In this document: positions 1 through 64,000 of the stretch, piece by piece
Layout of the letters: each line of letters starts with the position of its first letter
Position numbering within the stretch: the stretch's first letter is position 1
Virus record (IMG/VR): IMGVR_UViG_3300031521_000015
Reading direction: 5' to 3' (one strand)
DNA length: 64,000 nucleotides
DNA from: a virus
Position numbers and translations under genes: made by a program
The notes under the pieces: generated by a model
What the model saw: only the letters and a program-made list of their open reading frames with translations
The model's database searches: none
What the model was told of the DNA's origin: nothing

Positions 1-2
1 AT

Positions 3-815
3 GAACAATATACTTATGAAAATGGAGAAAGTATTGATTCAAAATCAGTAGTAGTTAAAAAGGAAGAAAAAGAAATAGCGTTAAATACAACAGATAGAGA
101 TAAACAAAATGAAAATGATGTAATTTCTATGTTGGGATATGACCCTTTTGAAACAGAAAATAAAAAAGATAGAAGATATTTATTCAATCGTTTAGTAGAT
201 ATGCTTGATGATAGCGTTCTTGAAGATAATTTATTATTAATGAGCATTATAGAAATAGTAAAGGGATTTAATCAGATTGATAAAATAAACGAAGGAATAT
301 CAATGTATACTACAGATGTTGAAAAATTAACAAAAAACAATGGAAGTATTAAATCATTGATTGATACAAAGAAAAATCTAATGACTACTATATTAAAAAC
401 TGCTGAAGATAATGGAATTTCAACTAAATTTAATACAACAAAATCAAAAGGTTCGGGAACTTTGGCTGGTATTATGAAGAGATTACAAGATATTGGATTA
501 GATGAAGCAAAGGTTAATTTATATGATATTGAAACATCACAATCGATGAGACAAATAGCAGATATAAGTCATCAAAGTATAATGAGTCAATTACAGTTAA
601 ATGAATCAGATTATACTGATATGATAGCACAACAAAAAGATGCTATATATAATATGAATAATGAATTAATAAAAGCAAAAGAAGAACTAAGAAAAACTAA
701 AATTTACTTAAAATCTCAAGGATTGATTTTAGAAGAAATCAATAATGTGGTAGAAGTAGATTTTGAAGAAGATAATAATAATTTTGGATTGGGTAATAGA
801 ACATTGTTAGAATAG
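3..815 (+). CDS. Phage protein upstream of terminase (possible terminase small subunit); 5' end outside window
   Basis: The frame of ORF 129..815 is open back to base 3, so the gene is truncated by the window. Helical protein located before terL. Confidence 0.55.
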   Translation, partial: EQYTYENGESIDSKSVVVKKEEKEIALNTTDRDKQNENDVISMLGYDPFETENKKDRRYLFNRLVDMLDDSVLEDNLLLMSIIEIVKGFNQIDKINEGISMYTTDVEKLTKNNGSIKSLIDTKKNLMTTILKTAEDNGISTKFNTTKSKGSGTLAGIMKRLQDIGLDEAKVNLYDIETSQSMRQIADISHQSIMSQLQLNESDYTDMIAQQKDAIYNMNNELIKAKEELRKTKIYLKSQGLILEEINNVVEVDFEEDNNNFGLGNRTLLE

Positions 816-831
816 ACAAAGGAGATTAAGT

Positions 832-1038
832 ATGGATAATAAATATATAATATTTTCAGTATTGATTGAATGTGAAGAAAATGGAATAAAAAGATATGAT
901 TCTACAACTTTAAGTGACTATATGAATGGGCAATCAGAAGAACAATGTTGGGAACAAACAAGAATATTTTGCGAAGAAGCTGGGAAGAAATTTAATGCAA
1001 AATGGATATTATGTGGTAGTCATATAGTAACTTTTTAA
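832..1038 (+). CDS. Hypothetical protein, 68 aa
   Basis: AAGGAG RBS before ATG; tightly packed. Confidence 0.7.
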   Translation: MDNKYIIFSVLIECEENGIKRYDSTTLSDYMNGQSEEQCWEQTRIFCEEAGKKFNAKWILCGSHIVTF

Positions 1039-1058
1039 CAAATTAAAACAATAAATTA

Positions 1059-1087
1059 TTGACAATGATATCCTAATAAGGTATTAT
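1059..1087 (+). promoter_or_regulatory. SigA-type promoter of endonuclease cassette A
   Basis: TTGACA(1059)-17 nt-TATTAT(1082). Confidence 0.8.
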
Positions 1088-1092
1088 TATAT

Positions 1093-1206
1093 TAGAAACT
1101 AGATAAGGAGTTATAAACCGTATCGAAAAGGAGTATCCGAACTCCCTGTTTCTATTTTTATAAATTTCGGAAAATAAATTAAAGTACGAATCGGAGGTAT
1201 TACATT
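1093..1206 (+). ncRNA. Structured 5' leader, copy A (three-stem junction, palindromic loop TTATAA, anti-SD pseudoknot)
   Basis: P1 1093-1099/1148-1154; P2 1102-1108/1118-1124; P3 1130-1134/1141-1145. Loop TCCGA is complementary to TCGGA at 1167 and at 1191 (overlapping SD). Confidence 0.75.
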
Positions 1207-2304
1207 ATGGAAACTAAAACATGTACTAAATGTGGACAAGAGTTCCCAATGTCTAAAGAATATTTTGAACCCAGAAAAGAATCAAAAGATGGATTCAGAA
1301 ATCAATGTAGAGATTGCAGAAATATCAATAGAAGAAATATATATGATGATAAATATAAAAGTGAAGATAATAGAAGATGGCAACAAGAAGAAATAGATAT
1401 ATTGAATAAATATTATGAAATTATGAGTAACAATGAATTACAAGAAAAGTATTTAAACACTAGAACTATTTCTCAAATAATAGATTATGCAAGTAAAAAA
1501 TTAAACTTACATAAACATGATGACGTTAAAATATATTATAGTGATGGTACAACAATGGGGTGGACAAAAGAAGATGATGAATATTTATTAAAAAACTATC
1601 CATCAACAAATTTTAAAGAAATGGAATTAGCTTTAGGAAAAAACAGTTTTACAATAACAGCTAGAGCTATTAAAAAGGGAATACAAAGAGATAATAAGTA
1701 TTCTGAAGAAGAAATAAATATCGTAAAAAAGTATTATGCAGACAATGAAAACAAATGGATTATTGATAATTTTATGAGTAGTAGAAGTAAGACTGAAATA
1801 ATAGGATTAGCAAATCGTTTAGGAATAAATAAAAATGATGAACTGATATTTCAAATAAGAGTTGATACTGGCTTAAAAAATTTAAAATGTATACCTGACC
1901 AAACAGGTTCTAATAGTCCTTGTTGGAAAGGTGGAACAGACGTATTAAGATTATATGTAAGAAACCATATTAGAAAATGGAACAAAGATAGTTTAAAATA
2001 TTATAATAATAAATGTTTTATTAGTGGAGATTCAGAAAATTTGATAATCCATCATGGATACTCTTTTAAAGACATATTGAATGAGACTATAAAAGAATTA
2101 GGACTTACTTATAATAATGATTTATCTAATTATAGTAATGGTGAACTTAGAAATATAATAGATTTATCAAATGAAAAACACTATAAATATGGTTTTGGAA
2201 TCCCTTTAACCAAAGAATTACATTTATTATTTCATAAAACTTATGGTTTTGTAAATTACACAAATGAACAGTTAATAGAATTTAAAAATAATTATGCTAG
2301 TTGA
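1207..2304 (+). CDS. Free-standing putative HNH homing endonuclease
   Basis: N-terminal CxxC..CxxC, repeated W-x2-EE-x3-L helical repeats, C-terminal CFISG..LIIHH..H..FH HNH-like motif; own promoter and terminator. Confidence 0.75.
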   Translation: METKTCTKCGQEFPMSKEYFEPRKESKDGFRNQCRDCRNINRRNIYDDKYKSEDNRRWQQEEIDILNKYYEIMSNNELQEKYLNTRTISQIIDYASKKLNLHKHDDVKIYYSDGTTMGWTKEDDEYLLKNYPSTNFKEMELALGKNSFTITARAIKKGIQRDNKYSEEEINIVKKYYADNENKWIIDNFMSSRSKTEIIGLANRLGINKNDELIFQIRVDTGLKNLKCIPDQTGSNSPCWKGGTDVLRLYVRNHIRKWNKDSLKYYNNKCFISGDSENLIIHHGYSFKDILNETIKELGLTYNNDLSNYSNGELRNIIDLSNEKHYKYGFGIPLTKELHLLFHKTYGFVNYTNEQLIEFKNNYAS

Positions 2305-2327
2305 TAATAAATAAGCTTCAATAACTG

Positions 2328-2352
2328 AAGGCGTGGTAACACGTCTTTTGTT
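2328..2352 (+). terminator. Intrinsic terminator after cassette A
   Basis: AAGGCGTG-GTAA-CACGTCTT plus T run. Confidence 0.7.
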
Positions 2353-2400
2353 GCGTTTATGCAAACTTTATTGATATAAAAAGGTGGTGTGGGCAAAAAG

Positions 2401-4252
2401 ATGGGAATTGGAAAGCAAAACTTATCACAAAGAAAATTAGAAGGATATATGAAATATGTAGAAATGATACAGTGGGGCAGAAAAAATCCTGCACGAACGA
2501 TTCGTTGAGGATTTCATGGGAATTCAATTTTTAGATTTACAAAAATATATATTTATGAATATGTGGACTACGCCATTTGTATTGTTATGCCAATGTAGGA
2601 ATAGTGGGAAAAGTACGATTTCAGCTCCATTTTTGATGGCGAAATCCATATTATACCCAAACTTTTATAGTTATATAATATCAACAAATGGTAGTCAAGC
2701 TCAGGAAACTTTCTTAAAAATAGAAAAAATAACCAAGAGACAATTATCTTCATTTACGGGTTTAACAGATTTCTTTCAAAATGAAATAATTACTTCAAAT
2801 GCTAACAAAGATGGGTTCACTCATAAACCAGAGTCATTTACTTTCGAAGTATTTAATGGTAGTAAAGTACATACATTGAACTCAAACTATGATGGATCAC
2901 GTGGGAAAAGAAGCATGTGCAATTTTTATGACGAAACTGGATTTATGTTAGAAAAAGCTTTTGGTGCAACTGAACCATTTACAACACAAAATGCAGACTT
3001 TAAGTTAGGAGGAGATATTGACGTATCACTAGAACCACAAAGTTTTCCAAACCAACTTATATACGCTTCTTCGGCATCAAGTATAGATACTTATTTTTTT
3101 AAAAAATATAAAGAATTTAGTAAACAAATGCTATTAGGAAATAAAAATTATTTCTGTGCTGATATTAAGTGTGATTTAGTTTTAAATCCTATGTTTAATG
3201 GTAAATTATATCCAGTATCTTTGCTAACACAAGAAAAAATAGATAATGCTATGAGAGAAAATAAAGAACAAGCTCTTAGAGAATACCATAATATGTTTTC
3301 TAAAGAAGGTGGAGAACAACAACCATTTAAAAGAGGACAAATAATAAAAAATAGTGAAGTCAGAAGACCAATGTTGGTAAACGAAGGAAATATTGAACGA
3401 CATATCACAGCTTTTTATGATCCTGCAAGAAGTTTTGATGACTCTGCTGTATTGTTTGCTGAATTTATGAAAGATAAGGAATTAGGATGGACTTGTAAAA
3501 TAATAAATGCAGTAAGATTAGTAGATATAGGAACGAAGAAAAAAATACCAATGAGAACACCTGAACAAATAGAGTATATTAGAAATTTATTAGTAGATTA
3601 TAATGGTCAAGGATTTGGAGAATATGAAAATATAGGTGCAATATTGGTAGATTCAGGAGCTGGTGGAGCAGGAGTTAATATTGCAGATTATTTTATGGAA
3701 GAGTGGACAGATAAAAAAGGAATGAAAAGAAAAGGTTTGATAGATGCTATAGAATCTAAAGAATATACAAATAAATTTCCTGAAGCTGTAGATAAAATGC
3801 GATTAATTTCTCCTAAAAAATATAGGACTGAAATGTTTGATGCCTTGGTGGAAATGATTAATTTAGATTTAGTTTCGTTTACGGAAACATATGACATGAA
3901 AGGATTTATAAGTATTCCTGTAGAAACAGAAATAATATATAAAGACGAAAAAACAAAAACAGATAAAAAACAAAAAGAGATAAAATATAAGCAAGCAAAT
4001 TTATGTTTCGAAGAACAATTGGCTTTAAAAACTATAGATAAACTAAAAGAACAATTGGTGCAAATATATAGATTCGATAATGCTGAAAGAACTTCACATA
4101 AATACGCTTTATCTCCTGAAAAACAAAATACTATGCATGATGACTTGGCTTATTGTGGAGCAATGATGGGTTGGTATTTAAAACAATTAAGGAGAGAAAA
4201 TATAACTAATGAAGATGATGATGATGAAGACCGTCAATGGGTATTTTGGTAA
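2401..4252 (+). CDS. terL: Terminase large subunit; 5' part (2401-2508) out of frame with main ORF 2516-4252 owing to ACGA duplication at 2493-2500
   Basis: Walker A-like CRNSGKST, Walker B FYDE, nuclease YDPAR..D and HDD motifs. Upstream ATG with RBS encodes ...IQWGRKNPAR, which joins FVEDFMGIQFLD if 4 nt are removed. Confidence 0.88.
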
Positions 4253-4310
4253 CCTTATTATCTATTTAATAAACAACAAAATAAACAAAGAAAGAAGGTG
4301 ATTAGCAAAA

Positions 4311-5939
4311 ATGACAACTTCTAAAAAAATAAACTCTACAGATAATAAAAAATCAGCAGGCAGACCTGTCGGTTCTAAAAACACTTTTACAAAAAAGCAA
4401 GTGTCTGATATGCAACTAAAAATAGATGAATTAGAAAAACAATATAATTCTTATAATGATGTTGTAGATAGTTTTGTAGATGGATTTGTGTTGGAAATGA
4501 CGCAAAATATAAAAACGATAGATATGGATACATTGCAAAGATGGTTTAGTAATCCTGATGATTATATGCAACAAATTAGTAATTTACTTACATATTATTA
4601 TATAATTGATGGGAATATATCTCAACTATATGATTTAATATTTTCATTACCTGAACTTAATTATAAAATAAAAACTTATAAAAGATTAGGTAGCTATGAA
4701 AATGATATGTTAGCTATAAAAATAGCTTTAGAAAGAAATGTTAAACATAAGACATTAACTAGAGAATTACTTGTTCAATTAGCTAATAATGGTTCTGTTG
4801 TTGGCACATGGTTAGGTAGTAAAAAAGAACCTTACTTCAATGTATTTGATGATTTAGATTATATTTATCCATATGGAAACTATAAAGGAAAGATGGTTGG
4901 AGTATTTGATTTATCATACATTGATACACTCACCCCAGAACAAAAAGTAGCTTTATATGATAACTTGAAACCATTGGTTACAGAAAACTTATACAACAAA
5001 TGGAAAGATGAAAGAGATACTGAAAAGAAAAAAATATTACAATTAATTGTATTGCCACCAGATAGGTCATTAGTTGCTAGAACTAGGGTATTATCACATA
5101 ATCAAAGATTAGGATTGCCTCACGGTACTCAAGCAATTTTTGATTTACAACACAAACAAAAGATGAAAGATTTAGAGCGTTCTATGGCTGATAAAATTAT
5201 AAGAGCAATAGCCGTAGTAAAAATGAGAGATAAAGATGATAACGACGTTAAAGTTAAGGAAACTGTACAAAGGAAAGTATTTGAAAAAATAAAGAAAGCA
5301 TTAGAAAAAAATACAAGTGGGAAGAATGGATTAACTTGTATATCAATGCCGTCCTTTGCCGATTTTTCATATCCTGAATTCAAAGGAGCAGACGAGATAT
5401 TAAACCCTAATAAATATGATAGTGTTAACAATGATATTACTATGGGGACTGGTATCTCGTCTGTATTGGGAAATGGATCAGGTGGTAATTATTCAAGTGC
5501 GAACTTAAATCTTGATATAATTTATAGTAAGATAGCTACAATGTTAGAACAAATTGAAGAAATATATAATCAATTAATAGTTATTACACTAGGTCAAAAT
5601 AAAGGTTCTAATTATTACTTTGAATATGATAAACAAAAATCATTAACCAAAAAAGAAAAATTAGATATTTATAAAGGATTATCAGATAAAGGATTTAGCA
5701 TTAGACCTATGATTGAATTAGTTGGTGGAGACTTTGAATCATTTATAAATGAAAGTATATACGAAATAGATGATTTAAAATTAAGAGAAAAAATTATCCC
5801 ACAATTGACATCATTCACATCTACTGATACAGATTCAAATCAAATAGGAAGGACCACAGTGGATAACCCTACTAATGAGTCAACAATTACAAGTAAAGAA
5901 ACTGGTGGGAACAACAATCCAAAACCTAGTACAACATAG
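4311..5939 (+). CDS. Portal protein
   Basis: 542 aa directly after terL; GISSVLGNGSGGNYSSANLN portal-type motif. Confidence 0.8.
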   Translation: MTTSKKINSTDNKKSAGRPVGSKNTFTKKQVSDMQLKIDELEKQYNSYNDVVDSFVDGFVLEMTQNIKTIDMDTLQRWFSNPDDYMQQISNLLTYYYIIDGNISQLYDLIFSLPELNYKIKTYKRLGSYENDMLAIKIALERNVKHKTLTRELLVQLANNGSVVGTWLGSKKEPYFNVFDDLDYIYPYGNYKGKMVGVFDLSYIDTLTPEQKVALYDNLKPLVTENLYNKWKDERDTEKKKILQLIVLPPDRSLVARTRVLSHNQRLGLPHGTQAIFDLQHKQKMKDLERSMADKIIRAIAVVKMRDKDDNDVKVKETVQRKVFEKIKKALEKNTSGKNGLTCISMPSFADFSYPEFKGADEILNPNKYDSVNNDITMGTGISSVLGNGSGGNYSSANLNLDIIYSKIATMLEQIEEIYNQLIVITLGQNKGSNYYFEYDKQKSLTKKEKLDIYKGLSDKGFSIRPMIELVGGDFESFINESIYEIDDLKLREKIIPQLTSFTSTDTDSNQIGRTTVDNPTNESTITSKETGGNNNPKPSTT

Positions 5940-5954
5940 AAGTAGGTGATAAAT

Positions 5955-6131
5955 ATGAACATACTAGTTGCAAAGAGAAACGATTTAATTACTATTAGTG
6001 CAGGTAGTAATAGGTTACTAATTAATAAAGATAATGAATTGTTTGAAAAACTAAATAAATTATCAAAAGAAGAAATTAAAACTTGGTATGAAATTAATAG
6101 ATTTAATGACTTATTAGATTTAAATAATTAA
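5955..6131 (+). CDS. Small hypothetical protein
   Basis: AGGTGA RBS and ATG 5955 within ORF 5946..6131. Confidence 0.55.
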   Translation: MNILVAKRNDLITISAGSNRLLINKDNELFEKLNKLSKEEIKTWYEINRFNDLLDLNN

Positions 6132-6206
6132 ATATTCAATTAATATAATTGTTTATTATACGTATTTTAATATTTAATATACTCAACATTGAAAGGTGGT
6201 GATAAT

Positions 6207-7790
6207 TTGGAAGAACAAAATAAAAAGTTAGGACAATTTAAAATGTCGTTAAATTCATTAGAAACAGTCCCAAATGATCCAACAATTTTAAAAAGCGATA
6301 TAGTAATATTTGACTTTGAAAAAAGTGGAAATAATCAAGTGATTACCAAAGAAGTAGCACTAGATAATATGAAGTTTTTAATAGGAAAAAGGTTATGTTG
6401 TAAATATATTAATAAAGAAGATAATGGTGGGGCTTTAGATGCTCTTGGAACACATGAGCAATATGAAACCACTAATAGATTGGGAGAAGATGTAATTTAC
6501 ACCGCAACCGAGGGAATTGGATTTATTGAAGATGTTTATATTGGAACATATACAGATGATAGTGGAATAGAAAAAGAAGCTGTTATAGGTAAGTGCATAT
6601 TTTGGTGTGATGACCATTATAGCGATGTCATAAATTTAATGAAGCAATGGATATCAGATAGCATCAAAATCCACTTTTCAGTAGAATATTACTACTATAA
6701 TTATACAGTAGAAAATGGAATTGAATATATTCAGAGTCCTATAATTTTCAATGCCTTAACGGCTTTAAATAGTGAAGATAGGGGCAATGCGATTGAAGTA
6801 TTACCAGCATATGACTGTGCAACATTAACAAGTTTTAATGAATTAAAAGATCAATGGAATAAAGCAGTAAACAGTTTAAAGTCTAACAATGAGTTAGATT
6901 CTAATAAATTAAATAATGACCAAAAGGAGGAAACAAAAACGATGGAAAATAAATTTTTAAAAGCCCTAAATGAATTATCTGTTGGTGATTTAAGATCAGC
7001 AATAATAAATGCGTTAGGTGATATTATGACAGCTAATGAGTACGAAAATATGTGGATTAGCAACTATGGAATATTTAGTGAAAGTAAATATTTTATATAT
7101 GAAACTTATGAAGATAATAAATGGGTGAATTATAAAGTTGCATACACACTAGGAGAAGGTGATTCTATAATTGTAGACTATGCGAATAAGGAAAAGGTAG
7201 AAGGTCAATATACTTATGTTTCAGTAAACGAATTACAAGAACTTGAAACTTCTAAAAACGCAAAAGCTGATTTAGATACTGCTAATGCAAAAATTGAAGA
7301 ATTGAATAGTGAAATCGTATCTTTAAATGAAAAAGTGATTGAGAAATCAAATAATTCTAAAGTAGATACTGATAAATTTAATGAATTAACAAATAAATTA
7401 GTTGCTATGAATTCTATGATAACAGAAATGCAACCAATTGTAGATCAATACAATAAAGAAGTATTTGAAAAATCATTAAATGAAGCAACAGAATCTTATA
7501 AAATTAAATTCACTAGTGTAAATGCTTTAGAAGTATTTGAAGAAGAAGCAACACAAGAATTAGTTAAAGAATCTGTTAATTCTGATAAAAAGAAAGCAGA
7601 TAAAGCTAAATACAGTTTAAATGCTTTAATTGTTGAAAATATTAAACCGGTTGAAAAAGAGATAGACGCAGATGACATAATGTCAAATGTACCTAAAATC
7701 AGTATTAATCAAATAGTTAAGTTAGAAGATAATGAAGATTTAATACCTGCTGATGAAAATGTTTTATCAAAATATGGATTAAAATATTAA
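6207..7790 (+). CDS. Prohead protease/scaffold protein (likely start TTG 6207; internal start 6942)
   Basis: Position between portal and capsid. N-terminal protease-like region (H..FSVE), coiled-coil acidic C-terminus, GGTGGTG RBS before TTG. Confidence 0.72.
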   Translation: MEEQNKKLGQFKMSLNSLETVPNDPTILKSDIVIFDFEKSGNNQVITKEVALDNMKFLIGKRLCCKYINKEDNGGALDALGTHEQYETTNRLGEDVIYTATEGIGFIEDVYIGTYTDDSGIEKEAVIGKCIFWCDDHYSDVINLMKQWISDSIKIHFSVEYYYYNYTVENGIEYIQSPIIFNALTALNSEDRGNAIEVLPAYDCATLTSFNELKDQWNKAVNSLKSNNELDSNKLNNDQKEETKTMENKFLKALNELSVGDLRSAIINALGDIMTANEYENMWISNYGIFSESKYFIYETYEDNKWVNYKVAYTLGEGDSIIVDYANKEKVEGQYTYVSVNELQELETSKNAKADLDTANAKIEELNSEIVSLNEKVIEKSNNSKVDTDKFNELTNKLVAMNSMITEMQPIVDQYNKEVFEKSLNEATESYKIKFTSVNALEVFEEEATQELVKESVNSDKKKADKAKYSLNALIVENIKPVEKEIDADDIMSNVPKISINQIVKLEDNEDLIPADENVLSKYGLKY

Positions 7791-7892
7791 TAAAACAAAT
7801 TAAATATTTATTAGTTGAAATGATATATATTAATAAATATTAAATAATAAATTAAAAATAATAACAAAATAAAGAAACTAGGAGTGATATAT

Positions 7893-8414
7893 ATGGCTAC
7901 AATACTTAGAGACGCATTGACAGTTATACCAAATCATAATATTTCAGAAATCAATACTATTTGGGCTAAACCAGTTGCAAATGGTGCTATTCTAACAGGT
8001 TCAAATATGGACAATGGTGGATTAGTTGAATTTGCAGGAAGAAATGCTGATGGAAATAGACAATGCAAACCATTTGATGGAACTGGAGAATATTTTATTC
8101 TACAAACTCATGTTGAAGACCAATTATTAGTTGATATGGGAGAGACAGATTATAAGTCATTCTACAATAAAATTGGAGAACCTGTAAGATTAGTTAGAGC
8201 AGAAAAAGGAATTAATCAAGAATTATCAGGATATACAGTTAAAGGTGGAGTTACTTTAGCTTTAGACTTACCTGTAATTTGGGACGCTACTAATAAAGTA
8301 CACCAAGTAATAGATGTTATAACAACTGAAACACAAATAGCAACTGTAGTAGGGTTAGATACTGACTTCGGATACAATGCTGGAGCTACAACAATCAGAA
8401 TTGAATATAAATAA
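7893..8414 (+). CDS. Putative head decoration protein
   Basis: About 173 aa, beta-rich, immediately before major capsid gene; AGGAGTG RBS. Confidence 0.6.
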   Translation: MATILRDALTVIPNHNISEINTIWAKPVANGAILTGSNMDNGGLVEFAGRNADGNRQCKPFDGTGEYFILQTHVEDQLLVDMGETDYKSFYNKIGEPVRLVRAEKGINQELSGYTVKGGVTLALDLPVIWDATNKVHQVIDVITTETQIATVVGLDTDFGYNAGATTIRIEYK

Positions 8415-8447
8415 TAATAAATTAAAAAAAGAAAGGATGATATAAAA

Positions 8448-9509
8448 ATGGAATTAAATAAAGATTTCCTACAACTAGGGAAAAGAGTATACAATAACAA
8501 AACATCAGTAAATGCAGAAGGAGTAAACGAGGACGAGAATGTAGTAATTGAATTAGCTCATAAAGCTATAAATGCAAATGGAACTATAAATAACATTCAA
8601 GCGTATAGAGATTTAAACCAATTAATAATAAATACAGCAGAAAAATTACAACAACCAAACAGACAACAATATATAGACATAGTTTCTGACTATAAAAAAG
8701 TTGGTGCTAATGACATCATGCAATATAATGTAGAAGATAAAATAACTAAAGTAACTACTGCTGTAACAGCAACAGGCACAGGAGTTAATTTTACTAAAGT
8801 TCCTTCATTCGCAAGCAAAATATATGCAACACCTGTAAAACACCAATTCGGTATTAAATATTCTATTTCAGAAATGTATTCTGATCCAATTAACCAATTT
8901 AGAAATGCAGTAAATTTAGTTAGCGAAGAAAAAACAAGATATATCTTATCACAAATATTTGTTGCCGTAAGAGAAGCTTCTGCTAATGCTAAGATTCCTT
9001 CAAGACAAAAATATAGTGGTGCAGGTATTACTTTTGCAGGATTTAAAGGGATTGAAAGTTCTCTATTAAGATATGGTAGAAATGTTAAGCCAGTTATGAT
9101 AGCTGACACTGCTCTTATTGGTTCTTTGGCTGATAAGCAAGCAAGCGTTACTGTAACAGGTGCATCTACTATTCCTTTATATTTAACAGATGCTATGAGA
9201 GAATCCTTATTAAGAGATGCTACTCTAGAACAAATTTCAAAAACACTTGCTATTTCTATAGATAATCCTTATACAGATAACATGAACTCTAAAGTTGACT
9301 TACCAGTAGATGAAGCAATTTTAATTGCAGGTGGTTCTGCTTCTCCATTAAAAGTTACAGAATTTGGGGATATGGCTTTACTTTCAGATACTATTCAAGA
9401 ACATATTGAAAATGAAGAAGCTTATGTGAAGATTTCTTATAAGGTAGACATAACTTTATTATTAAATAGAGCTATTGGTTACATAAAGGACACTTCTGTA
9501 ATTCTTTAA
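8448..9509 (+). CDS. Major capsid protein
   Basis: 353 aa, canonical position, strong RBS, followed by a terminator. Confidence 0.8.
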   Translation: MELNKDFLQLGKRVYNNKTSVNAEGVNEDENVVIELAHKAINANGTINNIQAYRDLNQLIINTAEKLQQPNRQQYIDIVSDYKKVGANDIMQYNVEDKITKVTTAVTATGTGVNFTKVPSFASKIYATPVKHQFGIKYSISEMYSDPINQFRNAVNLVSEEKTRYILSQIFVAVREASANAKIPSRQKYSGAGITFAGFKGIESSLLRYGRNVKPVMIADTALIGSLADKQASVTVTGASTIPLYLTDAMRESLLRDATLEQISKTLAISIDNPYTDNMNSKVDLPVDEAILIAGGSASPLKVTEFGDMALLSDTIQEHIENEEAYVKISYKVDITLLLNRAIGYIKDTSVIL

Positions 9510-9518
9510 TAAAATAAT

Positions 9519-9548
9519 GGGACTTCTTTAATTAGGAGTCCTTGTTTT
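9519..9548 (+). terminator. Intrinsic terminator after capsid gene
   Basis: GGGACTTCT/AGGAGTCCT stem plus T-rich tail. Confidence 0.7.
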
Positions 9549-9577
9549 AATAATTTAAATTTGAGGAGAGAAAAATA

Positions 9578-10120
9578 ATGAGTAAAAATACAGTAACATT
9601 AATAAGAAAACAATCTGATCCATTTGAGGTTAATTATCCATTTGCATTACCAGAAGGTAAACTAACACACTTTGATTGGGTGGGAACTAAAGGAAGTATT
9701 ATAAGTAAGAGAGATATACCAATTGAAGTATTCCAATGGTTAAAAGATAGTACAACAACTTTTGCAAATGGACATTTGATAGTTGAGGAAAAAGACAATG
9801 AGGATTTAGAAGAAGATGCTAAATATTTAGTAGAAGACGTAGAAGAAAAACAAGCAGAAATTAGAGAAGCTATAAAGACTAAAGATGAAATACAAACAAT
9901 GTTAACAACAGGAAATCAACAAGTATTAAAGAAAGCATTAAATGAATTAATTAAAGATATTACAGACGAAGATCAAATTAAAGAAGTAAAAAGTTATATA
10001 TATAGAACTGCAATAGATATCGGTATTGATTCTAGTGCTAAAAGAAAAGTAATCTGTGAATGGTATGGATTATCTAACGTTGAAAATTGTGGTTACATAT
10101 TCGACGAAGAAACAAAATAA
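9578..10120 (+). CDS. Hypothetical phage protein
   Basis: GAGGAG RBS; synteny after capsid. Confidence 0.7.
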   Translation: MSKNTVTLIRKQSDPFEVNYPFALPEGKLTHFDWVGTKGSIISKRDIPIEVFQWLKDSTTTFANGHLIVEEKDNEDLEEDAKYLVEDVEEKQAEIREAIKTKDEIQTMLTTGNQQVLKKALNELIKDITDEDQIKEVKSYIYRTAIDIGIDSSAKRKVICEWYGLSNVENCGYIFDEETK

Positions 10121-10143
10121 GTAAAGGAAGGTGAGGTATTATT

Positions 10144-10557
10144 ATGGCTGTAACAGATTATGATACTATATGGGAAACCTTTCGAGATATCTCAGGATTA
10201 GATGATGAATTATTACCTAGTGACGAAAATGGAATATATATAGAAATTCATAATGCAGTAAGAAAATATAATATCAAAACCGATGATAGTGAAGAAAAGT
10301 TAACCTATGTAGATTCAACAGAAACTATAAGTAGGTTGTTAGACGATAATAGATTAGAATTACTTGCATTATTTATTAAACAAAATATATTAGAAAGTAA
10401 ATTGGAATACTTTGAGCAAATATATCAATACGATTTGAAAGAAGTTAAAAGTAAATTCTTTAAAGATCAAGTTTCTACTAGGCAATCCACTATTGAAAAA
10501 GTAGAAAAAGATATACTAGAAAGACTGAGTTATATGGATACTCATGATTTAAACTAA
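10144..10557 (+). CDS. Putative head-tail adaptor
   Basis: 137 aa helical protein in head-tail position. Confidence 0.5.
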   Translation: MAVTDYDTIWETFRDISGLDDELLPSDENGIYIEIHNAVRKYNIKTDDSEEKLTYVDSTETISRLLDDNRLELLALFIKQNILESKLEYFEQIYQYDLKEVKSKFFKDQVSTRQSTIEKVEKDILERLSYMDTHDLN

Positions 10558-11789
10558 TGAAAGATTTTAGTAATTACAAAAAGCATATTGAGATTGATAT
10601 GAAAAGTTATAGTGGTAAATTTCATTTTAATGAACAACTAAAACAAGAAGGCACTGATATAAAAATAAATAAACAAAGTAGCCAAATGATAGATGGATTG
10701 GATACTCCTATTAGAGCAATCGTAAGAAATCATGGTAATGAGTATAATGAATTAAAAGAAGAACGTTCTGTAATGATTGATAAAAAGTATAATTATAAAG
10801 TTGGAGATTATATTGAATATTTAGGTGATATATATTTAACCAATGCTTTTATAGATAAAGATAATCCATTTTTTAATACTACTAAAATGACAAAGTGTAA
10901 TTATATTCTAAAATGGATGGATGATGGCATTTTATATCAACAACCTTGCATTATCTATAATAATACTAAATATACAGGTGGAACTAAAGTTCAAAATGGA
11001 TTTACAGAAGTTGATGCTATGGTTAATATAACTATACAAATGAATGATAATACAAGGAAGATAAACTATGGTAAAAGACTATACACTATGAAAAATGCAT
11101 GGCAAGTTACGTTGATTGATAATATTACAACTGGAAATGTTTTTTCATGGACACTTGGTAAAGATAGTATAAATACCAATGACGATATAGTTAATGAAAT
11201 TTGTGATGCATTTTTACATAACTATGCAATTACTTTAAGTTCGAATTCTGAATCAATAGTTGAGACATCTACTTATCAAATAGTTACAAATGTTACTGAT
11301 AATAATGTAAGTGTACCAAACCCTATAATCACATATACTTCATCAGATGAAACTATTGCTACAGTTAATTTAAATGGCTTAGTTACTGCTTTAAAAATTG
11401 GTAATTGTACTATAACTGCAAGTGTGGGTAGTGTTTCAACTAGCCTAGTATTAAATGTTACTGCTAAGACAATAACTCCTGTGATATCTTATGGATATAA
11501 ATTCAGTCAAGGTGTGAGTATCAAACAGTACGTAACTTCAATTTTGACTTGCACAGAGACTACCGATTCTGTAACAACTCCTTTAAATATTTCATGTAGT
11601 TGGGATAGTGTAGGACAATCGTTGATTAGTACTAATAAGATAGTTGTAACAACAAAGAGTTCTTCAAGTATAGGTATTAAAAATGCATTAATTACTTCAA
11701 GTATAGTAGCACATTTAACTGTAACTGATATTGATACTGGTGCATTAATTCTTGACAATGTTGCTATAACATTTGTTAATGGATTATAA
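10557..11789 (+). CDS. Head-tail/closure protein with C-terminal Ig-like (Big_2-type) domain
   Basis: ITYTSSDETIATVNLNGLVTALKIG Ig motif; stop/start overlap with upstream gene. Confidence 0.7.
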   Translation: MKDFSNYKKHIEIDMKSYSGKFHFNEQLKQEGTDIKINKQSSQMIDGLDTPIRAIVRNHGNEYNELKEERSVMIDKKYNYKVGDYIEYLGDIYLTNAFIDKDNPFFNTTKMTKCNYILKWMDDGILYQQPCIIYNNTKYTGGTKVQNGFTEVDAMVNITIQMNDNTRKINYGKRLYTMKNAWQVTLIDNITTGNVFSWTLGKDSINTNDDIVNEICDAFLHNYAITLSSNSESIVETSTYQIVTNVTDNNVSVPNPIITYTSSDETIATVNLNGLVTALKIGNCTITASVGSVSTSLVLNVTAKTITPVISYGYKFSQGVSIKQYVTSILTCTETTDSVTTPLNISCSWDSVGQSLISTNKIVVTTKSSSSIGIKNALITSSIVAHLTVTDIDTGALILDNVAITFVNGL

Positions 11790-11919
11790 AACAAATTAAT
11801 ATAATAAGGAATTGATAAAACAGAACTTTTATTGGGTTTTTAAGTTTTGAGAATGTGGCTATAGGCTAGGTGTAGAAAATTAAAATTAATTAAAATGATG
11901 GAGGTGATAGTAAATAATT

Positions 11920-12480
11920 ATGAGTTTAGATAGTTTTAAGGTATTTAAAGATTACATAAGAAAAATGGTTCTTGAGGATAGTGAATTACAAAAACTCATT
12001 TACTATCCTTACTCAGATGCACTTGATAGAGCTGATTTAGAAAATCCCTACGATATATTTTCAGAAGATACTGCAACAAATAGTAGTAATGGTGTGCATG
12101 GAGTCTTATTGTTTAAAAGGCAAGCAGATATTATCATGAACGCAGAAATGCCATTGGTTCTAATATCTTTTGAAACAACAAAGAGAAGTAAATATATATC
12201 AAATGTTTATATTATATGTAAAATAATATGCAAAGGAACAAATATTCAAGAATTAAATGATGGTAGTAGTAGGATTTATAGTATTAAAAGAAAAATTAAT
12301 GATAATCTTGAAACAGCTAATATAAATAATATTGGGGAATTTACTGAGAACTCTTTTCAAGAACTTTCCATTAACAGTGAAAATGATGCCATGTTGTTGA
12401 TGTATAAAGGGTTCGGAACTAATGCAGAAATATCATCGAATAAAAATTATCAACTTAGAAAGTATGGTAAAACATTATGA
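11920..12480 (+). CDS. Putative tail terminator/completion protein
   Basis: Synteny; GGAGGTG RBS. Confidence 0.5.
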   Translation: MSLDSFKVFKDYIRKMVLEDSELQKLIYYPYSDALDRADLENPYDIFSEDTATNSSNGVHGVLLFKRQADIIMNAEMPLVLISFETTKRSKYISNVYIICKIICKGTNIQELNDGSSRIYSIKRKINDNLETANINNIGEFTENSFQELSINSENDAMLLMYKGFGTNAEISSNKNYQLRKYGKTL

Positions 12481-13355
12481 TTACTGAAATAAATGATTTA
12501 GATAATTATTTTATGAGACCACAATTTATTGAAGGTATGGGTAATATATATCCTATTAGTATTTTTGACCATGACGTATTTTCTAAGTTAGCAGGCAAAT
12601 ATATCACACAAGGTATTACTACATTGCATAATTTATATAAGGTTAATAAAAAAACTAACGTGTTAGATTACTTTGTAAGCACATCGTTAAAAATGGATAA
12701 GGAAATTGAATATTTAAATAATATAAAACAATATACTCCTATTAATGAAGATGAACAGTCTAAATATAATGAGTTAATGCAATTGCTTAACTTATATAAT
12801 AGTGGACAGGTAATGACCTATTCAATATATGAATTAGAACAACTATTTTCTTTATTATTTAAAAAACAAGTAATGTTTAAATGTTTAAGTCAAGAAGAAT
12901 TAAATTATGTTTTTCAAATAGAAAATGATGGTTTATATATTACTAGAGATAATTTTAAAGAATTGCGTGGTATTGTAATGTGGCAAAATCTTCTTTATGA
13001 AATGCCTACATCAAAAGATAAACGAATTAATGAAGAAATTCAAAGAACAATTAAATCTCAAACTAAAGATAATAAAGGTGGAGATTTATGTGCAATGTTA
13101 TCAGTTGTAGGTTCTGAAAGAGGATTATCAGATGAAGAAATATTTAAATATACATATTATAGATTACGATTTGATTATGAAATTATAACTAGAAAAAATT
13201 ATAATATATTTATGTTTATGTTAAGAAGCCAAGGATGTAATGATGCTAAAATAATAGAACTTAGCGAACAGGTGAACCTTAGATTTAATCCTTATGACAT
13301 GATAGTTGGTGATTTTAAAGTTAATTCGCTAGATAAAATATTGCAACAAAAATAA
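12477..13355 (+). CDS. Hypothetical tail-module protein
   Basis: ATGA overlap with upstream gene. Confidence 0.6.
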   Translation: MITEINDLDNYFMRPQFIEGMGNIYPISIFDHDVFSKLAGKYITQGITTLHNLYKVNKKTNVLDYFVSTSLKMDKEIEYLNNIKQYTPINEDEQSKYNELMQLLNLYNSGQVMTYSIYELEQLFSLLFKKQVMFKCLSQEELNYVFQIENDGLYITRDNFKELRGIVMWQNLLYEMPTSKDKRINEEIQRTIKSQTKDNKGGDLCAMLSVVGSERGLSDEEIFKYTYYRLRFDYEIITRKNYNIFMFMLRSQGCNDAKIIELSEQVNLRFNPYDMIVGDFKVNSLDKILQQK

Positions 13356-13427
13356 TAAAGATATTTATTTGGGAAACCAAATTAATAAATAAATTAAATG
13401 AAAAAATTAAAAGGAGGAATAATAACA

Positions 13428-14537
13428 ATGAGTAAAATAATAGAAGACTCTTTAATGAAAGACGTTGTTGAATTTAAAATTGGTCGAGTATTTTTATATG
13501 ACGCTAAGACTAAAATAGAATATGCTACAGCAACGGTAAAAACTTCAGAAATGAATGCAAAAGCAGACCAAATAGAGGTAAAATCAGGTACGGATAACGA
13601 TATAACATATATTATCGATAAACCTAAAACAGTAGTATTTACAATAGAAGACGTTATTCAAGATCAAAACTTATTTGCATTAAAAATGGGTGATGGTATG
13701 AAGGACGCTGACGCTACGGTAGACGGATTTCATATGCCAGAATTATACGCAGTTGAATTATCAGGTGCAGATAAGATTGTAACCTTATCAGAAGAACCAA
13801 AATTAGGGGAAGAAGTTACTTTTACTAATCCAATAACAGGAAATCAAATTGATTCTGTAAATGTAACTCAAGATACAGTAAATAAAAAAGTATTTAAAAT
13901 AGTAGACGCTAGTATTGCAGTAGGAGATAATATTCAAGTTGGTGGATTTAAGTTCATAGGAAAACTTGGAGATAAGTATTTCAATCTAACATCATCTAGT
14001 TCAGTGCCAGAATTATTTGCAGTAGTAGAAATTCCATTAGTAAAACCTGATATGAGTGCATTATGCGATAAATTATATATATTGCCTCGTTGTAAACTAA
14101 GTGCAACTACTGATTCAAAAAATGAGTCCGATCCAAAAGAAGTAGATGCTAAACATGAATTAACAGTAATGAAACCAGTAGGTGCTAAATACTTAGGAAC
14201 TGTATATTATAAATTCCCAAATTCAGTTGCAGATCCAACTCCAATTACTGATTTAACAGGCATATCTACTTTAGCTGGTAAAATTGATTTAACATTCACA
14301 GCACCAGCAGATGCAGATAATATAGAAGTACAATATAAGTTATCAACAGATTTAAATTGGGTTGAAACAAATATAGGAGGAACTACAGGTGTAAGAGTTG
14401 CTACGGCTGTATCTGAAACCGACATTTCTAAAACAATATTAGGATTATCATCGGGTACATATGACGTAAGACTAGTTGTTGACGGTGGATTATATGAAGG
14501 AATAAGTAATTCAGTAACTTCAATTGTAGTAGCATAA
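13428..14537 (+). CDS. Major tail tube protein with C-terminal FN3-like domain
   Basis: AAGGAGG RBS before ATG 13428; C-terminal PITDL..IDLTFTAP..YDVRLVV..SNSV FN3 pattern. Confidence 0.7.
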   Translation: MSKIIEDSLMKDVVEFKIGRVFLYDAKTKIEYATATVKTSEMNAKADQIEVKSGTDNDITYIIDKPKTVVFTIEDVIQDQNLFALKMGDGMKDADATVDGFHMPELYAVELSGADKIVTLSEEPKLGEEVTFTNPITGNQIDSVNVTQDTVNKKVFKIVDASIAVGDNIQVGGFKFIGKLGDKYFNLTSSSSVPELFAVVEIPLVKPDMSALCDKLYILPRCKLSATTDSKNESDPKEVDAKHELTVMKPVGAKYLGTVYYKFPNSVADPTPITDLTGISTLAGKIDLTFTAPADADNIEVQYKLSTDLNWVETNIGGTTGVRVATAVSETDISKTILGLSSGTYDVRLVVDGGLYEGISNSVTSIVVA

Positions 14538-14623
14538 TAAAATTAAAATTAAACAATGAATAAATAGACATCTTTCTAGGTGTCTATCCTTGATTGTTTA
14601 AAAACAAATTATAAATAATCAAT

Positions 14624-14657
14624 TTTACAATAATACCTAAATATGGTATTATTGTAA
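14624..14657 (+). promoter_or_regulatory. SigA-type promoter of cassette B inside a perfect 13-bp inverted repeat
   Basis: TTTACA(14624)-17-TATTAT(14647); TTACAATAATACC 14625-14637 / GGTATTATTGTAA 14645-14657. Confidence 0.75.
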
Positions 14658-14763
14658 TGTAGGATAAATAAGGAAGTCATGAGCCTTATTGAAAAGGAGT
14701 ATTCCGAACTCCCTTCCTATATTACATATAAATCGGAAAATAAATTCAACGGAGGAATTAGTG
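14653..14763 (+). ncRNA. Structured 5' leader, copy B (palindromic loop TCATGA)
   Basis: P1 14653-14664/14715-14726; P2 14667-14673/14684-14690; P3 14696-14700/14708-14712. Loop TTCCGA pairs with TCGGAA 14733 or CGGAGG SD 14750. Confidence 0.8.
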
Positions 14764-16293
14764 ATGGAAGAAAGGGAATATCAACAAATTATTGAACAAT
14801 GGGAACTAGAACATAATGAATTAATTGAAAGTGGAACGTGTAGAAAGATATTTTTAGATGTATTACCTAAATCAAATCACAATGGTGGAAGTATAGATTG
14901 GAAAAATAGCAACGACTATAAAGTATATTTTATAGATAAAAATGTTGCAGGTTATGTAATGATAATAAATTATAGAAGTATTGGACAAGAACTACAAATA
15001 TCTTATCTACAAGATATATATAAAATAAATACAGGAGATTTTACACAATGTAAATTAGGGAATATAGTTGGTACAAAAACAAGTAATTTTAAATATAAAA
15101 TTGGGCAAATAATAAAAGATAATAAAAGAGATATAACAATAACCGATTATAAAAATGAAAAAGGAAAAAGTAAACTTTATAAATACAAATGCAATACGTG
15201 TGGATTTGATTGTGGAGAACATTATTCAATAAGAGATAAGGAATATAAAGATGAATTTTGGATACCAGAACATAATCTACTTAGTCGAGATACAGGTTGT
15301 GCTTGTTGTAATAGTACAATTATAGTAAAAGATATAAATAGCATATCTAAAACAAATCCAGAAATGGCGAAGTTCTTTTTAAATATTGAAGATACTTATA
15401 TTCATAGTGAATGTAGCAATAGAAAAGTATATGTAAAATGTAAAGAATGTGGGAAAATAAAGAAGAAAAAAGTTTCTGTAAATTCTTTTGTTTCAAATGA
15501 AAGTATTGGTTGTGAATATTGTGGCGATGGGAAAAGTTACGCTGAAAAATTCATGTTTAATATTTTAACTCAATTAAATATAGAATTTATTCCAGAGTAT
15601 TCTCCGGATTGGATAGGCAAAAGAAGATATGATTTTTACATTCCATCAATGAATTTAATTATAGAGATGGATGGTGGTTGGCATGAAAATGACAACAAAA
15701 TGAGTGGACAAAGTTCTAAGGAGTCAAAAGCAATTGATGATTATAAAGAAGAAATGGCTATGTTACATGGAATAAAGAAACCAATTAGGATTAATTGTTA
15801 TTTTAGAATTAGAAAATATGAAAATATAAAGAATAATATACTAAATAGCGATTTAAATTATTATTTTGATTTAAATAAAGTTGATTTTAAGAAAGCTGAT
15901 GAACAATCTCATAAGCCAATAGTAAAAGAAGCTTGTGAATTATGGAATAGTGGGATTAGAAGTACAGGGGAAATAGGTAAGATTTTAAAAATATCAAGTT
16001 CATGTGCACTTAGTTATTTGAAGAAAGGTAAAAATCTCGATTGGTGCGATTATACTGTAGAAGATAGTGAAAAATTCAAAATAGAACATATTAGAAAAGT
16101 CACAAAAAACAATTGTAAACCAGTTGAAATATTTAAAGATAATATAAGTCAAGGAATATTTCCATCAGCACAAGAATTAGATGAAAAAAGTGAAGAATTA
16201 TTTGGAGCAAAGCTAAACTTTTGTAAAATATCAGCAGTATGCCGAGGTAAAAAGCCACAATATAAAGGATATACTTTTAAATTTGTAGCCTAA
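14764..16293 (+). CDS. Free-standing putative homing endonuclease (Zn ribbons, PD-(D/E)XK-like nuclease, HTH, NUMOD1-like tail)
   Basis: Multiple CxxC, RYDFY..IIEMDGGWH, C-terminal ISAVCRG..YKGYTFKF. Real start GTG 14761 or ATG 14764 after GGAGG. Confidence 0.75.
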   Translation: MEEREYQQIIEQWELEHNELIESGTCRKIFLDVLPKSNHNGGSIDWKNSNDYKVYFIDKNVAGYVMIINYRSIGQELQISYLQDIYKINTGDFTQCKLGNIVGTKTSNFKYKIGQIIKDNKRDITITDYKNEKGKSKLYKYKCNTCGFDCGEHYSIRDKEYKDEFWIPEHNLLSRDTGCACCNSTIIVKDINSISKTNPEMAKFFLNIEDTYIHSECSNRKVYVKCKECGKIKKKKVSVNSFVSNESIGCEYCGDGKSYAEKFMFNILTQLNIEFIPEYSPDWIGKRRYDFYIPSMNLIIEMDGGWHENDNKMSGQSSKESKAIDDYKEEMAMLHGIKKPIRINCYFRIRKYENIKNNILNSDLNYYFDLNKVDFKKADEQSHKPIVKEACELWNSGIRSTGEIGKILKISSSCALSYLKKGKNLDWCDYTVEDSEKFKIEHIRKVTKNNCKPVEIFKDNISQGIFPSAQELDEKSEELFGAKLNFCKISAVCRGKKPQYKGYTFKFVA

Positions 16294-16343
16294 TAACTTA
16301 AACCAAGCAATAGAAAATTAAATAACTAAACACAAAACAACCT

Positions 16344-16375
16344 AAGGCATCTTATTAATTAAGGTGTCTTTTATT
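16344..16375 (+). terminator. Intrinsic terminator after cassette B
   Basis: AAGGCATCTTA/TAAGGTGTCTT stem plus T tail. Confidence 0.75.
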
Positions 16376-16421
16376 ATACCTAAAATGAAATACATTAATA
16401 ATATAAAGGAAGTGACAATAC

Positions 16422-16868
16422 ATGGCAGATTTTAATAGTCTAGAAGCATTCTATTCTCAATTACAAACGAATGTAGGAGAAATATTAAGAGATGAAGCAG
16501 AAAAAATAAAAGGAATTATACAAGACTATGTTATAACTGTTATCTATAGTTCATATTCTCCTCAAGTCTACTCTAGAACGTCAGAATTGTTAAATTCGAT
16601 TATAATTGATTATAAAATAGTAGGAAATGAATATATAGCAGAAATAAAACTTGATCCAAGTGCTATGCAATCTCCTTCAAACTCAGAAAATAAAAATCCT
16701 TTACCAATTACAGATATTGCAGAGATGTTTGCAGAAGGTCTAGGGTATAAAAGAGGTGGAAAAGAAATGGATATGATTGGAGATACTTATGAAAATTATG
16801 TGGTAACTGGAGATGCAATTAAAGATATTATTAGTATGCTAAAATCAAAAGGATATGATTTTTCATAA
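16422..16868 (+). CDS. Putative tail-completion/neck protein
   Basis: VY..Y.P.VYSRT.ELLNSI motif typical of siphovirus tail-completion proteins. Confidence 0.55.
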   Translation: MADFNSLEAFYSQLQTNVGEILRDEAEKIKGIIQDYVITVIYSSYSPQVYSRTSELLNSIIIDYKIVGNEYIAEIKLDPSAMQSPSNSENKNPLPITDIAEMFAEGLGYKRGGKEMDMIGDTYENYVVTGDAIKDIISMLKSKGYDFS

Positions 16869-16931
16869 AACGATAACAACATAAATTGTTCATTTTAAAG
16901 GAATATAATTATTAAAACAAATTAATATAAA

Positions 16932-17010
16932 TATGTATTGACTTTATAAAGCGATGGTATTATAGTATAAATATACCAATTAACAAATTAATATATAAAG
17001 TCAATACATA
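16932..17010 (+). promoter_or_regulatory. SigA-type promoter flanked by perfect 17-bp inverted repeats
   Basis: TTGACT(16938)-17-TATAGT(16961); IR 16932-16948 / 16994-17010. Confidence 0.7.
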
Positions 17011-17205
17011 ATTTTCAAAGACGTATATTTTAATGGTGATTCCAACACCAAAATTTATTTAGAATACATGCAATGAGTAATTTATGACTAAGGGTAGCTC
17101 CCTTAGTCGGATTATTCTAACTAAATAAACAGTAGAAATACGATTAAAGTATATGCAGAAACGCATGTATTAAGAATAAATTAAAATAAAAAGGAGTTGT
17201 TTTGA

Positions 17206-18177
17206 ATGGAACAAAACAAAATTATCAAATTATTTACAGAAGGAAAAGTACAAGTAAAGGAGCGAGAATTTACAAAAGTATTAGGTGGATTTTCTGAGTC
17301 GAGTCCAATTATTACTGATAGACAAATTGCAGAATTATTAGAATATGCAAAAGGAGCTAGAAGTGTAAGGCAAAGATTGTCCGATAATTTACAACATTTT
17401 GAATTTGGAGTTGATATTTTAGATTTAAAATCTAGTGTCCCACAGCAGGACACTACAAAGGAAGCATTGAAAACACTAGGTTATACAGATCAAGCTATTA
17501 ATTTAGCTAAAAATATTTATGTATTTTCTGAAGCAGGATTTTTATTATTTTTAAAATTTGCAGAAGGAGATAAAGCAGTAGAGTTATATAAAGATTTCAT
17601 TGAAGATTATTTTAAAATTAAGGCAGAGAACATTGTTATGGAAAAGACTTTACAAGAAAGTAAAGAATCTTTTATAGAAGAAAGAAAATATATATTAGGT
17701 AGTGTAATAATGGAATCTGATACTTCTAAGAAATTAGTATTATTAGAAAGAGATAAAAAATTAGAAGAACAAATTAAACAAATAGATATAACTTTAGCAA
17801 AAGAACAATTAATGGAACAAGTACAAGATAGTTTAGCTATCGCAGATAGATTTACTAACTCAAATAAGTTATATGACGTAGGTGAATTTAGTAAGATATT
17901 AAATATTCCAAAGTTTGGACGTAATAAATTATTTGAATGGATGAGAGATAATAAAATATTAAGAGCAAATAATGAACCTTATCAAAATCAAGTAGACATG
18001 AACCATTTTAAGGTTATACCAATAGAAGGAAACAGATTTGCTGATTCAAAAACACTAATAAAATCACAAGGCATTTCTTACATAATTAAAAAGTTGATTA
18101 AAGATGGTAAAATACAATCTAAATCTTATGAAGATATTATAAAGAATATAGATGAGAACTTGAAAGTTGCTAATTAA
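17206..18177 (+). CDS. Phage antirepressor (ORF6N-like N-terminus, KilAC/ANT C-terminus)
   Basis: GGF..IAEL..LSDN..HFE.GVDILDLK; YVFSEAGF; GRNKLFEWMRDN..NEPYQ. Confidence 0.82.
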   Translation: MEQNKIIKLFTEGKVQVKEREFTKVLGGFSESSPIITDRQIAELLEYAKGARSVRQRLSDNLQHFEFGVDILDLKSSVPQQDTTKEALKTLGYTDQAINLAKNIYVFSEAGFLLFLKFAEGDKAVELYKDFIEDYFKIKAENIVMEKTLQESKESFIEERKYILGSVIMESDTSKKLVLLERDKKLEEQIKQIDITLAKEQLMEQVQDSLAIADRFTNSNKLYDVGEFSKILNIPKFGRNKLFEWMRDNKILRANNEPYQNQVDMNHFKVIPIEGNRFADSKTLIKSQGISYIIKKLIKDGKIQSKSYEDIIKNIDENLKVAN

Positions 18178-18214
18178 AAATAAATTAATATATAAATAGG
18201 AGTAGTGATAAATA

Positions 18215-18391
18215 ATGAATAATCAAAAATGGGATAAAGAATATCCAACACAATATTTAAAAGAAGTTGACTTTTTAACTGAAAAGGGATTTAGATGGGC
18301 TTTTGTTAAAACTAATGATTTTGGTGTAAGAATTTATAAGTATACAAAGTCAAAGGAATTGTTTAAAGCATTAAGTGAATTTTATAACTAA
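18215..18391 (+). CDS. Small protein, 58 aa (MNNQKWDKEY...), absent from ORF track
   Basis: AGGAG RBS, open frame, then terminator; positional counterpart of 43637..43819. Confidence 0.7.
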   Translation: MNNQKWDKEYPTQYLKEVDFLTEKGFRWAFVKTNDFGVRIYKYTKSKELFKALSEFYN

Positions 18392-18413
18392 ATTAAAATG
18401 ATTAAGACAAGTT

Positions 18414-18442
18414 AGAGATAGTTTTATAGCTATCTCTTTTTG
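18414..18442 (+). terminator. Intrinsic terminator
   Basis: AGAGATAGT/GCTATCTCT plus TTTT. Confidence 0.7.
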
Positions 18443-18481
18443 TTGTGCAAAAATAATTGATTGATAGGAGAAGCGATAAAT

Positions 18482-19222
18482 ATGGAGAAAATAAATAAAA
18501 AGCAATTAATGGACATTTTAGGTGTTAAAGATCGAGCATTAACCGTTATAGAACAAAGAAATACATTAGAATCAAGACTAGATGAAAAAGGATATAAATT
18601 GATTAATAAAACAAAAGAAGGCAGAAGTAATACATATGAAATAGAGAAGATAAATGATAGTAAGAAATTATTAAATGATATCTCAAAAATTATGTTTGGA
18701 ACTAAAAATGATTACTCTTTTGGTGACTATTTTATGTATAGATTATTTAATATTAATAAACCAATTACAAAAGAAATGTTATCTAAATGGTGTAAAGTTA
18801 ATAGAAAAACAATAACTAGGTGGGATGAAAAAATGTTAATGAATAATATATTATCAAAAGATGGTTATTTTTATATTGCTATGGAATTTGATAATGATAA
18901 GAAACCTACATACAGAATAACATGCAAAGAAGAATATTCTTCTTATATTAAATGTAGTAGATTCGCAAATAAGAAACAGGAAATAGCACAAAAATATAAA
19001 AAAGATGAAATTGATTATGATACTATGCAAATGCTAATGGATAGTGTTACTGCATATGCTCAAACTATTGAAGATAAATTCGTATATAGAGTTAGTAAGT
19101 TTCAATTGCAAAAGGAAAATCAACTATTTAAAGATATTTATAAATTAATTACTGATACATATGAATCTAAGAAGTTTAATGAATATTATATTGATTGGCT
19201 TGAAAGTGTTAAAGAAAATTAA
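18482..19222 (+). CDS. HTH DNA-binding protein, possibly replication-initiator-like
   Basis: KKQLMDILGV and KEMLSKWCKVNRKTITRW HTH-like segments; AGGAG RBS favours ATG 18482. Confidence 0.55.
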   Translation: MEKINKKQLMDILGVKDRALTVIEQRNTLESRLDEKGYKLINKTKEGRSNTYEIEKINDSKKLLNDISKIMFGTKNDYSFGDYFMYRLFNINKPITKEMLSKWCKVNRKTITRWDEKMLMNNILSKDGYFYIAMEFDNDKKPTYRITCKEEYSSYIKCSRFANKKQEIAQKYKKDEIDYDTMQMLMDSVTAYAQTIEDKFVYRVSKFQLQKENQLFKDIYKLITDTYESKKFNEYYIDWLESVKEN

Positions 19223-19528
19223 TACATGCACATTATGCCTCGTATTAATATAACTAGTAAGGTCTATAATGTGCATATATAAAATAAATTAAGAAAAATC
19301 ATACTTGGATTGTGAGGTACGAACAAGACAAAATTGAGTCCCTTTAGGGACGCCTTAAGGCAGGGCGTATAGATATTAAACATCATTTAGTGAATATATA
19401 AGTCTTGTAGCTAACGCTACGCTTTCTTCCACCTAACGGTGTCAGATAAATTTATTTTCTAACTCCGTAAACTTTACCTTTTTTAAAATATAAAGGTGAA
19501 AATTATAAATAATTTCAACAAAATATGT

Positions 19529-19560
19529 AAGACTAGAATTAACTTCTAGTCTTTTTGTTT
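19529..19560 (+). terminator. Terminator at convergence with XRE gene
   Basis: AAGACTAGAA/TTCTAGTCTT plus T run. Confidence 0.7.
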
Positions 19561-20307
19561 ATCTTCACTATTAAGGAATTCAGCAGTGTCTTTTAATTTT
19601 TCTAATTCATTATCTGTTAGTTTGCCAAGTCCACCATTTTCATAAATGTGTTGTATATCATCTAAAAATTTTATAAATCGTGCATTATCTTTGTCTGAAT
19701 AGTGTTTTAGAAAACGATGAAAGGCGTCATAAAATTTTTCAACTTTTAAATTAGTTGTAAAATAATCATATCCTTTGTATTTTTCAAAAATTTGTATTAC
19801 AGATGGTTCAAAATTCAAATTTGTAAAAAGTCCGTCTAATAAATTATCAATAAAGTTTGAAATTAGTTTATCAAGTTCTAATTCAGAATCGAATCTTTTG
19901 TGATACTCTGATGAAATTTTTCTAACTTCTTCGATTTCATCAGGACTCATTCCCTCCATAGGGTCTTCGAACTTATTTGGTTCAAGGTATGTTATAATTC
20001 TTTCTTGCATTGTATTTAAGTCTACACCTTTTGTAACTACTAAATTTTGTGGAACAGGTATATTTTTTATTGATTGTTCAATTACACTAGATGGATATTT
20101 TATTGGGAAATTATAGTTAGTTTCAAATAAAGATTCAAAAGAAACTCTAAAGAAACTGCACAGAGCATCAATATGATTTTTTGGAAGACTTTCAAAAGTG
20201 TCGTTGCAATATCTCCCTATTGTATTCCTATTAATTCCTGTTCCCTCTGATAATTCTTTTTGAGTAATATTATAAAAGGTCATATATGTGTTTAATCTTG
20301 ATTTCAT
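19546..20307 (-). CDS. XRE/Cro-C1 family transcriptional regulator
   Basis: ITQKELSEGTGINRNTIGRYCND HTH; GAGGTG RBS; only large minus-strand gene. Confidence 0.85.
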   Translation of the reverse strand: MKSRLNTYMTFYNITQKELSEGTGINRNTIGRYCNDTFESLPKNHIDALCSFFRVSFESLFETNYNFPIKYPSSVIEQSIKNIPVPQNLVVTKGVDLNTMQERIITYLEPNKFEDPMEGMSPDEIEEVRKISSEYHKRFDSELELDKLISNFIDNLLDGLFTNLNFEPSVIQIFEKYKGYDYFTTNLKVEKFYDAFHRFLKHYSDKDNARFIKFLDDIQHIYENGGLGKLTDNELEKLKDTAEFLNSEDKQKD

Positions 20308-20328
20308 ATTACATTCACCTCTTAATTA

Positions 20329-20437
20329 ATTATATACTATATCAAGAAATGTTTCAATAATGATATTTAGAAGTTTAAATAAAAAACATAAAAGTTTTTA
20401 AAAAGGTATTGCAATGTTTCTAAAGTGGTATTATAAT
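20329..20437. promoter_or_regulatory. Divergent SigA promoters with candidate operator repeats
   Basis: Minus: TTGAAA(20357)-17-TATAAT(20334). Plus: TTGCAA(20409)-17-TATAAT(20432). AATGTTTC at 20348 and 20413 overlaps both -35 boxes. Confidence 0.7.
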
Positions 20438-20567
20438 GAACATATGGTAAACAAAACAAACATTACCAAATAAAAATAAGGCGATAACTAAATAAGCTAC
20501 CACCAAAATACCTCGCAAGTATTATTGTAGCATAGTTATTCCTGAAAAATCAAGGGAGATGTGTTAA

Positions 20568-21257
20568 ATGGGACAAGTATTAACAACTGAAAATGTAATG
20601 GAAATGAATTGTACAAAGGAGTTATTTATTCAATATGGTCGTTTTTGTGAAAGACATGGGATTAAAAATTATAGTGATATAAATAATTATGAAGATTATT
20701 TAAATTGTAATGCAACTAATTGGGAGAAATATATTGATCTAAATAAACAAGGTAAGAAGTGTTATATAAAAATTATTATCAAACAACAAATAATTAATTT
20801 TATTGAAAAACTAATTTCTAATGAATATAAGGTGATTTTAATAGATGGTAAAAGTCCAATTCTAATAGATGATGATTTAGAATATTATTTATACGAGTTA
20901 TTAGATGATATATTGTATATAACAAGACAAGGTGACGAATTGAAGGTCATACATAATGATAAAACTAAAATAAAATTAACAGGCTATAAAGATATGAGTG
21001 GTGTAGAAATTTTTGCTAGACAATATCTTGATACTTGTCAGTATGGGGATTTAATTGTAAAGGACTCATTAGAACAAGTTGAATTTAGAGATGATAATTT
21101 TAGGCATACAAAGGATCTTTACAATAGATGCAAGGATATAACTAATATAAGAACAGTTTCAGAAGATAATGAACATTATAGCATGAATTGGGATTGTATT
21201 ATCGTTGGATATAGAAAAGATAATAATTATATAGAACAAATTTGGCAAAGATGCTAA
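20568..21257 (+). CDS. Hypothetical protein, 229 aa
   Basis: AGGGAG RBS; own promoter. Confidence 0.75.
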   Translation: MGQVLTTENVMEMNCTKELFIQYGRFCERHGIKNYSDINNYEDYLNCNATNWEKYIDLNKQGKKCYIKIIIKQQIINFIEKLISNEYKVILIDGKSPILIDDDLEYYLYELLDDILYITRQGDELKVIHNDKTKIKLTGYKDMSGVEIFARQYLDTCQYGDLIVKDSLEQVEFRDDNFRHTKDLYNRCKDITNIRTVSEDNEHYSMNWDCIIVGYRKDNNYIEQIWQRC

Positions 21258-21278
21258 ATAAACAATTAAAATTAAATA

Positions 21279-21420
21279 TTGCAAGAAGTATAAACTATGG
21301 TATACTGGATATAATAATAGAAAAAGGACGAATTGCAGTTCGCCCATAGATTCTAAGTCTTATGCTCTTGCGTTAGGTTTCCGTGTTCTACTTCAGAAAA
21401 CCTAAAATGAGAGCTATTAT
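21279..21420 (+). ncRNA. Candidate type I antitoxin RNA with its promoter
   Basis: TTGCAA(21279)-16-TATACT(21301) with TG extension; no plus-strand ORF follows. Transcript is antisense to the 3' end of the small hydrophobic ORF; 3' end estimated. Confidence 0.55.
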
Positions 21421-21525
21421 TATGTCTTTACTTATACCGTTCTCATTAGCATAAATAATTAGTTTGATGGTTATAGCGAATAAAATTACCTTTATAAGAC
21501 TTTCAATTATGTACCCCATATTCAT
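21388..21525 (-). CDS. Candidate type I toxin, 45-aa hydrophobic peptide
   Basis: AAGGAGGTG RBS; MNMGYIIESLIKVILFAITIKLIIYANENGISKDIIIALILGFLK; minus-strand terminator about 21322-21346. Confidence 0.65.
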   Translation of the reverse strand: MNMGYIIESLIKVILFAITIKLIIYANENGISKDIIIALILGFLK

Positions 21526-21809
21526 TTAAAAAACACCTCCTTTTAAGTATTTTGCCATAAAAACACTTATTAATAATTTATATGGTAAAATACTTAAAAG
21601 AATTAGGTAGAACATTATTAGGGGACACAAGACTAATATTATATAGTTCAAAATTTATAGTTTTAATAAAATGTAAATCCCTTTATTTATATTTTAACTT
21701 TCTCTATACAATACAGTGATTATATTATACCATAAATGTATAAAAATGGATATGAAATTGAAAATAAAATTGATTATAATTTGCTCGTAAGAGTGTTATA
21801 ATATATAGT

Positions 21810-21931
21810 AGGAAGAAATAAATATAATAAGTAGTCGACGATTTGTTATATTGAATGGGTTAGCTCCAATTAACCTTTCTTCCTTTTTTATTTAATATTG
21901 GAGAAATAAATTATATTGGAGGAATTTAAGA
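21810..21931 (+). ncRNA. Structured 5' leader, copy C (palindromic loop GTCGAC)
   Basis: Follows TGtTATAAT 21794-21802. P1 21810-21818/21876-21884; P2 21821-21832/21841-21852; P3 21858-21863/21870-21875. CTCCAAT pairs with ATTGGAG 21897 or 21915 (SD). Confidence 0.8.
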
Positions 21932-23551
21932 ATGGAAGGAAATAGACAATTAAATCAAGAAGAATATATGGAGATTATTGAAAAATTTAAGGAAAATAAT
22001 AGAGAAGATTATGAGAGTGGTAAATGTAAAAAGATATTTTTGGAATGTTTGCCTAGATGGGGAAAAGGTGGAAAAGCAAAAGAAGGTAGTATAAATTGGA
22101 TTGAATCAGTGAATAAAAATTATTATATATTTTTTATATATGGTGTTCATGAGGATTATATAAGATTAATAGATTATTCATATGATAAACAATTAAAAAT
22201 AACAATTGAATATTATGGTGAAAACTTAAGTTTAAATGCAGGGAGCATTAATAATTGTCAAATAGGCAAACTATTCAATATAAGGAATAAAGAATATTTA
22301 TATAATAGAGGTGATATTGTCAAAGGAAAGCATTCAAATTTATTGATATTAGAACAATTAATTATTAAATCAAACTATAGTTATAAAGTTAAAGGATATA
22401 AATATAAATGTTTGTCATGTGGAGATATAGATGAAATTTCTCAAAGAGATATTCTACGTGGAGTAGGTTGTGAAATTTGTTGTCCAAATTCTCAAAAAGT
22501 CGTAAAAGAGATAAATTCTATATGGAAAACGAACCTAGAACTAGTTAAATACTTTGTAAACGAAGAAGATACTTGGAAATACACAATTGGTAGCCATAAA
22601 AAAGTGTGGTTTAAGTGTTTGGACTGTTATTATAGAAAAGAAATGACTATTGATAATTTTGTAAGGAACGGATTTTCATGTAATAAATGTGGGGATGGTA
22701 TTTCAGTGCCAAATAAAATAATGTTTAATGTGTTAGAACAACTAAATGTTCAATTTGAAGCAGAAAAGAAAGTAGAATGGTGTAAATTTTTATATAAAAA
22801 TAAACGAAGACAAGGTTATTATGATTTCTATTTTGAGCAAGATGGCAAAAAATACATTATAGAAATGGATGGGGGTCTAGGTCATGGTAAGGGGAATTTT
22901 AAGAATAATATGACTGCTAAAGAATCACAATTTATTGATGATGAAAAAGATAGATTAGCTATTGAACATGGAATTGAAGTAATTAGAGTTGACTGTGACC
23001 ATCGTATGTACTATGGATTTGATTATATAAAAAATAATATATTATCTAATGTTAATATAAATAATTTGTTTTTATTAGCCAATATTGATTGGAGTAAGGT
23101 TTTGAAATTTGTTTCGTCAAGTAGAATCAAAGAAGCTTGTGATTTATGGAATATCGGTATTCATAGTACAACTGAAATTTCCAAAATTATGAAGATGAGC
23201 AGAACAACAATTTGCACGTATTTAAAAATAGGATTTGAACTGAAAATAACAGATTATACTGTGGAAATTTCAAAAAATATTAATAATAATAATACTATAG
23301 AAAGAAATAAACAAAAGTTAAGTACTAAAATAATTTGTATAGAAAATGGTATTATATTTAATTCCATTTCTGAATGTGAATTAAATAGTTTTAAAATATT
23401 TGGAATAAAAATGTTTAATAGTGCTATAACTAAAGTATGTCAAGGGAAACAGCAACATCATCAAGGATATCAATTTAGATACTTAAAAGACCTTACCGAA
23501 GAACAAATAAAAGAAATTCAAGAAAATGCAAAATTAAATCAAGCAATATAA
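21932..23551 (+). CDS. Free-standing putative homing endonuclease, paralogue of 14764 and 30821
   Basis: Same N-terminus (KKIFLECLP..INW), CxxC ribbons, YYDFY..IIEMDGGLGH, NUMOD1-like end. Confidence 0.75.
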   Translation: MEGNRQLNQEEYMEIIEKFKENNREDYESGKCKKIFLECLPRWGKGGKAKEGSINWIESVNKNYYIFFIYGVHEDYIRLIDYSYDKQLKITIEYYGENLSLNAGSINNCQIGKLFNIRNKEYLYNRGDIVKGKHSNLLILEQLIIKSNYSYKVKGYKYKCLSCGDIDEISQRDILRGVGCEICCPNSQKVVKEINSIWKTNLELVKYFVNEEDTWKYTIGSHKKVWFKCLDCYYRKEMTIDNFVRNGFSCNKCGDGISVPNKIMFNVLEQLNVQFEAEKKVEWCKFLYKNKRRQGYYDFYFEQDGKKYIIEMDGGLGHGKGNFKNNMTAKESQFIDDEKDRLAIEHGIEVIRVDCDHRMYYGFDYIKNNILSNVNINNLFLLANIDWSKVLKFVSSSRIKEACDLWNIGIHSTTEISKIMKMSRTTICTYLKIGFELKITDYTVEISKNINNNNTIERNKQKLSTKIICIENGIIFNSISECELNSFKIFGIKMFNSAITKVCQGKQQHHQGYQFRYLKDLTEEQIKEIQENAKLNQAI

Positions 23552-23607
23552 AATAATTGGAATTTTTACCTAATATATGGTATATTATACTATGAGGTGA
23601 TTATTCT

Positions 23608-24231
23608 ATGAAGGGAAAATTATTAAAATTAAAAGGTTTTATAAAAGAACATAAAAAATCGAGTATTATAAGTTTGATTGTAATTGCATTAATATTAGTT
23701 GCAAGTTATATAGGATATTTTAATTATGGAATAGGAATGTCAGAGAAACAAAAGACTAATAGAATAAATTTAACATTGTCAACTAAAAATTATAATAAAG
23801 CTAGGGATATGACAAATATATACTTCAAAGGAACTGATGCACAATCGTCAGCAATAAATAAACTTTTCGTATCAACAATTGACCTATGTGAACAATCTAA
23901 TACTGGAAGTTTAGAAGAAGCTATGAATCAATATAAGGCTTTAAAAGATCATATTGATTCATTAAAAATAATTAAAACAGAAATAGTTAATCCTAAATAT
24001 TCTAGTGGCTATCAAAATATTGAAATAACTGTACAAAATAATGGCAAAGAAAATATAAGTTATGTAAAAATAGGCTTAGATTTCAAAGATAAAAATGGTA
24101 ATATAATTCAATCAGATTGGACGAATGATGACTCTATTATAAAACCAAATGCAACACAAAAATTAACTAAAATGGTATCTAAAGATATTAAATATGATAC
24201 AGTGCAATCAGAAATATTAGACTTTAAATAA
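23608..24231 (+). CDS. Membrane-anchored protein with C-terminal FxLYD-like domain (moron)
   Basis: Basic N-terminus plus TM helix; V.NNG...SYVKI...FKDKNGNIIQSD..IKP pattern; own terminator. Confidence 0.7.
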   Translation: MKGKLLKLKGFIKEHKKSSIISLIVIALILVASYIGYFNYGIGMSEKQKTNRINLTLSTKNYNKARDMTNIYFKGTDAQSSAINKLFVSTIDLCEQSNTGSLEEAMNQYKALKDHIDSLKIIKTEIVNPKYSSGYQNIEITVQNNGKENISYVKIGLDFKDKNGNIIQSDWTNDDSIIKPNATQKLTKMVSKDIKYDTVQSEILDFK

Positions 24232-24262
24232 GACTTAGATAAAATATTCTAAGTCTTTTTAT
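24230..24262 (+). terminator. Intrinsic terminator
   Basis: AAGACTTAGA/TCTAAGTCTT plus T run. Confidence 0.75.
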
Positions 24263-24291
24263 TATGCAGAAATGAAGGAGAGAAATAAAAT

Positions 24292-24828
24292 ATGGGAAAT
24301 TTATTAGAAAAACATCAAAAAAATGCGTATAGATATAAAAATAAAGACCTCATTTTGTATCATCCAAGTGACGAACAATACGAGGAAATCAAACAATTGG
24401 TAAAAGATAGTATACAAATAGATAAAGAGATGAACATAAGTGGAGAATTACAATTTAAAAGTGTAAGGTTTATAATAAGGGAAATTACTTCAATTGGACA
24501 CTCCATAGATGAATACGGTGACAATGAAGTTCAAGAAAAATTAGATAATGGTGATAGAACACTAGTTTTATTATATAGAGAAATTGAAACATTCATTACT
24601 GAAATAGTAGATGATATATTCTATGATTATACACAACAAATTAAATTAATGGATAACTTATTAAATATAACAAATAGTAACGATAATTTAGAGAGAATGA
24701 AAGTAAAAATGAATAAATTCTTTAAGAAATATAAAATTAATATGCAATTTGAAGATTTTATGAAAATAGCAAATGACCCAAATGCGATACGGGAATTGAC
24801 CAAAAAATTAAATATAAAAACCAAGTAA
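24292..24828 (+). CDS. Putative tail assembly chaperone
   Basis: Directly upstream of tape measure gene; helical. Confidence 0.5.
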   Translation: MGNLLEKHQKNAYRYKNKDLILYHPSDEQYEEIKQLVKDSIQIDKEMNISGELQFKSVRFIIREITSIGHSIDEYGDNEVQEKLDNGDRTLVLLYREIETFITEIVDDIFYDYTQQIKLMDNLLNITNSNDNLERMKVKMNKFFKKYKINMQFEDFMKIANDPNAIRELTKKLNIKTK

Positions 24829-24862
24829 AGAAGTGCCAAATAATCGGTACTTCTTTTATTTT
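24828..24862 (+). terminator. Intrinsic terminator just before tape measure gene
   Basis: AAGAAGTGCC/GGTACTTCTT plus T tail. Confidence 0.7.
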
Positions 24863-24891
24863 TGTGTAAATGAAAGGAGATAAGATTATAA

Positions 24892-27800
24892 ATGGCATAT
24901 CAAAATTCAATTAGTTTAGGGATAAAATTACAACCCACTAGTGAGATACAAACTGAATTAAAAACTGCAATAGAACAATTAAATAAAAATTCAAGTATAG
25001 ATTTAAAAATAGATACAACACAGGTCAATAAATCATTAAAGGAATTTAGTAATACATTAGATAATATTAATAATAAATTAAAGAATGGATTTAATTTTCA
25101 AGGGGTTTTTAATAATCAAGCAATTGGTGTAGAAGTAGTAACAAATAAATTAAAAGAAGAACAAAAAGCAATTGAACAAACTGAAAATGCTATGAAAACT
25201 TTATCTAGTACTAAAATGGGCAATTCTGATTCTAATGGTAATATAACAGAAACATTAAAAACTGTCGAACAATTGCAAATTGGTATTGGTAATACAACTA
25301 AATTAACTACTGATTTAGCAACTGGTTTAAAAACTGCTAGTAATACAGAAAATTTTCAAAAATTAGAAAATATAATTGATAATTTACAAAGCAAATTAAG
25401 TAAGTCTAGTAATAATAAATTTATAAATGAATCAGTAATTACTGAATTACAAAATCGATTAAATTCAATAAATACAAATTCTGCCGACAAAGAATTTAAA
25501 GAATTACAAACTACTATTAACAACTTAGGCAGTTCAGATAGCCAAATAGTTCGTTTGCAAAATACAATAAGTAAAATGGAATCTAGCCTTACTTCTATGA
25601 AAAGCAAGTATGGAAGTTTAGTAGGTGATAGTAGTTCAAAATCTTCACTAGATGCTTATATATCTGAAATAGAAAAGTTAAAAACATTAATGGCTAGTTT
25701 GCAAAATGGAGGCACTATTAGTGGAAGTAAGTTAGCCTCTGAATTAAATCAAGGAACTGAAGCGAGCAGAAATCTATCTAATTCGGTAAAAAATAGTAGT
25801 AATGCATTAAAATTAGCGACTACAGATAGTGAAACGTTTGGACAATCAATTAAACGTGCATTAAGCAATACTGGACTTTACCTTGGAACTTATCAAGCAG
25901 TTCAAATGTTATCTAATTCTTTTAGAGACGCTATCACTTATGTAGTTCAATTAGATAGTGCAATGACAAATTTAAAAAAAGTAACTCAAGAAACAAATCA
26001 AACATATTCAAGTTTTTTAAATCAAGCACATGATATTGCTATGGAATATGGTTCTCAGGCTGATAAAGTTGTTGATGCAACTACTTCTTGGGCAAAAACA
26101 GGAGAATCTTTAAAAAATGCTACAGAATTAGCTAAAAACACTATGCTATTAACAAAAGTTGGTGATATTGATAGTGTCGCAATGGCTCAACAATATATGA
26201 TTGCCCCACTAAAAGCATTTCAGATAGAAGCAAGTAAAAGTATAACATTAATTGATAAATATAATAATATTTCTAATAATATGGCTACAAGCACTACAGA
26301 TTTAGGCGAGGCCCTTTCAAAATCTGCAAGTAGCATGTCTACTGCTGGAAATACCTTAGACCAAACATTGGCTATAATATCAACTGCTGAATCACAAACA
26401 AAATTAGGTGGAGATGTTGTGGGTCAAGCCCTAAAATCTGTCTCCCTTAGAATAGCATCATTTAAAGATGAGAATGGAGAATTAATACCTAAATTTGAGA
26501 AACAGTTAAGTGCTTTAGGTGTTACTATGAGAGATACCACAACTGGACAAATACTACCAACTTTTGACATATTACAACAAGTTGGAGAAAAATTCAAAAC
26601 AATGAATACAAACGATAAATTAAATGTAAGTGAACTTTTAGGTGGTAAATTACAGGCAAATGTAATTAGTTCCGTATTGAATAATGTAGATGAATTGAAT
26701 AGAGCGTATAGTTTAGCACAAAATAGTTCAAATAGTGCGATGAATGAATTTAAAACCTATCAACAAGGAGTACAATATAGTATTGACCAATTGAAAGAAT
26801 CTATTTCAAATATGTATAAAGAATCAATGAACTCATCTAGTTTAAAATCGTTTGTAGACTCTTTAACAATAATGGTTAGCACATTTGGAAATTTAAAAAC
26901 GGTAATAGCAGTTGCAACTACGGCTTTTTTATTATTTAAAGGGCAAGCTATTACAAGTGCAATTGCCAGTTTAGGTTCGTATATATCAACTTTATTTTCA
27001 GTAGTGAAAGCAGAAGGTGCATTAACTGTTGCGACAGCAGAATTAGATATAGCTCTATCTACTAATCCTTTTGGATTAATTGCAATGGCTATTACAGGAG
27101 TTATTGTTGTTATGGACGCTTTAACAACTTCCCAAAATAACTTAAAACAATCTAATGCAGAATACGTACAATCACTACAAACTAGTAATCCAAACCAAGG
27201 ACAAGAATTATTAAATAATTATAAAAAATTAGAGTCTGAGCTATCAACATTAAAACAAGGTACACAAGAATATAAAACTAAAGAAGAAGAATTAGCAACT
27301 GCACAACAATCGTTAATAAGTTTATATCCTCAAGCTTCTTCGGCAATAGATGAAAATACAGGTAAAAAGAAATTAAATGCAGATGCGACACAAAAGTTAA
27401 TTGACAAAGATAAAGAATTAGCACAGGCAAAAGCAATTGAAACATTGAGCAATAACAAAGTTGGCAATACTGACGATGTAGCAAAGATGGTTGAAGCGTA
27501 TAAAAAAGCACAGGAAGAAATGAAAAGATTGACTGAGGATTATAATAATGGAGTAACAAGTCAAGAAGTAATTTCAATAGGAGCTAACGGACCTCATAAG
27601 AGTTCTGTTAGTACAGATAGTCAATTAAAAGATACAACCAAAGAATATGAAGATTATAAACAAAAAATATTAGCAGTTCAGTCTGCATTGAGTTCTCTAG
27701 ATAGTAAGAACACAAAATTTGCAGGTTCTTTAGATGAAGTAAATAATGCAATGGGAAATAGTTCAGAAAAAACTGATGATAACACTAAGGTTATAAATGA

Positions 27801-30627
27801 TAATACTCAAGCAAAAAATGATAATACAAATGCAGATAATGGTGCAAATACTCAAGCAAATGCAATAACAAAAGCAACAAAGGCTTATTCAGAATCAACT
27901 CAGGCAATAGCACAAGCACAATCTTATCTCGATAAACTTAATAAATCACAAGCAGTAACGCCTGCTTTAGTTAAACAAATGAGCAAAGCATATGGTACAG
28001 ATGTTACAGAAAGTTTAAATAGTGCTTCCACGGCACAAGAATATTTAACTGGCAAGATAAAAGAACAACAAACTGCACAACAGGATGCTTATTTAATAAT
28101 GAAACAGGACGACGAACAATTTTACCAAGACAAAATTAAAAACAATGAAGGATATGAAAATCAAATAAACTCATTTTTAAATAGTTTTGTTTCTGATAGT
28201 AATGGTGCATACAATGTTGACTTGTCCAATTATACTACATTAAACGGGCTCAAGAGTGGTGCTATGGGGGAATTGAGCATTGCTGTAGATAGTTGGATGA
28301 GTAAGTATGTAGATGTCACTGCGTCTGGATATAATGTAGATTATAATAATTTCACAAATTTGATTTCAGCAAAGTCAGAAATATTAAAACAATTTGCAGG
28401 ATCTATGGCTCAATTTTGGGACGATACTAGTCAAGCGTTTACTGAAGGTGCTTATGGTGGAATAGATTTATCTGGTGGAGCAAATAATGAACAATATGAA
28501 GATTTTACAAAAAAGGCTTCGGGAATATTAGCTACAGGAGATAAAATTAGAAGTGCTTATAAAGATTTGGATAAAATATATGCAGGTGGTGGACTGAATC
28601 TTGATAAATTTGGTGGAGGCATGGGAAATTCTGACTTCAGTGGTACGGGTAGCCCAAATAAAGGTTCGTCTGGGAAATCAGATGCCGAAAAAGAAGCCGA
28701 AAAAGCACAAAAATTAGCAGAAGAAATATCAAAATTAAAAAGTGAAATAGAACCTGACAGGTATCTAGATTTCAATAATGCAGTAAAACAAGCAGATAAT
28801 GAATTATCTTTAAATAAAACATTATTAGATTCATTAAAAGAAGGTAGCCCAGAATACCAACAAGCAGAGTTAAAAAATATAGAGATATATAAACAAAAAC
28901 AAACTGCTTTAAAAAGTTTAAATGATGAACAAAAAAAAGATGCAGAAGAGAAAAAAACAAAATTGGCTAATCTTGGCTTTGAGTTTGACGCCAATGGCAA
29001 ATTAATAAACAGCCAACAAAAATTATTATCTTTACAAGAACAAGTAAATTCAATGGGTGGTAATACAGAAGCTGATAAGCAAGCAAAAGAAGATGCAATA
29101 AAAAATCTTAAAGATATTAATGATGAAACTAAAAAATATATAGAGTTAGTCGGAGATAAAATTCCTAAAACTACTGCTGAATGGCAAGAGCAAGCTAATG
29201 AAATTTCTAAAGTTAACGAACAAATTAAGAAAGCCAACATAGATATTCTTAATAATGCGAAAGAAGAATTAGCACAAGATATTCTAAAAGACGCACAAGA
29301 AAAAGTTGATGAATTAAAAAAACAAGCAGATGAATCAAGAGAAGATGCAAAGCAATCGTTAGAAGATGAAAAGACAAGTAAATTAGCACTTTGGGACGAA
29401 AAGATTAAATCTAAACAAGCTGAATTAGATGCTATGAATGATGAAACGTCTGATAATGAAACTAAACTCAAGAAACTTAAAGTAGAGTTGGCTAACTTAC
29501 AAAGAGATAATTCTACAGAAGCACAAGGAAGAATACAAGATGTAAATACCCAGATTACCGATTTACAAAAAACTATTAAAAAAGATGCATTATCCAAAGA
29601 AATTGATAGTTTAAATAATCAAAAGCAAATTCAGAGCGATAATTACGATCAGCAACTAAGCGATTTAGAAAAAGCAAATAAAGAACAAGAAGCAGAAGAT
29701 GAAAAACATTATTCGGAGTTATTAAATGAGAAGAATGCCTATAATAAAGCTGAAAAAATGATTAATAAAAATCAACAAAGCGATATGTATGATTTATACT
29801 CAAAATATAGCGAAGATTATAAAAAGATGGGTGTAGATTTATCAACAAGCGTTGACGCTTCTTTGAAAAAAATAACTGAAGCTATTAGTAATTTAAACAA
29901 TGTTAAAATTAGAAACAATAATTCTAGTGATGGTGGAAACGGTGATGGTGAGTCATCATCAAACCATTATGAAAATACAACTAGTAGTGGAACGCATTAT
30001 ACTGATATAGGTTCTGGAATAATATCAGATCATCCATTAACCAATGATGAGATAAACACTATAAATAAAGGGTCAAGTGGTAGTTCTAGTTCAAGTAAAC
30101 CATCTACAACTGTTACTAATAGCAATGGTTCTACAACTACTACTCATAGTGATGGAACTAAAAGTTATAGTAACGGAGATTATACAGATTCCAATGGATA
30201 TTATCATACAGCTGGATATGATACAGGTGGAAGAACTCCAAGTAATATTGATTCTAATGGTAAAATAGGTATATTACATGCAAGTGAAAAGATATTAAAC
30301 GCCAAAGATACTGTTCAATTTGATAGTTCTATGTTGAAAATTGATGAAATTTATAATTCCCTTAAAGAGTCGGGGGCTTTACTTGGTCAGTTATCACAAT
30401 CATATTCTAATATTGGCAATTTAGCTATGCCAACACTAGGTATTGATTTGAATAAAATAGCAAATAGTGTTGTTAATAATAGCAATGCTGATAATAGTAG
30501 TTCTAGTAATATAAATATAAATAATAATTATCAAGTCGACGCTACTTCTGATTTTAATACAAAAAACTTTAGTAATAATCTAGATAAACAGTTAAAACAA
30601 ACATTGAGAAAATACGGAAAAATATAA
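24892..30627 (+). CDS. Tape measure protein (TP901-type core)
   Basis: 1911 aa coiled coil; LDSAMTNLKKVT..G..LKS.SLRI core; TM-like segments; C-terminal YDTGG..GILH..EKIL motif. Confidence 0.92.
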   Translation: MAYQNSISLGIKLQPTSEIQTELKTAIEQLNKNSSIDLKIDTTQVNKSLKEFSNTLDNINNKLKNGFNFQGVFNNQAIGVEVVTNKLKEEQKAIEQTENAMKTLSSTKMGNSDSNGNITETLKTVEQLQIGIGNTTKLTTDLATGLKTASNTENFQKLENIIDNLQSKLSKSSNNKFINESVITELQNRLNSINTNSADKEFKELQTTINNLGSSDSQIVRLQNTISKMESSLTSMKSKYGSLVGDSSSKSSLDAYISEIEKLKTLMASLQNGGTISGSKLASELNQGTEASRNLSNSVKNSSNALKLATTDSETFGQSIKRALSNTGLYLGTYQAVQMLSNSFRDAITYVVQLDSAMTNLKKVTQETNQTYSSFLNQAHDIAMEYGSQADKVVDATTSWAKTGESLKNATELAKNTMLLTKVGDIDSVAMAQQYMIAPLKAFQIEASKSITLIDKYNNISNNMATSTTDLGEALSKSASSMSTAGNTLDQTLAIISTAESQTKLGGDVVGQALKSVSLRIASFKDENGELIPKFEKQLSALGVTMRDTTTGQILPTFDILQQVGEKFKTMNTNDKLNVSELLGGKLQANVISSVLNNVDELNRAYSLAQNSSNSAMNEFKTYQQGVQYSIDQLKESISNMYKESMNSSSLKSFVDSLTIMVSTFGNLKTVIAVATTAFLLFKGQAITSAIASLGSYISTLFSVVKAEGALTVATAELDIALSTNPFGLIAMAITGVIVVMDALTTSQNNLKQSNAEYVQSLQTSNPNQGQELLNNYKKLESELSTLKQGTQEYKTKEEELATAQQSLISLYPQASSAIDENTGKKKLNADATQKLIDKDKELAQAKAIETLSNNKVGNTDDVAKMVEAYKKAQEEMKRLTEDYNNGVTSQEVISIGANGPHKSSVSTDSQLKDTTKEYEDYKQKILAVQSALSSLDSKNTKFAGSLDEVNNAMGNSSEKTDDNTKVINDNTQAKNDNTNADNGANTQANAITKATKAYSESTQAIAQAQSYLDKLNKSQAVTPALVKQMSKAYGTDVTESLNSASTAQEYLTGKIKEQQTAQQDAYLIMKQDDEQFYQDKIKNNEGYENQINSFLNSFVSDSNGAYNVDLSNYTTLNGLKSGAMGELSIAVDSWMSKYVDVTASGYNVDYNNFTNLISAKSEILKQFAGSMAQFWDDTSQAFTEGAYGGIDLSGGANNEQYEDFTKKASGILATGDKIRSAYKDLDKIYAGGGLNLDKFGGGMGNSDFSGTGSPNKGSSGKSDAEKEAEKAQKLAEEISKLKSEIEPDRYLDFNNAVKQADNELSLNKTLLDSLKEGSPEYQQAELKNIEIYKQKQTALKSLNDEQKKDAEEKKTKLANLGFEFDANGKLINSQQKLLSLQEQVNSMGGNTEADKQAKEDAIKNLKDINDETKKYIELVGDKIPKTTAEWQEQANEISKVNEQIKKANIDILNNAKEELAQDILKDAQEKVDELKKQADESREDAKQSLEDEKTSKLALWDEKIKSKQAELDAMNDETSDNETKLKKLKVELANLQRDNSTEAQGRIQDVNTQITDLQKTIKKDALSKEIDSLNNQKQIQSDNYDQQLSDLEKANKEQEAEDEKHYSELLNEKNAYNKAEKMINKNQQSDMYDLYSKYSEDYKKMGVDLSTSVDASLKKITEAISNLNNVKIRNNNSSDGGNGDGESSSNHYENTTSSGTHYTDIGSGIISDHPLTNDEINTINKGSSGSSSSSKPSTTVTNSNGSTTTTHSDGTKSYSNGDYTDSNGYYHTAGYDTGGRTPSNIDSNGKIGILHASEKILNAKDTVQFDSSMLKIDEIYNSLKESGALLGQLSQSYSNIGNLAMPTLGIDLNKIANSVVNNSNADNSSSSNININNNYQVDATSDFNTKNFSNNLDKQLKQTLRKYGKI

Positions 30628-30707
30628 AGAAATTTATTAAAACAATTATCTTATTTGTAATTTATTAGTTATAATTACTCTTAAAGTATGTTATAATATA
30701 TAGATAT

Positions 30708-30820
30708 GGAAGGATAGATTGAAAAGTCGCGAGTTCAATTGATAAGCTCTCTCCAATGAGTTTCCTTTCCTTTTATACATATTGGAGCAATAAATTAAAT
30801 TATATTGGAGGAATTTATTA
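30708..30820 (+). ncRNA. Structured 5' leader, copy D (palindromic loop TCGCGA)
   Basis: Follows TGtTATAAT 30689-30697. P1 30708-30714/30763-30770; P2 30717-30723/30734-30740; P3 30745-30749/30758-30762. CTCCAAT pairs with ATTGGAG 30781 or 30804 (SD). Confidence 0.8.
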
Positions 30821-32401
30821 ATGGAGAGAATTAGCCAAGAAAAGTATTTAGAAATTATAAATAAATTTAAAGAAGAAAATAAAGAAGATTATGAGAATAG
30901 TAAAATTAGAAAAGTATTTTTAGATATTTTACCACATGGAGGAAAAGGTAAAAAGGGAGGAAATATATCTAATAAATGTATTAATTGGGATTACTCAAAA
31001 AACTTCAAAATATATTTCATATACAAGGACAGAGAAGGATATATTAAAATTATTGATTATGAAAGAGATAAAAAGAATTATATATTAATAGAATTCAATG
31101 ATAAGGAAGATGAGGTTTTTACTTGTGATTTTCAAAGATGTAAAATAGGAAAAATATTAGGTAAAGCAACTGGAGATTTTAAAATAGAAATAGGAATGAT
31201 ATTTAAAGATAATAAAAGAAATATCACCATTACTGATGCAAAGAAAGATGAAAAAGGGCTAAAATATTATAAATATAAATGTAACGAGTGTGGGTTTGAA
31301 TGTGGCGAACATTATTCTACTAGAGATAAAATATATAAAGAAGAGTATTGGATAACAGAAGGAAATTTAAAAGATGGAAAAGGTTGTTCTTGTTGTTGTA
31401 GTTCATCACATATTGTAGTCAAAAATATTAATTCGATTGTTATTACTGATCCTTGGATGATACCTTATTTTCAAGGAGGATATGAGGAAGCTAAGAAATA
31501 TACTGCTAGAAGCAATGAAAACATAATACCGTTATGTCCTGACTGTGGAAAAGTAAAATCAAAGAAAATGAGGATAAATACAATTTATGAACATCATTCA
31601 ATAGCTTGTATTTGTAGTGATAAATTTCCCTATCCCGAAAAATTTGTTTTTAGTATTTTGATACAATTGGGGCTAGATTTTGAAACACAATTGAATAAAT
31701 CTTCGTTTAATTGGTGTAAAAAATACAAATATGATTTTTATTTTGAATATAACAATGAACAGTATATTGTAGAAACTCATGGTATGCAACATTATGAAGA
31801 AGGATTTACGCATTTAAAAGATTCTAGAATGCTTAAAGAAGAACAAGAAAATGATAGATTAAAGAAAGAATTAGCTTTAGCAAATGGTATTAAAGAAGAA
31901 AATTATATAGTGATAGATTGTAGGAAAAGTACATTAGAATGGATTAATAATAGTATATTAAACAATGAAAAGATGATAACTAAATTTGATTTGAGTAATA
32001 TTGATTGGATTCAATGTTCAGAATTTGCATGTATTAATTTAGTTAAAAAAGTTTGTGAAATTAAACATGACAACTGTGAAATGACAACTACAGATATAGG
32101 AAATATTCTTAACATAAAAGGTCAAACTGCGAGAAAATATTTAAAGCAAGGTTCTGAAATATGGGATTGGATTAATTATGATGCAAAAGAAGAAATGGAA
32201 AAAGCATTGGGTAAAAAAGTAGAAATATTTAAAGATGGAATAAGTTTAGGTGTTTTTAAGTCTATAATTGAATTAGAAAGACGAAGTTTAGAAATATTTG
32301 GAGTTAAATTATTTAATGCTAATATAGGGAAAGTTTGTCAAGGGATAAGTGGACATCATCATGGATTTACATTTAAATATATTGATTCGGAAATATATTA
32401 A
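30821..32401 (+). CDS. Free-standing putative homing endonuclease, paralogue of 14764 and 21932
   Basis: CxxC ribbons, KYDFY..IVETHGMQH, NUMOD1-like IGKVCQG..HHGFTFKY. Confidence 0.75.
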   Translation: MERISQEKYLEIINKFKEENKEDYENSKIRKVFLDILPHGGKGKKGGNISNKCINWDYSKNFKIYFIYKDREGYIKIIDYERDKKNYILIEFNDKEDEVFTCDFQRCKIGKILGKATGDFKIEIGMIFKDNKRNITITDAKKDEKGLKYYKYKCNECGFECGEHYSTRDKIYKEEYWITEGNLKDGKGCSCCCSSSHIVVKNINSIVITDPWMIPYFQGGYEEAKKYTARSNENIIPLCPDCGKVKSKKMRINTIYEHHSIACICSDKFPYPEKFVFSILIQLGLDFETQLNKSSFNWCKKYKYDFYFEYNNEQYIVETHGMQHYEEGFTHLKDSRMLKEEQENDRLKKELALANGIKEENYIVIDCRKSTLEWINNSILNNEKMITKFDLSNIDWIQCSEFACINLVKKVCEIKHDNCEMTTTDIGNILNIKGQTARKYLKQGSEIWDWINYDAKEEMEKALGKKVEIFKDGISLGVFKSIIELERRSLEIFGVKLFNANIGKVCQGISGHHHGFTFKYIDSEIY

Positions 32402-32445
32402 TGCAGTATAGTAAATGAATTAAAATCACAATATAACTTATTTTT

Positions 32446-32478
32446 AGAACCCATTTAAATATAATGGGTTCTTTTATT
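32446..32478 (+). terminator. Intrinsic terminator after cassette D
   Basis: AGAACCCATT/AATGGGTTCT plus T run. Confidence 0.75.
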
Positions 32479-32570
32479 ATGTAAAAAACAAAAACTAATT
32501 AAATAAGAAAGGAGGTGAACTTTAGTGAGGTCTGATATTTATAATATGCTATCTCACTAAAGTAATATAA

Positions 32571-33353
32571 TTGGCAGAATATGTATATCATGAAGATTTT
32601 CGATTAGGAGATAAAACTTTAAGTTATTTTAATGGAACAATAATTAATACCGAGGACACGAAAAAGAAATATAATCTCCTTCCCGAGATAGAACACATTA
32701 CAGATAAAGATTCTTCAAACAATGGAGAAAGATATATCAGAAGTAGATATCAACCAAGGACAATTCCTATTTCTGTAATATTTGAAGGAGATGTCGATTT
32801 AGAAGAATTAAATGCTTGGTTGGGAGTTAATAAACAACAAACATTTTCTTGGTGTGATGAACAATTTGTAGATAAAGAAATTGATGTAATATATGATAAA
32901 GGCTTTGATATGGAAGTTTATTATGGTAAAAAATTTTATGGAGAAGTTGAATTATCTTTTATAGCACACGACCCATTATGGAGAGTAACAAACGAAAAAG
33001 ATAAAATAATTACAAATCCTGCTATTGGTAATAAATATTATTTTAAAAACAAAGGTAATATTGAAAGTTTGCCTATTTTAAAAATAACTCCTAATGGTAC
33101 ACAATCAACAATAGTATTTACTTGGAATGACTTGATTATAACGTTAAAAAATATAGATAAAGATATATATATTGATTCAGAAGGACAGGTTTATTCATAT
33201 GTAAATGGAGTGCGAACATCTCAGATGGACAAATATTTTTCAAATGAATATTATGACATGCCGATATTACAACCTTTCATAAAAAATACATTTATTTTAA
33301 ATACGGGTTCAGTTTCTCAACTGTCAGTAACTTTAAATTCAAAAATATTATAG
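32571..33353 (+). CDS. Distal tail protein (Dit)
   Basis: First structural gene after tape measure; PRTIPI..ELNAWL, F.A.DP, N.GN..S.P motifs. Confidence 0.8.
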   Translation: MAEYVYHEDFRLGDKTLSYFNGTIINTEDTKKKYNLLPEIEHITDKDSSNNGERYIRSRYQPRTIPISVIFEGDVDLEELNAWLGVNKQQTFSWCDEQFVDKEIDVIYDKGFDMEVYYGKKFYGEVELSFIAHDPLWRVTNEKDKIITNPAIGNKYYFKNKGNIESLPILKITPNGTQSTIVFTWNDLIITLKNIDKDIYIDSEGQVYSYVNGVRTSQMDKYFSNEYYDMPILQPFIKNTFILNTGSVSQLSVTLNSKIL

Positions 33354-33368
33354 GAACGGGGTGGTTAA

Positions 33369-35024
33369 ATGAAAGCTATAAAAAGAAAAATATTATATCC
33401 CGTTTTAAAACTATATTCACCTAATAAACAACCACTAGCTATATTATCTAACAAAAATGTAAACCTTGCTTATGAAATAGTGAAGAAGAGTATATTAAAT
33501 GATGTAACAACTTTAACGTTTAAAATTCCATTTGATAATACAATAATAAGTTACGATAGTGCTGAAATGTTAGTAAAATTTGAAAATGATTTTTACATAA
33601 TAAAGACCGTAGAATTAAGTGATACAGATTCTAACACATTGAGTATAACTTGTGAAAGTGAGTTCACAGAAATTAAAGGTATTAGATGTCAAGCTCTAAC
33701 ATTGGATAATGCGTCAGGGAAAACACCAAAAGAATTATTTGATATTATAATAACATCTCCTTTAAATGTTGATTTAACAAGGTTATACAAATGGGGTGGA
33801 ACAGATATTACTGAAACATATAGATATATTGAAGCTGAATCTGGAACATCTGTATTTGAAAATCTATTAACATTGTGTGAGAAGTTTGATGGATGGATGG
33901 AGTTAACTACAGATTCAGATGGACAAAAGTGGGTATATTTGAGAAAAAATGCTATTGACAATGGTAAATTTATAAGAAAAGGACAAGGGCTAAAATCATT
34001 AGATATCACTTATGATAGTACAGGTATCTTTACTCGTTTACATGCTTATGGTGCAAGTGATGAAGATACAACAAACCCAATAAATATAACAAGTGTAAAT
34101 CCTACGGGGAAATTATATGTAGAAGACATTAGTTGGTTTAAGGCAAAAGGTATGACTACAGAAGAAATATATGTAACTCCAAGATGTGTACAAGAAACTG
34201 ATTATACAGATACAAATATTATAGATGTGAATACTTTATATCAAACAGCATTAGAACAATTGAAAAAAGTGAGTTTACCAGTACTTAGTGGGAAAATATC
34301 TATGAGCGATTTTTCGGTGTATGAGGATTCATCTTTAACCGAACCAGTTGTAGGGGAACAAGTTATCATTATAGATAAGGATATAGATTTTAATTTAACT
34401 GCACAAATAGAGTCTGTAGAAAGAAAATATACTGAAAACCCTTTTGATGTAACGGTAGAATTAACAAACGTCATAAAATACAGTAGTATATTAAAAGATT
34501 TACAAACAAGTTCTGATATAGTAAATAAAGTTACAACTACAACTACCAATGGAACTCCAGCAATAAACACTGCTTCACTAACAGGAAATATAGATGCAAG
34601 TCTGATTAAAACAGGTATTTTAAAGTCAATAAATGACTATTTTTTGTTGAATTTGACCGATGGAACGTTTAATTTTTTAAACAAACTATATTCAAATAAT
34701 GGTTTGATTAATGTCCCTACATTGCCAACTACAACAAGTGATAAACAAATTGCAAATACAGAATTTGTTACAAATAAATTAAATGAAAGACAAAATGTAA
34801 TTGTAGATACCATAACAACTACAATAACATCTGGTACAAGCAATATAACATTAAATATAACTGGTTTAGGAATGAATCCTATTATTATTACTAATGGAGA
34901 TTATTCATTAAATCAAGCACAAATTTTAGGGGTTAAAAATGTAAGTACGGATGTGGTTACAGTATATTATTCAAATGCAATAGATGGTAACTGTAAATTT
35001 AATTTTACATATAAAACAAATTAA
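33369..35024 (+). CDS. Tail tip/Tal protein (prophage tail endopeptidase family)
   Basis: Follows Dit; TLTFKIP, GLKSL..D...IFTRLHAYG motifs. Confidence 0.8.
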   Translation: MKAIKRKILYPVLKLYSPNKQPLAILSNKNVNLAYEIVKKSILNDVTTLTFKIPFDNTIISYDSAEMLVKFENDFYIIKTVELSDTDSNTLSITCESEFTEIKGIRCQALTLDNASGKTPKELFDIIITSPLNVDLTRLYKWGGTDITETYRYIEAESGTSVFENLLTLCEKFDGWMELTTDSDGQKWVYLRKNAIDNGKFIRKGQGLKSLDITYDSTGIFTRLHAYGASDEDTTNPINITSVNPTGKLYVEDISWFKAKGMTTEEIYVTPRCVQETDYTDTNIIDVNTLYQTALEQLKKVSLPVLSGKISMSDFSVYEDSSLTEPVVGEQVIIIDKDIDFNLTAQIESVERKYTENPFDVTVELTNVIKYSSILKDLQTSSDIVNKVTTTTTNGTPAINTASLTGNIDASLIKTGILKSINDYFLLNLTDGTFNFLNKLYSNNGLINVPTLPTTTSDKQIANTEFVTNKLNERQNVIVDTITTTITSGTSNITLNITGLGMNPIIITNGDYSLNQAQILGVKNVSTDVVTVYYSNAIDGNCKFNFTYKTN

Positions 35025-35047
35025 TATATGAAAGGGAAGGTGATAAA

Positions 35048-37195
35048 ATGTCAAATATTTTTACATGGGAAACACAGGATATAGACTTAAAAGAATGTAT
35101 AAAATTAAAAACTAATTGTCAACAAATGGACACAATGGTTTTACAATTTAATGTATATGACTATGATGTTCCAGTTGATTTAACTAATTTTAATATTACA
35201 TTTGTAGCTAAAAAACCAGACGGAACTATATATGGTCAAGTTGAAAATATAACTAAAGTTGGAAAACTATTAACTATAAATTGTAGTAACCAATTGTCAA
35301 CATCTACAGGAAAAGTTATTGGGATACTTGAACTTACAGATAATTTAGGAAATAGAAAATCTAGCTATTTTATAGTATTAAACGTTAGTGGGCTTGTGAA
35401 TGATGATGATAGAGTCGTTTCAAGAAACTTTGTTGATATTTTAGAACGATTTGATGATGATGTAAATATAGCAATGGCATTAAGTGCAAGTTTTAAAGCA
35501 GATATTCTTGAAGCACAAGCAATAGCTGATGATTTTGCAATAAAAGTACCACAAGCAAGTGCAGTAGATAACACATTGAATGATTCTATTGATGAAGCCA
35601 ATGCAATAGAATCTAGATTAAATCCCTTATATCAGAACTCAAAAGCAATAAGTGACAAATTAGATATATCTATTCCTAGTGCAACGACTATTAGGGATGA
35701 ATTAGACTCAGCAAAAATAAGTGCAAACATAGATAAAGATGATTTAATATCTGTAATAGCTAATGCTGATGTCGAATTACAAAAATTTAAAAATTATGAT
35801 ACAACTCAATTAGTACCACTTTCAAACACAATGCTAAATGAGACATATTGTAATAAAGAATTATTGTCTATCAATCATGGATTAAATGGATATCCAGTAG
35901 TTAAATTAACTTATACTGAATTTGGAGCTGGGGTAGGTGGTGCAGGTAACTTCCCTGCTGGAGCTGATAGCGATTGTAATTTAATGCAAAATAAAGCAAT
36001 ATATACAGATAATAATAATGTGACTATATTTGTACCTTTAAATTATTATATTGCAAGTCCAACAATAAATAAAATAAATGATTATAAATATATAGTAACT
36101 TTTTTAAACTCTACTAGAAGTGTTTTAATTGAATTAATAGAAGGAAGTATAGAAGAAGAAATTAAATCAATTAATGATAGTATAGTGTCAATTAATAATT
36201 CAATATCTGATTTAAACTATCAAACTGCACAAGGAACTGCAAACGAATTGGTACTAGTTATTAATAAGACTTTAACAAATGGATATCCATTAAAATTTAT
36301 AGCAAAATATAATAATAATGGGGCTTCAACGACTATAAATAATAAGCATTTTTATAAACCTAATGGTACTAATCCACCTGTTTTAGTACAAGGAAAGGCA
36401 TATGATATTTGGTATGATTTAGGTAATGATTGTTTTTTTCTAAAAGCTAATGCGGTAGGAAATACTATAGCGTCCCACGTATTAGCAGGAGACGGGTTTA
36501 GTACAGATATTGATACAGATTTAATAGGAACAATGCCTATCAACGGTACACTTTCTAAATTATTAAATTGTGGTGAAAGTTATAATCCCCCACTTGGATA
36601 TATAGATGGTGGAACAATTAGTGCAAATTCATTAGCTAGTCAAACTATCGCAAGTGCAACTGCTAATCAAATATTATATGGAATAACTGCATGGATAAAC
36701 GGAGTTAAAATAACAGGAAATATACCAAGTAAAACAGCACAAACTTATAAACCTTCAATATCAGATCAAGTAATTTCATCTGGGCAATATATCAGCGAAA
36801 CGCAAACCATAAAAGGATATACCGATTTAGTCAGTGCGAATATTGTAAAAGACAAGGTTATAGGAGACGTAGTGGGAAGTGCTACAATAGAAAGTTTGGG
36901 AGGTAAGCACTATGCTGAAGGCTCAATTTATGTAACACCAACAGGAGTAACTATACCTCTTAATTTTACTCCAAGAATTGTTATATTTAAGTATACTGAT
37001 CCTACTAATATTTTATGGACAAGTGAAGTAAGCGTATCAATTAATGGAGTTAATACTATATACGGTAGGGCTGATACTGCTGACCAGTATGAAATGTATA
37101 CAGATGCTAGTAATTTAGTGTTAAATGTAGCTAGTGTTGCTTTTAGAGCTAGAATTATAACTAATGTTACTTACAGTTACTATATTACGGAATAA
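35048..37195 (+). CDS. Baseplate upper protein (BppU-like N-terminus) / tail fibre
   Basis: PVDLT..ITF..KKPDG N-terminal motif; ATANQIL.G.TAWING..ITG fibre repeats. Confidence 0.75.
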   Translation: MSNIFTWETQDIDLKECIKLKTNCQQMDTMVLQFNVYDYDVPVDLTNFNITFVAKKPDGTIYGQVENITKVGKLLTINCSNQLSTSTGKVIGILELTDNLGNRKSSYFIVLNVSGLVNDDDRVVSRNFVDILERFDDDVNIAMALSASFKADILEAQAIADDFAIKVPQASAVDNTLNDSIDEANAIESRLNPLYQNSKAISDKLDISIPSATTIRDELDSAKISANIDKDDLISVIANADVELQKFKNYDTTQLVPLSNTMLNETYCNKELLSINHGLNGYPVVKLTYTEFGAGVGGAGNFPAGADSDCNLMQNKAIYTDNNNVTIFVPLNYYIASPTINKINDYKYIVTFLNSTRSVLIELIEGSIEEEIKSINDSIVSINNSISDLNYQTAQGTANELVLVINKTLTNGYPLKFIAKYNNNGASTTINNKHFYKPNGTNPPVLVQGKAYDIWYDLGNDCFFLKANAVGNTIASHVLAGDGFSTDIDTDLIGTMPINGTLSKLLNCGESYNPPLGYIDGGTISANSLASQTIASATANQILYGITAWINGVKITGNIPSKTAQTYKPSISDQVISSGQYISETQTIKGYTDLVSANIVKDKVIGDVVGSATIESLGGKHYAEGSIYVTPTGVTIPLNFTPRIVIFKYTDPTNILWTSEVSVSINGVNTIYGRADTADQYEMYTDASNLVLNVASVAFRARIITNVTYSYYITE

Positions 37196-37212
37196 TATGA
37201 GGAGGTTAAACT

Positions 37213-37632
37213 GTGAATGAAATAAAAGCAAAAATATATTATTTTATATCTACAGGAGAAATATTAACTATAACACCAGAAGGGACTTTAAGAGAAACAA
37301 CTAAAGAACAAGACATGGAAATATATGAACAATTAAAAGATAAAAATATAGATGAAATTGATTATATAGAATTAGAATATGGAACTTTAGCATCTATTTT
37401 TAATAATGTTAAATCATATTCGGTAGATGTAAAAACTAAGACTTTAAAATATGAATATTATACACAAGAAGAATTAGATACTAAAAAACAAAAACAAAAA
37501 GAGCAACAAATTATATTAGATAGGAAAAATACTATTTCTACATATGTCAATTTAGATACAACATCAATTGAGGATTTGGAAAAGTATTTTTTATTAAGAG
37601 AAAAAAATAAAACAATAGGAGGTATAAGATAA
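37213..37632 (+). CDS. Fibre-associated protein (XkdW-like position)
   Basis: GAGGAGG RBS; IYY...TGEIL motif; follows fibre gene. Confidence 0.6.
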   Translation: MNEIKAKIYYFISTGEILTITPEGTLRETTKEQDMEIYEQLKDKNIDEIDYIELEYGTLASIFNNVKSYSVDVKTKTLKYEYYTQEELDTKKQKQKEQQIILDRKNTISTYVNLDTTSIEDLEKYFLLREKNKTIGGIR

Positions 37633-37826
37633 TGGAAACATTAACTGAAATGCAGACATTGTTAGAAAGATTATTAACAAGTAGAATTAATGATGAAAAA
37701 TTAAAAATTGTTAGTGAACAAGATTTCACGGAAATAACAAATATAATAAATATATTTTTAGCAGACGCAAAAATTACTACGACTCAGTATGCGATTTTGA
37801 CTAAGTTAATTATTTTACCTTCTTAG
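37632..37826 (+). CDS. Small XkdX-like protein
   Basis: F....KIT..QY..LT ending; overlap with upstream stop. Confidence 0.55.
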   Translation: METLTEMQTLLERLLTSRINDEKLKIVSEQDFTEITNIINIFLADAKITTTQYAILTKLIILPS

Positions 37827-38006
37827 TAAATAAATTAAATAATAAGATAAAATATATAGACAATTTGAATAACTCCATTGGAGTCTTTTTTATTGTCTAA
37901 AATTAATAAAGTGAGACTTATAAATTAAGATTTTAGGTTTAAATCATAGTTTCTAAAAATTAAATAAGTAAATATAGAGAATACAGTATAGAAAGGACTG
38001 ATATAA

Positions 38007-38217
38007 ATGGCAGTAATTAAGACTAGGGAAGGCTACCAACTCAATGCCCCCCCCTTATAAAGAATTTATGGCAAATGAAGGAGATATATTACCTGATAAT
38101 ACAAACCACTTAGAAGGATTTATACAGAATGGAAGTCAAATAACAATTCTAATGGATAATGATACAATAGTAGCTAAAATATTTAATTCAAAAACTAATA
38201 GATGGATTACATTCTGA
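38007..38217 (+). pseudogene. Small gene (about 69 aa) frameshifted at a C8 tract
   Basis: AAGGA RBS, ATG 38007, C8 at 38047-38054, stop 38058. Removing one C opens the frame to TGA 38215. Confidence 0.65.
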
Positions 38218-38245
38218 AATAAATTAAAGAAAGAAGTGATGAAAA

Positions 38246-38750
38246 TTGATAGATTTCTTTACTCTCAATAAAGCAAAAGCCTATACTAGTCAAGAAATTA
38301 CAAAAGTTGTAACAGGTATTAAATCAATAAACCCTAGTGGTTCACAATTAGTATTTACATTATTAAGTTCTGTCTAAATTTACATATGTAAATAATCAAT
38401 TATTTTACAATGGATTACCTTTTGAAAATGAAATATCCAACCCTACTATAAAAATATCAGATGAATACAAACTGGCAACTATCACTCACAACCTAAATAC
38501 CTATCCATCTATTAGAGCTTTATATACTCAATATGGTGGTGGTATTGGTGGAGCTGGCGATTTTCCAGCTGGTGATACAACTTATAAACTAGAAAATAAA
38601 ATAGCTTATGATGATAAAAATACAATTACTATATATATACCTTTAAAATATTTAGGGAGTAATCCTGTTATTGAAAAAATCACAGATACGGAATATATAA
38701 TTACATATAGTGATTCGGTCATTAGTGTGATATTAAATATAATAATTTAA
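38246..38750 (+). pseudogene. Disrupted fibre-like gene in two frames
   Basis: 43-codon N-part (TTG 38246-38377) and an ATG-less 127-codon frame (38367-38750) homologous to an internal domain of 35048..37195 (HNLNTYP..YGGGIGGAGDFPAG vs HGLNGYP..FGAGVGGAGNFPAG). Confidence 0.7.
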
Positions 38751-38784
38751 AACAAATTAAACGAATAAGGAGTGTGATTATATA

Positions 38785-41031
38785 ATGGCAATAGAAAACA
38801 TAATTAAAGGAGAGCCAGATTGGCATTTGAAAATAAATAATAATATTGGCGAATTAAATGGAAATACAACTTTAAATGCTAATAAAATTGGAAATTTAAC
38901 AACAGATGTAGCTAGTCATTCTACGCAATTGTCAGATATTGTACAGGAACAAACAACACAAAATGCTAATATTGGATTAAAAGCTAATCAAAATGCATTA
39001 GATACTACTAATGCCAATGTAGCAAATAATACAGCTACAATATCTACACATACATCGCAAATAGCAACTAATACATCTGCAATTGCAAGTTTAGCGAGTG
39101 GTTCTCCAAAGGGAGTTTATACCACTTTAGCATTATTACAAACTGCTTTTCCAACAGGAAACACAAATACTTATATAGTAAGTGCAGATGGTTGTTGGTA
39201 CTACTGGAATGGTTCTGCTTGGACAAGTGGTGGAATTTATCAAAGCATATCTATTTCAGATAATGCAGTATCGGAAGCTAAACTAAAAGATTTATTATCA
39301 GCCGATTTATTTACTTACACAGGTGGAGAAACAGGCGGATATTACGCTTGGAATTATGTATGGACTGCTTCTGCTGGTAAAAATGTATCTGCAAGAATAC
39401 CAGTTTCTTATTTAGATGTCGTTAAATTTGATATTAAAAGCACAAGTTATAAAGAATTAATTGCTTTTGATTCAAGTGGAAATTGTGTATATTATAATTC
39501 TAGTGCATTAAATGCAAGTACGGGTGCTTACTATTTTACTATATCAAACAAAGCATGGGCTTATATATCTGTGCAAAATGACATTAGTGCAAATGGTTTG
39601 CTAATTAATTCCGTTAAAAAATTTGCATCTCCGAATTGGACTACTTATTTATTTAATCAAAAAATACAAAGTACAACGGATAGCATTAACACAATAAATA
39701 CTACTATAACAGGTACAAAAAATGCTATGCGTTATAACTACGTAGACCATGATAGTTATGTAGTTGGAACATATAGCAAAGCAACACCTCCAGTGTTCGC
39801 AAGTGATGGTTTAAATGTGTATAAAATATATACTGTTGCAGAAGGTCAAACACTTAAAATACATCCATATGGGAATCCATATATTGCTGTTTACTTTTGT
39901 ACTAATGATTCTGGAACTTTTATAAGTGGTTCGTTATATACAGTATCAAGCTATAATAACACATATCAAACATTCACAGTACCAACAGGAGCGACTAAAT
40001 TATATGTGGCTTGTGAGAAAAACTGTATTGATTATACTTATGTTGAACGTTACGGAATCAATAAAAATCCAACTCAATGGAATGATAAAAGTGCAGTAAT
40101 TTTTGGAACATCGATACCAGCTGGATTCGGTGCAGGAATAAACGGATTAGATACTACTAATTATAGAGAAAATAGTTATCCATTATTAATGGCTCACTAT
40201 TTAAGTATGACAATTACAAACGAAGCAGTAGGTAGTAGTTGTGTATGTTGTAGAAAACAAAGTTTAGTGAATCCAACTACTAATCCTTATGGTTTTATAA
40301 ACAATTTTGAAGCAGTTTCAAGATGTTTGACTAATACAATTGAACAAATGCAGTGGATTGCAAATTGGATAAATTATAAAATTAATAGTGGAACTTATGG
40401 CAATAGTGGTACATATGATTCAAGCGTATTTACAAGTGCTTTCCCTACAACATGGACTACTACAGATACGAACTATATAAAATCTTACTCTTATGAAAAT
40501 AAACTAGTCGTAAATCATCTCGGAAATAATAGAAAAGACTTGTATATATTTGAACATGGTCATAACGATATAGGTACTGATAATTTTACTACAGATACTA
40601 CTGGTTCAAATGGTATGTTTAGTTATAGTGGTTGTATGAATTTTCTTATTAACTTAATTTTAACTGATAATCCAAGAACAAAAATAGTTATTATGAGTCA
40701 TTATGACAATCAAAAGCATACTGGGGTAAATAGTATCATTACAGCACAAAAAAATGTTGCAGATTATTGGGAAATTCCATTTTTATCATTGTACGATAAA
40801 TTAGGAATGTCACAAGGGACAATAAAAACAACTGGATATTGGGATGTAACAGGATATTCAGATGGTTCTGCATGGTGGGTTGCTAGTGGTGGAACAGAAC
40901 AAACAATTTCAATGGTTAATTTATGGCTACCTGATGGAACACATCCACATACAGATAAAAGTGGCAAAGCAAATAGGCATATTGCTAAACAGGCAAGCGA
41001 ATTGCTGAAAACTGTAAGCGTTGCTTATTAA
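38785..41031 (+). CDS. Tail fibre/spike with C-terminal SGNH/GDSL hydrolase
   Basis: Coiled coil plus ASGSPKGVY..L..AFP.G..WYYWNG module; SGNH blocks FGTSI, AVGSS, EHGHND, DGTHP. Confidence 0.8.
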   Translation: MAIENIIKGEPDWHLKINNNIGELNGNTTLNANKIGNLTTDVASHSTQLSDIVQEQTTQNANIGLKANQNALDTTNANVANNTATISTHTSQIATNTSAIASLASGSPKGVYTTLALLQTAFPTGNTNTYIVSADGCWYYWNGSAWTSGGIYQSISISDNAVSEAKLKDLLSADLFTYTGGETGGYYAWNYVWTASAGKNVSARIPVSYLDVVKFDIKSTSYKELIAFDSSGNCVYYNSSALNASTGAYYFTISNKAWAYISVQNDISANGLLINSVKKFASPNWTTYLFNQKIQSTTDSINTINTTITGTKNAMRYNYVDHDSYVVGTYSKATPPVFASDGLNVYKIYTVAEGQTLKIHPYGNPYIAVYFCTNDSGTFISGSLYTVSSYNNTYQTFTVPTGATKLYVACEKNCIDYTYVERYGINKNPTQWNDKSAVIFGTSIPAGFGAGINGLDTTNYRENSYPLLMAHYLSMTITNEAVGSSCVCCRKQSLVNPTTNPYGFINNFEAVSRCLTNTIEQMQWIANWINYKINSGTYGNSGTYDSSVFTSAFPTTWTTTDTNYIKSYSYENKLVVNHLGNNRKDLYIFEHGHNDIGTDNFTTDTTGSNGMFSYSGCMNFLINLILTDNPRTKIVIMSHYDNQKHTGVNSIITAQKNVADYWEIPFLSLYDKLGMSQGTIKTTGYWDVTGYSDGSAWWVASGGTEQTISMVNLWLPDGTHPHTDKSGKANRHIAKQASELLKTVSVAY

Positions 41032-41103
41032 TAATATACGCAATAGGATAATATGGTTCGTAAGACTAATTATTTGGCAATTAAATATTAAAGCAATGTT
41101 AGG

Positions 41104-41132
41104 AGGACTATTTTAATTGATAGTCCTTTTTT
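41104..41132 (+). terminator. Intrinsic terminator
   Basis: AGGACTAT/ATAGTCCT plus T run. Confidence 0.7.
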
Positions 41133-41334
41133 GTTAACATAAAATAAAATAAGAATTTTATAAGGAATTTAGTTGTCTGAACAAAAGTTATGTAATCTAA
41201 TCTATGATGATTTCTTAATTCTGAATGTAGATATTAAAATCACAAATAAGAAAAATAATTTTAAAAGACTTGGGTTAATTGTTCGAGTCTTTTTGTTATT
41301 CAAAAATTAAAAGTTAAATTTAAAAAAGGAAGCG

Positions 41335-42276
41335 ATGTATAAAATGTTAGATATTCAAAAACAATTTATCAATTACAATAAGTCTTCAAGAAGTGCGAAT
41401 CCAATATACATAGTGGTACATGATACGGGTTCACCTAATTCTACTGCACAAAACAATCATGATTATTTTGCAGGTGGAGATAGATCAGCTAGTGCCGATT
41501 ATTTTGTAGACTCCAATAATATCATTCAAATAATAGATACAGATAATTTCTACAGTTGGCAAGTGGGTGATGGTGGAGGAAAATACGGGATTTCAAATAA
41601 AAATAGTGTTGGTATAGAAATGTGTATAGGTTCTGACAGTATGCCTACAGACGCTACTATAAACAATACAATAGACTTAGTGAGATATCTAATGAGTAAG
41701 TATGGTATCAGTATTGATAACGTTGTAAGGCATTATGATGCTAGCCATAAGATTTGTCCAAACTGTTTTAGTACTAATTCATGGGCAAGATGGTATGACT
41801 TTAAAGAACAAGTTTCTAACGGTAGCACAACTTCAGGTGGAGAATGGATATTACAAGATTCTAAATGGTGGTATAAACATTCCGATGGAACTTATACAAA
41901 AGACGGTTGGGAAAAGATAGATAACTATTGGTATTTATTCGATAGTGAAGGGTATATGGTCTATGATTGGAAAAAGTCTGGAGGAAAGTGGTATTATTTA
42001 TCAGATTCAAACAATGATGGCAAAATGAAAACAGGGTGGATATTTGATAAAAATGATAGTAAGTGGTATTACTGCAATGAAGATGGTGCTATGCTTACTG
42101 GTTGGCAAAAAATAGATTCTAATTGGTATTATTTAAATATATCAGGAGCAATGCAAACAGGTTGGGTAAATGATGGTGGAAAATTCTATTGTTGTTATTC
42201 AAACGGTGTTATGATACATGATACTACAGCTTATGGATATAAATTTGCTAGTAATGGTGTTGCAACTAAGTTATAA
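41335..42276 (+). CDS. Endolysin: N-acetylmuramoyl-L-alanine amidase (Amidase_2) with cell-wall-binding repeats
   Basis: YIVVHDT, SVGIEMC, VVRHYDASHKICP; repeated M.TGW....KWYY. Confidence 0.92.
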   Translation: MYKMLDIQKQFINYNKSSRSANPIYIVVHDTGSPNSTAQNNHDYFAGGDRSASADYFVDSNNIIQIIDTDNFYSWQVGDGGGKYGISNKNSVGIEMCIGSDSMPTDATINNTIDLVRYLMSKYGISIDNVVRHYDASHKICPNCFSTNSWARWYDFKEQVSNGSTTSGGEWILQDSKWWYKHSDGTYTKDGWEKIDNYWYLFDSEGYMVYDWKKSGGKWYYLSDSNNDGKMKTGWIFDKNDSKWYYCNEDGAMLTGWQKIDSNWYYLNISGAMQTGWVNDGGKFYCCYSNGVMIHDTTAYGYKFASNGVATKL

Positions 42277-42345
42277 AATTTAAACAAATTAATTATAAAA
42301 TAAAGTTATGCTACTTAAAAGGCAAAATTTAAGGAGGAATTTATC

Positions 42346-42591
42346 ATGAGTGAAACAATGAAAACAAGATTAAAAAACAAGGCATTTTGGGTATCGCTAG
42401 TGAGTGCAGTAGTATTACTTACACAACAACTAGGTATAAATATATTCCCTGCAAATTGGGCTGATATTATGAATACAATATTAGTCATATTAACAATTTT
42501 AGGTATTGTAATTGACCCAACAACTAAAGGTATTTTAGATGCAAAAACAACTGAAACTATAGAAGAAGTTAAAACAGAAGAAATAAAATAA
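42346..42591 (+). CDS. Holin (phi LC3-type)
   Basis: RLKNKAFW..two TM helices..GIVIDPTTKG; beside endolysin. Confidence 0.9.
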   Translation: MSETMKTRLKNKAFWVSLVSAVVLLTQQLGINIFPANWADIMNTILVILTILGIVIDPTTKGILDAKTTETIEEVKTEEIK

Positions 42592-42629
42592 ATTAAATAG
42601 TATTTAGAATTAAGATTTTAAGTTGAATT

Positions 42630-42662
42630 GAGATTAGGGACAAGTTCTCTAGTCTCTTTTAT
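42630..42662 (+). terminator. Terminator after lysis genes
   Basis: GAGATTAGGGA/TCTCTAGTCTC stem plus TTTT. Confidence 0.65.
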
Positions 42663-42745
42663 TATGTTCAAATTTATTTTCATGGTGCTTTCAAAGATTG
42701 AAGGTAACTAAAAATAAAATATATGATGAAAGAAGGAATATTATA

Positions 42746-43576
42746 ATGAAAAATCAATTAACAATCAATGGAGAACAAAATTTTATGGGAGTTAACATTC
42801 CTATAATTGAAGGTGGATTTGGAGAAAATCAAAAAGTAATGCTAGCTAAGACAATATCAGAAATTCATGGAGTTAGAAATAATGATATACAAGATTTAAT
42901 AACTCAAAATATTGAAGAATTTGAAATAGGTATAGATTTACTTGATTTATGTGATGAAAATTTTAAAACCGAAGCTGTCGGTTTAGGCTTTATTACTAGT
43001 AACAGACAAAAATATTGCTATTTATTATCTGAACAAGGGTATATGTTATTAACTGGATTTATGAAAACAGAAAAAGCTAAAGATATTAGAAAGCAATTAA
43101 GAAGAGAATATTTTGCCATGAGACAAATTATAAATTCAGATGAACAATTAAAGGCAAATTTATTATTATCAATATACCAAGGTGGACAAGAAGGAATATT
43201 AGCATCAAAACAACTTACTGAATTAGAAGTTAAAGAAGCAGTTGCACCATTACAGAAAGAATTAGAAGAAAATAAGCCTATGGTTGAATTTGCCACACAA
43301 GTAAGCGAATCTGCTAATTCTATAACTATGGCACAATTTGCAAAAGTAATTAAGGATGAAAAAATAAATATTGGAAGAAATAAATTGTTTGAGTGGTTCA
43401 GAGATAATGGATATCTAAGATACAATAATGAACCTTATCAAAAATATATGGATTATTTTGAAGTAAAAGAGAATACATATAAAACTCCTTATGGAACTAA
43501 GACAAGTATTCAAAGCCTTGTAAATGGTAAAGGTCAAATTTACTTTGTTGAAAAGTTAAGAAAAGAATTTTGCTAA
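42746..43576 (+). CDS. Phage antirepressor (ORF6N-like plus KilAC), paralogue of 17206
   Basis: IEGGFG..LAK.I.EIH, YLLSEQGY, IGRNKLFEW.RDNG..NEPYQ, V.GKGQIYF; RBS favours ATG 42746. Confidence 0.85.
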   Translation: MKNQLTINGEQNFMGVNIPIIEGGFGENQKVMLAKTISEIHGVRNNDIQDLITQNIEEFEIGIDLLDLCDENFKTEAVGLGFITSNRQKYCYLLSEQGYMLLTGFMKTEKAKDIRKQLRREYFAMRQIINSDEQLKANLLLSIYQGGQEGILASKQLTELEVKEAVAPLQKELEENKPMVEFATQVSESANSITMAQFAKVIKDEKINIGRNKLFEWFRDNGYLRYNNEPYQKYMDYFEVKENTYKTPYGTKTSIQSLVNGKGQIYFVEKLRKEFC

Positions 43577-43636
43577 TAAAACAAATTATAAAAAATGGAG
43601 GATTAATTTCCTCCTAATTTTAAGGAGAGATTTATT

Positions 43637-43819
43637 ATGAATAATCAAGAAAGAAAAGTAATGTATTTATATAATATAGATCAAGTTTCATTTTATATTA
43701 GTCAAGGATGTAAGCCAATTGATACAGGTATACACCCACAAACAAAAATGGTATGGAATAAATTTTATAAAGATGAAACTGAACAAGCTTATAACTTGTG
43801 GATGAATAGAAATAGATAA
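43637..43819 (+). CDS. Small protein, 60 aa
   Basis: AAGGAG RBS; YLYN.DQ..FY...G..P...G.H motif. Confidence 0.7.
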   Translation: MNNQERKVMYLYNIDQVSFYISQGCKPIDTGIHPQTKMVWNKFYKDETEQAYNLWMNRNR

Positions 43820-43853
43820 ATAAAATATTATGATGAAAGAAGGAATTTAATTT

Positions 43854-44750
43854 ATGATGAAAGAAAAATTCACTAAGATACCTAACGACTTTATTAAAGG
43901 AGACTTTGATTTGAACTCAAAAGAATTAACAATAGCAACAATATTATTAATGACTAGGAACGGAAAAGATGTGTGTATATTTACACTAAAATGGTTATAT
44001 GACATATTAAACATAGGTGCTAAAAACACATATAGTCAGAATGAAGTTAAAAAGATACTAAAGATGTTTGGAGATGAAGAATTGTTCTTCTATCATGACA
44101 ATATATTTTTAGATAATGAGGAAATTGTGGATATTGATTCTATAAGTAAAACAGATTTAATATTTGCTGAATTATATCATGATATGACTGATAGTTTTAC
44201 AATGCTTATTGATAATGACATAAAACAAATTATAAAATATAGTAATGAAAATAAAATAGATACATATTCGCTATTGAGTACATATACATATATTTGTAGT
44301 TGTATAAACAATAATGAACAATGTGAAGATTACTTACTATGCTTCCCGTCACTACTTAATATATCTGATAGTGTGAATATAGCAGAAAAGACAGTATTGA
44401 AATATATAAATATCCTCAAAGACTTAGATATATTCATATTTGATTATGCAGGTTATAAGGTATTAGCTGATGGAAAAGTAAAGAACGGTAAGATGTTCTA
44501 TACAAGAGTAGGGAATGAAGAAATACTCTTACAAAGACTACAAAAAGAAAGACAAGAACATGGATATTACAATATAAGTAGAAGACTAAAAGATAAGGGT
44601 AATCTCAAAAGATCATTGAAACAAAAAATAAATGACTTAGAAAAGAAAGCTAGTATTAATCCTATAGAGATAGAAGAACTAAAATTAATAAAAGAAGAAT
44701 ATAAAGAACTAAACTCTGAAGAAAAAGAGAAAAACTCCAGTGAGCTTTAG
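43854..44750 (+). CDS. Winged-HTH protein, replication-initiator-like
   Basis: FTKIPN N-terminus; CFPSL..I...VNI.EKTVLKYINILKD HTH. Confidence 0.6.
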   Translation: MMKEKFTKIPNDFIKGDFDLNSKELTIATILLMTRNGKDVCIFTLKWLYDILNIGAKNTYSQNEVKKILKMFGDEELFFYHDNIFLDNEEIVDIDSISKTDLIFAELYHDMTDSFTMLIDNDIKQIIKYSNENKIDTYSLLSTYTYICSCINNNEQCEDYLLCFPSLLNISDSVNIAEKTVLKYINILKDLDIFIFDYAGYKVLADGKVKNGKMFYTRVGNEEILLQRLQKERQEHGYYNISRRLKDKGNLKRSLKQKINDLEKKASINPIEIEELKLIKEEYKELNSEEKEKNSSEL

Positions 44751-44992
44751 CGAAACTGTAAATTCATCTTCTTATTAGTCTTTCTTCTTCTTAGTATATC
44801 TTGTTAGTTAGTCTTATTGTTACACTTTACTGGGTTATGAATTTAGTATAACAATTGAAACGTTGATTTATGAAAATAGCTTTATCTTGAAATGTCAATT
44901 TATGCTTTTAGTATAACAACTCAATTCTCTATTTATACTATTTTCATAAATTGAAGGTTAGAGACAAAATAAATTAAATAAGGGGCATTTAA

Positions 44993-45295
44993 ATGAGTGG
45001 AGTATATATTTTAAAGAATGAAAACCAAAGTTTAAATAATAAATTATACATAAAAATTGGCTGTAGCAAAAATATAGAAAAGAGAATAAATCAAATAAAG
45101 AGTTCATTTAAGTTCAATGGTAATTTAGATAAACTTTCTTTATATAGAATTATAGAGTGTAAATCTTATTTAAAGCTTGAGAAAATAATCCATCAAATAA
45201 TGTCTAGTCGGAAAGTGACTAATGAATGGTTTCTTACTGAGGAAAGTTTCTTGTTGAATAGATTAGGAATGATTGATTTAGAAAGATACAATTGA
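44993..45295 (+). CDS. T5orf172/GIY-YIG-like domain protein
   Basis: GVYIL..YIKIG.SKN.EKR..LEK.IH..NEWF. Confidence 0.75.
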   Translation: MSGVYILKNENQSLNNKLYIKIGCSKNIEKRINQIKSSFKFNGNLDKLSLYRIIECKSYLKLEKIIHQIMSSRKVTNEWFLTEESFLLNRLGMIDLERYN

Positions 45296-45313
45296 AATGA
45301 AATATACAAAATG

Positions 45314-45350
45314 ATAGAGATTAGAAAATAAAATTCTAGTCTCTATTTAT
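45314..45350 (+). terminator. Terminator hairpin
   Basis: ATAGAGATTAGAA/TTCTAGTCTCTAT. Confidence 0.6.
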
Positions 45351-45561
45351 CAAATAACAATCAATATTAATATAAAACATTTGTTTTGTGTAAAGTTCCA
45401 ATCTTTGTAAGTAAGTGATAGCCTTATTCTTAAATCTGAATTATTTTACTAAAGTCTATTAAACAGTTAATTATTAATAGATTTTTAAAGATAATTTTGT
45501 GAATATGATACGTAGATACTCATGGAATTAAAAATCATAAAACATGAAAGGGGAGATATAA

Positions 45562-46776
45562 ATGGCGACAGTAACTACAATTACAGAATGTCAAACTAAT
45601 ACAGGTTTGATTTGTCTTAATAACGGAACAAGTTCTATCTCTATCCAAGAAAACTTTCCTATTTTCGATAGTAATTTTCCTGTAGATTACTTAGTGGATT
45701 TACTGATTACATCTATGAATGGTTTTACTTCAGGAGAAACAATAGAAGTATTAATTGATAATGTATCATTAGGTTCATTTTCAGTAGGAACTACACCAGA
45801 CAAAGCTATTTGGCTTAGTGAATTAATCGGATTGACTTCAAGAGAGATATTAAGTAGTAAACCAATTACTCAAAATATTGAATTGAAATTCTCGTCTAAT
45901 AAATTATTAAAGTTTATATTAGTTTCAGCTAAAGCAAGTGATTATGTTAGTGCAATTACAACTTACAATAATATATTAACTATTAGTAATAATTATGTTT
46001 TGGCAGAAACAGAAATACAATCAAGAGACGAGTCAAGTGTTGGAGCTATAGCCGACGCAGTATCTAATAGTAAAACAGAAATCACAGGAAATAATACAAA
46101 TGTAATAACAATTAAAAATACATTTCCTATTTGGGGAACTGCTTTACCTAAAGCATTTGTTATAGATAATTTAATAATATTCTCAAAGCTACTACCTATG
46201 AACACAGAGATATATATCAAAAAAGATGGAATTCCAATAAAGACATATAAAACCACTACAAACTTAAAATGTACATATTTAAGTGATATATTAGGGGTTT
46301 CTAAAGAACTATTATACACAAAAGTAAATGAAGAATATGAACTAAATTTCGTTTATCCACAATTTATAAATAACCAAATATTAACAGGGGAATTAACAGA
46401 TTTTTCTGTTGCATCTGTAATGGCTACACAATTACAACAAAATATTTTTGAATTATCAAATTCTCATACACTTGATGATGCACCTGTAAATACTAACGAT
46501 TGTAATTTTATAGTTACATATGATAGTTATGATAGAAGTATAAAGAGTGCAGAATTACAACTCAATAATCAACAAAGTATTACCTTATCATTTTTAACTG
46601 ATAATTCAGAAAGTTCTCCTATTCCATTAGTTAAATTATCAAATTTGGATAATTTATATAACACAGAAATTTCACTAGTAATGGACGGACAAGCAATACA
46701 AGATTATTTAACAATAATTAGAGATTTTGCAAGAAAAAGAAATGAATTAGAATATCAATATAAAACTAATAAGTAG
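45562..46776 (+). CDS. Hypothetical protein with two internal repeats
   Basis: I.I.ENFP..FP..Y.VD.LI and I.IKNTFP..LP..F.ID.LI; WLSELIG vs YLSDILG. Confidence 0.7.
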   Translation: MATVTTITECQTNTGLICLNNGTSSISIQENFPIFDSNFPVDYLVDLLITSMNGFTSGETIEVLIDNVSLGSFSVGTTPDKAIWLSELIGLTSREILSSKPITQNIELKFSSNKLLKFILVSAKASDYVSAITTYNNILTISNNYVLAETEIQSRDESSVGAIADAVSNSKTEITGNNTNVITIKNTFPIWGTALPKAFVIDNLIIFSKLLPMNTEIYIKKDGIPIKTYKTTTNLKCTYLSDILGVSKELLYTKVNEEYELNFVYPQFINNQILTGELTDFSVASVMATQLQQNIFELSNSHTLDDAPVNTNDCNFIVTYDSYDRSIKSAELQLNNQQSITLSFLTDNSESSPIPLVKLSNLDNLYNTEISLVMDGQAIQDYLTIIRDFARKRNELEYQYKTNK

Positions 46777-46784
46777 GTGATATT

Positions 46785-47678
46785 ATGAGCTTTAAAATGA
46801 TGTCTTCAGGAGGTGTGTCTAGGTCAAATAATCTTCCAAAACAAGGTGATTATCATGGACAGATATTAGAATATTTAAAAGATAATACAAACAATCCTGA
46901 ATTATATTCTTGGAATGAGTTACGGAAGAAATGGATTCCAATAAGTGGTGGTGGAGGAAATGTAACTTATCAGAACTCAAATCCTATGTCAATTGCTGTT
47001 GGTGGATTTTCAGTAGGAACAAATTTTGTGGAAGAAAAAACAATTCAAGAGATGTTAGATGGTTTATTATACCCGTATATTGCACCGACTGCAAACTTAG
47101 GAACTACAGTTTCAACAATACAAGAACTAGGTACAAATTTGGCTAGTATTCAATTAAATGCAACAATGACTAAAAAATCTAATGATATTACAAAGATAGA
47201 ATATTATAAGAATGGAAGTTTAGTTAATTCAAAAGATAATCCTTCTTTAAGTGAAAGTTATGTTGATTCTACGGGAATAAATAGTAATACAACTTATATG
47301 ATAAAGGTCTATGATAGTAAGCCAAATACGGTTTCAAGTAATTTAAGTTTTAACTATATTTATCCAATGTACATAGGTAATGTTGATGTAATAAATCCTA
47401 CTGAAGCAGATGTGAAAGGTATGATTAAAAAATTAGTAACAAAAGCAAGTCAAAGTTTATCTTATAATATTTCAAATAGTAGATTTTGTTTCGTATTTCC
47501 AACCTCATATGGTAGTTTGACTTCAATCAAAGATCCTAATAATTTTGAAATGTTATCAGCTTTTACAAAAACAACTTCAAATTTTACAATGCTTGATGGA
47601 AAATCAATACCTTATAACATATACACCTTGAGTATGCCTACAAGTCAAACGAGTTTTACAATAACTTATATATTCTAA
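46785..47678 (+). CDS. Putative virion appendage protein
   Basis: GGGG..Y.N..P..IAVGG module shared with next gene; beta-rich; FVFP.SYG.L.SIKD.N.F C-terminus. Confidence 0.6.
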   Translation: MSFKMMSSGGVSRSNNLPKQGDYHGQILEYLKDNTNNPELYSWNELRKKWIPISGGGGNVTYQNSNPMSIAVGGFSVGTNFVEEKTIQEMLDGLLYPYIAPTANLGTTVSTIQELGTNLASIQLNATMTKKSNDITKIEYYKNGSLVNSKDNPSLSESYVDSTGINSNTTYMIKVYDSKPNTVSSNLSFNYIYPMYIGNVDVINPTEADVKGMIKKLVTKASQSLSYNISNSRFCFVFPTSYGSLTSIKDPNNFEMLSAFTKTTSNFTMLDGKSIPYNIYTLSMPTSQTSFTITYIF

Positions 47679-47698
47679 TAGAAAGGATGTGAAAATAT

Positions 47699-50600
47699 AT
47701 GGCAAGTGGAATTCCAATAGCGAGTGGGTTTTTATTAGGTTCACAACAACCAGTCGATTTACGTACAGTGGTTGATACATATGCTGATTTACAAGCTATG
47801 CCAATAATTCAAAGACATCTTGGTTTATTAGTATATGTAACTAATGATAAACAATATTATTATATAAAAGATGATTTAAATATATGGGAAATATTTAATG
47901 GTGGTTCAGGAGGCAGTGGTGGAAGTATTTTGTACACAAATCAAGAACCTTCAACAATTGCTGTAGGTGGAGTAAATATCGGATTCAAGCCGAAACCAAC
48001 AGGAATTCCTTTGGAAAAGTTAGCTTATCTTATGCTTCATGCAGGTAGTACAGACATAGTTAAATCACCAGTTTTAGTACAATCAACTTATGATGGACAA
48101 TCTAATATACCAGTAGATTTAGAATATATAGCGTTTGATATAACTAATGATATAAATACAGTATTAAAAGATATAACAAAAGTTACTTCTAATCCAAGTG
48201 GTGCAATAAAAGATGTTACATTGGTGGGAACGAAATTATATGTTTATTTAAATCCTCTTAACACAGGTACAATTTATGATGTGAAACTAGATTTGGGAGT
48301 GATTTTGAATGAAGGCGATGATGAAACGTCGTTTGGAGAAGCACAGAATGATTTAGCATTAATTTGCTCATTTGAAACTGCTTGGCTTAGTTATCCAATT
48401 TCACCAACAGTTTTACCTTCATCAATGGATGGTGTAATTGACCAACCTTTATCTTTAAGTGAGATAACTTTTGATGTTAATGATACCTTTAATTTAACTT
48501 TAGATAGTGTAAGTTCCGTAATATCAAGTCCAACAAATATAATTAATACTGTGACATTAGTTGGCAACACAATTCATGTAGGATTACATAACCTAGCTAA
48601 TTTAACAAATTATACAGTAACAGTAAATCCAAATACTGTAGAAAATAACGGAGATAATATTATAACAGCTAGAACATCTCCAAATACAAATACAGTATCA
48701 TGTACATTTAAAACAATAGCACCTGATATTAGTAAACCAGTAATATTGCAATCATCAATGAATGGTTTAACAGAACAAAATATATATACTACGGAAATTA
48801 CGTTCCCTGTTTCAAATGCTATTGCAATGACATTAAAAGATGGAACACAAGCAACTATATCAAGTAGTGGAGTAAGTGCAACTATTGGTACTGCTACTTT
48901 AGATGGTTTAAATGTATTACATATTCCAATTTTGACTAGTAAACTAGAGTATTCAACTACTTATACAATTTCAATATTAGCGAATATAGTTGAAAATCAT
49001 GGCGATGGAATTAATAATTTAAATAGTGCTACAAATACAAATAGTGTGACAACTAGTTTTTCGACCACTACAAAGCCGAAGCCCCAAAATCCAATTATAA
49101 ATCAATCTGCAATCAACAATACAAATGTAGTTTCAGTAAATTTAAGTGAGATAACTTTCCAAATTTCTAACGATTTTAATTTATCTTTAGCTGATGCTAC
49201 TAAAATTACATGTAATAAAACAGGAGTAATAGGGACACCAACTTTAAATTTAGCCACTAAAACAATTCATATTCCAATAATATCGACTTTGGCTTATTAT
49301 ACATCTTATACCATAACACTTCAAAGTGGGTTAATAGTTAATAATGGTGACAATGTTGATACTTTCGGTACAAGTCCTAATGCAAGTATAAGTGCAAGTT
49401 TTATAACTGAGCCTACATTAGTTACTCCACCAATAGTACAAAATTCTAGTATTAATGGTTTAAGTAATCAATCAAGAACTTTGACAGAAGTTGTATTTCC
49501 TATTAGTAATTTTATTGGTACAACAATTAAAGATAGTACAAAAATAACTTGTGATCATGCTGTAATAGGTACACCAACTATAAGTGGAAGTGCTATACAT
49601 ATTCCTATTGTAACTACTTTAGATTTTTTAACAACCTATAGTATATCAATAAATGCTAGTGCAATTCAAAATAATGGAGATGGAATTTCTGCTTTAAGTA
49701 ATAATCCTAATACAAATAGTGTGACTTGTACATTTACAACTATAGATAGACCTGTTGTGTCTGCACCTACAATATTACAAAGTAATCTTAATAACGCAAC
49801 AAATCAATTAACAACATTGAGTGAAATTACGTTTGATGTTTCTAATGCTATTGGTTTGACACTTGTGAATGGATTAAAAGTAACAAGTAATCCAAGCGGA
49901 ATTATAGGAACAGCTACTTTAATAGGTAATGCAATTCATGTGCCTTTGAGTGGATTGAATACAGGTACAACCTATACAGTAAGTATATTGGCTGGAATTG
50001 TTCAAAATAATGGTGATAATATTACAACTAGTGGAAGTACGTTAAATAGTAATACAATAACAGCAACTTTTAAAACAAAAGCAGGAAATGTAAGTCAGCC
50101 TATTGTACAACAGAGTAGTAGCAATGGTTTAACCAATCAACAAATTACATTGAGTGAAATTACTTTCGGAGTTTCAAATGCAATAGGTACAACTTTAAAA
50201 GATGGTAGTAGAGTAAGTATTAGTCCTAGTGGAACTGTTGGAATAGCTACTTTATCATCAAATACATTACATATACCTTTGAGTAATATAACATACTCCA
50301 CTACCTACTCTGTAAGTGTGTTAGATGGAATTGTTACTAACAATGGTGATGGAATTAACAGTAGTGGTACAGCAGATAATACAAATACTGTAACTGCTAG
50401 TTTTACAACAAGAGCAATATTATCTGCACCTAGTTTAACAGCTTCAACATCTACTAGTTATCCTGAGAATACTACACAAATAATTTATACAATTAATCAA
50501 AGTAGTTGTACTTTATTAGATACTAGTAAAATAGTTGTAACAGGTGCAAATAAAGGAACAGTAAGTATTAGTGGAAATCAATTAATAATTCCTATTGGTG

Positions 50601-51052
50601 GAATGGTTAGTGGAAATACTGTTACAGTGAATATTAGTAGTGGTGCAATTGCTAATAGTGATGGAGTAAGTAATGGTGCATTGAGTGATTATACATTTAG
50701 CATAACCGATGCCTCCATTGCATTACCTGCACATGACTTTGAATTAACAATTCCATGGTCTGTTGGAATAATGAGTCTGAATTTGATTTCTGTAACAGGT
50801 TATAGTCCTTCAAACGTATTAAATGCAACAAATTATACTACGCAAAAAATACAAGTTTACTTTGTTGGAGTAAAAGCTGATTTAGATAGTGGCATCCCAG
50901 AAAAAAATGAAAGAATACCCATGAGAGATTATGAAAGTAGTGCAACTAATAATACCTACGTAGGCAAGTGGTATATGTCATCACTTAATGTTATAAAATT
51001 TTTGTCAGCACCTTTAACTGATATAAAGATTAAAATAATAAAATTAATTTAG
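47699..51052 (+). CDS. Large Ig-like repeat protein (about seven 115-aa repeats plus a degenerate eighth)
   Basis: Repeats P.I.QSS.NG..L.EITF.VSN..IGT.TL..IHIP..Y...I....V.NNGD..SF.T. Confidence 0.8.
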   Translation: MASGIPIASGFLLGSQQPVDLRTVVDTYADLQAMPIIQRHLGLLVYVTNDKQYYYIKDDLNIWEIFNGGSGGSGGSILYTNQEPSTIAVGGVNIGFKPKPTGIPLEKLAYLMLHAGSTDIVKSPVLVQSTYDGQSNIPVDLEYIAFDITNDINTVLKDITKVTSNPSGAIKDVTLVGTKLYVYLNPLNTGTIYDVKLDLGVILNEGDDETSFGEAQNDLALICSFETAWLSYPISPTVLPSSMDGVIDQPLSLSEITFDVNDTFNLTLDSVSSVISSPTNIINTVTLVGNTIHVGLHNLANLTNYTVTVNPNTVENNGDNIITARTSPNTNTVSCTFKTIAPDISKPVILQSSMNGLTEQNIYTTEITFPVSNAIAMTLKDGTQATISSSGVSATIGTATLDGLNVLHIPILTSKLEYSTTYTISILANIVENHGDGINNLNSATNTNSVTTSFSTTTKPKPQNPIINQSAINNTNVVSVNLSEITFQISNDFNLSLADATKITCNKTGVIGTPTLNLATKTIHIPIISTLAYYTSYTITLQSGLIVNNGDNVDTFGTSPNASISASFITEPTLVTPPIVQNSSINGLSNQSRTLTEVVFPISNFIGTTIKDSTKITCDHAVIGTPTISGSAIHIPIVTTLDFLTTYSISINASAIQNNGDGISALSNNPNTNSVTCTFTTIDRPVVSAPTILQSNLNNATNQLTTLSEITFDVSNAIGLTLVNGLKVTSNPSGIIGTATLIGNAIHVPLSGLNTGTTYTVSILAGIVQNNGDNITTSGSTLNSNTITATFKTKAGNVSQPIVQQSSSNGLTNQQITLSEITFGVSNAIGTTLKDGSRVSISPSGTVGIATLSSNTLHIPLSNITYSTTYSVSVLDGIVTNNGDGINSSGTADNTNTVTASFTTRAILSAPSLTASTSTSYPENTTQIIYTINQSSCTLLDTSKIVVTGANKGTVSISGNQLIIPIGGMVSGNTVTVNISSGAIANSDGVSNGALSDYTFSITDASIALPAHDFELTIPWSVGIMSLNLISVTGYSPSNVLNATNYTTQKIQVYFVGVKADLDSGIPEKNERIPMRDYESSATNNTYVGKWYMSSLNVIKFLSAPLTDIKIKIIKLI

Positions 51053-51063
51053 GGAGGAATAAG

Positions 51064-51768
51064 ATGAGTTATGATTCAAGTACGGATTTACAACAGATAC
51101 AATCCGATATCTTAACAGAAGATACTAGTAGTAATACCTTAATGCCTTATGACTCTCTTGATTTTTTAAATAAAGCATTAAAAACAGATCAAACTAATAT
51201 AGTAGGTTCTGTTAATGATTTACAAACTTTAGTAAATGGACTATTTGATAACTTTACTAACTTTGGTAGAAAATTTAATGGAGTATTGTTAGATACTGAT
51301 TCATCTGTTGGACAAGCAAAAGTTCAAGAAATGCAAACATTATTAGGGTTTAGTACTGTTTTAGAAGCAATAGTTGAGTTAGCTAAAAGAAGTAATGATT
51401 CAACTATAGATACGCATATAACAGGTTTAGGTGGCGTATTAATTGGACAAGTTGTTTTTATAACCAATGCCAATACCGTTGCTGTTGCAGATTGTAATAA
51501 TGTAGTATGTTCAAATAAAGTTGTAGGACTAGCAATAAATACATCTTCAGAAGGTGAAAAATCTTATGTTAGAAATAAAGGCAAAATAGTAAATCCATTA
51601 TGGAAAACTAATTTTGTAACAGGTGATATAGCTTATTGTGGAAATACAGGAGAAATAACAAAGACACCAAATATGCTTTTATCAAAATTTATTCAAAAAA
51701 TAGGTGTATTTACTAATGATGATGGTGAACTATTAATTGATATTGCTGAAAGCGTAGAACTAGAATAA
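51064..51768 (+). CDS. Putative structural protein with cement/decoration-like C-terminal domain
   Basis: G.VV.I...V..AD..VVG.A..GE motif shared with 51800. Confidence 0.55.
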   Translation: MSYDSSTDLQQIQSDILTEDTSSNTLMPYDSLDFLNKALKTDQTNIVGSVNDLQTLVNGLFDNFTNFGRKFNGVLLDTDSSVGQAKVQEMQTLLGFSTVLEAIVELAKRSNDSTIDTHITGLGGVLIGQVVFITNANTVAVADCNNVVCSNKVVGLAINTSSEGEKSYVRNKGKIVNPLWKTNFVTGDIAYCGNTGEITKTPNMLLSKFIQKIGVFTNDDGELLIDIAESVELE

Positions 51769-51799
51769 ACAAATTAAATGATGAAAGAGAGATGATATA

Positions 51800-52333
51800 A
51801 TGTCAACACAAAAATTTATAACTATTGATAGCACAGGTAAAAAGATATTAAGAGGTGCTGTTGATACAAGTTTAGGTTCAGCAGACAGTGGAAAAATTGT
51901 AGGATTAAACGTAGACGGAAAAGTGGATATTTCTATGATTCCGACTTCCGTGGGAAAAGTAGGATGTATTTTTGCTTTATCAGAACCATTATCAGCAGGT
52001 GATTGGGTAAATGTTTTTACAGACGGAACAGATTACAAAGCAAGATTAGCTGATGTAACTGATTCAGCTAAAGTATGTCATGGTTTTACTACTGCTAATG
52101 GTATTGCTGGAGATAGTGTACTAATCATGTTTGAAGGATTGAACGATTATTTGCCAACAGTAGGACTAGTAAATGGTGCTAGTTATTTCTTAGGAACTCT
52201 TGGTAAAGCAGTTGCAACACCAGATATGACAACTGCTTCTAAATTCGTACAACCATTGGGATATTGTGTTAATACAAGTGATAGTACATTAGCAATAAGG
52301 TATGAACAAGATGAAGTTATTTATTTAGAGTAG
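51800..52333 (+). CDS. Putative structural protein, paralogue of 51064 C-domain
   Basis: GKIV.LN.DGK.D.S.IP; E.LSAGD.VN...A.LAD; FVQ.LG. Confidence 0.6.
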   Translation: MSTQKFITIDSTGKKILRGAVDTSLGSADSGKIVGLNVDGKVDISMIPTSVGKVGCIFALSEPLSAGDWVNVFTDGTDYKARLADVTDSAKVCHGFTTANGIAGDSVLIMFEGLNDYLPTVGLVNGASYFLGTLGKAVATPDMTTASKFVQPLGYCVNTSDSTLAIRYEQDEVIYLE

Positions 52334-52337
52334 GTGA

Positions 52338-52754
52338 ATGAATGTGAAATTTATAACTTTAAATAGTAATGGAAATAAAGTTTTAAAATCAATACCAACA
52401 AAAACAATTGTATTTCAATTCTTTGAAGTATCCGATAAGATAAAAGATCTAATAATTAGATGTCCTTATAATGGTAAGATAGTTAAAATAAGTGCAAGTA
52501 CAAATAATATAGGGACTGTAGATACACAATTAATAGTAGAAAAGATAAGTAAGGGTGATTTTAAAAATCAACTAGATACATGGTCTAGTGTGTTAAGTAG
52601 TAACTTATTTATTAGAACTGAACAAGTAGTTGATGATGGAAGTTATTTAGTCGGTTCTGATATTGTTAGTATTGGTGATTATTTTAGAGTTAATTTAATT
52701 GGTGCTAGTGACTTGAAAGGATTAAATTTAGAAATTGAAATAGAAGTGATTTAA
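52338..52754 (+). CDS. Hypothetical beta-rich protein
   Basis: N-terminus KFITL.S.G.K.L shared with 51800. Confidence 0.65.
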   Translation: MNVKFITLNSNGNKVLKSIPTKTIVFQFFEVSDKIKDLIIRCPYNGKIVKISASTNNIGTVDTQLIVEKISKGDFKNQLDTWSSVLSSNLFIRTEQVVDDGSYLVGSDIVSIGDYFRVNLIGASDLKGLNLEIEIEVI

Positions 52755-52777
52755 ATAATAAATTAATATAAAATTAT

Positions 52778-52806
52778 TTGACAATATCTCTCAAAAGGAG
52801 TATATT
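52778..52806 (+). promoter_or_regulatory. SigA-type promoter of cassette E
   Basis: TTGACA(52778)-17-TATATT(52801). Confidence 0.75.
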
Positions 52807-52812
52807 TATAGT

Positions 52813-52923
52813 AGGGGATAGCAAGGAGTAATTAACCATGTCAATAAGAGTATTATCCTAGATACTCTTCCCTTTTTACATATATAATGCTAGGATAACA
52901 AATTAAATTATTATAGGAGATGA
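52813..52923 (+). ncRNA. Structured 5' leader, copy E (palindromic loop TAATTA)
   Basis: P1 52813-52818/52869-52874; P2 52821-52826/52836-52841; P3 52847-52853/52862-52868. Loop TATCCTAG pairs with CTAGGATA 52890 or TAGGAG SD 52914. Confidence 0.75.
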
Positions 52924-54411
52924 TTGGACATGTTATTGACAAAGGAAGTTGAAGTAGAACTAAATGGAACTAATGTAAAGCATTATGAAGAATTGGGGTA
53001 TGAAATACTTAGAGAAAAGAAATGGAAGAAATGGTCAATTCCCACGGGTACTAAAATAAAAGTAAAAATTGAAGATGTGCCAAAAGGTTCTCATACAGAA
53101 GTGCAATGTTTGTGTGATTATTGTTTAGAAAAAGGTATAAGGACAGTAATTAATAAAAGATATCAAACACACATAAGAGAAAATAAAGATATTTGTGGTA
53201 AATGTAGTAAGAATAAAATAAAAGAAATACATGCGTTAGAAATTCAAACAAAAGTAAAAGAAACTTTTGACTTAGATATAACAAAGGATGGATATTATGA
53301 TTTAAAAAATGTTCAAAAAGTTATTGAATATTTTATATCAAAAAATAATAGATTTCCTAATACTAAAGAAATGTTATCTGTTTTGTTTATTAGTAATTCA
53401 ATTAGTAAAATGCATGGAGGTATGACCAATATTCAAAAAACTATGGGATATAAAAAAGAAGATTTATTGGTTGATGATAGTGGTATGTCTAATAGATCAG
53501 TTTATGAATATTATACAGCTATGTTTTTGTTAGGATTTAATATTTCATTTAAAAGAGAACAATCTCCATTTCCAAAAGGAGAAGGATTATTCAGAAGTGA
53601 TTTTACTTTTTATTTAGAAAATAATAAAACTATTCATTGTGAAGTATGGGGATACCCTAAAGAATTAAAGTCTAGTTTAGGAATAGCATATAATAAAAAT
53701 AGAAAAATCAAAGAAATATTATATGAAAAACATAATGTAGAATATATATCAATAGAACACGATGTTTTTATAAATGGTCTTGAACATATGCAAACAGAAT
53801 TAAAAAATATATTTAATGATTTTATTATAAATAAAGATTTAGTGTTGTCAGTAGAATATTTATTACCACCATACAAGTTATCTGATACTCAAATATTAGA
53901 AAGAATGATGAAATTTAGTGAAGATAAAAATACTCTTCCATCCTGTAGCCATTTAAGAGATATCGGGCAAAGAATGTTATATGAAGAAGTAATAAAAAGA
54001 TATAAAACTTATAAAACATTTGCAGATAAATTTGATAAAAAATTACTTTCTGATGTATATTGGGACACAGAAAAAGCACATAAATCTATATATGATATAT
54101 GTAATGAATTAAATAAAGATGTATTTAGTAACAATCTATTAGAGAAAGTAATAAAAAATAATAATGAATATAGTGGATTGGGTAGGTTTATTAGTTACCA
54201 AGGTGATTTTGTTGATTATTTTTTAGATTTTATAGAAATAAAAATAATCAATGAAAATGAAATGATAGCTGATGATATTATGAAAAAACTAGTTAATTTA
54301 ACATTTGGTAAATATCCACATAGAAAAAACAAAGTGACAGATTTCCAAATAGAAAAATCAAAATATCTATTAAACTTAATAAAAGAAAAGCAATTTAAAG
54401 AGGTAGTTTAA
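52924..54411 (+). CDS. Free-standing putative homing endonuclease (distinct PD-(D/E)XK-like type)
   Basis: N..HYE.LGY and CDYC..CGKC N-terminus; RS.YE..FRSDF..IHCEVWG nuclease-like motif; own promoter and terminator. Confidence 0.65.
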   Translation: MDMLLTKEVEVELNGTNVKHYEELGYEILREKKWKKWSIPTGTKIKVKIEDVPKGSHTEVQCLCDYCLEKGIRTVINKRYQTHIRENKDICGKCSKNKIKEIHALEIQTKVKETFDLDITKDGYYDLKNVQKVIEYFISKNNRFPNTKEMLSVLFISNSISKMHGGMTNIQKTMGYKKEDLLVDDSGMSNRSVYEYYTAMFLLGFNISFKREQSPFPKGEGLFRSDFTFYLENNKTIHCEVWGYPKELKSSLGIAYNKNRKIKEILYEKHNVEYISIEHDVFINGLEHMQTELKNIFNDFIINKDLVLSVEYLLPPYKLSDTQILERMMKFSEDKNTLPSCSHLRDIGQRMLYEEVIKRYKTYKTFADKFDKKLLSDVYWDTEKAHKSIYDICNELNKDVFSNNLLEKVIKNNNEYSGLGRFISYQGDFVDYFLDFIEIKIINENEMIADDIMKKLVNLTFGKYPHRKNKVTDFQIEKSKYLLNLIKEKQFKEVV

Positions 54412-54428
54412 AACTATCTCTTTTTATT
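54397..54428 (+). terminator. Intrinsic terminator after cassette E
   Basis: AAAGAGGTAGTT/AACTATCTCTTT plus T run. Confidence 0.75.
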
Positions 54429-54469
54429 ATACAAAAAAATAAATTAAAAAGAAAGAAGGATGATTAATT

Positions 54470-55093
54470 ATGGCTATACCTATAATTTCATGGAGAAATA
54501 TATCAGATTCTAGTGTTGCATCTTTGGCGGATTTCGGAACTGTTGATGCTGGAAGTTCGAGTGCAGTACTACAATTTTATCTTTTTAACAATTTTGCAGG
54601 TAGCAGTATTGTCAGCAATTGCGAAAGTGCAAAATTGACAATAAAGTCAAATACTGGAGGAATTAGCGATTCGGTGGTCGTTTCAGAAAAATGGTCGTCG
54701 GCTCGTTGCGAATCTGCATCAGAGACAAATTACACACAAATAGGAGGTACTTATAACTCAGGAACTTCAGCGTGGGACGAAACAGCTCTCAGTATTTGTG
54801 CAGACTACTCTTCTTTAAGTGGTGCAGTTGTAAGTGCAACTCAACCTAGTACAGGATTAGTTGATGGATTAATATGGGTTAAAACATCAGCATTAGGAAA
54901 TTCTACATACAGATATAACTTAGGCACAACTACTTTTGTTCAAATTTACGAAATAAGTGGTGCTATAAATACTGGTGCAGTAGCTACTTCAAAAGCTAAC
55001 TTTATTAAAATATCGCTCAGAAATGACGTACCTTCAGCTTCACTTGCAGGGACATATTCCTACAAAACTCGACTCAGATACTCATTTGTATAG
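54470..55093 (+). CDS. Putative structural protein
   Basis: DFGTVDAG..S; Ser/Gly/Thr-rich beta protein; terminator at 55118-55158. Confidence 0.65.
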   Translation: MAIPIISWRNISDSSVASLADFGTVDAGSSSAVLQFYLFNNFAGSSIVSNCESAKLTIKSNTGGISDSVVVSEKWSSARCESASETNYTQIGGTYNSGTSAWDETALSICADYSSLSGAVVSATQPSTGLVDGLIWVKTSALGNSTYRYNLGTTTFVQIYEISGAINTGAVATSKANFIKISLRNDVPSASLAGTYSYKTRLRYSFV

Positions 55094-55211
55094 AAAATAC
55101 GTCAAAATAACCACAATAAAAGACTAAGAGAACCTCAAAAAAACTCTTAGTCTTTTTATCATACCCAAAATCAACAAATTAAAACAATAACAAAAGGGAG
55201 GCAACAATACA

Positions 55212-55853
55212 ATGTTAGACTTAAAAGAAAATAAAAGATTTTTTAATAATTTCAATTCTCCAACACATCAAAGAGAATTCATCTGGTTTGCAAACTATTA
55301 TGATAATACATATTTAACAGAATTCTCACATTCAACGTTAGGAGAAAATAACTTTTATCTAATAGATAAAAACAAATTAGTACAATTTGGATTGATGGGG
55401 CATGGATATTACTTTAATTTTAATGCTCTTAATGGTCAATTCAATATAAATGAGAAAATAATAGACTTTGCGTATGAATGCAATGGTAACTTATATAGAT
55501 TAACAAATAATAATTATACAATTTTCAATGATATTATAACATATAAAAACGTAATAAGCGATTTTAACCCTCATACTGGTGGAGCAGGACAAAAGTTAAT
55601 AGGAAATATTTATGAATATAATTTTGGATATAAAACTAGATTAGAATTTGACGGTGGATTAGTATTAAACTTTTCAGCAATATGTAGCATTCCTACAACT
55701 GTAGATTCTCCAATGTATTTTACTTTGAAACTAACTTCTAATAAAGATATTGATGGCAAGTTCTTAATAATAGATAATGGTAAGTTAGCAAAAGAAGAAC
55801 AAGCTAATTTAAAAGCAAAAACGTCAGGTCAAATGCAATGGTTTGTGAGGTGA
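55212..55853 (+). CDS. Hypothetical protein
   Basis: AGGGAGG RBS; 213 aa. Confidence 0.7.
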   Translation: MLDLKENKRFFNNFNSPTHQREFIWFANYYDNTYLTEFSHSTLGENNFYLIDKNKLVQFGLMGHGYYFNFNALNGQFNINEKIIDFAYECNGNLYRLTNNNYTIFNDIITYKNVISDFNPHTGGAGQKLIGNIYEYNFGYKTRLEFDGGLVLNFSAICSIPTTVDSPMYFTLKLTSNKDIDGKFLIIDNGKLAKEEQANLKAKTSGQMQWFVR

Positions 55854-55859
55854 TTATAG

Positions 55860-57173
55860 ATGACAAAATTTTCACCAAATCAATTACCAAATCTAAAAAC
55901 ATGGATTTCAGCAGATAGCACGGGGTTAGCTAATAATAGTAATGTACCAGTATGGTATGACAAAAGTGGTAATAATTTAAACTTTACACAAAGTGCTACT
56001 ACACAACAACCACTATTAGTATATAATGCATTGAACGGTTATCCAGTAGTTAGATTTACTGCTTCCTCAACACAAACAATGACATTAGCTTATACTTTTT
56101 CAAATCCTGTAACAGTTTTTTATGTTGCAAAACAAAATGGTGTAACAAATGGAAGAATGTTGTCTGGACTATCTAACAATTGGCTTTTAGGATTTCATAG
56201 TGGAGGAAGACAAAGATCTTATTTTGAAGGATGGACTTCTGTATCTTCAGGAAATCCACTCTCAAACACAACGCCTTATATTTATGATTGTGTCATTCAA
56301 GGTGGATCAATAGCTTCAAAAGCCTATGAGAATGGTACTATATTTTCAAATAGTACAGCAGGAGTAACAGCACCTAATGGACTATCATTAAATGGACATT
56401 TATCAACTAGCGAATTTTCTGATGGAGATATTGCAGAACTGATTGTGTATAATTCAGCCTTAACAGATTCAGATAGGCAACTAGTAGAAACCTATTTAGC
56501 TTATAAGTACAATATCCCAGTATCTACATATTCATATCCAAAACAAATAGGAGACTTTCAGCAACTAGATATATATTCATCTAATTTGTGGTATGAACTT
56601 ACAGAGTTAGTAACATTTAATGGAAAATTCAAACATATCGCAGATAAAAATATAAAATATATTGCAAAAATAAATAGTGATATTATTACTAGTACAGATT
56701 TCATATCTCCATTAACTAATTATATAAATTTTCAAATAGATTACACAAAGTTAAATGTGGGAGATAATCCATTAATAATTTATATTACTGATTCAGATAA
56801 TAATCAATCAACCTTTATATATAATGTTGTTAAAGAAAATAGAGATACAAATTCTATGAATAGAAGTACACTATATGCTTCAGAATGGAATTTAGACAAT
56901 AATAATATAAAGTTTGATGTAGATGGTGGAATTACATTGCAAGGCTATGGTCAAAATATTGCAACTACAAATCATTATTCTCACATTAATACAAAAGGAA
57001 AAGCTAAGATTATTGATATTGATATTGAAGGTAAAGATGATATAACTGAGGTTTTAGATTATGTAAGAGATATGAATAATTATCAAACAGTAGATTCTGG
57101 AATTATATGGACACAAGATTTAGAAATAAATAAATATAAGAATGTAAACAATATTACAACATTAAGAAAATAA
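55860..57173 (+). CDS. LamG/concanavalin-like domain protein
   Basis: W.SAD..V..W.DKSGN..P..F; GDIAELIVYNSAL...R..VE.YL..KY. Confidence 0.78.
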   Translation: MTKFSPNQLPNLKTWISADSTGLANNSNVPVWYDKSGNNLNFTQSATTQQPLLVYNALNGYPVVRFTASSTQTMTLAYTFSNPVTVFYVAKQNGVTNGRMLSGLSNNWLLGFHSGGRQRSYFEGWTSVSSGNPLSNTTPYIYDCVIQGGSIASKAYENGTIFSNSTAGVTAPNGLSLNGHLSTSEFSDGDIAELIVYNSALTDSDRQLVETYLAYKYNIPVSTYSYPKQIGDFQQLDIYSSNLWYELTELVTFNGKFKHIADKNIKYIAKINSDIITSTDFISPLTNYINFQIDYTKLNVGDNPLIIYITDSDNNQSTFIYNVVKENRDTNSMNRSTLYASEWNLDNNNIKFDVDGGITLQGYGQNIATTNHYSHINTKGKAKIIDIDIEGKDDITEVLDYVRDMNNYQTVDSGIIWTQDLEINKYKNVNNITTLRK

Positions 57174-57197
57174 TTAAAAGAAAGTAGGTGATTATAT

Positions 57198-60158
57198 ATG
57201 GCAAATAGCAATCCTTATTTCTTAAGACCTACCAATGGTAGTGGATATTTATCTGTGCCTAATATAGCATTGCCTACTTCATGGACAATGGAATGTTTAT
57301 TTAAATATCCATTAGCATCTCAAGCTTCTTGGAATACATTAACAAGGGGAAATGCTGGAGATCATCAGACTATAGTTCAAAGGTCTAATCTACATTTAGG
57401 TATGTATGACAACATAAATGGTACAGGTTTTAACGATACTGGGTTTGTAATGAGTACATTAAGTAGCGGTTGGCATCATATAGCCATAGTTGGAGAAAAT
57501 AATACACAAAAATATTATATTGATGGTGTTTTAGTAGGAACTTTAGCTAGACAATCAAAATCAGATATTAGGTCAATCGGTGCGTATTGGGGAGACGGTT
57601 CTCAAACATGGGGTGACTTTGATGAATTTAGACTATGGAATGTTGCAAGAAGTCAAGCAAGTATACAAAGATATATGAAGTCTTCAATAATAGTATCAGA
57701 AAACACTTCAACATTAATTGGATATTGGAAGTGCGATGAGGGAATAGGAACGATAGTAAAAGACTCAACAACTTATGCAAGAAATGGAACACTTACAGGA
57801 ACAATAAGTTGGGTGGCAGGAGAAGTAAATTTAGATGAATATTATTCTATTATAAAAGATAATGATAAATACTATAAATTTGTTGACAATGAATGGGTTG
57901 ATACTGGGTTGATTGAACCATTGGCTAAACAGAATTTTGTAGATAATGGTTTATATGATATGACTACTTGGACTACAAACACTACAACAAATTCACAAAC
58001 TATGATTTATGAAAGAGATTTATTGAATTCAAGTGTAGGAAAAGTTTATAGAAAAGTAGTAGATATTGGTAAACTAAGTAAATCATGTGGAAGTATTCAA
58101 ATGGTAGAAATATCACAAAGAACAAATGTAGTATGGACTTCTTTAGTTGGAGTTGTTACAACAAATAATAATTTAACTAAAACCAATACTACAGCAGATT
58201 GGATTTCTAGTGCAATATCTACAAAATCGATTGCTAGTGGAAATGTGACAATGAGTTTTACTGCAAGTGAAACTACGTCATATAGAATGATTGGTTTTAA
58301 TAATTCTAATGCAAACAATAGTTATACCGATATAACCTTTGCATGGTATTTACAAATTAATTCTGTATTAGCAATATATGAAAAAGGAACAAGTATAGGA
58401 ACGTTTGGAACATATGCAATAGGAGATATTTTTAAAATATCGTATGAAAATAGTAAAGTCAAATATTATAAAAACAATGTATTAATATATACAAGTTTAA
58501 CTGCACCAGTATATCCAGCCTTTATTGATACTTCACTCTATACACCTAATGGTACTCTTAATAATGTAGTATTTGGAAGTGGAATTGTTTATAGTTTTAT
58601 AAAATATAATGGAAAAATAATGAATTACAATAGCATAACTAAGCAATTTGTTGATACTGGATTAATAGAACCTTTGGTATATACTGATTTCTCTACAAAA
58701 GGAATTTCTAATCTAGGTTTAGTTGATGCAACTGCATGGCAAACTTTATCTAATTCATTTGAAGTAATAACTTGGACTGACTCTATGACTGAAATACCAA
58801 AGGTATATCTTACTGTGCCAAGTTATAATCCTATATATTGGTTAAACAATCCACAGATATACACTTGGGGAACGAATTCAGGGACAACAGATATGACGTT
58901 GAAAATGAATGTGACAACAGATACAAATGTAAGATATTTAATTTCAAAAGATAATAAAAATACATGGCAATACTTTAATGGTAGCAGTTTTCAAGATGCG
59001 TTATCTTCAGAAATATTCGATAAAGGTATGACAAAAGCACGGGTTCAAAACATAACAGAAAGTCAATGGAATCAATGGTTTCAACGAGGATATATTGATT
59101 TAATGATAGGAATGAAATCTCAAAATCCTGTAAAAGTATCTAACTTTGTAAAAAATATTACAATTAACTTTGAACCCAATCAATATCCAATAGTAAGTAA
59201 TTTTAATATTACTCCAACCAATTTACACAATGGAATGATAACTATTTCTGCTGACGTACAAGATTTAGAAGGAGATACTATTTCATATCAAGTATTAGTA
59301 AACGATAATGTAATTGATAATTTAAATAATGGTGGGTGGTCAGATTTTACAGATGGAATAAACCTTCAACATATAACTTATGATATTCCATATACTGATT
59401 TAAATGTTGGAGAAAATATTATACAATTTTCAGTTAAAGATGATAGGGGACTTCATTATGATTTTATAAATACTATTATAGTTATGGATACTGCACCTTA
59501 TCTTACTATGTTCACTCACGATAATTGGTCTTTAAGTGGGGTAATTAATGATGATGATTCTGATAAAGTGAGATACAGGGTATTGATAAATGGAATTCAA
59601 AAATATCCTCATACAAGTGATTTTGTTAATCCTACATATAGTGAGTGGTTAGATTGCCCTATAAACGTTAATTATTCTTGGAATAGTGGGGACTTAATAT
59701 TTAATCAAAACAATACTATATTAATAGAAATAATGGATGAATTACACACAAAGCAAGTTTATAGTTTTAATGATGTTATAGGAAAATATAAAAACTTAAT
59801 GATAAAAGATACTGATGGGAATTACTATTCAAATGATATGGGACAACTATTAAAATATATTGACTTTAATAATATACAAGTAGGTGAAGAATCTGAAATA
59901 AAAACTATCGTGTTAGAAAATGATTATGGTTATGCAGTACAAAATGTAAAAGTAGAAGTAGATGATAGTCAATTGGAATATGAAGTTTGTTTATGTAAAG
60001 ATACTTCATTTTTGACAAATACAAATACTATAAATTTCAATAATGTGATGTTAGACGGAGAAAGTAAAAATGTTTACATTAAGGTAAAAGCAAATAATGA
60101 TTTTTCAGACACTCCTAAAACAGTATTTAAAGTTATAGCAAGTGCAGATAAAATTTAA
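57198..60158 (+). CDS. Multi-domain LamG adhesin-like protein
   Basis: WHHIA..YIDG..DEFRLWNVAR..LIGYW..DEG.G; repeated VDTGLIEPL modules; D.EGD.I.Y.V..N Ig-like units. Confidence 0.8.
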   Translation: MANSNPYFLRPTNGSGYLSVPNIALPTSWTMECLFKYPLASQASWNTLTRGNAGDHQTIVQRSNLHLGMYDNINGTGFNDTGFVMSTLSSGWHHIAIVGENNTQKYYIDGVLVGTLARQSKSDIRSIGAYWGDGSQTWGDFDEFRLWNVARSQASIQRYMKSSIIVSENTSTLIGYWKCDEGIGTIVKDSTTYARNGTLTGTISWVAGEVNLDEYYSIIKDNDKYYKFVDNEWVDTGLIEPLAKQNFVDNGLYDMTTWTTNTTTNSQTMIYERDLLNSSVGKVYRKVVDIGKLSKSCGSIQMVEISQRTNVVWTSLVGVVTTNNNLTKTNTTADWISSAISTKSIASGNVTMSFTASETTSYRMIGFNNSNANNSYTDITFAWYLQINSVLAIYEKGTSIGTFGTYAIGDIFKISYENSKVKYYKNNVLIYTSLTAPVYPAFIDTSLYTPNGTLNNVVFGSGIVYSFIKYNGKIMNYNSITKQFVDTGLIEPLVYTDFSTKGISNLGLVDATAWQTLSNSFEVITWTDSMTEIPKVYLTVPSYNPIYWLNNPQIYTWGTNSGTTDMTLKMNVTTDTNVRYLISKDNKNTWQYFNGSSFQDALSSEIFDKGMTKARVQNITESQWNQWFQRGYIDLMIGMKSQNPVKVSNFVKNITINFEPNQYPIVSNFNITPTNLHNGMITISADVQDLEGDTISYQVLVNDNVIDNLNNGGWSDFTDGINLQHITYDIPYTDLNVGENIIQFSVKDDRGLHYDFINTIIVMDTAPYLTMFTHDNWSLSGVINDDDSDKVRYRVLINGIQKYPHTSDFVNPTYSEWLDCPINVNYSWNSGDLIFNQNNTILIEIMDELHTKQVYSFNDVIGKYKNLMIKDTDGNYYSNDMGQLLKYIDFNNIQVGEESEIKTIVLENDYGYAVQNVKVEVDDSQLEYEVCLCKDTSFLTNTNTINFNNVMLDGESKNVYIKVKANNDFSDTPKTVFKVIASADKI

Positions 60159-60182
60159 TAAAATATAAAAGTAGGTGATATT

Positions 60183-62822
60183 TTGGCAATTAATAATCCA
60201 TATGCTTTAAAATTTGGTGGAACAACAAATGTTACAATTCCACATTCTAACTCATTAAGCCCATTGCGACAAATGACTATAGAGTTTGATATTAAGATAA
60301 ATTCTTTTGTTAATACTTGGATGCCAATTATTTATAAAGGAAATGCTAGGCAATATAGTATGTGGGTACATAGTACAGGACGTATGTATTTAGGAACTGA
60401 AAAGTTAGACGGAACTCAAGAAATTTTATGGAGTGATACTATAACTCCTGTAATGGTGGCGAATACTTGGTATCATATAGCAGGAGTTATTAATAGAGAT
60501 ACAGGTATTCTTAAACTTTATTTAAATGACGCTTTATGGTTTAGTATTGCTATTACAGTAGGAGTCGATACTTTAGTTCAACCTTATCCATTATATTTTG
60601 GAAGTACAACAGAAGTAAATTCAGCATATTCTATGTTTAATGGATATTTAGATAATGTAAGAATGTGGAATATTGAAAGAACATTAACACAAATTAAAGA
60701 TAATAGAAAGAAACAATTAAAAGGAAATGAAAATAATTTAATTGCTTATTGGAAGTTTAATGAAGGAAACGGAACTACGATAACTGACGTAGTTAATGGG
60801 AATAATGGGATAATTGTTAATGGTACTTGGGCAACGGGTGGAGTTGATTTAGATCCAATTTGTGAATTTGATAAAGCAGAAATTATTCCAAGCAATATAT
60901 GGACATATAAAAATAATAATGATAGTTTATTAAAATGTACAATAGATACAGATTTTGGAACTCAAACTCAATATAAAATATTTATAAATGGCATTCAATA
61001 TTATCCATCAAGTGGATATACATTATTAACAACAACTCCATATGATATTCAAATGGCAATTCCTCAAAGTGCTTTTAATTCAGGCAAAAATACTTTATAT
61101 ATAGATGTTTTAAGTGTAGAAAATTATTTATATAGACTTGGGACATATAATGTTTATAAAGAAGACAGAGATAGTACAAGTTCTCAAAGAGACTTTGATT
61201 TTAATTCCGAATATACGATGACAAACAATAATTCAAACTGTAATGAAAATGGTTTATCTTTAATTGGATATGGTACTGATATAGTAATATCTAATGACAA
61301 TTCACAATTAAAGACAATTGGAAAAAGGAAAATAAATAGTATAGCAATAACAGGAACAGATGATTCCATTCAATCTACTACACTTGTAGAAGACATGGAA
61401 ACAGATATGATAGTAGGAACAGGAACTAAATATACGTATGATATAAATTCTGATAGATTCACTGAGTTGAATGGAATGGTGATTTCTAATGGAAATACTT
61501 TAATCCAAACAGACGATAAAGTATATACTTTTAAAGGTACGGGTTATGTAGATATAGGCAATCAAAATCCAACTCAATTAGACTTCCAAAATAATGATGT
61601 TACTAATTTAAATCTATTATTTGCTGATATGAATATTGCAAGATTTGTTCCATCGAATAAAGGTGTTTTGGGTGATGGATATTTATATAGACAAATAGTA
61701 AATTTATCAAAGTATAATGGAGTTAAAAGTGCTATTTATTCCAATGGTATTGTAAACTTTGGTACATATAGGGCGTGGAGTGATGGGACTTATGCAAAAT
61801 CTGCTGAAGAATATCTTAGACCAACAGATGGAAGTCATGTGTATATGGGAGATACAGGTAGTGGCATATATAGAATAAAACCAACACCTTATGACGCCTG
61901 TGGTATATGGACTTTATATCAAGATGCTACAAGATATGAAACAGTAGACTCTAGTCAAAAATGGATAAGATTAAAAAGCACATCATGGTGTGGTTATTGG
62001 GATATGGTAGTTTTATCAGGCACATGTACACTATCATTTGAATATAAAGGAAATGGAACTTTTGCTATTGATAATGATGGAGTTAATGATAATACATTTA
62101 ATGCTACTTTAGTCGGAACATCTGATTGGCAGACATATACTATAACAAAAACATTAGCTACTTCTGGACATTTATTATTATATATGTGTAATACAGTAGG
62201 AACAAACACAGAAATTAGAAACATAAAATTAGTGAAACCAACAGTAATACAAGATGTTTATTGTGATATGAATACATCTAATAATGATGGAGCATGGATG
62301 TTGGTACTTAACACAGGAGTAAAAGGAACATTAACTACAATGGCAACATCAAGTGGAACATTACCTGTATTGTCAGCAAGTACAACCATGTGTAAACTAG
62401 GTGACGATGTTATAAATGCATTACGAGGAAAAGATTTATCAAAGAGTATAATTAAGGTTGATAGACCTAATAACCCTAGTTTTAAAACTTTACCAATTTA
62501 CTTTAGACAAAATACACCTTATATATCAGATTCTCCAAGATACGGAACTGTACAAGATTCTTATCAAACTATTTATATGTATTATCCTCTTTATTTAGAT
62601 GCAAAAAATGGTACAAGTACGGGAAGATATGGTGCAAATGCAACAAATTACGGAAGTGCTTTGAGTACATGGGGCAGTACAAGTTTCCCGTCTACTAATG
62701 CAACTGCTTATTATTTAATAATGAACTACTCTAGTGAAGCTTGTATATCTCATGATTCATCGGCTTACGAAGGGTCAAGATCGGAAAGAAACTGCTTAAT
62801 ATGGGTGAAACAATTAGCTTAA
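60183..62822 (+). CDS. LamG protein with fibrinogen-like C-terminal domain
   Basis: WYHIA..DNVRMWN..YWKFNEG.G; SGIY.IKP and VYCDM....GAWMLV. Confidence 0.78.
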   Translation: MAINNPYALKFGGTTNVTIPHSNSLSPLRQMTIEFDIKINSFVNTWMPIIYKGNARQYSMWVHSTGRMYLGTEKLDGTQEILWSDTITPVMVANTWYHIAGVINRDTGILKLYLNDALWFSIAITVGVDTLVQPYPLYFGSTTEVNSAYSMFNGYLDNVRMWNIERTLTQIKDNRKKQLKGNENNLIAYWKFNEGNGTTITDVVNGNNGIIVNGTWATGGVDLDPICEFDKAEIIPSNIWTYKNNNDSLLKCTIDTDFGTQTQYKIFINGIQYYPSSGYTLLTTTPYDIQMAIPQSAFNSGKNTLYIDVLSVENYLYRLGTYNVYKEDRDSTSSQRDFDFNSEYTMTNNNSNCNENGLSLIGYGTDIVISNDNSQLKTIGKRKINSIAITGTDDSIQSTTLVEDMETDMIVGTGTKYTYDINSDRFTELNGMVISNGNTLIQTDDKVYTFKGTGYVDIGNQNPTQLDFQNNDVTNLNLLFADMNIARFVPSNKGVLGDGYLYRQIVNLSKYNGVKSAIYSNGIVNFGTYRAWSDGTYAKSAEEYLRPTDGSHVYMGDTGSGIYRIKPTPYDACGIWTLYQDATRYETVDSSQKWIRLKSTSWCGYWDMVVLSGTCTLSFEYKGNGTFAIDNDGVNDNTFNATLVGTSDWQTYTITKTLATSGHLLLYMCNTVGTNTEIRNIKLVKPTVIQDVYCDMNTSNNDGAWMLVLNTGVKGTLTTMATSSGTLPVLSASTTMCKLGDDVINALRGKDLSKSIIKVDRPNNPSFKTLPIYFRQNTPYISDSPRYGTVQDSYQTIYMYYPLYLDAKNGTSTGRYGANATNYGSALSTWGSTSFPSTNATAYYLIMNYSSEACISHDSSAYEGSRSERNCLIWVKQLA

Positions 62823-62860
62823 AATGGTTAATATTTTTAAAAGAAAGGAGGTATCTCTTT

Positions 62861-64000
62861 ATGGAATATACATTTGTTAAAACTTTAGCTGGAAAACTAT
62901 TAACTTTTAATGGCACTAGTTGGGTAGACTCTATATTAGTAGAACCACTTACAAAACAAAACTTTATTGATTTTGGTATTTCATCAATAAATTCTATAAC
63001 TGAAGCACAATGGTCAACTTTAGATGAAGACCAAGTAGAATTTATTACTTGGTCTGATAAATCTACAAATCTAAATTTAATATTTAATACATCTAATACA
63101 TATAAACCATTTTTTGTTATTGATAGTCCTAAATTATTATGTTGGAGTGATACAGTAGTTCCAAGTGTAATATTAAATATTAAAGCTCAATTAATGTCTA
63201 AGTTCTTATTTTCTAAAGATGGCAGAAATTCTTGGTGGACATTTAAAAGTGGAGTATGGCAACAAGTATTATTAAGTGATATTGATACAAAAGGAATGAC
63301 AAGACTAGAAGTTAATAATATATTAGATGGCGATATAAATGCGTGGTTTAAGCGTGGAACATTAGATTATGCAGTATATATGTATTCGGAAAGCAATATG
63401 TTAAGTCCGCAAATAAATAATTTAATTACCACATATCCTGTTAATTCATCTCCTACAATTAGTAATTTAACAATTAGTCCTGATACAACATTATATAGAA
63501 CAAATATAAAATTATCAGCAGATTTGCAAGATTTAGAAGGCGATTTATTTCAATATAAGATTACTATCAATGGGATATTTATTGACTTTGAAGGCAATAA
63601 CGGATGGTCTGATTGGCTAGATGGAGAACAAATTCAACAAATTGCACACACGTATAATTATTTAGATTTCAAAGTAGGTAATAATATTATTATTTTATCT
63701 GTCAAAGATTCTAGGGGATTAGTTTATTCTATTACAAAATATTTAAATATGGTAAATAACAATCCCATATTTTCAAGTATTTTATCTGATAATTGGAGTG
63801 TTTCTGGGTCACTCGATGATATTAATGGAGACAAAATTAGATATAGAATGTTGATAAATGGGGTGCAAAAATATCCATATACTGAGGATTTAAGTACACC
63901 ATCTTATACTGAATATTTTGACGTACCTCATTATATAGAACATAGTTGGACAAGTGATGATTTAATATTGAACAAACAAAATACAATAAAATTTGAAATA
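62861..64000 (+). CDS. Paralogue of the C-terminal half of 57198..60158; runs off window
   Basis: AAGGAGG RBS, ATG 62861, open to window end; WVD..L.EPL.KQNF, SKD..N.W, KGMT..V, DLEGD, DNWS.SG..DD motifs. Confidence 0.8.
   Translation, partial: MEYTFVKTLAGKLLTFNGTSWVDSILVEPLTKQNFIDFGISSINSITEAQWSTLDEDQVEFITWSDKSTNLNLIFNTSNTYKPFFVIDSPKLLCWSDTVVPSVILNIKAQLMSKFLFSKDGRNSWWTFKSGVWQQVLLSDIDTKGMTRLEVNNILDGDINAWFKRGTLDYAVYMYSESNMLSPQINNLITTYPVNSSPTISNLTISPDTTLYRTNIKLSADLQDLEGDLFQYKITINGIFIDFEGNNGWSDWLDGEQIQQIAHTYNYLDFKVGNNIIILSVKDSRGLVYSITKYLNMVNNNPIFSSILSDNWSVSGSLDDINGDKIRYRMLINGVQKYPYTEDLSTPSYTEYFDVPHYIEHSWTSDDLILNKQNTIKFEI

Follow-up and report, generated by a model that had tools for sequence, protein, structure and literature searches.

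What is the RNA that stands in front of five genes in a 64,000-nucleotide stretch of phage DNA (hereafter the window), and what might it do for the nucleases that most of them seem to encode? An earlier note on this DNA had given the five leaders one layout, in which a promoter is followed by a junction (P1-TA-P2-linker-P3-P1'), a linker, a first site X1, the box AAYAAATT and a second site X2 on the Shine-Dalgarno (SD) sequence. Both the five positions and the common layout were confirmed in the window, with the helices parsed automatically and all promoters, leaders and genes on the + strand. In leader A, P1 (1093-1099/1148-1154) encloses P2 (1102-1124) and P3 (1130-1145, loop 1135-1140), and X1 (1166-1171), the box AATAAATT (1173-1180) and X2 on the SD (1191-1195) lead to the ATG at 1207. 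Leader B (14651-14766) consists of P1 (14651-14664/14715-14729), P2 (14667-14690), P3 (14696-14712, loop 14701-14707), X1 (14733-14738), the box (14739-14746) and X2 (14750-14758), and its gene starts at ATG 14764, not at the TTG 14689 given by the ORF list. Cassette C (21793-21934) has P1 at 21810-21818/21876-21884, P2 at 21821-21852, P3 at 21858-21875 (loop 21864-21869), X1 at 21897-21903, the box at 21905-21912, X2 at 21915-21921 and the ATG at 21932; in cassette D (30691-30823) the same elements lie at 30708-30714/30763-30769, 30717-30740, 30745-30762 (loop 30750-30757), 30781-30787, 30789-30796, 30804-30810 and 30821, and in leader E (52813-52932) at 52813-52818/52869-52874, 52821-52841, 52847-52868 (loop 52855-52860), 52890-52897, 52897-52904, 52914-52918 and 52930.

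A covariance model of the leaders, the construction of which had been proposed at the outset, finds exactly five matches in the window at 47-111 bits (model R1 scores 93, 87.5, 47.6, 111 and 85.9 bits for A to E), with the runner-up at 18 bits, and between 13 (R1) and 14 (R2) extra copies were recovered from five syntenic, related IMG/VR phage contigs. The leader was not found by blastn in GenBank phages, the nearest named relative of the nuclease, in Clostridium phage BG3P, is without it, and a tail-based DNA pattern scan gave no new copies among the matches listed. A first, loose descriptor that compared a hairpin loop with the flank of the box was dropped as too unspecific in AT-rich DNA. 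The window itself is of peat metagenome origin; low-coverage peat contigs gave only cross-matches among paralogues, and clean empty-site joints were not found in them.

Every leader copy, in the window and in the related contigs, folds as a three-way junction of P1, P2 and P3. In a 17-sequence structural alignment derived from the covariance model, 83.5% of stem cells are paired versus 62.5% in shuffles, the covariation score is 0.671 versus 0.298 (none of 500 shuffles scored as high), and 16 of 17 stem pairs are altered on both sides, while sliding the alignment by 1-3 columns brings the score to 0.26 or below. Pairing is kept where stem sequences differ, as had been claimed, with covariation far above both the shuffled and the slid controls. 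RNAalifold returned no consensus for MAFFT-only alignments. Single-sequence fold energies are no better than those of shuffles (z -0.6 to +0.65), so that the support for the leader is comparative and not thermodynamic; the junction is the minimum free energy (MFE) fold in leader A, and the full-length MFE fold of leaders B and D is not the junction. The junction letters UA / GAAAA / CU are exact in A, B and one copy from a related contig (L020) and read UA / GAAAA / GA in another (L028), and C, D and E keep UA with the linkers GAAUG, GAUA and CAAUA and have no J3/1. Conservation is limited to such short junction motifs, and no metabolic gene context hints at a ligand. Among known RNA types, a hammerhead or other small ribozyme was rejected on a layout without a conserved catalytic core and no Rfam matches, and a tRNA-like element and a group I intron fragment were rejected on layout and, again, no Rfam matches.

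The P3 loop is complementary to two sites, X1 and X2, the second of which lies on the ribosome-binding site. Eight loop classes match their own X1 and X2 (TCGGA, ATTGGAG, CTAGGATA, GGTCGA, ATTGAGA, GGTTAAC, ATTGRTAA and GGTTGAT), and X1 was found in all 16 phage copies. Cognate loop/X1/X2 matches total 117 nt, versus a mean of 62.7 and a maximum of 71 for non-cognate combinations (14,833 derangements) and at most 79 for shuffled loops, which upholds the earlier claim that the loop is complementary to, and covaries with, both sites. Because the X sites of the phage paralogues have drifted from plain Shine-Dalgarno, this three-way match is not dismissible as SD/anti-SD bias. The role of X as an anti-SD target, also put forward in the earlier note, fits the window leaders, in which X2 overlaps the SD, but not those relatives in which X is not SD-like (GGTTAAC, ATTGAGA, GGTCGA, ATTGRTAA). 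Complementarity between loop and X2, from which pairing is predicted, extends over 5-11 nt, and X2 ends anywhere from 1 nt inside the start codon (-1) to 13 nt upstream of it; judged by these sequences, X is an address within the ribosome footprint and not merely an anti-SD target. The predicted duplexes of the loop with X1 and with X2 have nearly the same energy, at about -6 to -15 kcal/mol, and such a two-partner design would be compatible with a two-state model.

The RNA had been taken to be undescribed, a view that does not survive comparison with Rfam. Whether the gathering score or E up to 5 was applied, scans of the whole window gave no match, yet leader A, searched as a short stretch, matches int-alpA (RF02996) end to end over model positions 1-71, covering 1092-1170, at 34.4 bits (E 5e-6), short of the gathering cut-off of 35.8 bits. 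Leaders B and C, searched likewise, gave no Rfam match at E up to 10, and an RF02996 search of the five related contigs gave none, no first-pass candidate reaching a score. Reciprocally, R1 and R2 find no canonical int-alpA members with or without filters, the AT-rich tails in the models counting against such matches.

Canonical int-alpA RNAs share the design. Across a comparison set of 33 canonical loci, the loop/X1/X2 rule holds in nearly all, with the second site placed at the following ORF's SD and with covarying loop variants (CCTTCA, CCCTG, CCGTG, CAGCCT, CCCTC and CCCTA). Common to both groups are the P1-UA-P2-GAAAA-P3-CU-P1' three-way junction, exact in its letters in leaders A and B, a U/A-rich tail followed by a site complementary to the P3 loop (AAGGG in the model tail against loop CCUU), and residence in mobile DNA upstream of variable cargo. 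The phage leaders differ in being about 28% GC whereas canonical members are GC-rich, in preceding homing-type nucleases instead of hypothetical island genes, in bearing 6-nt palindromes in their P2 loops, in an X that may be non-SD-like, and in a promoter-like AAYAAATT box between X1 and X2, where canonical members have a short spacer, often a small hairpin with X2 in its loop. With one sub-threshold match and this shared design as the evidence, the best reading is that the leaders form a branch of the orphan int-alpA motif that is AT-rich and carried by phages. Weinberg et al. reportedly described the motif in their comparative-genomics survey of 2017. No functional study of it was found in the literature, as for many other catalogued RNA motifs of bacteria and phages, and the phage copies are informative about it through their many diverged paralogues per genome, with X drifted from plain Shine-Dalgarno. 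The main text of the 2017 article (PMC5737381) does not name int-alpA, and the 5'UTR of P22 pid gave no match to it.

Each cassette appears to bring its own promoter. Promoter-like sites precede all five leaders, sigma-70-like in A, B and E and extended -10 boxes in C and D, with the -10 box ending 6-9 nt upstream of P1 in every case. That of cassette A (1059..1087; TTGACA, 17 nt, TATTAT) is the best + strand match (11/12) in a scan of 1-20 kb and is kept in the relative L020; cassette B has TTTACA, 17 nt and a TG-extended TATTAT (14624..14652), cassette C an extended -10 box TGtTATAAT (about 21793-21801), cassette D an extended -10 box of the TGnTATAAT type (within 30691..30823), and cassette E TTGACA, 17 nt, TATATT (52778..52806), the top + strand match of a 44-64 kb scan. 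The cassettes are embedded in late operons and flanked by terminators, a terminator-like hairpin after gene A (2327-2348) and terminators for genes B (16344-16370), D (32446-32472) and E (54397-54423). AAYAAATT, in turn, is not the signature of the leader that the earlier note made it but an intergenic box found across the phage. The + strand has 29 occurrences where 4.6 are expected, and the - strand 6. Many starts are preceded by the box at 17-31 nt, often directly after terminators, and likewise in relatives; this placement is promoter-like, and marks the box as a candidate promoter ahead of many genes.

The cargo is more varied than its leaders. The description of all five genes as endonucleases stands for B (14764..16293, 509 aa, phrog_4538 family with an HNH/homing-endonuclease region), C (21932..23551, 539 aa, phrog_4538 family with a treble-clef zinc finger (DUF4379) and a NUMOD-like C-terminus) and D (30821..32401, 526 aa, phrog_4538 family/homing endonuclease), but is weak for A and merely a lead for E. 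Gene A (1207..2304, 365 aa), with a zinc-ribbon/HNH-like N-terminus, reaches no better than 1e-6 to 1e-7 against the PHROG families HNH endonuclease and endonuclease VII, with nothing above the Pfam cut-off and no PDB match. Gene E (52930..54411, 493 aa) is without assigned function and has no match in Pfam or PDB; in the atlas it resembles viral clusters, of which some carry HNH_repeat or DUF7487+DUF559, and these provide a lead only. Protein-based locus searches of IMG/VR for genes A and E gave no relatives. Taking window and relatives together, the ORFs that follow the leader are GIY-YIG, HNH-like, NUMOD/PvuRts1I-like or of unknown type, and X class does not track protein family: the TCGGA class precedes the HNH-like gene A, the phrog_4538 gene B and the GIY-YIG gene of L020, and five or more X classes occur within a single protein family. 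The suggestion that unrelated nuclease families reuse one leader is thereby supported, and the presence of one leader class ahead of unrelated ORFs argues for an RNA-level mechanism that is not protein-specific. On this sequence evidence the leader is portable: recombination has joined it to unrelated nuclease ORFs, and several unrelated families of homing nucleases share this one putative regulatory module in Gram-positive-type phages.

The reading that we lean towards is that this portable branch of int-alpA is a cis-acting leader that gates nuclease translation through a loop that pairs with either X1 or X2. Each cassette would be an autonomous promoter-leader-ORF-terminator unit carrying a selfish (homing-type) nuclease gene, and transcription from a host-type promoter would begin with the 5' strand of P1. 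P3 would use its apical loop to form 5-11 bp, with nearly equal strength, either with X1, just beyond the junction, or with X2, which lies on the SD, or between it and the start codon, in the ribosome footprint. We infer that the loop on X2 would block 30S binding and the loop on X1 would leave the ribosome site free; through this choice the leader would set nuclease translation from leader-containing transcripts. Should the box act as a promoter, transcripts starting there would be without the blocking loop; such a T4-like bypass, with the logic of the I-TevI late promoter, is possible. For int-alpA at large the design suggests the hypothesis, testable by mutation, that the RNA gates translation of the following gene. 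As X1 is nearer than X2 and as strong, the ribosome site should be mostly open under a purely cis model, which also leaves the palindromic P2 loops and the common U-rich run after P1 unexplained.

Such gating would extend a theme known from phage T4, that of tight post-transcriptional control over selfish nucleases. The T4 late promoter is TATAAATA, and in the present leaders, too, a compact promoter-like box with an ATAAAT core lies between inhibitory element and ribosome-binding site. I-TevI, I-TevII, I-TevIII, segB and Aeh1 mobE combine a hairpin that sequesters the ribosome-binding site with an internal late promoter (PMC2988022). In both systems the nuclease genes are set in late operons and upstream RNA can pair with the ribosome-binding site of a selfish nuclease, as predicted here from complementarity. 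The T4 inhibitor, however, is the 5' strand of a single local hairpin and has no homology to the phage leaders, in which it is the loop of a three-way-junction helix some 45-60 nt upstream, with X1 as a second (decoy) partner.

The features that the cis model leaves aside lend some weight to a trans-acting small RNA, which we nevertheless regard as doubtful. The promoter would make a junction RNA of about 65-80 nt ending at the U-rich run, and its free P3 loop would pair in trans with nuclease mRNAs at X2 (and X1), these mRNAs being made from the AAYAAATT box or by read-through, and the P2 loops would dock the free copy on the mRNA leader such that two loops fill two X sites. Rfam indeed lists int-alpA as 'Gene; sRNA', with a U run after P1 in the consensus, and a T-rich run directly follows P1 in 11 of 16 phage copies by our reading of the aligned tails. 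The P2 loops, 7-10 nt long, contain a self-complementary, mostly purine-flanked 6-mer in 10 of 11 distinct loops versus 1.2 expected (L031 is without it), and the existence of two X sites is hard to account for otherwise. Yet P1 closes a multi-branch structure and not a simple terminator hairpin, the U run is missing in B, L024, L030 and L031 and only 3-4 U long in most canonical examples, and the short, fixed spacing to the start codon suits a leader.

A structural 5' cap or insulator without any switching seems improbable. The junction and a loop-X1 pseudoknot would stabilise the 5' end of the mRNA, which would be buried in P1, or insulate the cassette, placed as it is between terminators in late operons, from upstream transcription and translation, with the likeness of X2 as a by-product; but loop and X2 vary together across the eight phage classes, and again in the canonical family, including cases in which X2 is not SD-like, which argues against a mere by-product. 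That X1, X2 and the inverted copy in P3 are instead DNA operators, bound by the cassette's own nuclease to repress its promoter in the way that I-TevI binds an operator over its own late promoter (PMC2988022), would suit a promoter-like box flanked by X1 and X2 but is very improbable, with the same X class found beside unrelated proteins, several X classes within one protein family, the inverted copy always in a hairpin loop with covarying stems, and canonical int-alpA RNAs ahead of non-nuclease genes.

A broader reading, to which we give only a small chance, would make the whole int-alpA class a self-recognising translational governor of selfish or accessory genes, with AAYAAATT as a timed bypass. 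Leaders, or short terminated copies of them, would pair through their self-complementary P2 loops, and the two P3 loops of the pair would clamp a single mRNA at X1 and X2, so that translation would drop as the RNA, and hence the copy number of the element, rises. If true, an orphan RNA family would gain a mechanism, and a new dose-sensing RNA device would have been described. The retroviral dimerisation initiation site is a kissing loop; its context is another, L031 is without the palindrome and dimerisation of the leaders is conjectural, but the 6-nt self-complementary, mostly purine-flanked P2 loops are of a similar kind.

The leaders of the five cassettes A to E share one architecture, and this observation is confirmed. 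All the elements that an earlier note on this DNA had listed for the five regions are present on inspection, and a covariance model built from five copies and their junction structure (R1), the search which that note had proposed, matches the window at five places only (47.6–111 bits; runner-up 18 bits). In five related IMG/VR contigs, R1 adds 13 matches and the rebuilt model R2 14. The match at position 6216 of the related contig G003 resembles a terminator plus an AAYAAATT box more than a true copy; a weaker leader-like R2 match, of 40 bits, lies at G001:C1:21968–22086 in another relative.

Folded alone, eight of nine cores adopt a three-way junction of helices P1, P2 and P3 as their minimum free energy structure, and an automatic parse recovers P1–(UA)–P2–(linker of 3–5 nt)–P3–(0–2 nt)–P1′ in 16 of 16 copies, the joining nucleotides J1/2 being UA in 14 of them. 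The stems covary: in an alignment of 17 sequences that was fitted to the covariance model, and is thus biased toward the structure, paired cells reach 83.5% (62.5% when shuffled), the covariation score is 0.671 (0.298 when shuffled, with none of 500 shuffles as high) and both partners vary in 16 of the 17 pairs, whereas the score stays at or below 0.26 once the 3′ partners are slid by 1–3 columns. Taken singly, the sequences fold no more stably than shuffled ones (z from −0.6 to +0.65), so the support for the shared layout with covarying stems is comparative.

Beyond the junction, the P3 loop is complementary to two sites, X1 just 5′ and X2 just 3′ of the AAYAAATT box. The copies in the window and in related contigs fall into eight loop/X classes, TCGGA(A), ATTGGAG, CTAGGATA, GGTCGA, ATTGAGA, GGTTAAC, ATTGRTAA and GGTTGAT, in each of which loop, X1 and X2 change together, as the earlier note had described for loop and X in the five leaders. 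With one representative per class, cognate loop/X matches total 117 nt, compared with a mean of 62.7 and a maximum of 71 over 14,833 derangements and at most 79 for shuffled loops. As several X classes are not SD-like, the match is not a mere Shine–Dalgarno (SD)/anti-SD bias. The 3′ end of X2 lies anywhere from 1 nt inside the start codon to 13 nt upstream of it, so that X2 always falls within the 30S footprint.

The claim that this RNA is undescribed does not survive. Rfam scans of the whole window gave no match, but leader A alone, searched with laxer filters, matches int-alpA (RF02996) at 34.4 bits (E = 5e-6; cut-off 35.8) over model positions 1–71 of 71, exactly 1092–1170. The int-alpA consensus, P1(8 bp)-UA-P2-GAAAA-P3(loop AaaCCuUua)-CU-P1′-U run-uaAgGG, has the layout set out in the earlier note, including a tail complementary to the P3 loop. 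Leaders B and C gave no int-alpA match in the Rfam search, and the phage-leader models did not detect canonical members when run against canonical int-alpA loci. Canonical examples were taken from bacterial genomes through a J2/3 plus P3 pattern, 33 of them with the full layout; nearly all of these have X1 a few bases past P1′ and X2 at the SD of the ORF that follows, with covarying loop/X variants (CCTTCA/TGAAGG, CCCTG/CAGGG, CCGTG/CACGG, CAGCCT/AGGCTG, CCCTC/GAGGG and CCCTA/TAGGG). The phage leaders are therefore best described as an AT-rich, phage-borne variant of int-alpA, formally under the family threshold, and one that makes the loop/X1/X2 logic of the family unusually visible. No functional study of int-alpA turned up in the literature searched. 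Many proteobacterial int-alpA leaders present X2 (the SD) within the loop of a small GC hairpin that follows X1 directly, as in cgc-TTGAAGGA-gcg, so that P3 and this hairpin could meet loop-to-loop.

We favour, with some confidence, a cis-acting translation gate in which the P3 loop would leave the start open when paired with X1 and block it when paired with X2. For most copies, loop pairing with X1 and with X2 is predicted to be of near-equal energy (about −6 to −15 kcal/mol), which, as modelled, is what competition between two partners requires. Together with the loop/X1/X2 match, this fits the two-state part of the earlier reading, which as a whole is partly supported; what would shift the loop to X2, when X1 is closer and equally strong, is left unexplained by a gate acting in cis. 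That gap fits a rival, or an extension, that we regard as unlikely, in which short terminated copies would act in trans, docking through kissing P2 loops, with X1 and X2 both covered by the two P3 loops. Two more features on which the cis model is silent fit it as well: a U-rich run after P1 in most copies, and 6-nt palindromes, present in 10 of 11 distinct P2 loops (1.2 expected after shuffling). In the window these are TTATAA (1111–1116), TCATGA (14677–14682), GTCGAC (21834–21839), TCGCGA (30727–30732) and TAATTA (52829–52834), mostly purine-flanked; relatives (L019–L031) carry TTGCAA, TTCGAA and TGATCA, L031 being the only copy without one, and many canonical int-alpA P2 loops contain GGCC, GCGC or CGCG. 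Such self-complementarity suggests kissing-loop dimerisation. Pure 5′-end stabilisation ranks below both the cis gate and the trans copies and seems improbable, and nuclease-specific DNA operators are least credible of all, as the class of X does not track the protein.

The ORFs behind leaders A to E encode 365–539 aa. Genes B (true start ATG 14764), C and D are paralogues (34–39% identity, PHROG 4538) whose products combine HNH or homing-endonuclease regions, a treble-clef zinc finger and a NUMOD-like tail; for these three, the earlier assignment of all five genes as endonucleases stands. It is less secure for A, which has a zinc-ribbon/HNH-like N terminus and only weak PHROG matches, and for E, which matched no family in domain and family searches; the protein-atlas look-alikes of E are viral clusters, some members of which carry HNH_repeat or DUF7487+DUF559, a pointer to a nuclease rather than proof. 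By contrast with the homing-type nuclease genes behind leaders B–D, genes downstream of canonical int-alpA encode diverse hypothetical proteins without nuclease domains, one of them a DUF6387 protein.

Terminator-like hairpins close four of the five units (2327, 16344, 32446 and 54397), which marks the units as promoter–leader–ORF–terminator cassettes within late operons. Cassette B directly follows an AAYAAATTA box and is flanked by the terminator of gene 13398–14537 on one side and gene 16422 on the other. Its site is empty in the relatives G001, G002 and G003 (window 14564–14660 and 16340–16425 versus L016:3120–3335, L063:2760–3040 and L011:300–700), where the order is terminator, AAYAAATTA box, SD and gene-16422 homologue, the box directly 5′ of the gene; a degenerate box copy, AATACATTAA, is left before gene 16422 in the window. 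At the site of cassette C, similar leaders precede a phrog_4538 gene (G001), a GIY-YIG+NUMOD gene (G002) and a gene for a DUF4046 protein (G003), and near-identical A-type leaders precede an HNH-like ORF in the window and, in G001, a GIY-YIG ORF. This makes the leader a portable module, reused by unrelated nuclease families as had been proposed.

The AAYAAATT box, previously taken as part of the leader, proved to be phage-wide and also precedes non-nuclease genes, before homologues of which it is kept in related contigs. The window contains 94 copies of it (51 expected), with 29 intergenic copies on the + strand (4.6 expected) and 6 on the − strand, typically 17–31 nt 5′ of start codons and often right behind terminators. 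Plus-strand examples at 7846, 8416, 17175, 35015, 38751, 44968, 51768, 54438 and 55173 precede starts at 7884, 8448, 17206, 35048, 38785, 44993, 51800, 54470 and 55212. The T4 late promoter, TATAAATA, has the core ATAAAT, which is also the core of the box. We infer a phage-specific, promoter-like signal, a candidate promoter that is perhaps late. Transcripts started at the box, between X1 and X2, would be without the blocking loop, a putative bypass on the same lines as that of I-TevI and other T-even nucleases (PMC2988022).

The window, of 27.9% GC and from peat metagenomes, represents a large phage's structural and lysis region and has only a 36-nt stretch in common with Clostridium phages c-st and D-1873. 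The five IMG/VR contigs carrying leader matches are its syntenic relatives, with genomes of about 175–250 kb implied by CheckV completeness of 12–49% at 21–121 kb. In G001, L002:4676–6542, compared with window 24892–30627, shows homology to the N-terminal ~430 residues of a 1911-aa protein, after which come an A-type leader and its GIY-YIG+NUMOD gene (L020); a cassette may have split the 1911-aa gene there or taken the place of its end.

Follow-up and report, generated by a model that had tools for sequence, protein, structure and literature searches.

The C4 antisense RNA of phages P1 and P7 was reportedly described by Citron and Schuster in 1990, and the CI RNA of phage P4 is said to be related to it. 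C4 RNA is cut from a longer precursor by RNase P. In the P1 record, the annotated C4 RNA is followed by a target, a2, and a second target, b2, lies directly before icd; second copies of the targets, a1 and b1, are annotated as well. The b' word of C4 reads UCACUAAC, and the b2 word before icd reads GUUAGUGA. The Rfam C4 model (RF01695) finds P1 c4 at 68.8 bits.

Homing endonucleases need small and well-timed production. To our knowledge, control of the free-standing kind has been worked out for only a few T4 genes; Gibb and Edgell reportedly found that T4 homing endonuclease genes, both free-standing and intronic (mobE, I-TevI), have hairpins that sequester the ribosome-binding site. Another RNA that bears on the present locus is int-alpA (RF02996), which Rfam types as "Gene; sRNA". 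The motif is said to be a product of the 224-motif survey that Weinberg et al. published in 2017. It is not mentioned in the main text of that paper (Weinberg et al. 2017, PMC5737381), and our search of the literature found no functional study of int-alpA.

Here we analyze a 64,000-nucleotide stretch of DNA (the window) from an uncultured Clostridium-type phage, IMG/VR record IMGVR_UViG_3300031521_000015. The window contains five copies, A to E, of a leader RNA with a covarying three-way junction, in which the loop of one hairpin has two complementary words downstream, one of them on the ribosome-binding site of the following gene.

Results

Cassette A and the other leaders of the window

Cassette A consists of a sigma-70-type promoter, a 115-nt leader, a 365-aa open reading frame (ORF) and a terminator, and lies between a gene with a YonG_N domain and the large-terminase gene. 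There are no tRNA genes in the window. The predicted transcript start, at about 1093-1096, falls on the first bases of helix P1. The features of the cassette are:

1059-1087, + strand: sigma-70-type promoter (TTGACA, 17-nt spacer, TATTAT), matching the consensus at 11/12 positions
1093-1154, + strand: three-way-junction RNA of leader A, from the Rfam int-alpA match, covariance models R1 and R2, and covariation
1155-1165, + strand: U-rich linker UUUUUAUAAAU, immediately 3' of P1, read from the sequence
1166-1171, + strand: site 1 (the "decoy"), UUCGGA, complement of loop L3 (duplex -7.3 kcal/mol; covaries with L3)
1173-1180, + strand: spacer word AAUAAAUU separating site 1 and site 2, conserved in relatives
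1191-1197, + strand: site 2, UCGGA (1191-1195), a second complement of L3, overlapping the Shine-Dalgarno sequence (SD) GGAGG (1193-1197)
1207-2304, + strand: cargo A, 365 aa, with a zinc ribbon, Myb/SANT-like repeats and a putative divergent HNH domain
2327-2358, + strand: intrinsic-terminator-like hairpin and T-run at the end of the cassette

The U-rich linker may serve as the tail of a terminator, as the linker of a pseudoknot, or in both roles. The duplex of site 2 with L3 is calculated at -7.0 kcal/mol, and the SD lies 9 nt before the ATG. The HNH gene adjoins terminase genes here and also in a second phage record, G001, and a role in packaging instead of homing is conceivable for it. The other four leaders are:

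14655-14748, + strand: leader B, L3 UCCGA as in A, P2 loop UCAUGA, before the Vsr-like nuclease ORF 14764-16293
21809-21913, + strand: leader C, L3 CUCCAA, both sites UUGGAG, before the Vsr-like ORF 21932-23551
30705-30797, + strand: leader D, L3 CUCCAA, both sites UUGGAG, before the Vsr-like ORF 30821-32401
52809-52906, + strand: leader E, L3 UAUCCUAG, site 1 CUAGGAUA, site 2 UAGGA on the SD, before ORF 52930-54411

The ORF behind leader E has an N-terminal domain of homing-endonuclease type.

Fold of the leader

In leader A, P1 pairs 1093-1099 with 1148-1154, P2 pairs 1102-1108 with 1118-1124, and P3 pairs 1130-1134 with 1141-1145. The junction segments are UA (J1/2, 1100-1101), GAAAA (J2/3, 1125-1129) and CU (J3/1, 1146-1147); the P2 loop (1109-1117) contains the palindrome UUAUAA, and L3, the loop of P3, is AUCCGA (1135-1140). 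Single-sequence minimum-free-energy folds of the leaders are no better than those of shuffles (z -0.05 to -0.65), so the case for this fold is covariation and not energy. MAFFT alignments of the leaders were out of register with the helices, and the model was therefore seeded from B and D with a hand-written structure and then iterated. Against the phage-built covariance models R1 and R2, leader A scores 66 and 87 bits, respectively. Nine model matches (L041, L042, L058, L061, L062, L066, L068, L069, and L073) were dropped on inspection, being plain terminators or having no loop/site pairs.

Across 26 distinct leaders from related phages, 21/21 helix pairs are changed on both sides. The paired fraction of the alignment cells is 92.8%, compared with about 45% for slid partners and 59.8% for shuffles, and none of 500 shuffles reached the observed value; these counts come from an alignment fitted to the covariance model itself. 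Conservation of the junction bases (UA, GAAAA/GAUAA, and CU/UU) extends from E. coli to Clostridium-type phages, and leaders B to E and their relatives retain UA, GAWAA and YU. The P2 loops contain self-complementary hexamers, which vary in sequence and keep the palindrome. Most members, E. coli int-alpA included, have a U-run 3' of P1. The spacer word is AAUAAAUU in A to D and AACAAAUU in E; the word recurs, identical or almost identical, in many leaders of related phages and is missing from the E. coli int-alpA member.

The first-pass annotation had singled out B as the leader closest to A. The words it quoted are present, GAAAAGGAGTATCCGAACTCCCT at 1125-1147 in A and a form one base longer at 14691-14714 in B, each followed by TCGGAAAATAAATT; for the shared 23-mer, 0 matches are expected in shuffles. 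In the structural alignment, A is indeed nearest to B within the window (73% identity, versus 59% to E), and E is the only other window leader among the eight nearest to A.

Beyond the window, large phages of the Clostridium and Bacillus types carry the leader class, as do bacterial genomes from several phyla. The P2-loop pattern had 78 matches across 596 Gb of genomes, of which 8 are real leaders according to the model; the remainder are unmatched by the model, and a rough estimate of chance matches is about 70. A search of IMG/VR for the exact A/B-type word gave no records beyond those already collected.

Relationship to int-alpA

At the gathering threshold, Rfam gave no match in the whole window. 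A hammerhead-type core and the known riboswitch classes were dropped, as the junctions differ from theirs in length and sequence and no such Rfam model matched. Leader A matches RF02996 at 1092-1170 with 34.4 bits (E 7e-6 for a scan of 191 nt), 1.4 bits short of the int-alpA gathering threshold of 35.8 bits. This permissive-threshold scan took in A and C and left out B, D and E; leader C had no int-alpA match. The junctions CUAG, CGAAAAG, and CCUG of leader A are the conserved (c)UAG, CGAAAAG, and CCUG of int-alpA.

Two bacterial leaders bridge the phage copies and the Rfam family: R2 gives the Smithella and Desulfoplanes leaders (L085 and L098) 42.0 and 44.9 bits, and under RF02996 they reach 47.0 and 46.0 bits, both above 35.8. 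The E. coli int-alpA member was not recovered by the phage-built R2. In a bona fide E. coli int-alpA (64 bits), the UA/GAAAA/CU junction is identical, and the loop ACCUUA complements site 1, UAAGGU, as well as a site 2, AAGGU, that lies on the SD of the following ORF. This copy lies 7 nt past the stop codon of an integrase gene and is followed by hypothetical, HTH and Icd-like genes. Judged by motif and model score, the leader RNA belongs to int-alpA as a diverged branch and does not constitute a new family.

Loop L3 and its two target words

L3 has at least five Watson-Crick pairs at both sites in 24/26 leaders, compared with 29/528 mismatched loop/tail controls, and L3 and site 1 covary across more than 10 distinct L3/site word sets. 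Many L3 loops carry UCC or CUCC and would match any SD; at site 2 alone, the mismatched control reaches at least five pairs in 23% of cases. Several words without SD-like letters are still duplicated beside the SD: GGUCGA, GAUUGAU, ACAUGAA, and GCGAG. The two duplexes are of similar strength, with medians of -8.7 kcal/mol at site 1 and -7.5 kcal/mol at site 2. This energy summary is approximate, because the automatic site 2 picks fell inside the ORF for B, L034, L059, and L064. The pairing of L3 with site 1 is predicted to form a pseudoknot, for which there are no probing data.

A proposed decoy-and-silence model

Taken as a whole, the account that we consider probable is that a portable unit of the int-alpA class sits on the HNH cassette and that L3 toggles between decoy and ribosome site, giving a burst and then low expression. 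The transcript would begin at P1 and fold into the three-way junction, and L3 would pair either with site 1, making the pseudoknot, or with site 2 on the ribosome-binding site. During transcription, L3 would meet site 1 first, so that a new full-length message would have an open ribosome site and be translated. Leaders with an unpaired L3 would later bind site 2 and close translation. The free L3 could come from short transcripts ending at the U-run after P1 or, alternatively, from a second copy docked via the palindromic P2 loop. The short-RNA form is unproven, because no clear U-run follows P1 in leader B and terminators do not usually have a branched stem. The outcome would be a short burst followed by a low level of a product that endangers DNA, a logic like that by which P1 C4 silences icd/ant.

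It is most likely that the leader restricts translation of the cargo genes, an inference made without expression or probing data. Repression by site 2 pairing and the order of events are likewise inferred, as is any action in trans; by analogy with P1 C4 RNA, the repression possibly does act in trans. The model explains neither the conserved junction bases nor the AAUAAAUU word.

A broader reading, possible and in our judgment doubtful, takes the int-alpA-class leaders for a universal portable "burst-then-silence" cassette, from Proteobacteria to Firmicute and other phages. A released junction RNA would dimerize, via the P2 palindrome, with its own message at the leader, and L3 would then close the ribosome site. 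The P2 palindrome and the L3 word would make up a private address, so several cassettes could share a genome without cross-talk. If true, an orphan Rfam motif would gain a function, and there would be a new class of self-addressed antisense regulators, exchanged as a unit by selfish genes.

The conservation of the junction bases from E. coli to Clostridium-type phages would be superfluous for simple antisense presentation, and it speaks for a purely cis-acting sensor. Here the junction would bind a protein or a small molecule or sense temperature, and binding, by stabilizing or breaking the pseudoknot, would decide whether L3 shifts to the ribosome site of the same molecule, with no trans-acting RNA. 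The similar duplex energies of the two sites also suit such a poised switch. We nevertheless think it unlikely: the cargo functions are diverse and have no common metabolite, no known riboswitch family is matched, and the P2 loops vary yet stay palindromic, which suggests RNA-RNA contact between copies.

Little credence is due to the leader as a transcription insulator, in which the junction and U-run would form a terminator or attenuator against read-through of late operons and the loop/site pairs would tune termination. The U-run of most members fits this, as does the placement of the cassettes, all co-oriented within long structural-gene operons. However, the leader stands downstream of its own promoter, with the start at P1, so an insulator would terminate the transcript of its own gene. 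Moreover, site 1 lies beyond the U-run, too late for a cis effect on termination, and site 2 follows the SD, not a terminator.

Cargo proteins

Cargo A begins with a CxxC...CxxC zinc ribbon (aa 5-38), followed by three Myb/SANT-like W-x-x-E(E/D) repeats (aa ~55-215). These are the "helical repeats" of the first-pass annotation; they can be given a type only tentatively, on a sub-threshold Pfam Myb match and a PHROG match at aa 117-177. A putative divergent HNH (His-Me) domain occupies aa ~229-362, with HH at aa 282-283, H-x3-H at aa 339-343, and an insert of ~31 aa from hairpin to helix. Cargo A itself had no nuclease match in Pfam or PDB sequence searches and no Pfam HNH. Its last 140 aa align (E 4e-4) along the entire domain with an ORF of phage G001 in which Pfam detects HNH, and HH and H-x3-H are in register. 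The domain was modeled with modest confidence (mean pLDDT 67); strand-strand-helix elements are present in the model, whose sole notable PDB match is the phage T5 SciA endonuclease (prob 0.97, E 0.04, TM 0.41-0.46). On this alignment and this predicted structure, we tentatively assign the C-terminal domain as a divergent HNH.

The core model of cargo B matches Vsr (1vsr) and I-Bth0305I (3r3p) with prob 0.99 and a target-normalized TM of ≤0.67, and its motif YDFY...IEMDGGWHE fits the Vsr-type D...E-x-D/H-G-x-x-H. Cargos B, C, and D are Vsr/I-Bth0305I-like PD-(D/E)XK enzymes; a B-D profile searched against the PDB matched only an I-HmuI-like C-terminal DNA-binding tail. The proposal that the proteins behind leader A and leader B are unrelated withstood direct comparison. 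BLASTP of A versus B/C gave nothing better than E 0.09, profile-profile comparison reached 7.6% probability, confined to a zinc-ribbon segment, and the catalytic domains, putative His-Me/HNH versus Vsr-like PD-(D/E)XK, are non-homologous.

Behind the leader class as a whole there are at least seven cargo types: HNH, Vsr-like, GIY-YIG, T5orf172, E-type, Ant/Bro-like and integrase-like. The integrase-like call, for an Acetobacterium copy, was made by eye only, the others by family searches.

In one metagenomic variant, a frameshifting deletion ends the cargo A ORF after 30 codons; the HNH gene is dispensable. No empty site was found, every variant examined carrying cassette A. That cassette A is a free-standing homing-endonuclease-type HNH gene has only indirect support, from the truncating deletion and a different insertion point in G001, with no cleavage data.

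The leader as an exchangeable module

The first-pass annotation had inferred that the promoter and leader form a module that swaps cargo. This is borne out by the unrelated cargos and by a sharp-edged swap. The sister of leader A is the leader of a GIY-YIG gene in G001 (89% identity, support 0.84), and the identity block runs from the -35 box to the start codon and nowhere beyond; the leader of the HNH homologue in G001 shares only 56% identity with A. The tree of the leaders thus disagrees with that of the cargos. Elsewhere, identical 87-nt leaders (L040 and L044) precede two diverged paralogues in one genome. The module recombines at both edges, the -35 box on one side and the start codon on the other, and thereby comes to stand before unrelated cargos. 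As far as comparison of sequences can tell, the sharp-edged swap of HNH and GIY-YIG cargos shows the regulatory RNA and its cargo to be exchangeable parts that evolve separately.

A further suggestion, that the RNA and not the protein defines an element family, stands in part. The RNA is the common denominator, because it precedes at least seven cargo types. Since it also heads Ant/Bro-like genes (and, by eye, integrase-like genes), which are not nucleases, it is a regulatory module of mobile-element genes and not the mark of one element family.

HNH genes beside terminase genes are common in phages, and G001 too has a leader and HNH gene near its terminase genes. The likeness of A and B could be ordinary paralogy, a regulatory region duplicated in one phage, with the HNH protein as an essential terminase packaging cofactor. 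We hold this to be very improbable. The nearest leader is in another phage, before a GIY-YIG gene, with sharp edges of identity, and the HNH cassettes occupy different sites, in G001 before a terminase-small-like gene and here between the YonG_N-domain and large-terminase genes. Furthermore, the natural variant cuts the HNH ORF short, and cargo A bears long DNA-binding repeats typical of homing enzymes. It can hardly be credited that the fold functions in single-stranded DNA and not in RNA, perhaps as a site of recombination or homing: covariation alone does not separate DNA from RNA and the module edges do recombine, but the order is always promoter, fold, SD and ORF, G-U pairs are frequent in the helices, and the second site is bound to the ribosome-binding site.

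Discussion

A single RNA design thus stands before at least seven kinds of optional genes, with at least four unrelated nuclease folds besides antirepressor-like and integrase-like genes. The covariation of loop, decoy and ribosome site offers a specific mechanism, open to test by compensatory mutation.

Among known nucleases, cargo A appears to share the HH...H-x3-H His-Me core of HNH homing endonucleases such as I-HmuI; it differs in the ~31-aa insert and in lacking the usual CxxC zinc pairs around the core. Cargos B, C, and D resemble I-Bth0305I (EDxHD/Vsr-like), matching both 3r3p and 1vsr, and share the I-HmuI type of C-terminal DNA-binding tail.

With int-alpA, the leaders have in common the UA/GAAAA/CU three-way junction, a U-rich tail that follows P1, and complementarity of the P3 loop to the tail; in the E. 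coli member, too, the complement is duplicated as a decoy and an SD copy. The phage leaders differ in being AT-rich, in their longer P2 arms with palindromic loops, and in having their own promoters. The genes after the phage copies are nuclease and Ant-like; the phage leaders head homing-endonuclease-type genes, whereas the E. coli copy heads a hypothetical gene.

As in T4 mobE and I-TevI, an RNA structure at the ribosome-binding site would restrain translation of a selfish nuclease. The T4 structures are local hairpins opened by an internal late promoter, without a portable junction RNA or a decoy.

Up to E 10, the C4 model (RF01695) was not among the matches for leader A or leader C, and C4 has no sequence or model match to the leaders. 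C4 uses two words, a' in the junction and b' in the loop, with spare copies upstream, whereas the phage leaders use one loop for both sites, which are both downstream. The likeness to C4 and CI is one of design. In both, a small branched RNA is encoded at the head of the operon under its control, the loop of the last hairpin (b' in C4) complements the ribosome-binding region of the next gene, the words are duplicated, specificity shifts by co-variation of loop and target, and Ant-type cargo occurs. If the trans-acting version is true, the immunity principle of P1 C4 reaches far beyond P1-like phages.

Cassette A carries a structured leader shared by four other cassettes

The region 1059-2352 is a full expression cassette, with a promoter, a leader, a Shine-Dalgarno (SD) sequence, an ORF and a terminator-like end:

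1059-1087, plus strand: sigma-70-type promoter (TTGACA, 17 nt, TATTAT; consensus match 11/12)
Between promoter and ORF, plus strand: leader A, about 115 nt
1193-1197, plus strand: GGAGG, SD of cargo A
1207-2304, plus strand: cargo A ORF, 365 codons
2327-2358, plus strand: terminator-like hairpin and T-run, 3' end of the cassette

The window comes from a large phage that has not been cultured. Over the portal region, its DNA shares 68% identity with Clostridium phage c-st, and the HNH-type protein encoded by cargo A is identical on at least 20 metagenome contigs. The words by which the first-pass annotation had linked leaders A and B are indeed present: one lies at 1125-1147, the other at 14691-14714, and TCGGAAAATAAATT is found further downstream of each. 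The 23-mer did not occur in any of 100 shuffles, and is thus not expected by chance.

A three-way junction was first inferred from side-by-side reading of the leaders of four cassettes (A-D). Its order is helix P1, UA, hairpin P2, a GAAAA-like linker, hairpin P3, CU or UU, and P1 again; the loop of P3, here called L3, has its complement in a word 8-17 nt further 3'. The first covariance model, seeded with leaders B and D, retrieved leaders A (66 bits) and C (33 bits) and a fifth copy:

52809-52906, plus strand: leader E, preceding ORF 52930-54411

The P2 loops of the five window leaders are differing 6-nt palindromes (UUAUAA, UCAUGA, GUCGAC, UCGCGA and UAAUUA). A set of 23 loci came from IMG/VR homologues of the B-type protein, and an improved model run on the phage records behind them yielded many more leaders. 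Across 26 distinct, model-aligned leaders, all 21 helix pairs vary on both sides. Pairing was found in 92.8% of cells, against about 45% when the 3' partners were slid by 1-3 columns and 59.8% after shuffling; none of 500 shuffles reached the observed value. These figures are flattered, since the alignment was fitted to the model, but the margin is still large.

The P3 loop is matched twice, once at the ribosome-binding site

Apart from a few exceptions, every leader inspected has the complement of L3 twice: site 1 (the "decoy") directly follows the U-rich stretch 3' of P1, and site 2 lies on or touches the SD. For leader A these are:

1135-1140, plus strand: L3, AUCCGA
1166-1171, plus strand: site 1, UUCGGA
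1191-1195, plus strand: site 2, UCGGA, within AUCGGAGG

There are more than 10 distinct sets of such words.

Table. Further L3 words and their site words
L3 CUCCAA; site word UUGGAG
L3 AUCCUAG; site word CUAGGAU
L3 UUCGACC; site word GGUCGAA
L3 AUCAAUC; site word GAUUGAU
L3 UCCUUAC; site word GUAAGGA
L3 UGUCCUUU; site word AAAGGACA
L3 ACUCGCA; site word UGCGAGU
L3 UUUUCAUGUG; site word CACAUGAAAA

Chance matching between a UCC-rich loop and GGAGG cannot explain the pattern, because several L3 words are unlike any anti-SD and their complement is nonetheless duplicated next to the SD. At least five Watson-Crick pairs could be formed at both sites in 24 of the 26 leaders, compared with 29 of 528 mismatched loop/tail combinations. 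Median duplex energies are alike (-8.7 kcal/mol at site 1, -7.5 kcal/mol at site 2), with some of the automatic site-2 picks being wrong.

The leader is a module that exchanges cargo

Protein A has a zinc ribbon at its N-terminus, followed by Myb/SANT-like repeats, and its C-terminal domain is common to a few proteins with different N-termini. This domain aligns over its full length with an ORF of the related phage G001 that passes the Pfam HNH model (28 bits), with HH and H-x3-H in register and an insert of about 31 aa in A. In the PDB, the one notable match to a domain model of modest confidence (pLDDT 67) was the T5 SciA endonuclease. From these alignments and this model, we read protein A as a putative divergent HNH protein. 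Proteins B, C and D fall into one PHROG family of unknown function and share treble-clef zinc fingers and the motif YDFY...IEMDGGWHE; a model of the core of B matches Vsr and the homing endonuclease I-Bth0305I (probability 0.99). As the first-pass annotation had held, A and B-D are unrelated in their catalytic parts, both by BLASTP and by profile-profile comparison. In one metagenome protein (P0009), A-like Myb repeats are fused to a domain with the Vsr-type motif IEVQGDYFH, a nuclease by the look of the motif; this mosaic indicates that the DNA-binding and nuclease parts of the cargos are themselves shuffled.

In the structural alignment, identity to leader A is 89% for the leader ahead of a GIY-YIG/NUMOD gene in G001 (L035) and 73% for leader B, but merely 56% for the one in G001's own HNH cassette. 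A hand count on the alignment with the GIY-YIG locus gave about 90% identity over a block that opens with the -35 box and closes at the start codon; beyond either edge there is none. The proposal that the leader is a module swapping its cargo is thus supported. Neither of the two tests that could have refuted it, protein homology and congruence of leader and cargo trees, did so, given the unrelated catalytic parts, the mismatch between leaders and cargos, and identity confined to the module.

Table. Cargo types and basis of assignment (genuine leaders only)
Family search: HNH (L043), GIY-YIG (L035), T5orf172/MUG113, Ant/Bro-like (L037), and the N-terminal domain of the E-type cargo
Family searches plus fold match: Vsr-like
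Motif by eye: HNH (L136), GIY-YIG (the other cases)
By eye: Ant/Bro-like (L065), integrase-like, AlpA-like
No basis given: cargo of unknown type

Another related phage, G002, has two diverged B-type paralogues with identical 87-nt leaders (L040 and L044, at 186.7 kb and 190.7 kb). These inverted cassettes, 4 kb apart, are identical up to the ATG, and their promoters and ORFs have diverged, which suggests gene conversion or recent module copying inside one genome.

Two window ORFs, 17206-18177 and 42698-43576, share a 78-nt stretch of 78% identity (17910-17987 and 43366-43443) that by eye resembles an antirepressor (KilAC-like) motif. No int-alpA-like leader was found upstream of either at the model thresholds used.

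The HNH gene is dispensable

No empty site for cassette A was found among the phage variants examined, all of which carry the cassette. One metagenomic variant (L163:2510-2944) has lost about 70-80 nt (a by-eye estimate) from the zinc-ribbon part of the HNH gene, leading to a stop after 30 codons with promoter and leader unchanged; the HNH gene is therefore dispensable. Cassette A lies between a YonG_N-domain gene and the large-terminase gene. The homologous cassette of G001 (L043:1622-2583) is 5' of a terminase-small-like gene, and there the leader is followed by two overlapping ORFs, one of 132 aa with a zinc ribbon and a Myb-like repeat, the other of 188 aa with a canonical HNH; together they resemble cargo A split in two.

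About 180 nt downstream of the HNH gene, the large-terminase gene is itself split (2401-2530): the short frame 2401-2507 stops at a TGA, the main frame at 2516-4252 is +1 relative to it, and a repeat of ACGA marks the junction. On independent metagenome contigs the gene calls are split in the same way, so this is not an assembly error. A staggered nuclease cut, once filled in, would leave a 4-base duplication. On that ground the ACGA repeat might be a scar or immunity polymorphism of the neighboring endonuclease, which is speculation.

The leaders are related to the int-alpA RNA motif

In a permissive Rfam scan of 1040-1230, the sole credible match was int-alpA (RF02996) at 1092-1170. Leader A scored 34.4 bits (E = 7e-6), below the 35.8 cut-off, with CUAG, CGAAAAG and CCUG in register; leader C had no match in the Rfam scan. 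A true int-alpA RNA from E. coli (64 bits) has the same UA/GAAAA/CU junction and U-rich tail, and its loop ACCUUA is matched by UAAGGU at site 1 and by AAGGU at site 2, on the SD of the next ORF. A P2-loop pattern search of bacterial genomes found eight further leaders, in Clostridium, Fictibacillus, Mesobacillus, Acetobacterium, Oscillospiraceae, Clostridiales, Smithella and Desulfoplanes. Those of Smithella and Desulfoplanes match both the phage-built model (42 and 45 bits) and RF02996 (47 and 46 bits, over the cut-off). Judged by the match of leader A, the likeness to the E. coli RNA and these two doubly matching leaders, the phage leaders are a diverged, AT-rich branch of int-alpA. No literature on int-alpA function was found, the papers that contain the term using it only as a list entry or as a gene order; int-alpA is not mentioned in the main text of the survey paper (PMC5737381).

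The E. coli RNA begins 7 nt 3' of an integrase stop codon, and the genes after it are hypothetical, HTH and Icd-like. In strain 2012EL-2448 (L048:1493-3058) this gap has no space for a promoter, so the RNA there would belong to a 3'-UTR or lie inside an operon. An Icd-like protein is likewise encoded on the island; icd is a C4-controlled gene in phage P1.

In a Clostridiales metagenome-assembled genome (L136:561-1379), a run of at least seven tRNA genes encloses an int-alpA-type leader and an ORF in which a canonical HNH motif was recognised by eye. This leader begins 16 nt past a tRNA 3' end.

Between the decoy and the SD copy lies a spacer word, AAUAAAUU (AAYAAAUU; 1173-1180 and equivalents), which recurs in Clostridium-type leaders and several relatives and is not in the E. 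coli int-alpA member. Possibly it is a target for a nuclease or for a protein.

Comparison with the C4 RNA of phage P1

Among systems worked out so far, the C4 RNA of phage P1 comes nearest, and we propose the same logic for the leaders. L3 would first pair with the adjacent decoy, so that the ribosome site stays open; leaders with a free L3 would then shut it. Free L3 could come from short transcripts ending at the U-run 3' of P1, or from a second copy docked via the palindromic P2 loop. Only the pairings are supported directly; repression, timing and action in trans are inferred. Since the conserved junction bases and AAUAAAUU are not explained by this scheme, there is room for a cis switch that depends on a protein or ligand.

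In the P1 record, the annotated order is promoters, the spare sites a1/b1, the 77-nt C4 RNA, a2, b2, icd and ant. Site a2 lies 4 nt after the C4 RNA and b2 just before icd, and the b' loop, UCACUAAC, matches b2, GUUAGUGA. C4 resembles the leaders in having a closing stem with two hairpins, but the leaders have no model similarity to it. Our finding adds a clean, sharp-edged exchange of a module between cargos of the HNH and GIY-YIG types, sequences linking the phage leaders to the Rfam motif, and an explicit comparison with P1 C4.

Follow-up and report, generated by a model that had tools for sequence, protein, structure and literature searches.

In T-even phages, free-standing or intron-borne homing-endonuclease genes such as I-TevI and those of the seg and mob groups have their Shine-Dalgarno sequence hidden by RNA pairing, which limits production of a risky enzyme. 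To our knowledge, these ribosome-binding-site-hiding leaders are simple hairpins, and no conserved three-way junction, decoy word or self-complementary loop has been reported for them. Bacterial loop-loop pairing that responds to RNA concentration and gene dosage is well established in plasmid copy control, as in RNAI/RNAII and CopA/CopT. In HIV-1, the dimerisation initiation site (DIS, in SL1) is a 5'-leader hairpin whose loop of about 9 nt holds a 6-nt palindrome with flanking purines (PMC7357161). Those purines are conserved, stack on the intermolecular helix and are needed for dimerisation; the palindromic word differs by lineage (GCGCGC versus GUGCAC) and is still palindromic, and the kissing dimer can pass into an extended duplex (PMC7357161). 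Non-retroviral RNAs that homodimerise through short palindromes include the oskar 3'UTR (6 nt), hatchet (ACGU), and HYER1 and HYER5; the hatchet palindrome is conserved, not strictly, and its purpose in vivo is unknown (PMC7357161; PMC12990946). Functional RNA homodimers are few in nature (PMC7357161; PMC12990946). ROOL, GOLLD and OLE are natural bacterial or phage RNA-only homo-oligomers seen by cryo-EM, evidence that prokaryotes make use of RNA quaternary structure (PMC12286853).

The leaders considered here were found in a phage DNA stretch of 64,000 nucleotides, which was analysed whole and is referred to below as the window. The first-pass annotation had claimed that five leaders in it each carry, in the loop of a hairpin designated P2, a different self-complementary hexamer set between purines, and direct reading of the sequence bears this out. 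TTATAA occupies positions 1111-1116, TCATGA 14677-14682, GTCGAC 21834-21839, TCGCGA 30727-30732 and TAATTA 52829-52834. All five are perfect Watson-Crick palindromes, no two are alike, and purines stand on both sides of each (AG/A, AAG/G, A/G, AAG/G and AG/A in copies 1-5). Three of the words (TCATGA, GTCGAC and TCGCGA) contain G and C, as had also been observed, in a window with 27.8% G+C. The span singled out at that stage, 14667-14690, coincides exactly with the P2 hairpin of leader copy 2 as bounded by the covariance model.

The five leaders, all on the + strand and about 110 nt long, have a common layout. A promoter is followed by a junction of the form P1 - UA(G) - P2 - GAWAA - P3 - P1', then by a U-rich stretch, a word complementary to the P3 loop, the motif AAYAAATT, and a second such word that overlaps the Shine-Dalgarno (SD) sequence; the hexamer lies upstream of the start codon by about 90-100 nt in each copy. 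Copy 2 (14656-14769) illustrates the arrangement: P1 pairs 14656-14664 with 14715-14723, P2 (14667-14690) has a 7-bp stem and the loop AAG-TCATGA-G, and P3 (14696-14712) carries the loop ATTCCGA, which faces a decoy word TCGGAA at 14733-14738 and the SD word CGGAGG at 14750-14755, ahead of the ATG at 14764. Its sigma-70-like promoter (14624-14652; TTTACA-17-TATTAT with TG) ends 4 nt before P1, so that the transcript should start at about the first base of P1. The three-way junction P1-P2-P3 with its decoy and SD words is likewise present in copy 1 (1091-1202), both by covariance model and by minimum-free-energy (MFE) fold, with P2 at 1102-1124 and the loop AG-TTATAA-A. Copy 3 (21810-21937) has a longer P2 (21821-21852) with a 12-bp stem and the loop A-GTCGAC-G. 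Covariance-model matches also define copy 4 (30706-30826; P2 at 30717-30740, loop AAG-TCGCGA-G) and copy 5 (52810-52919; P2 at 52821-52843, loop AG-TAATTA-A). MFE folds of the single sequences give the junction, with the hexamer unpaired at the tip of P2, for four of the five leaders. In each of the five copies the loop of P3 complements the SD word, with which, by reading, it covaries in homologues.

Two further features of this layout were observed. The promoter of copy 2 lies within a perfect 13-bp inverted repeat (14625-14657) that spans the -35 and -10 boxes, and weaker dyads are visible by eye at the matching promoter position of copies 1 and 5; the repeat could be an operator, or could form a hairpin in read-through transcripts. 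Additionally, the 3' strand of P1 leads directly into the U-rich tract in all copies (approximately 1146-1165, 14715-14732, 21877-21900, 30776-30795 and 52871-52890), so that the junction, when closed, might double as a transcription attenuator ahead of the decoy.

The leader was modelled as an RNA family in two steps. A first covariance model (R1), for which copy 2 was the sole input, recovers all five copies and, in the 64 kb, no other credible match; copy 1 scores 66 bits with R1 and 98 bits with the second model, R2. Copy 3, which was outside the R2 training set, still scores 36.2 bits with R2 (E 2.5e-4). Compensatory changes occur at every one of the 21 modelled pairs of P1-P3 in 25 homologues, and 91.7% of cells are paired, as against 58% when shuffled and 44-49% with slid partners; within the P2 stem the figures are seven of seven pairs and 96.6% of cells, and since this alignment was fitted to the covariance model, these pairing percentages are somewhat flattered. 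As regards a riboswitch, the junction bases UA(G) and GAWAA are conserved, no ligand is indicated, and the genes behind the leaders have nothing to do with metabolism. On this comparative evidence the leader is a real RNA family with a covariation-supported three-way junction. It is also a new one, missing from Rfam: a search of the leaders against Rfam 15, int-alpA (RF02996) included, gave no match at gathering thresholds and none at E<=1.

Each leader precedes a free-standing nuclease gene on the + strand. Copies 2, 3 and 4 stand before homing-endonuclease-like genes at 14764-16293 (509 aa; phrog_4538, phrog_559 and phrog_9084), 21932-23551 (539 aa; a treble-clef zinc finger, DUF4379, and an I-HmuI NUMOD-like C-terminus) and 30821-32401 (526 aa). 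These three are paralogues of about 520 aa with 38-40% identity. Copy 1 is followed by a free-standing endonuclease-like gene of 365 aa (1207-2304) with PHROG matches to HNH endonuclease and endonuclease VII, and copy 5 by a homing-endonuclease-like gene of 493 aa (52930-54411; phrog_12131); neither has kinship with the three paralogues, and single-protein locus searches with these two genes returned no relatives. All five genes are assigned by PHROGs and Pfam matches to homing or HNH-type endonucleases, and they are surrounded by genes for the head, the portal and further virion parts in an AT-rich phage genome. Neither megablast nor blastn matched the region to any GenBank phage, and an exact 49-mer taken from the window had no match in IMG/VR.

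The window has other compositional peculiarities. Its + strand is asymmetric in base content (A 41%, T 31%, G 17%, C 11%), and nearly all of its long open reading frames lie on that strand. GATC palindromes are strongly depleted (TGATCA 1 against 22.8 expected, AGATCT 2 against 17.3, GGATCC 0 against 2.9), and GGCC-containing palindromes are absent; the pattern suggests host restriction systems as the pressure behind it. Despite this depletion in the window, TGATCA recurs as a P2 loop word in relatives.

The probability that a P2 loop would be palindromic was calculated both with loops drawn from genome composition and with permuted loops, and the result is the same either way: 0.06-0.18 per loop, with a product over the five of about 8e-6 to 9e-6. 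That ten of ten hexamer-flanking bases in the window are purines has a probability of about 0.004. Across the whole window, + strand hairpins with a palindromic hexamer loop occur at chance level (75, as against 83 in shuffles), and TTATAA and TAATTA appear 118 and 72 times. The A/T-only loops of copies 1 and 5 therefore mean little alone, because such hairpins are common by chance here; what makes the palindromes significant is their homologous position, together with the evidence of the homologues. The G/C-containing words are rare, with TCGCGA occurring once in 64 kb, in the loop of copy 4, and GTCGAC twice. The five palindromic P2 loops are not a product of chance. Potential partners elsewhere in the window were also sought: the search for a hairpin with the same hexamer as a trans partner recovered only a chance-level TCATGA hairpin at 44177, and the counts of TCGCGA and GTCGAC in the 64 kb leave no second nearby site with which these G/C hexamers could pair in cis.

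Homologues were sought starting from the nuclease paralogues, which led to 22 IMG/VR loci whose contigs were scanned with R2. Several leaders per phage were found in these contigs. One copy was recovered in a Bacillota metagenome-assembled genome (MAG) and seven more in genomes of the same order, in which eight of 149 genomes matched; class-level and family-level genome samples yielded no further copies. A loop-independent degenerate DNA pattern run over IMG/VR gave no leader, by covariance-model search, among the 80 matches listed. Most metagenome loci that encode homologous nucleases have no leader. Among cultured phages, the nearest homologue of the nuclease (34% identity) belongs to Clostridium perfringens phage vB_CpeS_BG3P (OK247671.1), where the search of the upstream region (L212:1300-1392) found no leader, and a short plain 5' UTR lies behind a TGTTATAAT promoter; the leader is thus not obligatory for the nuclease family. 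Before homologous nucleases in other phage contigs (L010:1405-1480, L013:1400-1460 and L005:1360-1450) there is a reduced leader with no P1 and no P2, composed of one hairpin, the loop of which pairs with a word further downstream that precedes AAATAAATTA. From these sequences, the three-way junction seems to have been elaborated from a simpler pseudoknot leader.

Some of these loci also bear on how the leader moves. Two near-identical leaders with identical P2 and P3 arms (L027, G002:186651-186774, minus strand, 68.7 bits; L031, G002:190716-190839, plus strand, 64.9 bits) lie 4 kb apart on opposite strands before different genes, and the leader, to judge from such placements, behaves as a portable cassette. 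In two contigs, a lone 8-bp hairpin with the loop AG-TAATTA-A lies outside any recognisable leader (L041:1501-1593, that is G001:60425-60517; and L065, G012:21864-21956). Its loop is identical to that of P2 in a leader on the same contig, and it could be a trans partner or a remnant.

The claim that the loop stays palindromic while its letters change was examined on 36 P2 arms from IMG/VR phage contigs and Bacillota genomes, and it is confirmed there: a perfect 6-nt palindrome is present in 21 of the 26 distinct arms. Counted by distinct P2 loops, 12 of 17 are perfect 6-nt palindromes where 1.5-1.7 would be expected (P about 1e-11). As an internal control, the P3 loops in these RNAs were counted as well: none of 22 is palindromic, with 0.8-1.7 expected. 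Among later bacterial copies, six of seven are palindromic, one of them adding a ninth type, TAGCTA, to TTATAA, TAATTA, TCATGA, TCGCGA, GTCGAC, TTGCAA, TTCGAA and TGATCA; there is also an 8-mer, GTAATTAC. Loops composed of A and U only (TTATAA and TAATTA) make up about 40% of the total. The flanking bases vary more in the family than in the window, with C or U in several homologues, or no 3' flank. An origin by chance in an AT-rich genome, or by a mutational bias that perfects inverted repeats, could draw on the abundance of A/T-only palindromes in the window and on the chance-level frequency of hairpins that carry them in their loops. The small probabilities obtained for both the window and the family tell against it, as do the G/C palindromes, rare in the window and yet occupying the loops, and the P3 loops of the same RNAs, which hold none; purine mismatches between stem and palindrome persist, moreover, where a mutational bias should have corrected them. 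An explanation of this kind is scarcely credible.

Changes within the palindrome were then counted on a MAFFT alignment of the 36 P2 arms, MAFFT being blind to palindromes, with positions 1-6, 2-5 and 3-4 treated as pseudo-pairs. In all, 82.4% of cells are paired, against 64.7% in shuffles, and 26 cells are changed on both sides of a pseudo-pair, against 7.2 in shuffles; none of 500 shuffles reaches either value, although the sequences are related by descent and shuffle-based P values overstate their independence. In slid registers, 17-41% of cells pair, the -3 slide excepted, where one of the three pairs is countable. CG, AU, UA and GC all occur at pair 2-5. At the adjacent pair 3-4 the combinations are AU and GC, with CG besides in seven rows that lie one column off register; because these seven rows are scored as failures, the test is conservative. 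Positions 3 and 4 are neighbours and unable to pair within one loop, so that only two antiparallel loops fit the pattern. Close relatives show the same replacement of one palindrome by another. Outside the loop, window copy 1 shares 90% identity with its counterpart in a related 121-kb phage contig, and the two loops read TTATAA and TAATTA, respectively; a second close pair, 84% identical, carries TTGCAA and TTCGAA; and TCATGA and TCGCGA sit on near-identical stems. This comparative record supports the view that the P2 loop has been selected for self-complementarity while its letters change, which is the signature expected of a loop-loop homodimer.

The exceptions are informative in their own right. 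TTGTGA and TAGCTG are palindromes if G.U wobble is allowed, and CGTACA and ATGCAA are one mutation short of TGTACA and TTGCAA, palindromes of the form T-N4-A. TCTCGA occurs in a decaying copy in a bacterial genome (L211:1501-1608, in G128), in which P1 is unpairable and the decoy mutated; a close relative (L209) has TCGCGA. Two short P2 arms, with a GACG tetraloop and with UCGCU, hold no palindrome, and some relatives have no P2, P3 with its partner downstream and the A-rich word being all that they keep. From their sequences, most of these exceptions look like intermediates or decay. The existence of members without the palindrome or without P2 means that dimerisation is not essential to the core leader, and relatives that dispense with P2 altogether mark it as an accessory arm, outside the minimal leader. 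Where the P2 stem is down to 2-3 bp, as in C-TGATCA and A-TTGCAA, the palindrome is kept, which suggests that the palindrome, and not the stem, is the purpose of the arm.

A loop kept self-complementary implies that its partner is an identical loop. The best explanation for the P2 palindromes is that they mediate a kissing-loop homodimer between leaders, a reading to which we assign a probability of roughly 60% on comparative and modelled grounds. The energetic predictions differ among copies. Nearest-neighbour self-duplex energies are -6.6, -10.3 and -9.5 kcal/mol for copies 2, 3 and 4, and -2.0 kcal/mol for the A/U-only copies 1 and 5. Extended P2 dimers are 3-7.5 kcal/mol better than non-palindromic controls in copies 2-4, with no gain in copies 1 and 5.

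It is also possible that the loop has some other partner, a protein or a tertiary contact within the leader, and that its palindromy is a by-product. The poor predicted dimerisation of the A/U-only loops fits this account. So do the first and last positions of the hexamer, which are nearly fixed (U...A in 29 of 36) and, together with the common 5' AG, might constitute a recognition feature; the conserved UA(G) and GAWAA junction bases likewise suggest a specific tertiary fold. However, a single-stranded palindrome has no symmetry that a protein could read, and can have meaning only through pairing with an identical sequence or in double-stranded DNA. The covariation between positions 2 and 5 and between the adjacent positions 3 and 4 (AU, GC, CG) has no intramolecular or protein explanation, and at least nine different hexamers occupy the same place. 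A partner other than the loop itself is consequently rather unlikely.

The second setting in which a palindrome has meaning, double-stranded DNA, offers a different account, in which the hexamers act as sites for a dimeric protein or a restriction-like enzyme, or in a cruciform, and their position in an RNA loop is incidental. Six-base palindromes are classic dimeric-protein or type II sites, and the hexamers lie about 20 bp downstream of promoters that are themselves in inverted repeats. No single protein fits at least nine hexamers at one homologous position, however, and hexamer type does not track the downstream gene family. The hexamer is off-centre between the stem arms, with AAG on one side and G on the other; the wobble palindromes TTGTGA and TAGCTG are sensible only in RNA; and there is no general excess of palindromic tips in the hairpins of the genome or in P3. 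An action in DNA is, on this balance, very improbable.

If leaders do dimerise, the design of the loop suggests how. The leader is transcribed from its own promoter ahead of the homing-endonuclease-like gene, with its P3 loop facing both the decoy word and the SD sequence. Two like leaders would join at the tips of P2, where 6 bp between the loops would make a helix with the flanking purines as its caps, and this kissing dimer may turn into an extended duplex. Dimerisation would help the anti-SD pseudoknot to hold nuclease synthesis low, or to make it dependent on transcript concentration. The dimer might do so by stabilising the closed leader fold; alternatively, the P2-loop-P2' stack, a helix of about 20-30 bp, could become a target for double-strand-specific RNases. 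We infer from the sequence record that the dimer would form in infected cells; a point against it is that transcripts of homing endonucleases may be too few for two of them to pair, unless co-localisation brings them together.

A more ambitious proposal had accompanied the dimer in the first-pass annotation: that the five hexamers are a selected, orthogonal code, in which each paralogue dimerises only with its own kind, senses its own transcript level or gene dosage and flips the adjacent anti-SD pseudoknot. That the dimer flips the pseudoknot, senses dosage or tells self from an endonuclease-free co-infecting allele is speculative. The two parts have fared differently. The kissing homodimer is supported, since palindromy is kept as the letters change; the code is not, given that distinctness within genomes is not significant, identical loops co-occur and A/U-only loops cross-pair. 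In its favour, the five window copies are all different, the related 121-kb phage contig also has five different types, and G/C loops self-pair far better than they cross-pair with most others. In the closest pairs, loops change faster than the rest of the leader, and this faster turnover keeps the idea alive at a low probability. When loop types are shuffled among seven genomes, however, one same-type pair is observed against 3.3 expected, with a P of 0.12 that itself overstates the evidence because the seven genomes share ancestry, and distinctness within a genome is also what old paralogy would produce. Two identical TAATTA leaders stand ahead of different genes in a single phage contig. 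Copies 1 and 5 are predicted to cross-pair just as strongly (-2.2 kcal/mol) as each pairs with itself (-2.0), and copies 3 and 4 to cross-pair at -5.3 kcal/mol. The same hexamers recur with unrelated genes and with different pseudoknot words, and nothing ties P2 to the choice made by the pseudoknot. A selected code is therefore doubtful, and the five different hexamers are most simply explained by old divergence under a constraint of self-complementarity. The fuller version, in which each hexamer would serve as an addressable tag for self-recognition and dimerisation would move the P3 loop from its decoy to its SD site or back, is unlikely. Were it true, translation of a selfish nuclease would be set by the concentration of its own transcript or by gene copy number, and a single phage would hold a protein-free, RNA-only dosage sensor with several orthogonal channels.

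The kissing-loop homodimer would have consequences of its own. The leader family is a small natural system with at least nine interchangeable self-pairing words and an SD-pairing pseudoknot as a readable output, and this combination makes concentration-dependent RNA-RNA regulation directly testable. The words are a possible source of orthogonal dimerisation tags for RNA engineering, and the leader may represent an extra layer in the restraint that phages place on selfish nucleases. A literature search found no description of such a leader, and no account of any mRNA leader, bacterial or phage, in which a palindromic kissing loop brings about dimerisation.

Set against the systems described at the outset, the leader resembles the T-even ribosome-binding-site-sequestering leaders in possessing a segment complementary to its gene's own SD sequence, from which translational repression is predicted; it has no sequence or structural homology to them, and its architecture is new. 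It would share loop-loop pairing with RNAI/RNAII and CopA/CopT, but those pair two RNAs from opposite strands, whereas the leader would pair with itself. ROOL, GOLLD and OLE (PMC12286853) are large noncoding RNAs with many interfaces that form cages; the leader, at about 110 nt, is cis-acting and has one predicted interface. The oskar, hatchet and HYER RNAs serve in mRNA localisation or are ribozymes, and none is the translational leader of a nuclease gene. The likeness to the HIV-1 DIS, which had been drawn from the window sequence, holds as to design in the window copies, each with a purine-flanked 6-nt palindrome in a loop of 7-10 nt (PMC7357161). Like a DIS-type site, P2 presents at least 6 nt of self-complementary sequence that has no way to pair inside its own loop (all five copies in the window, 21 of 26 distinct arms in the family), combined with compensatory changes. 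Unlike the DIS, the leader belongs to the mRNA of a DNA phage or prophage, has no packaging role and shows no sequence homology; its hexamers are mostly U-N4-A and often A/U-only, its dimer is a predicted one, and its hairpin is one of the arms of a three-way junction to which an anti-SD pseudoknot is coupled. By analogy, the P2 loop would be DIS-like or oskar-like in function while being a member of none of these families.
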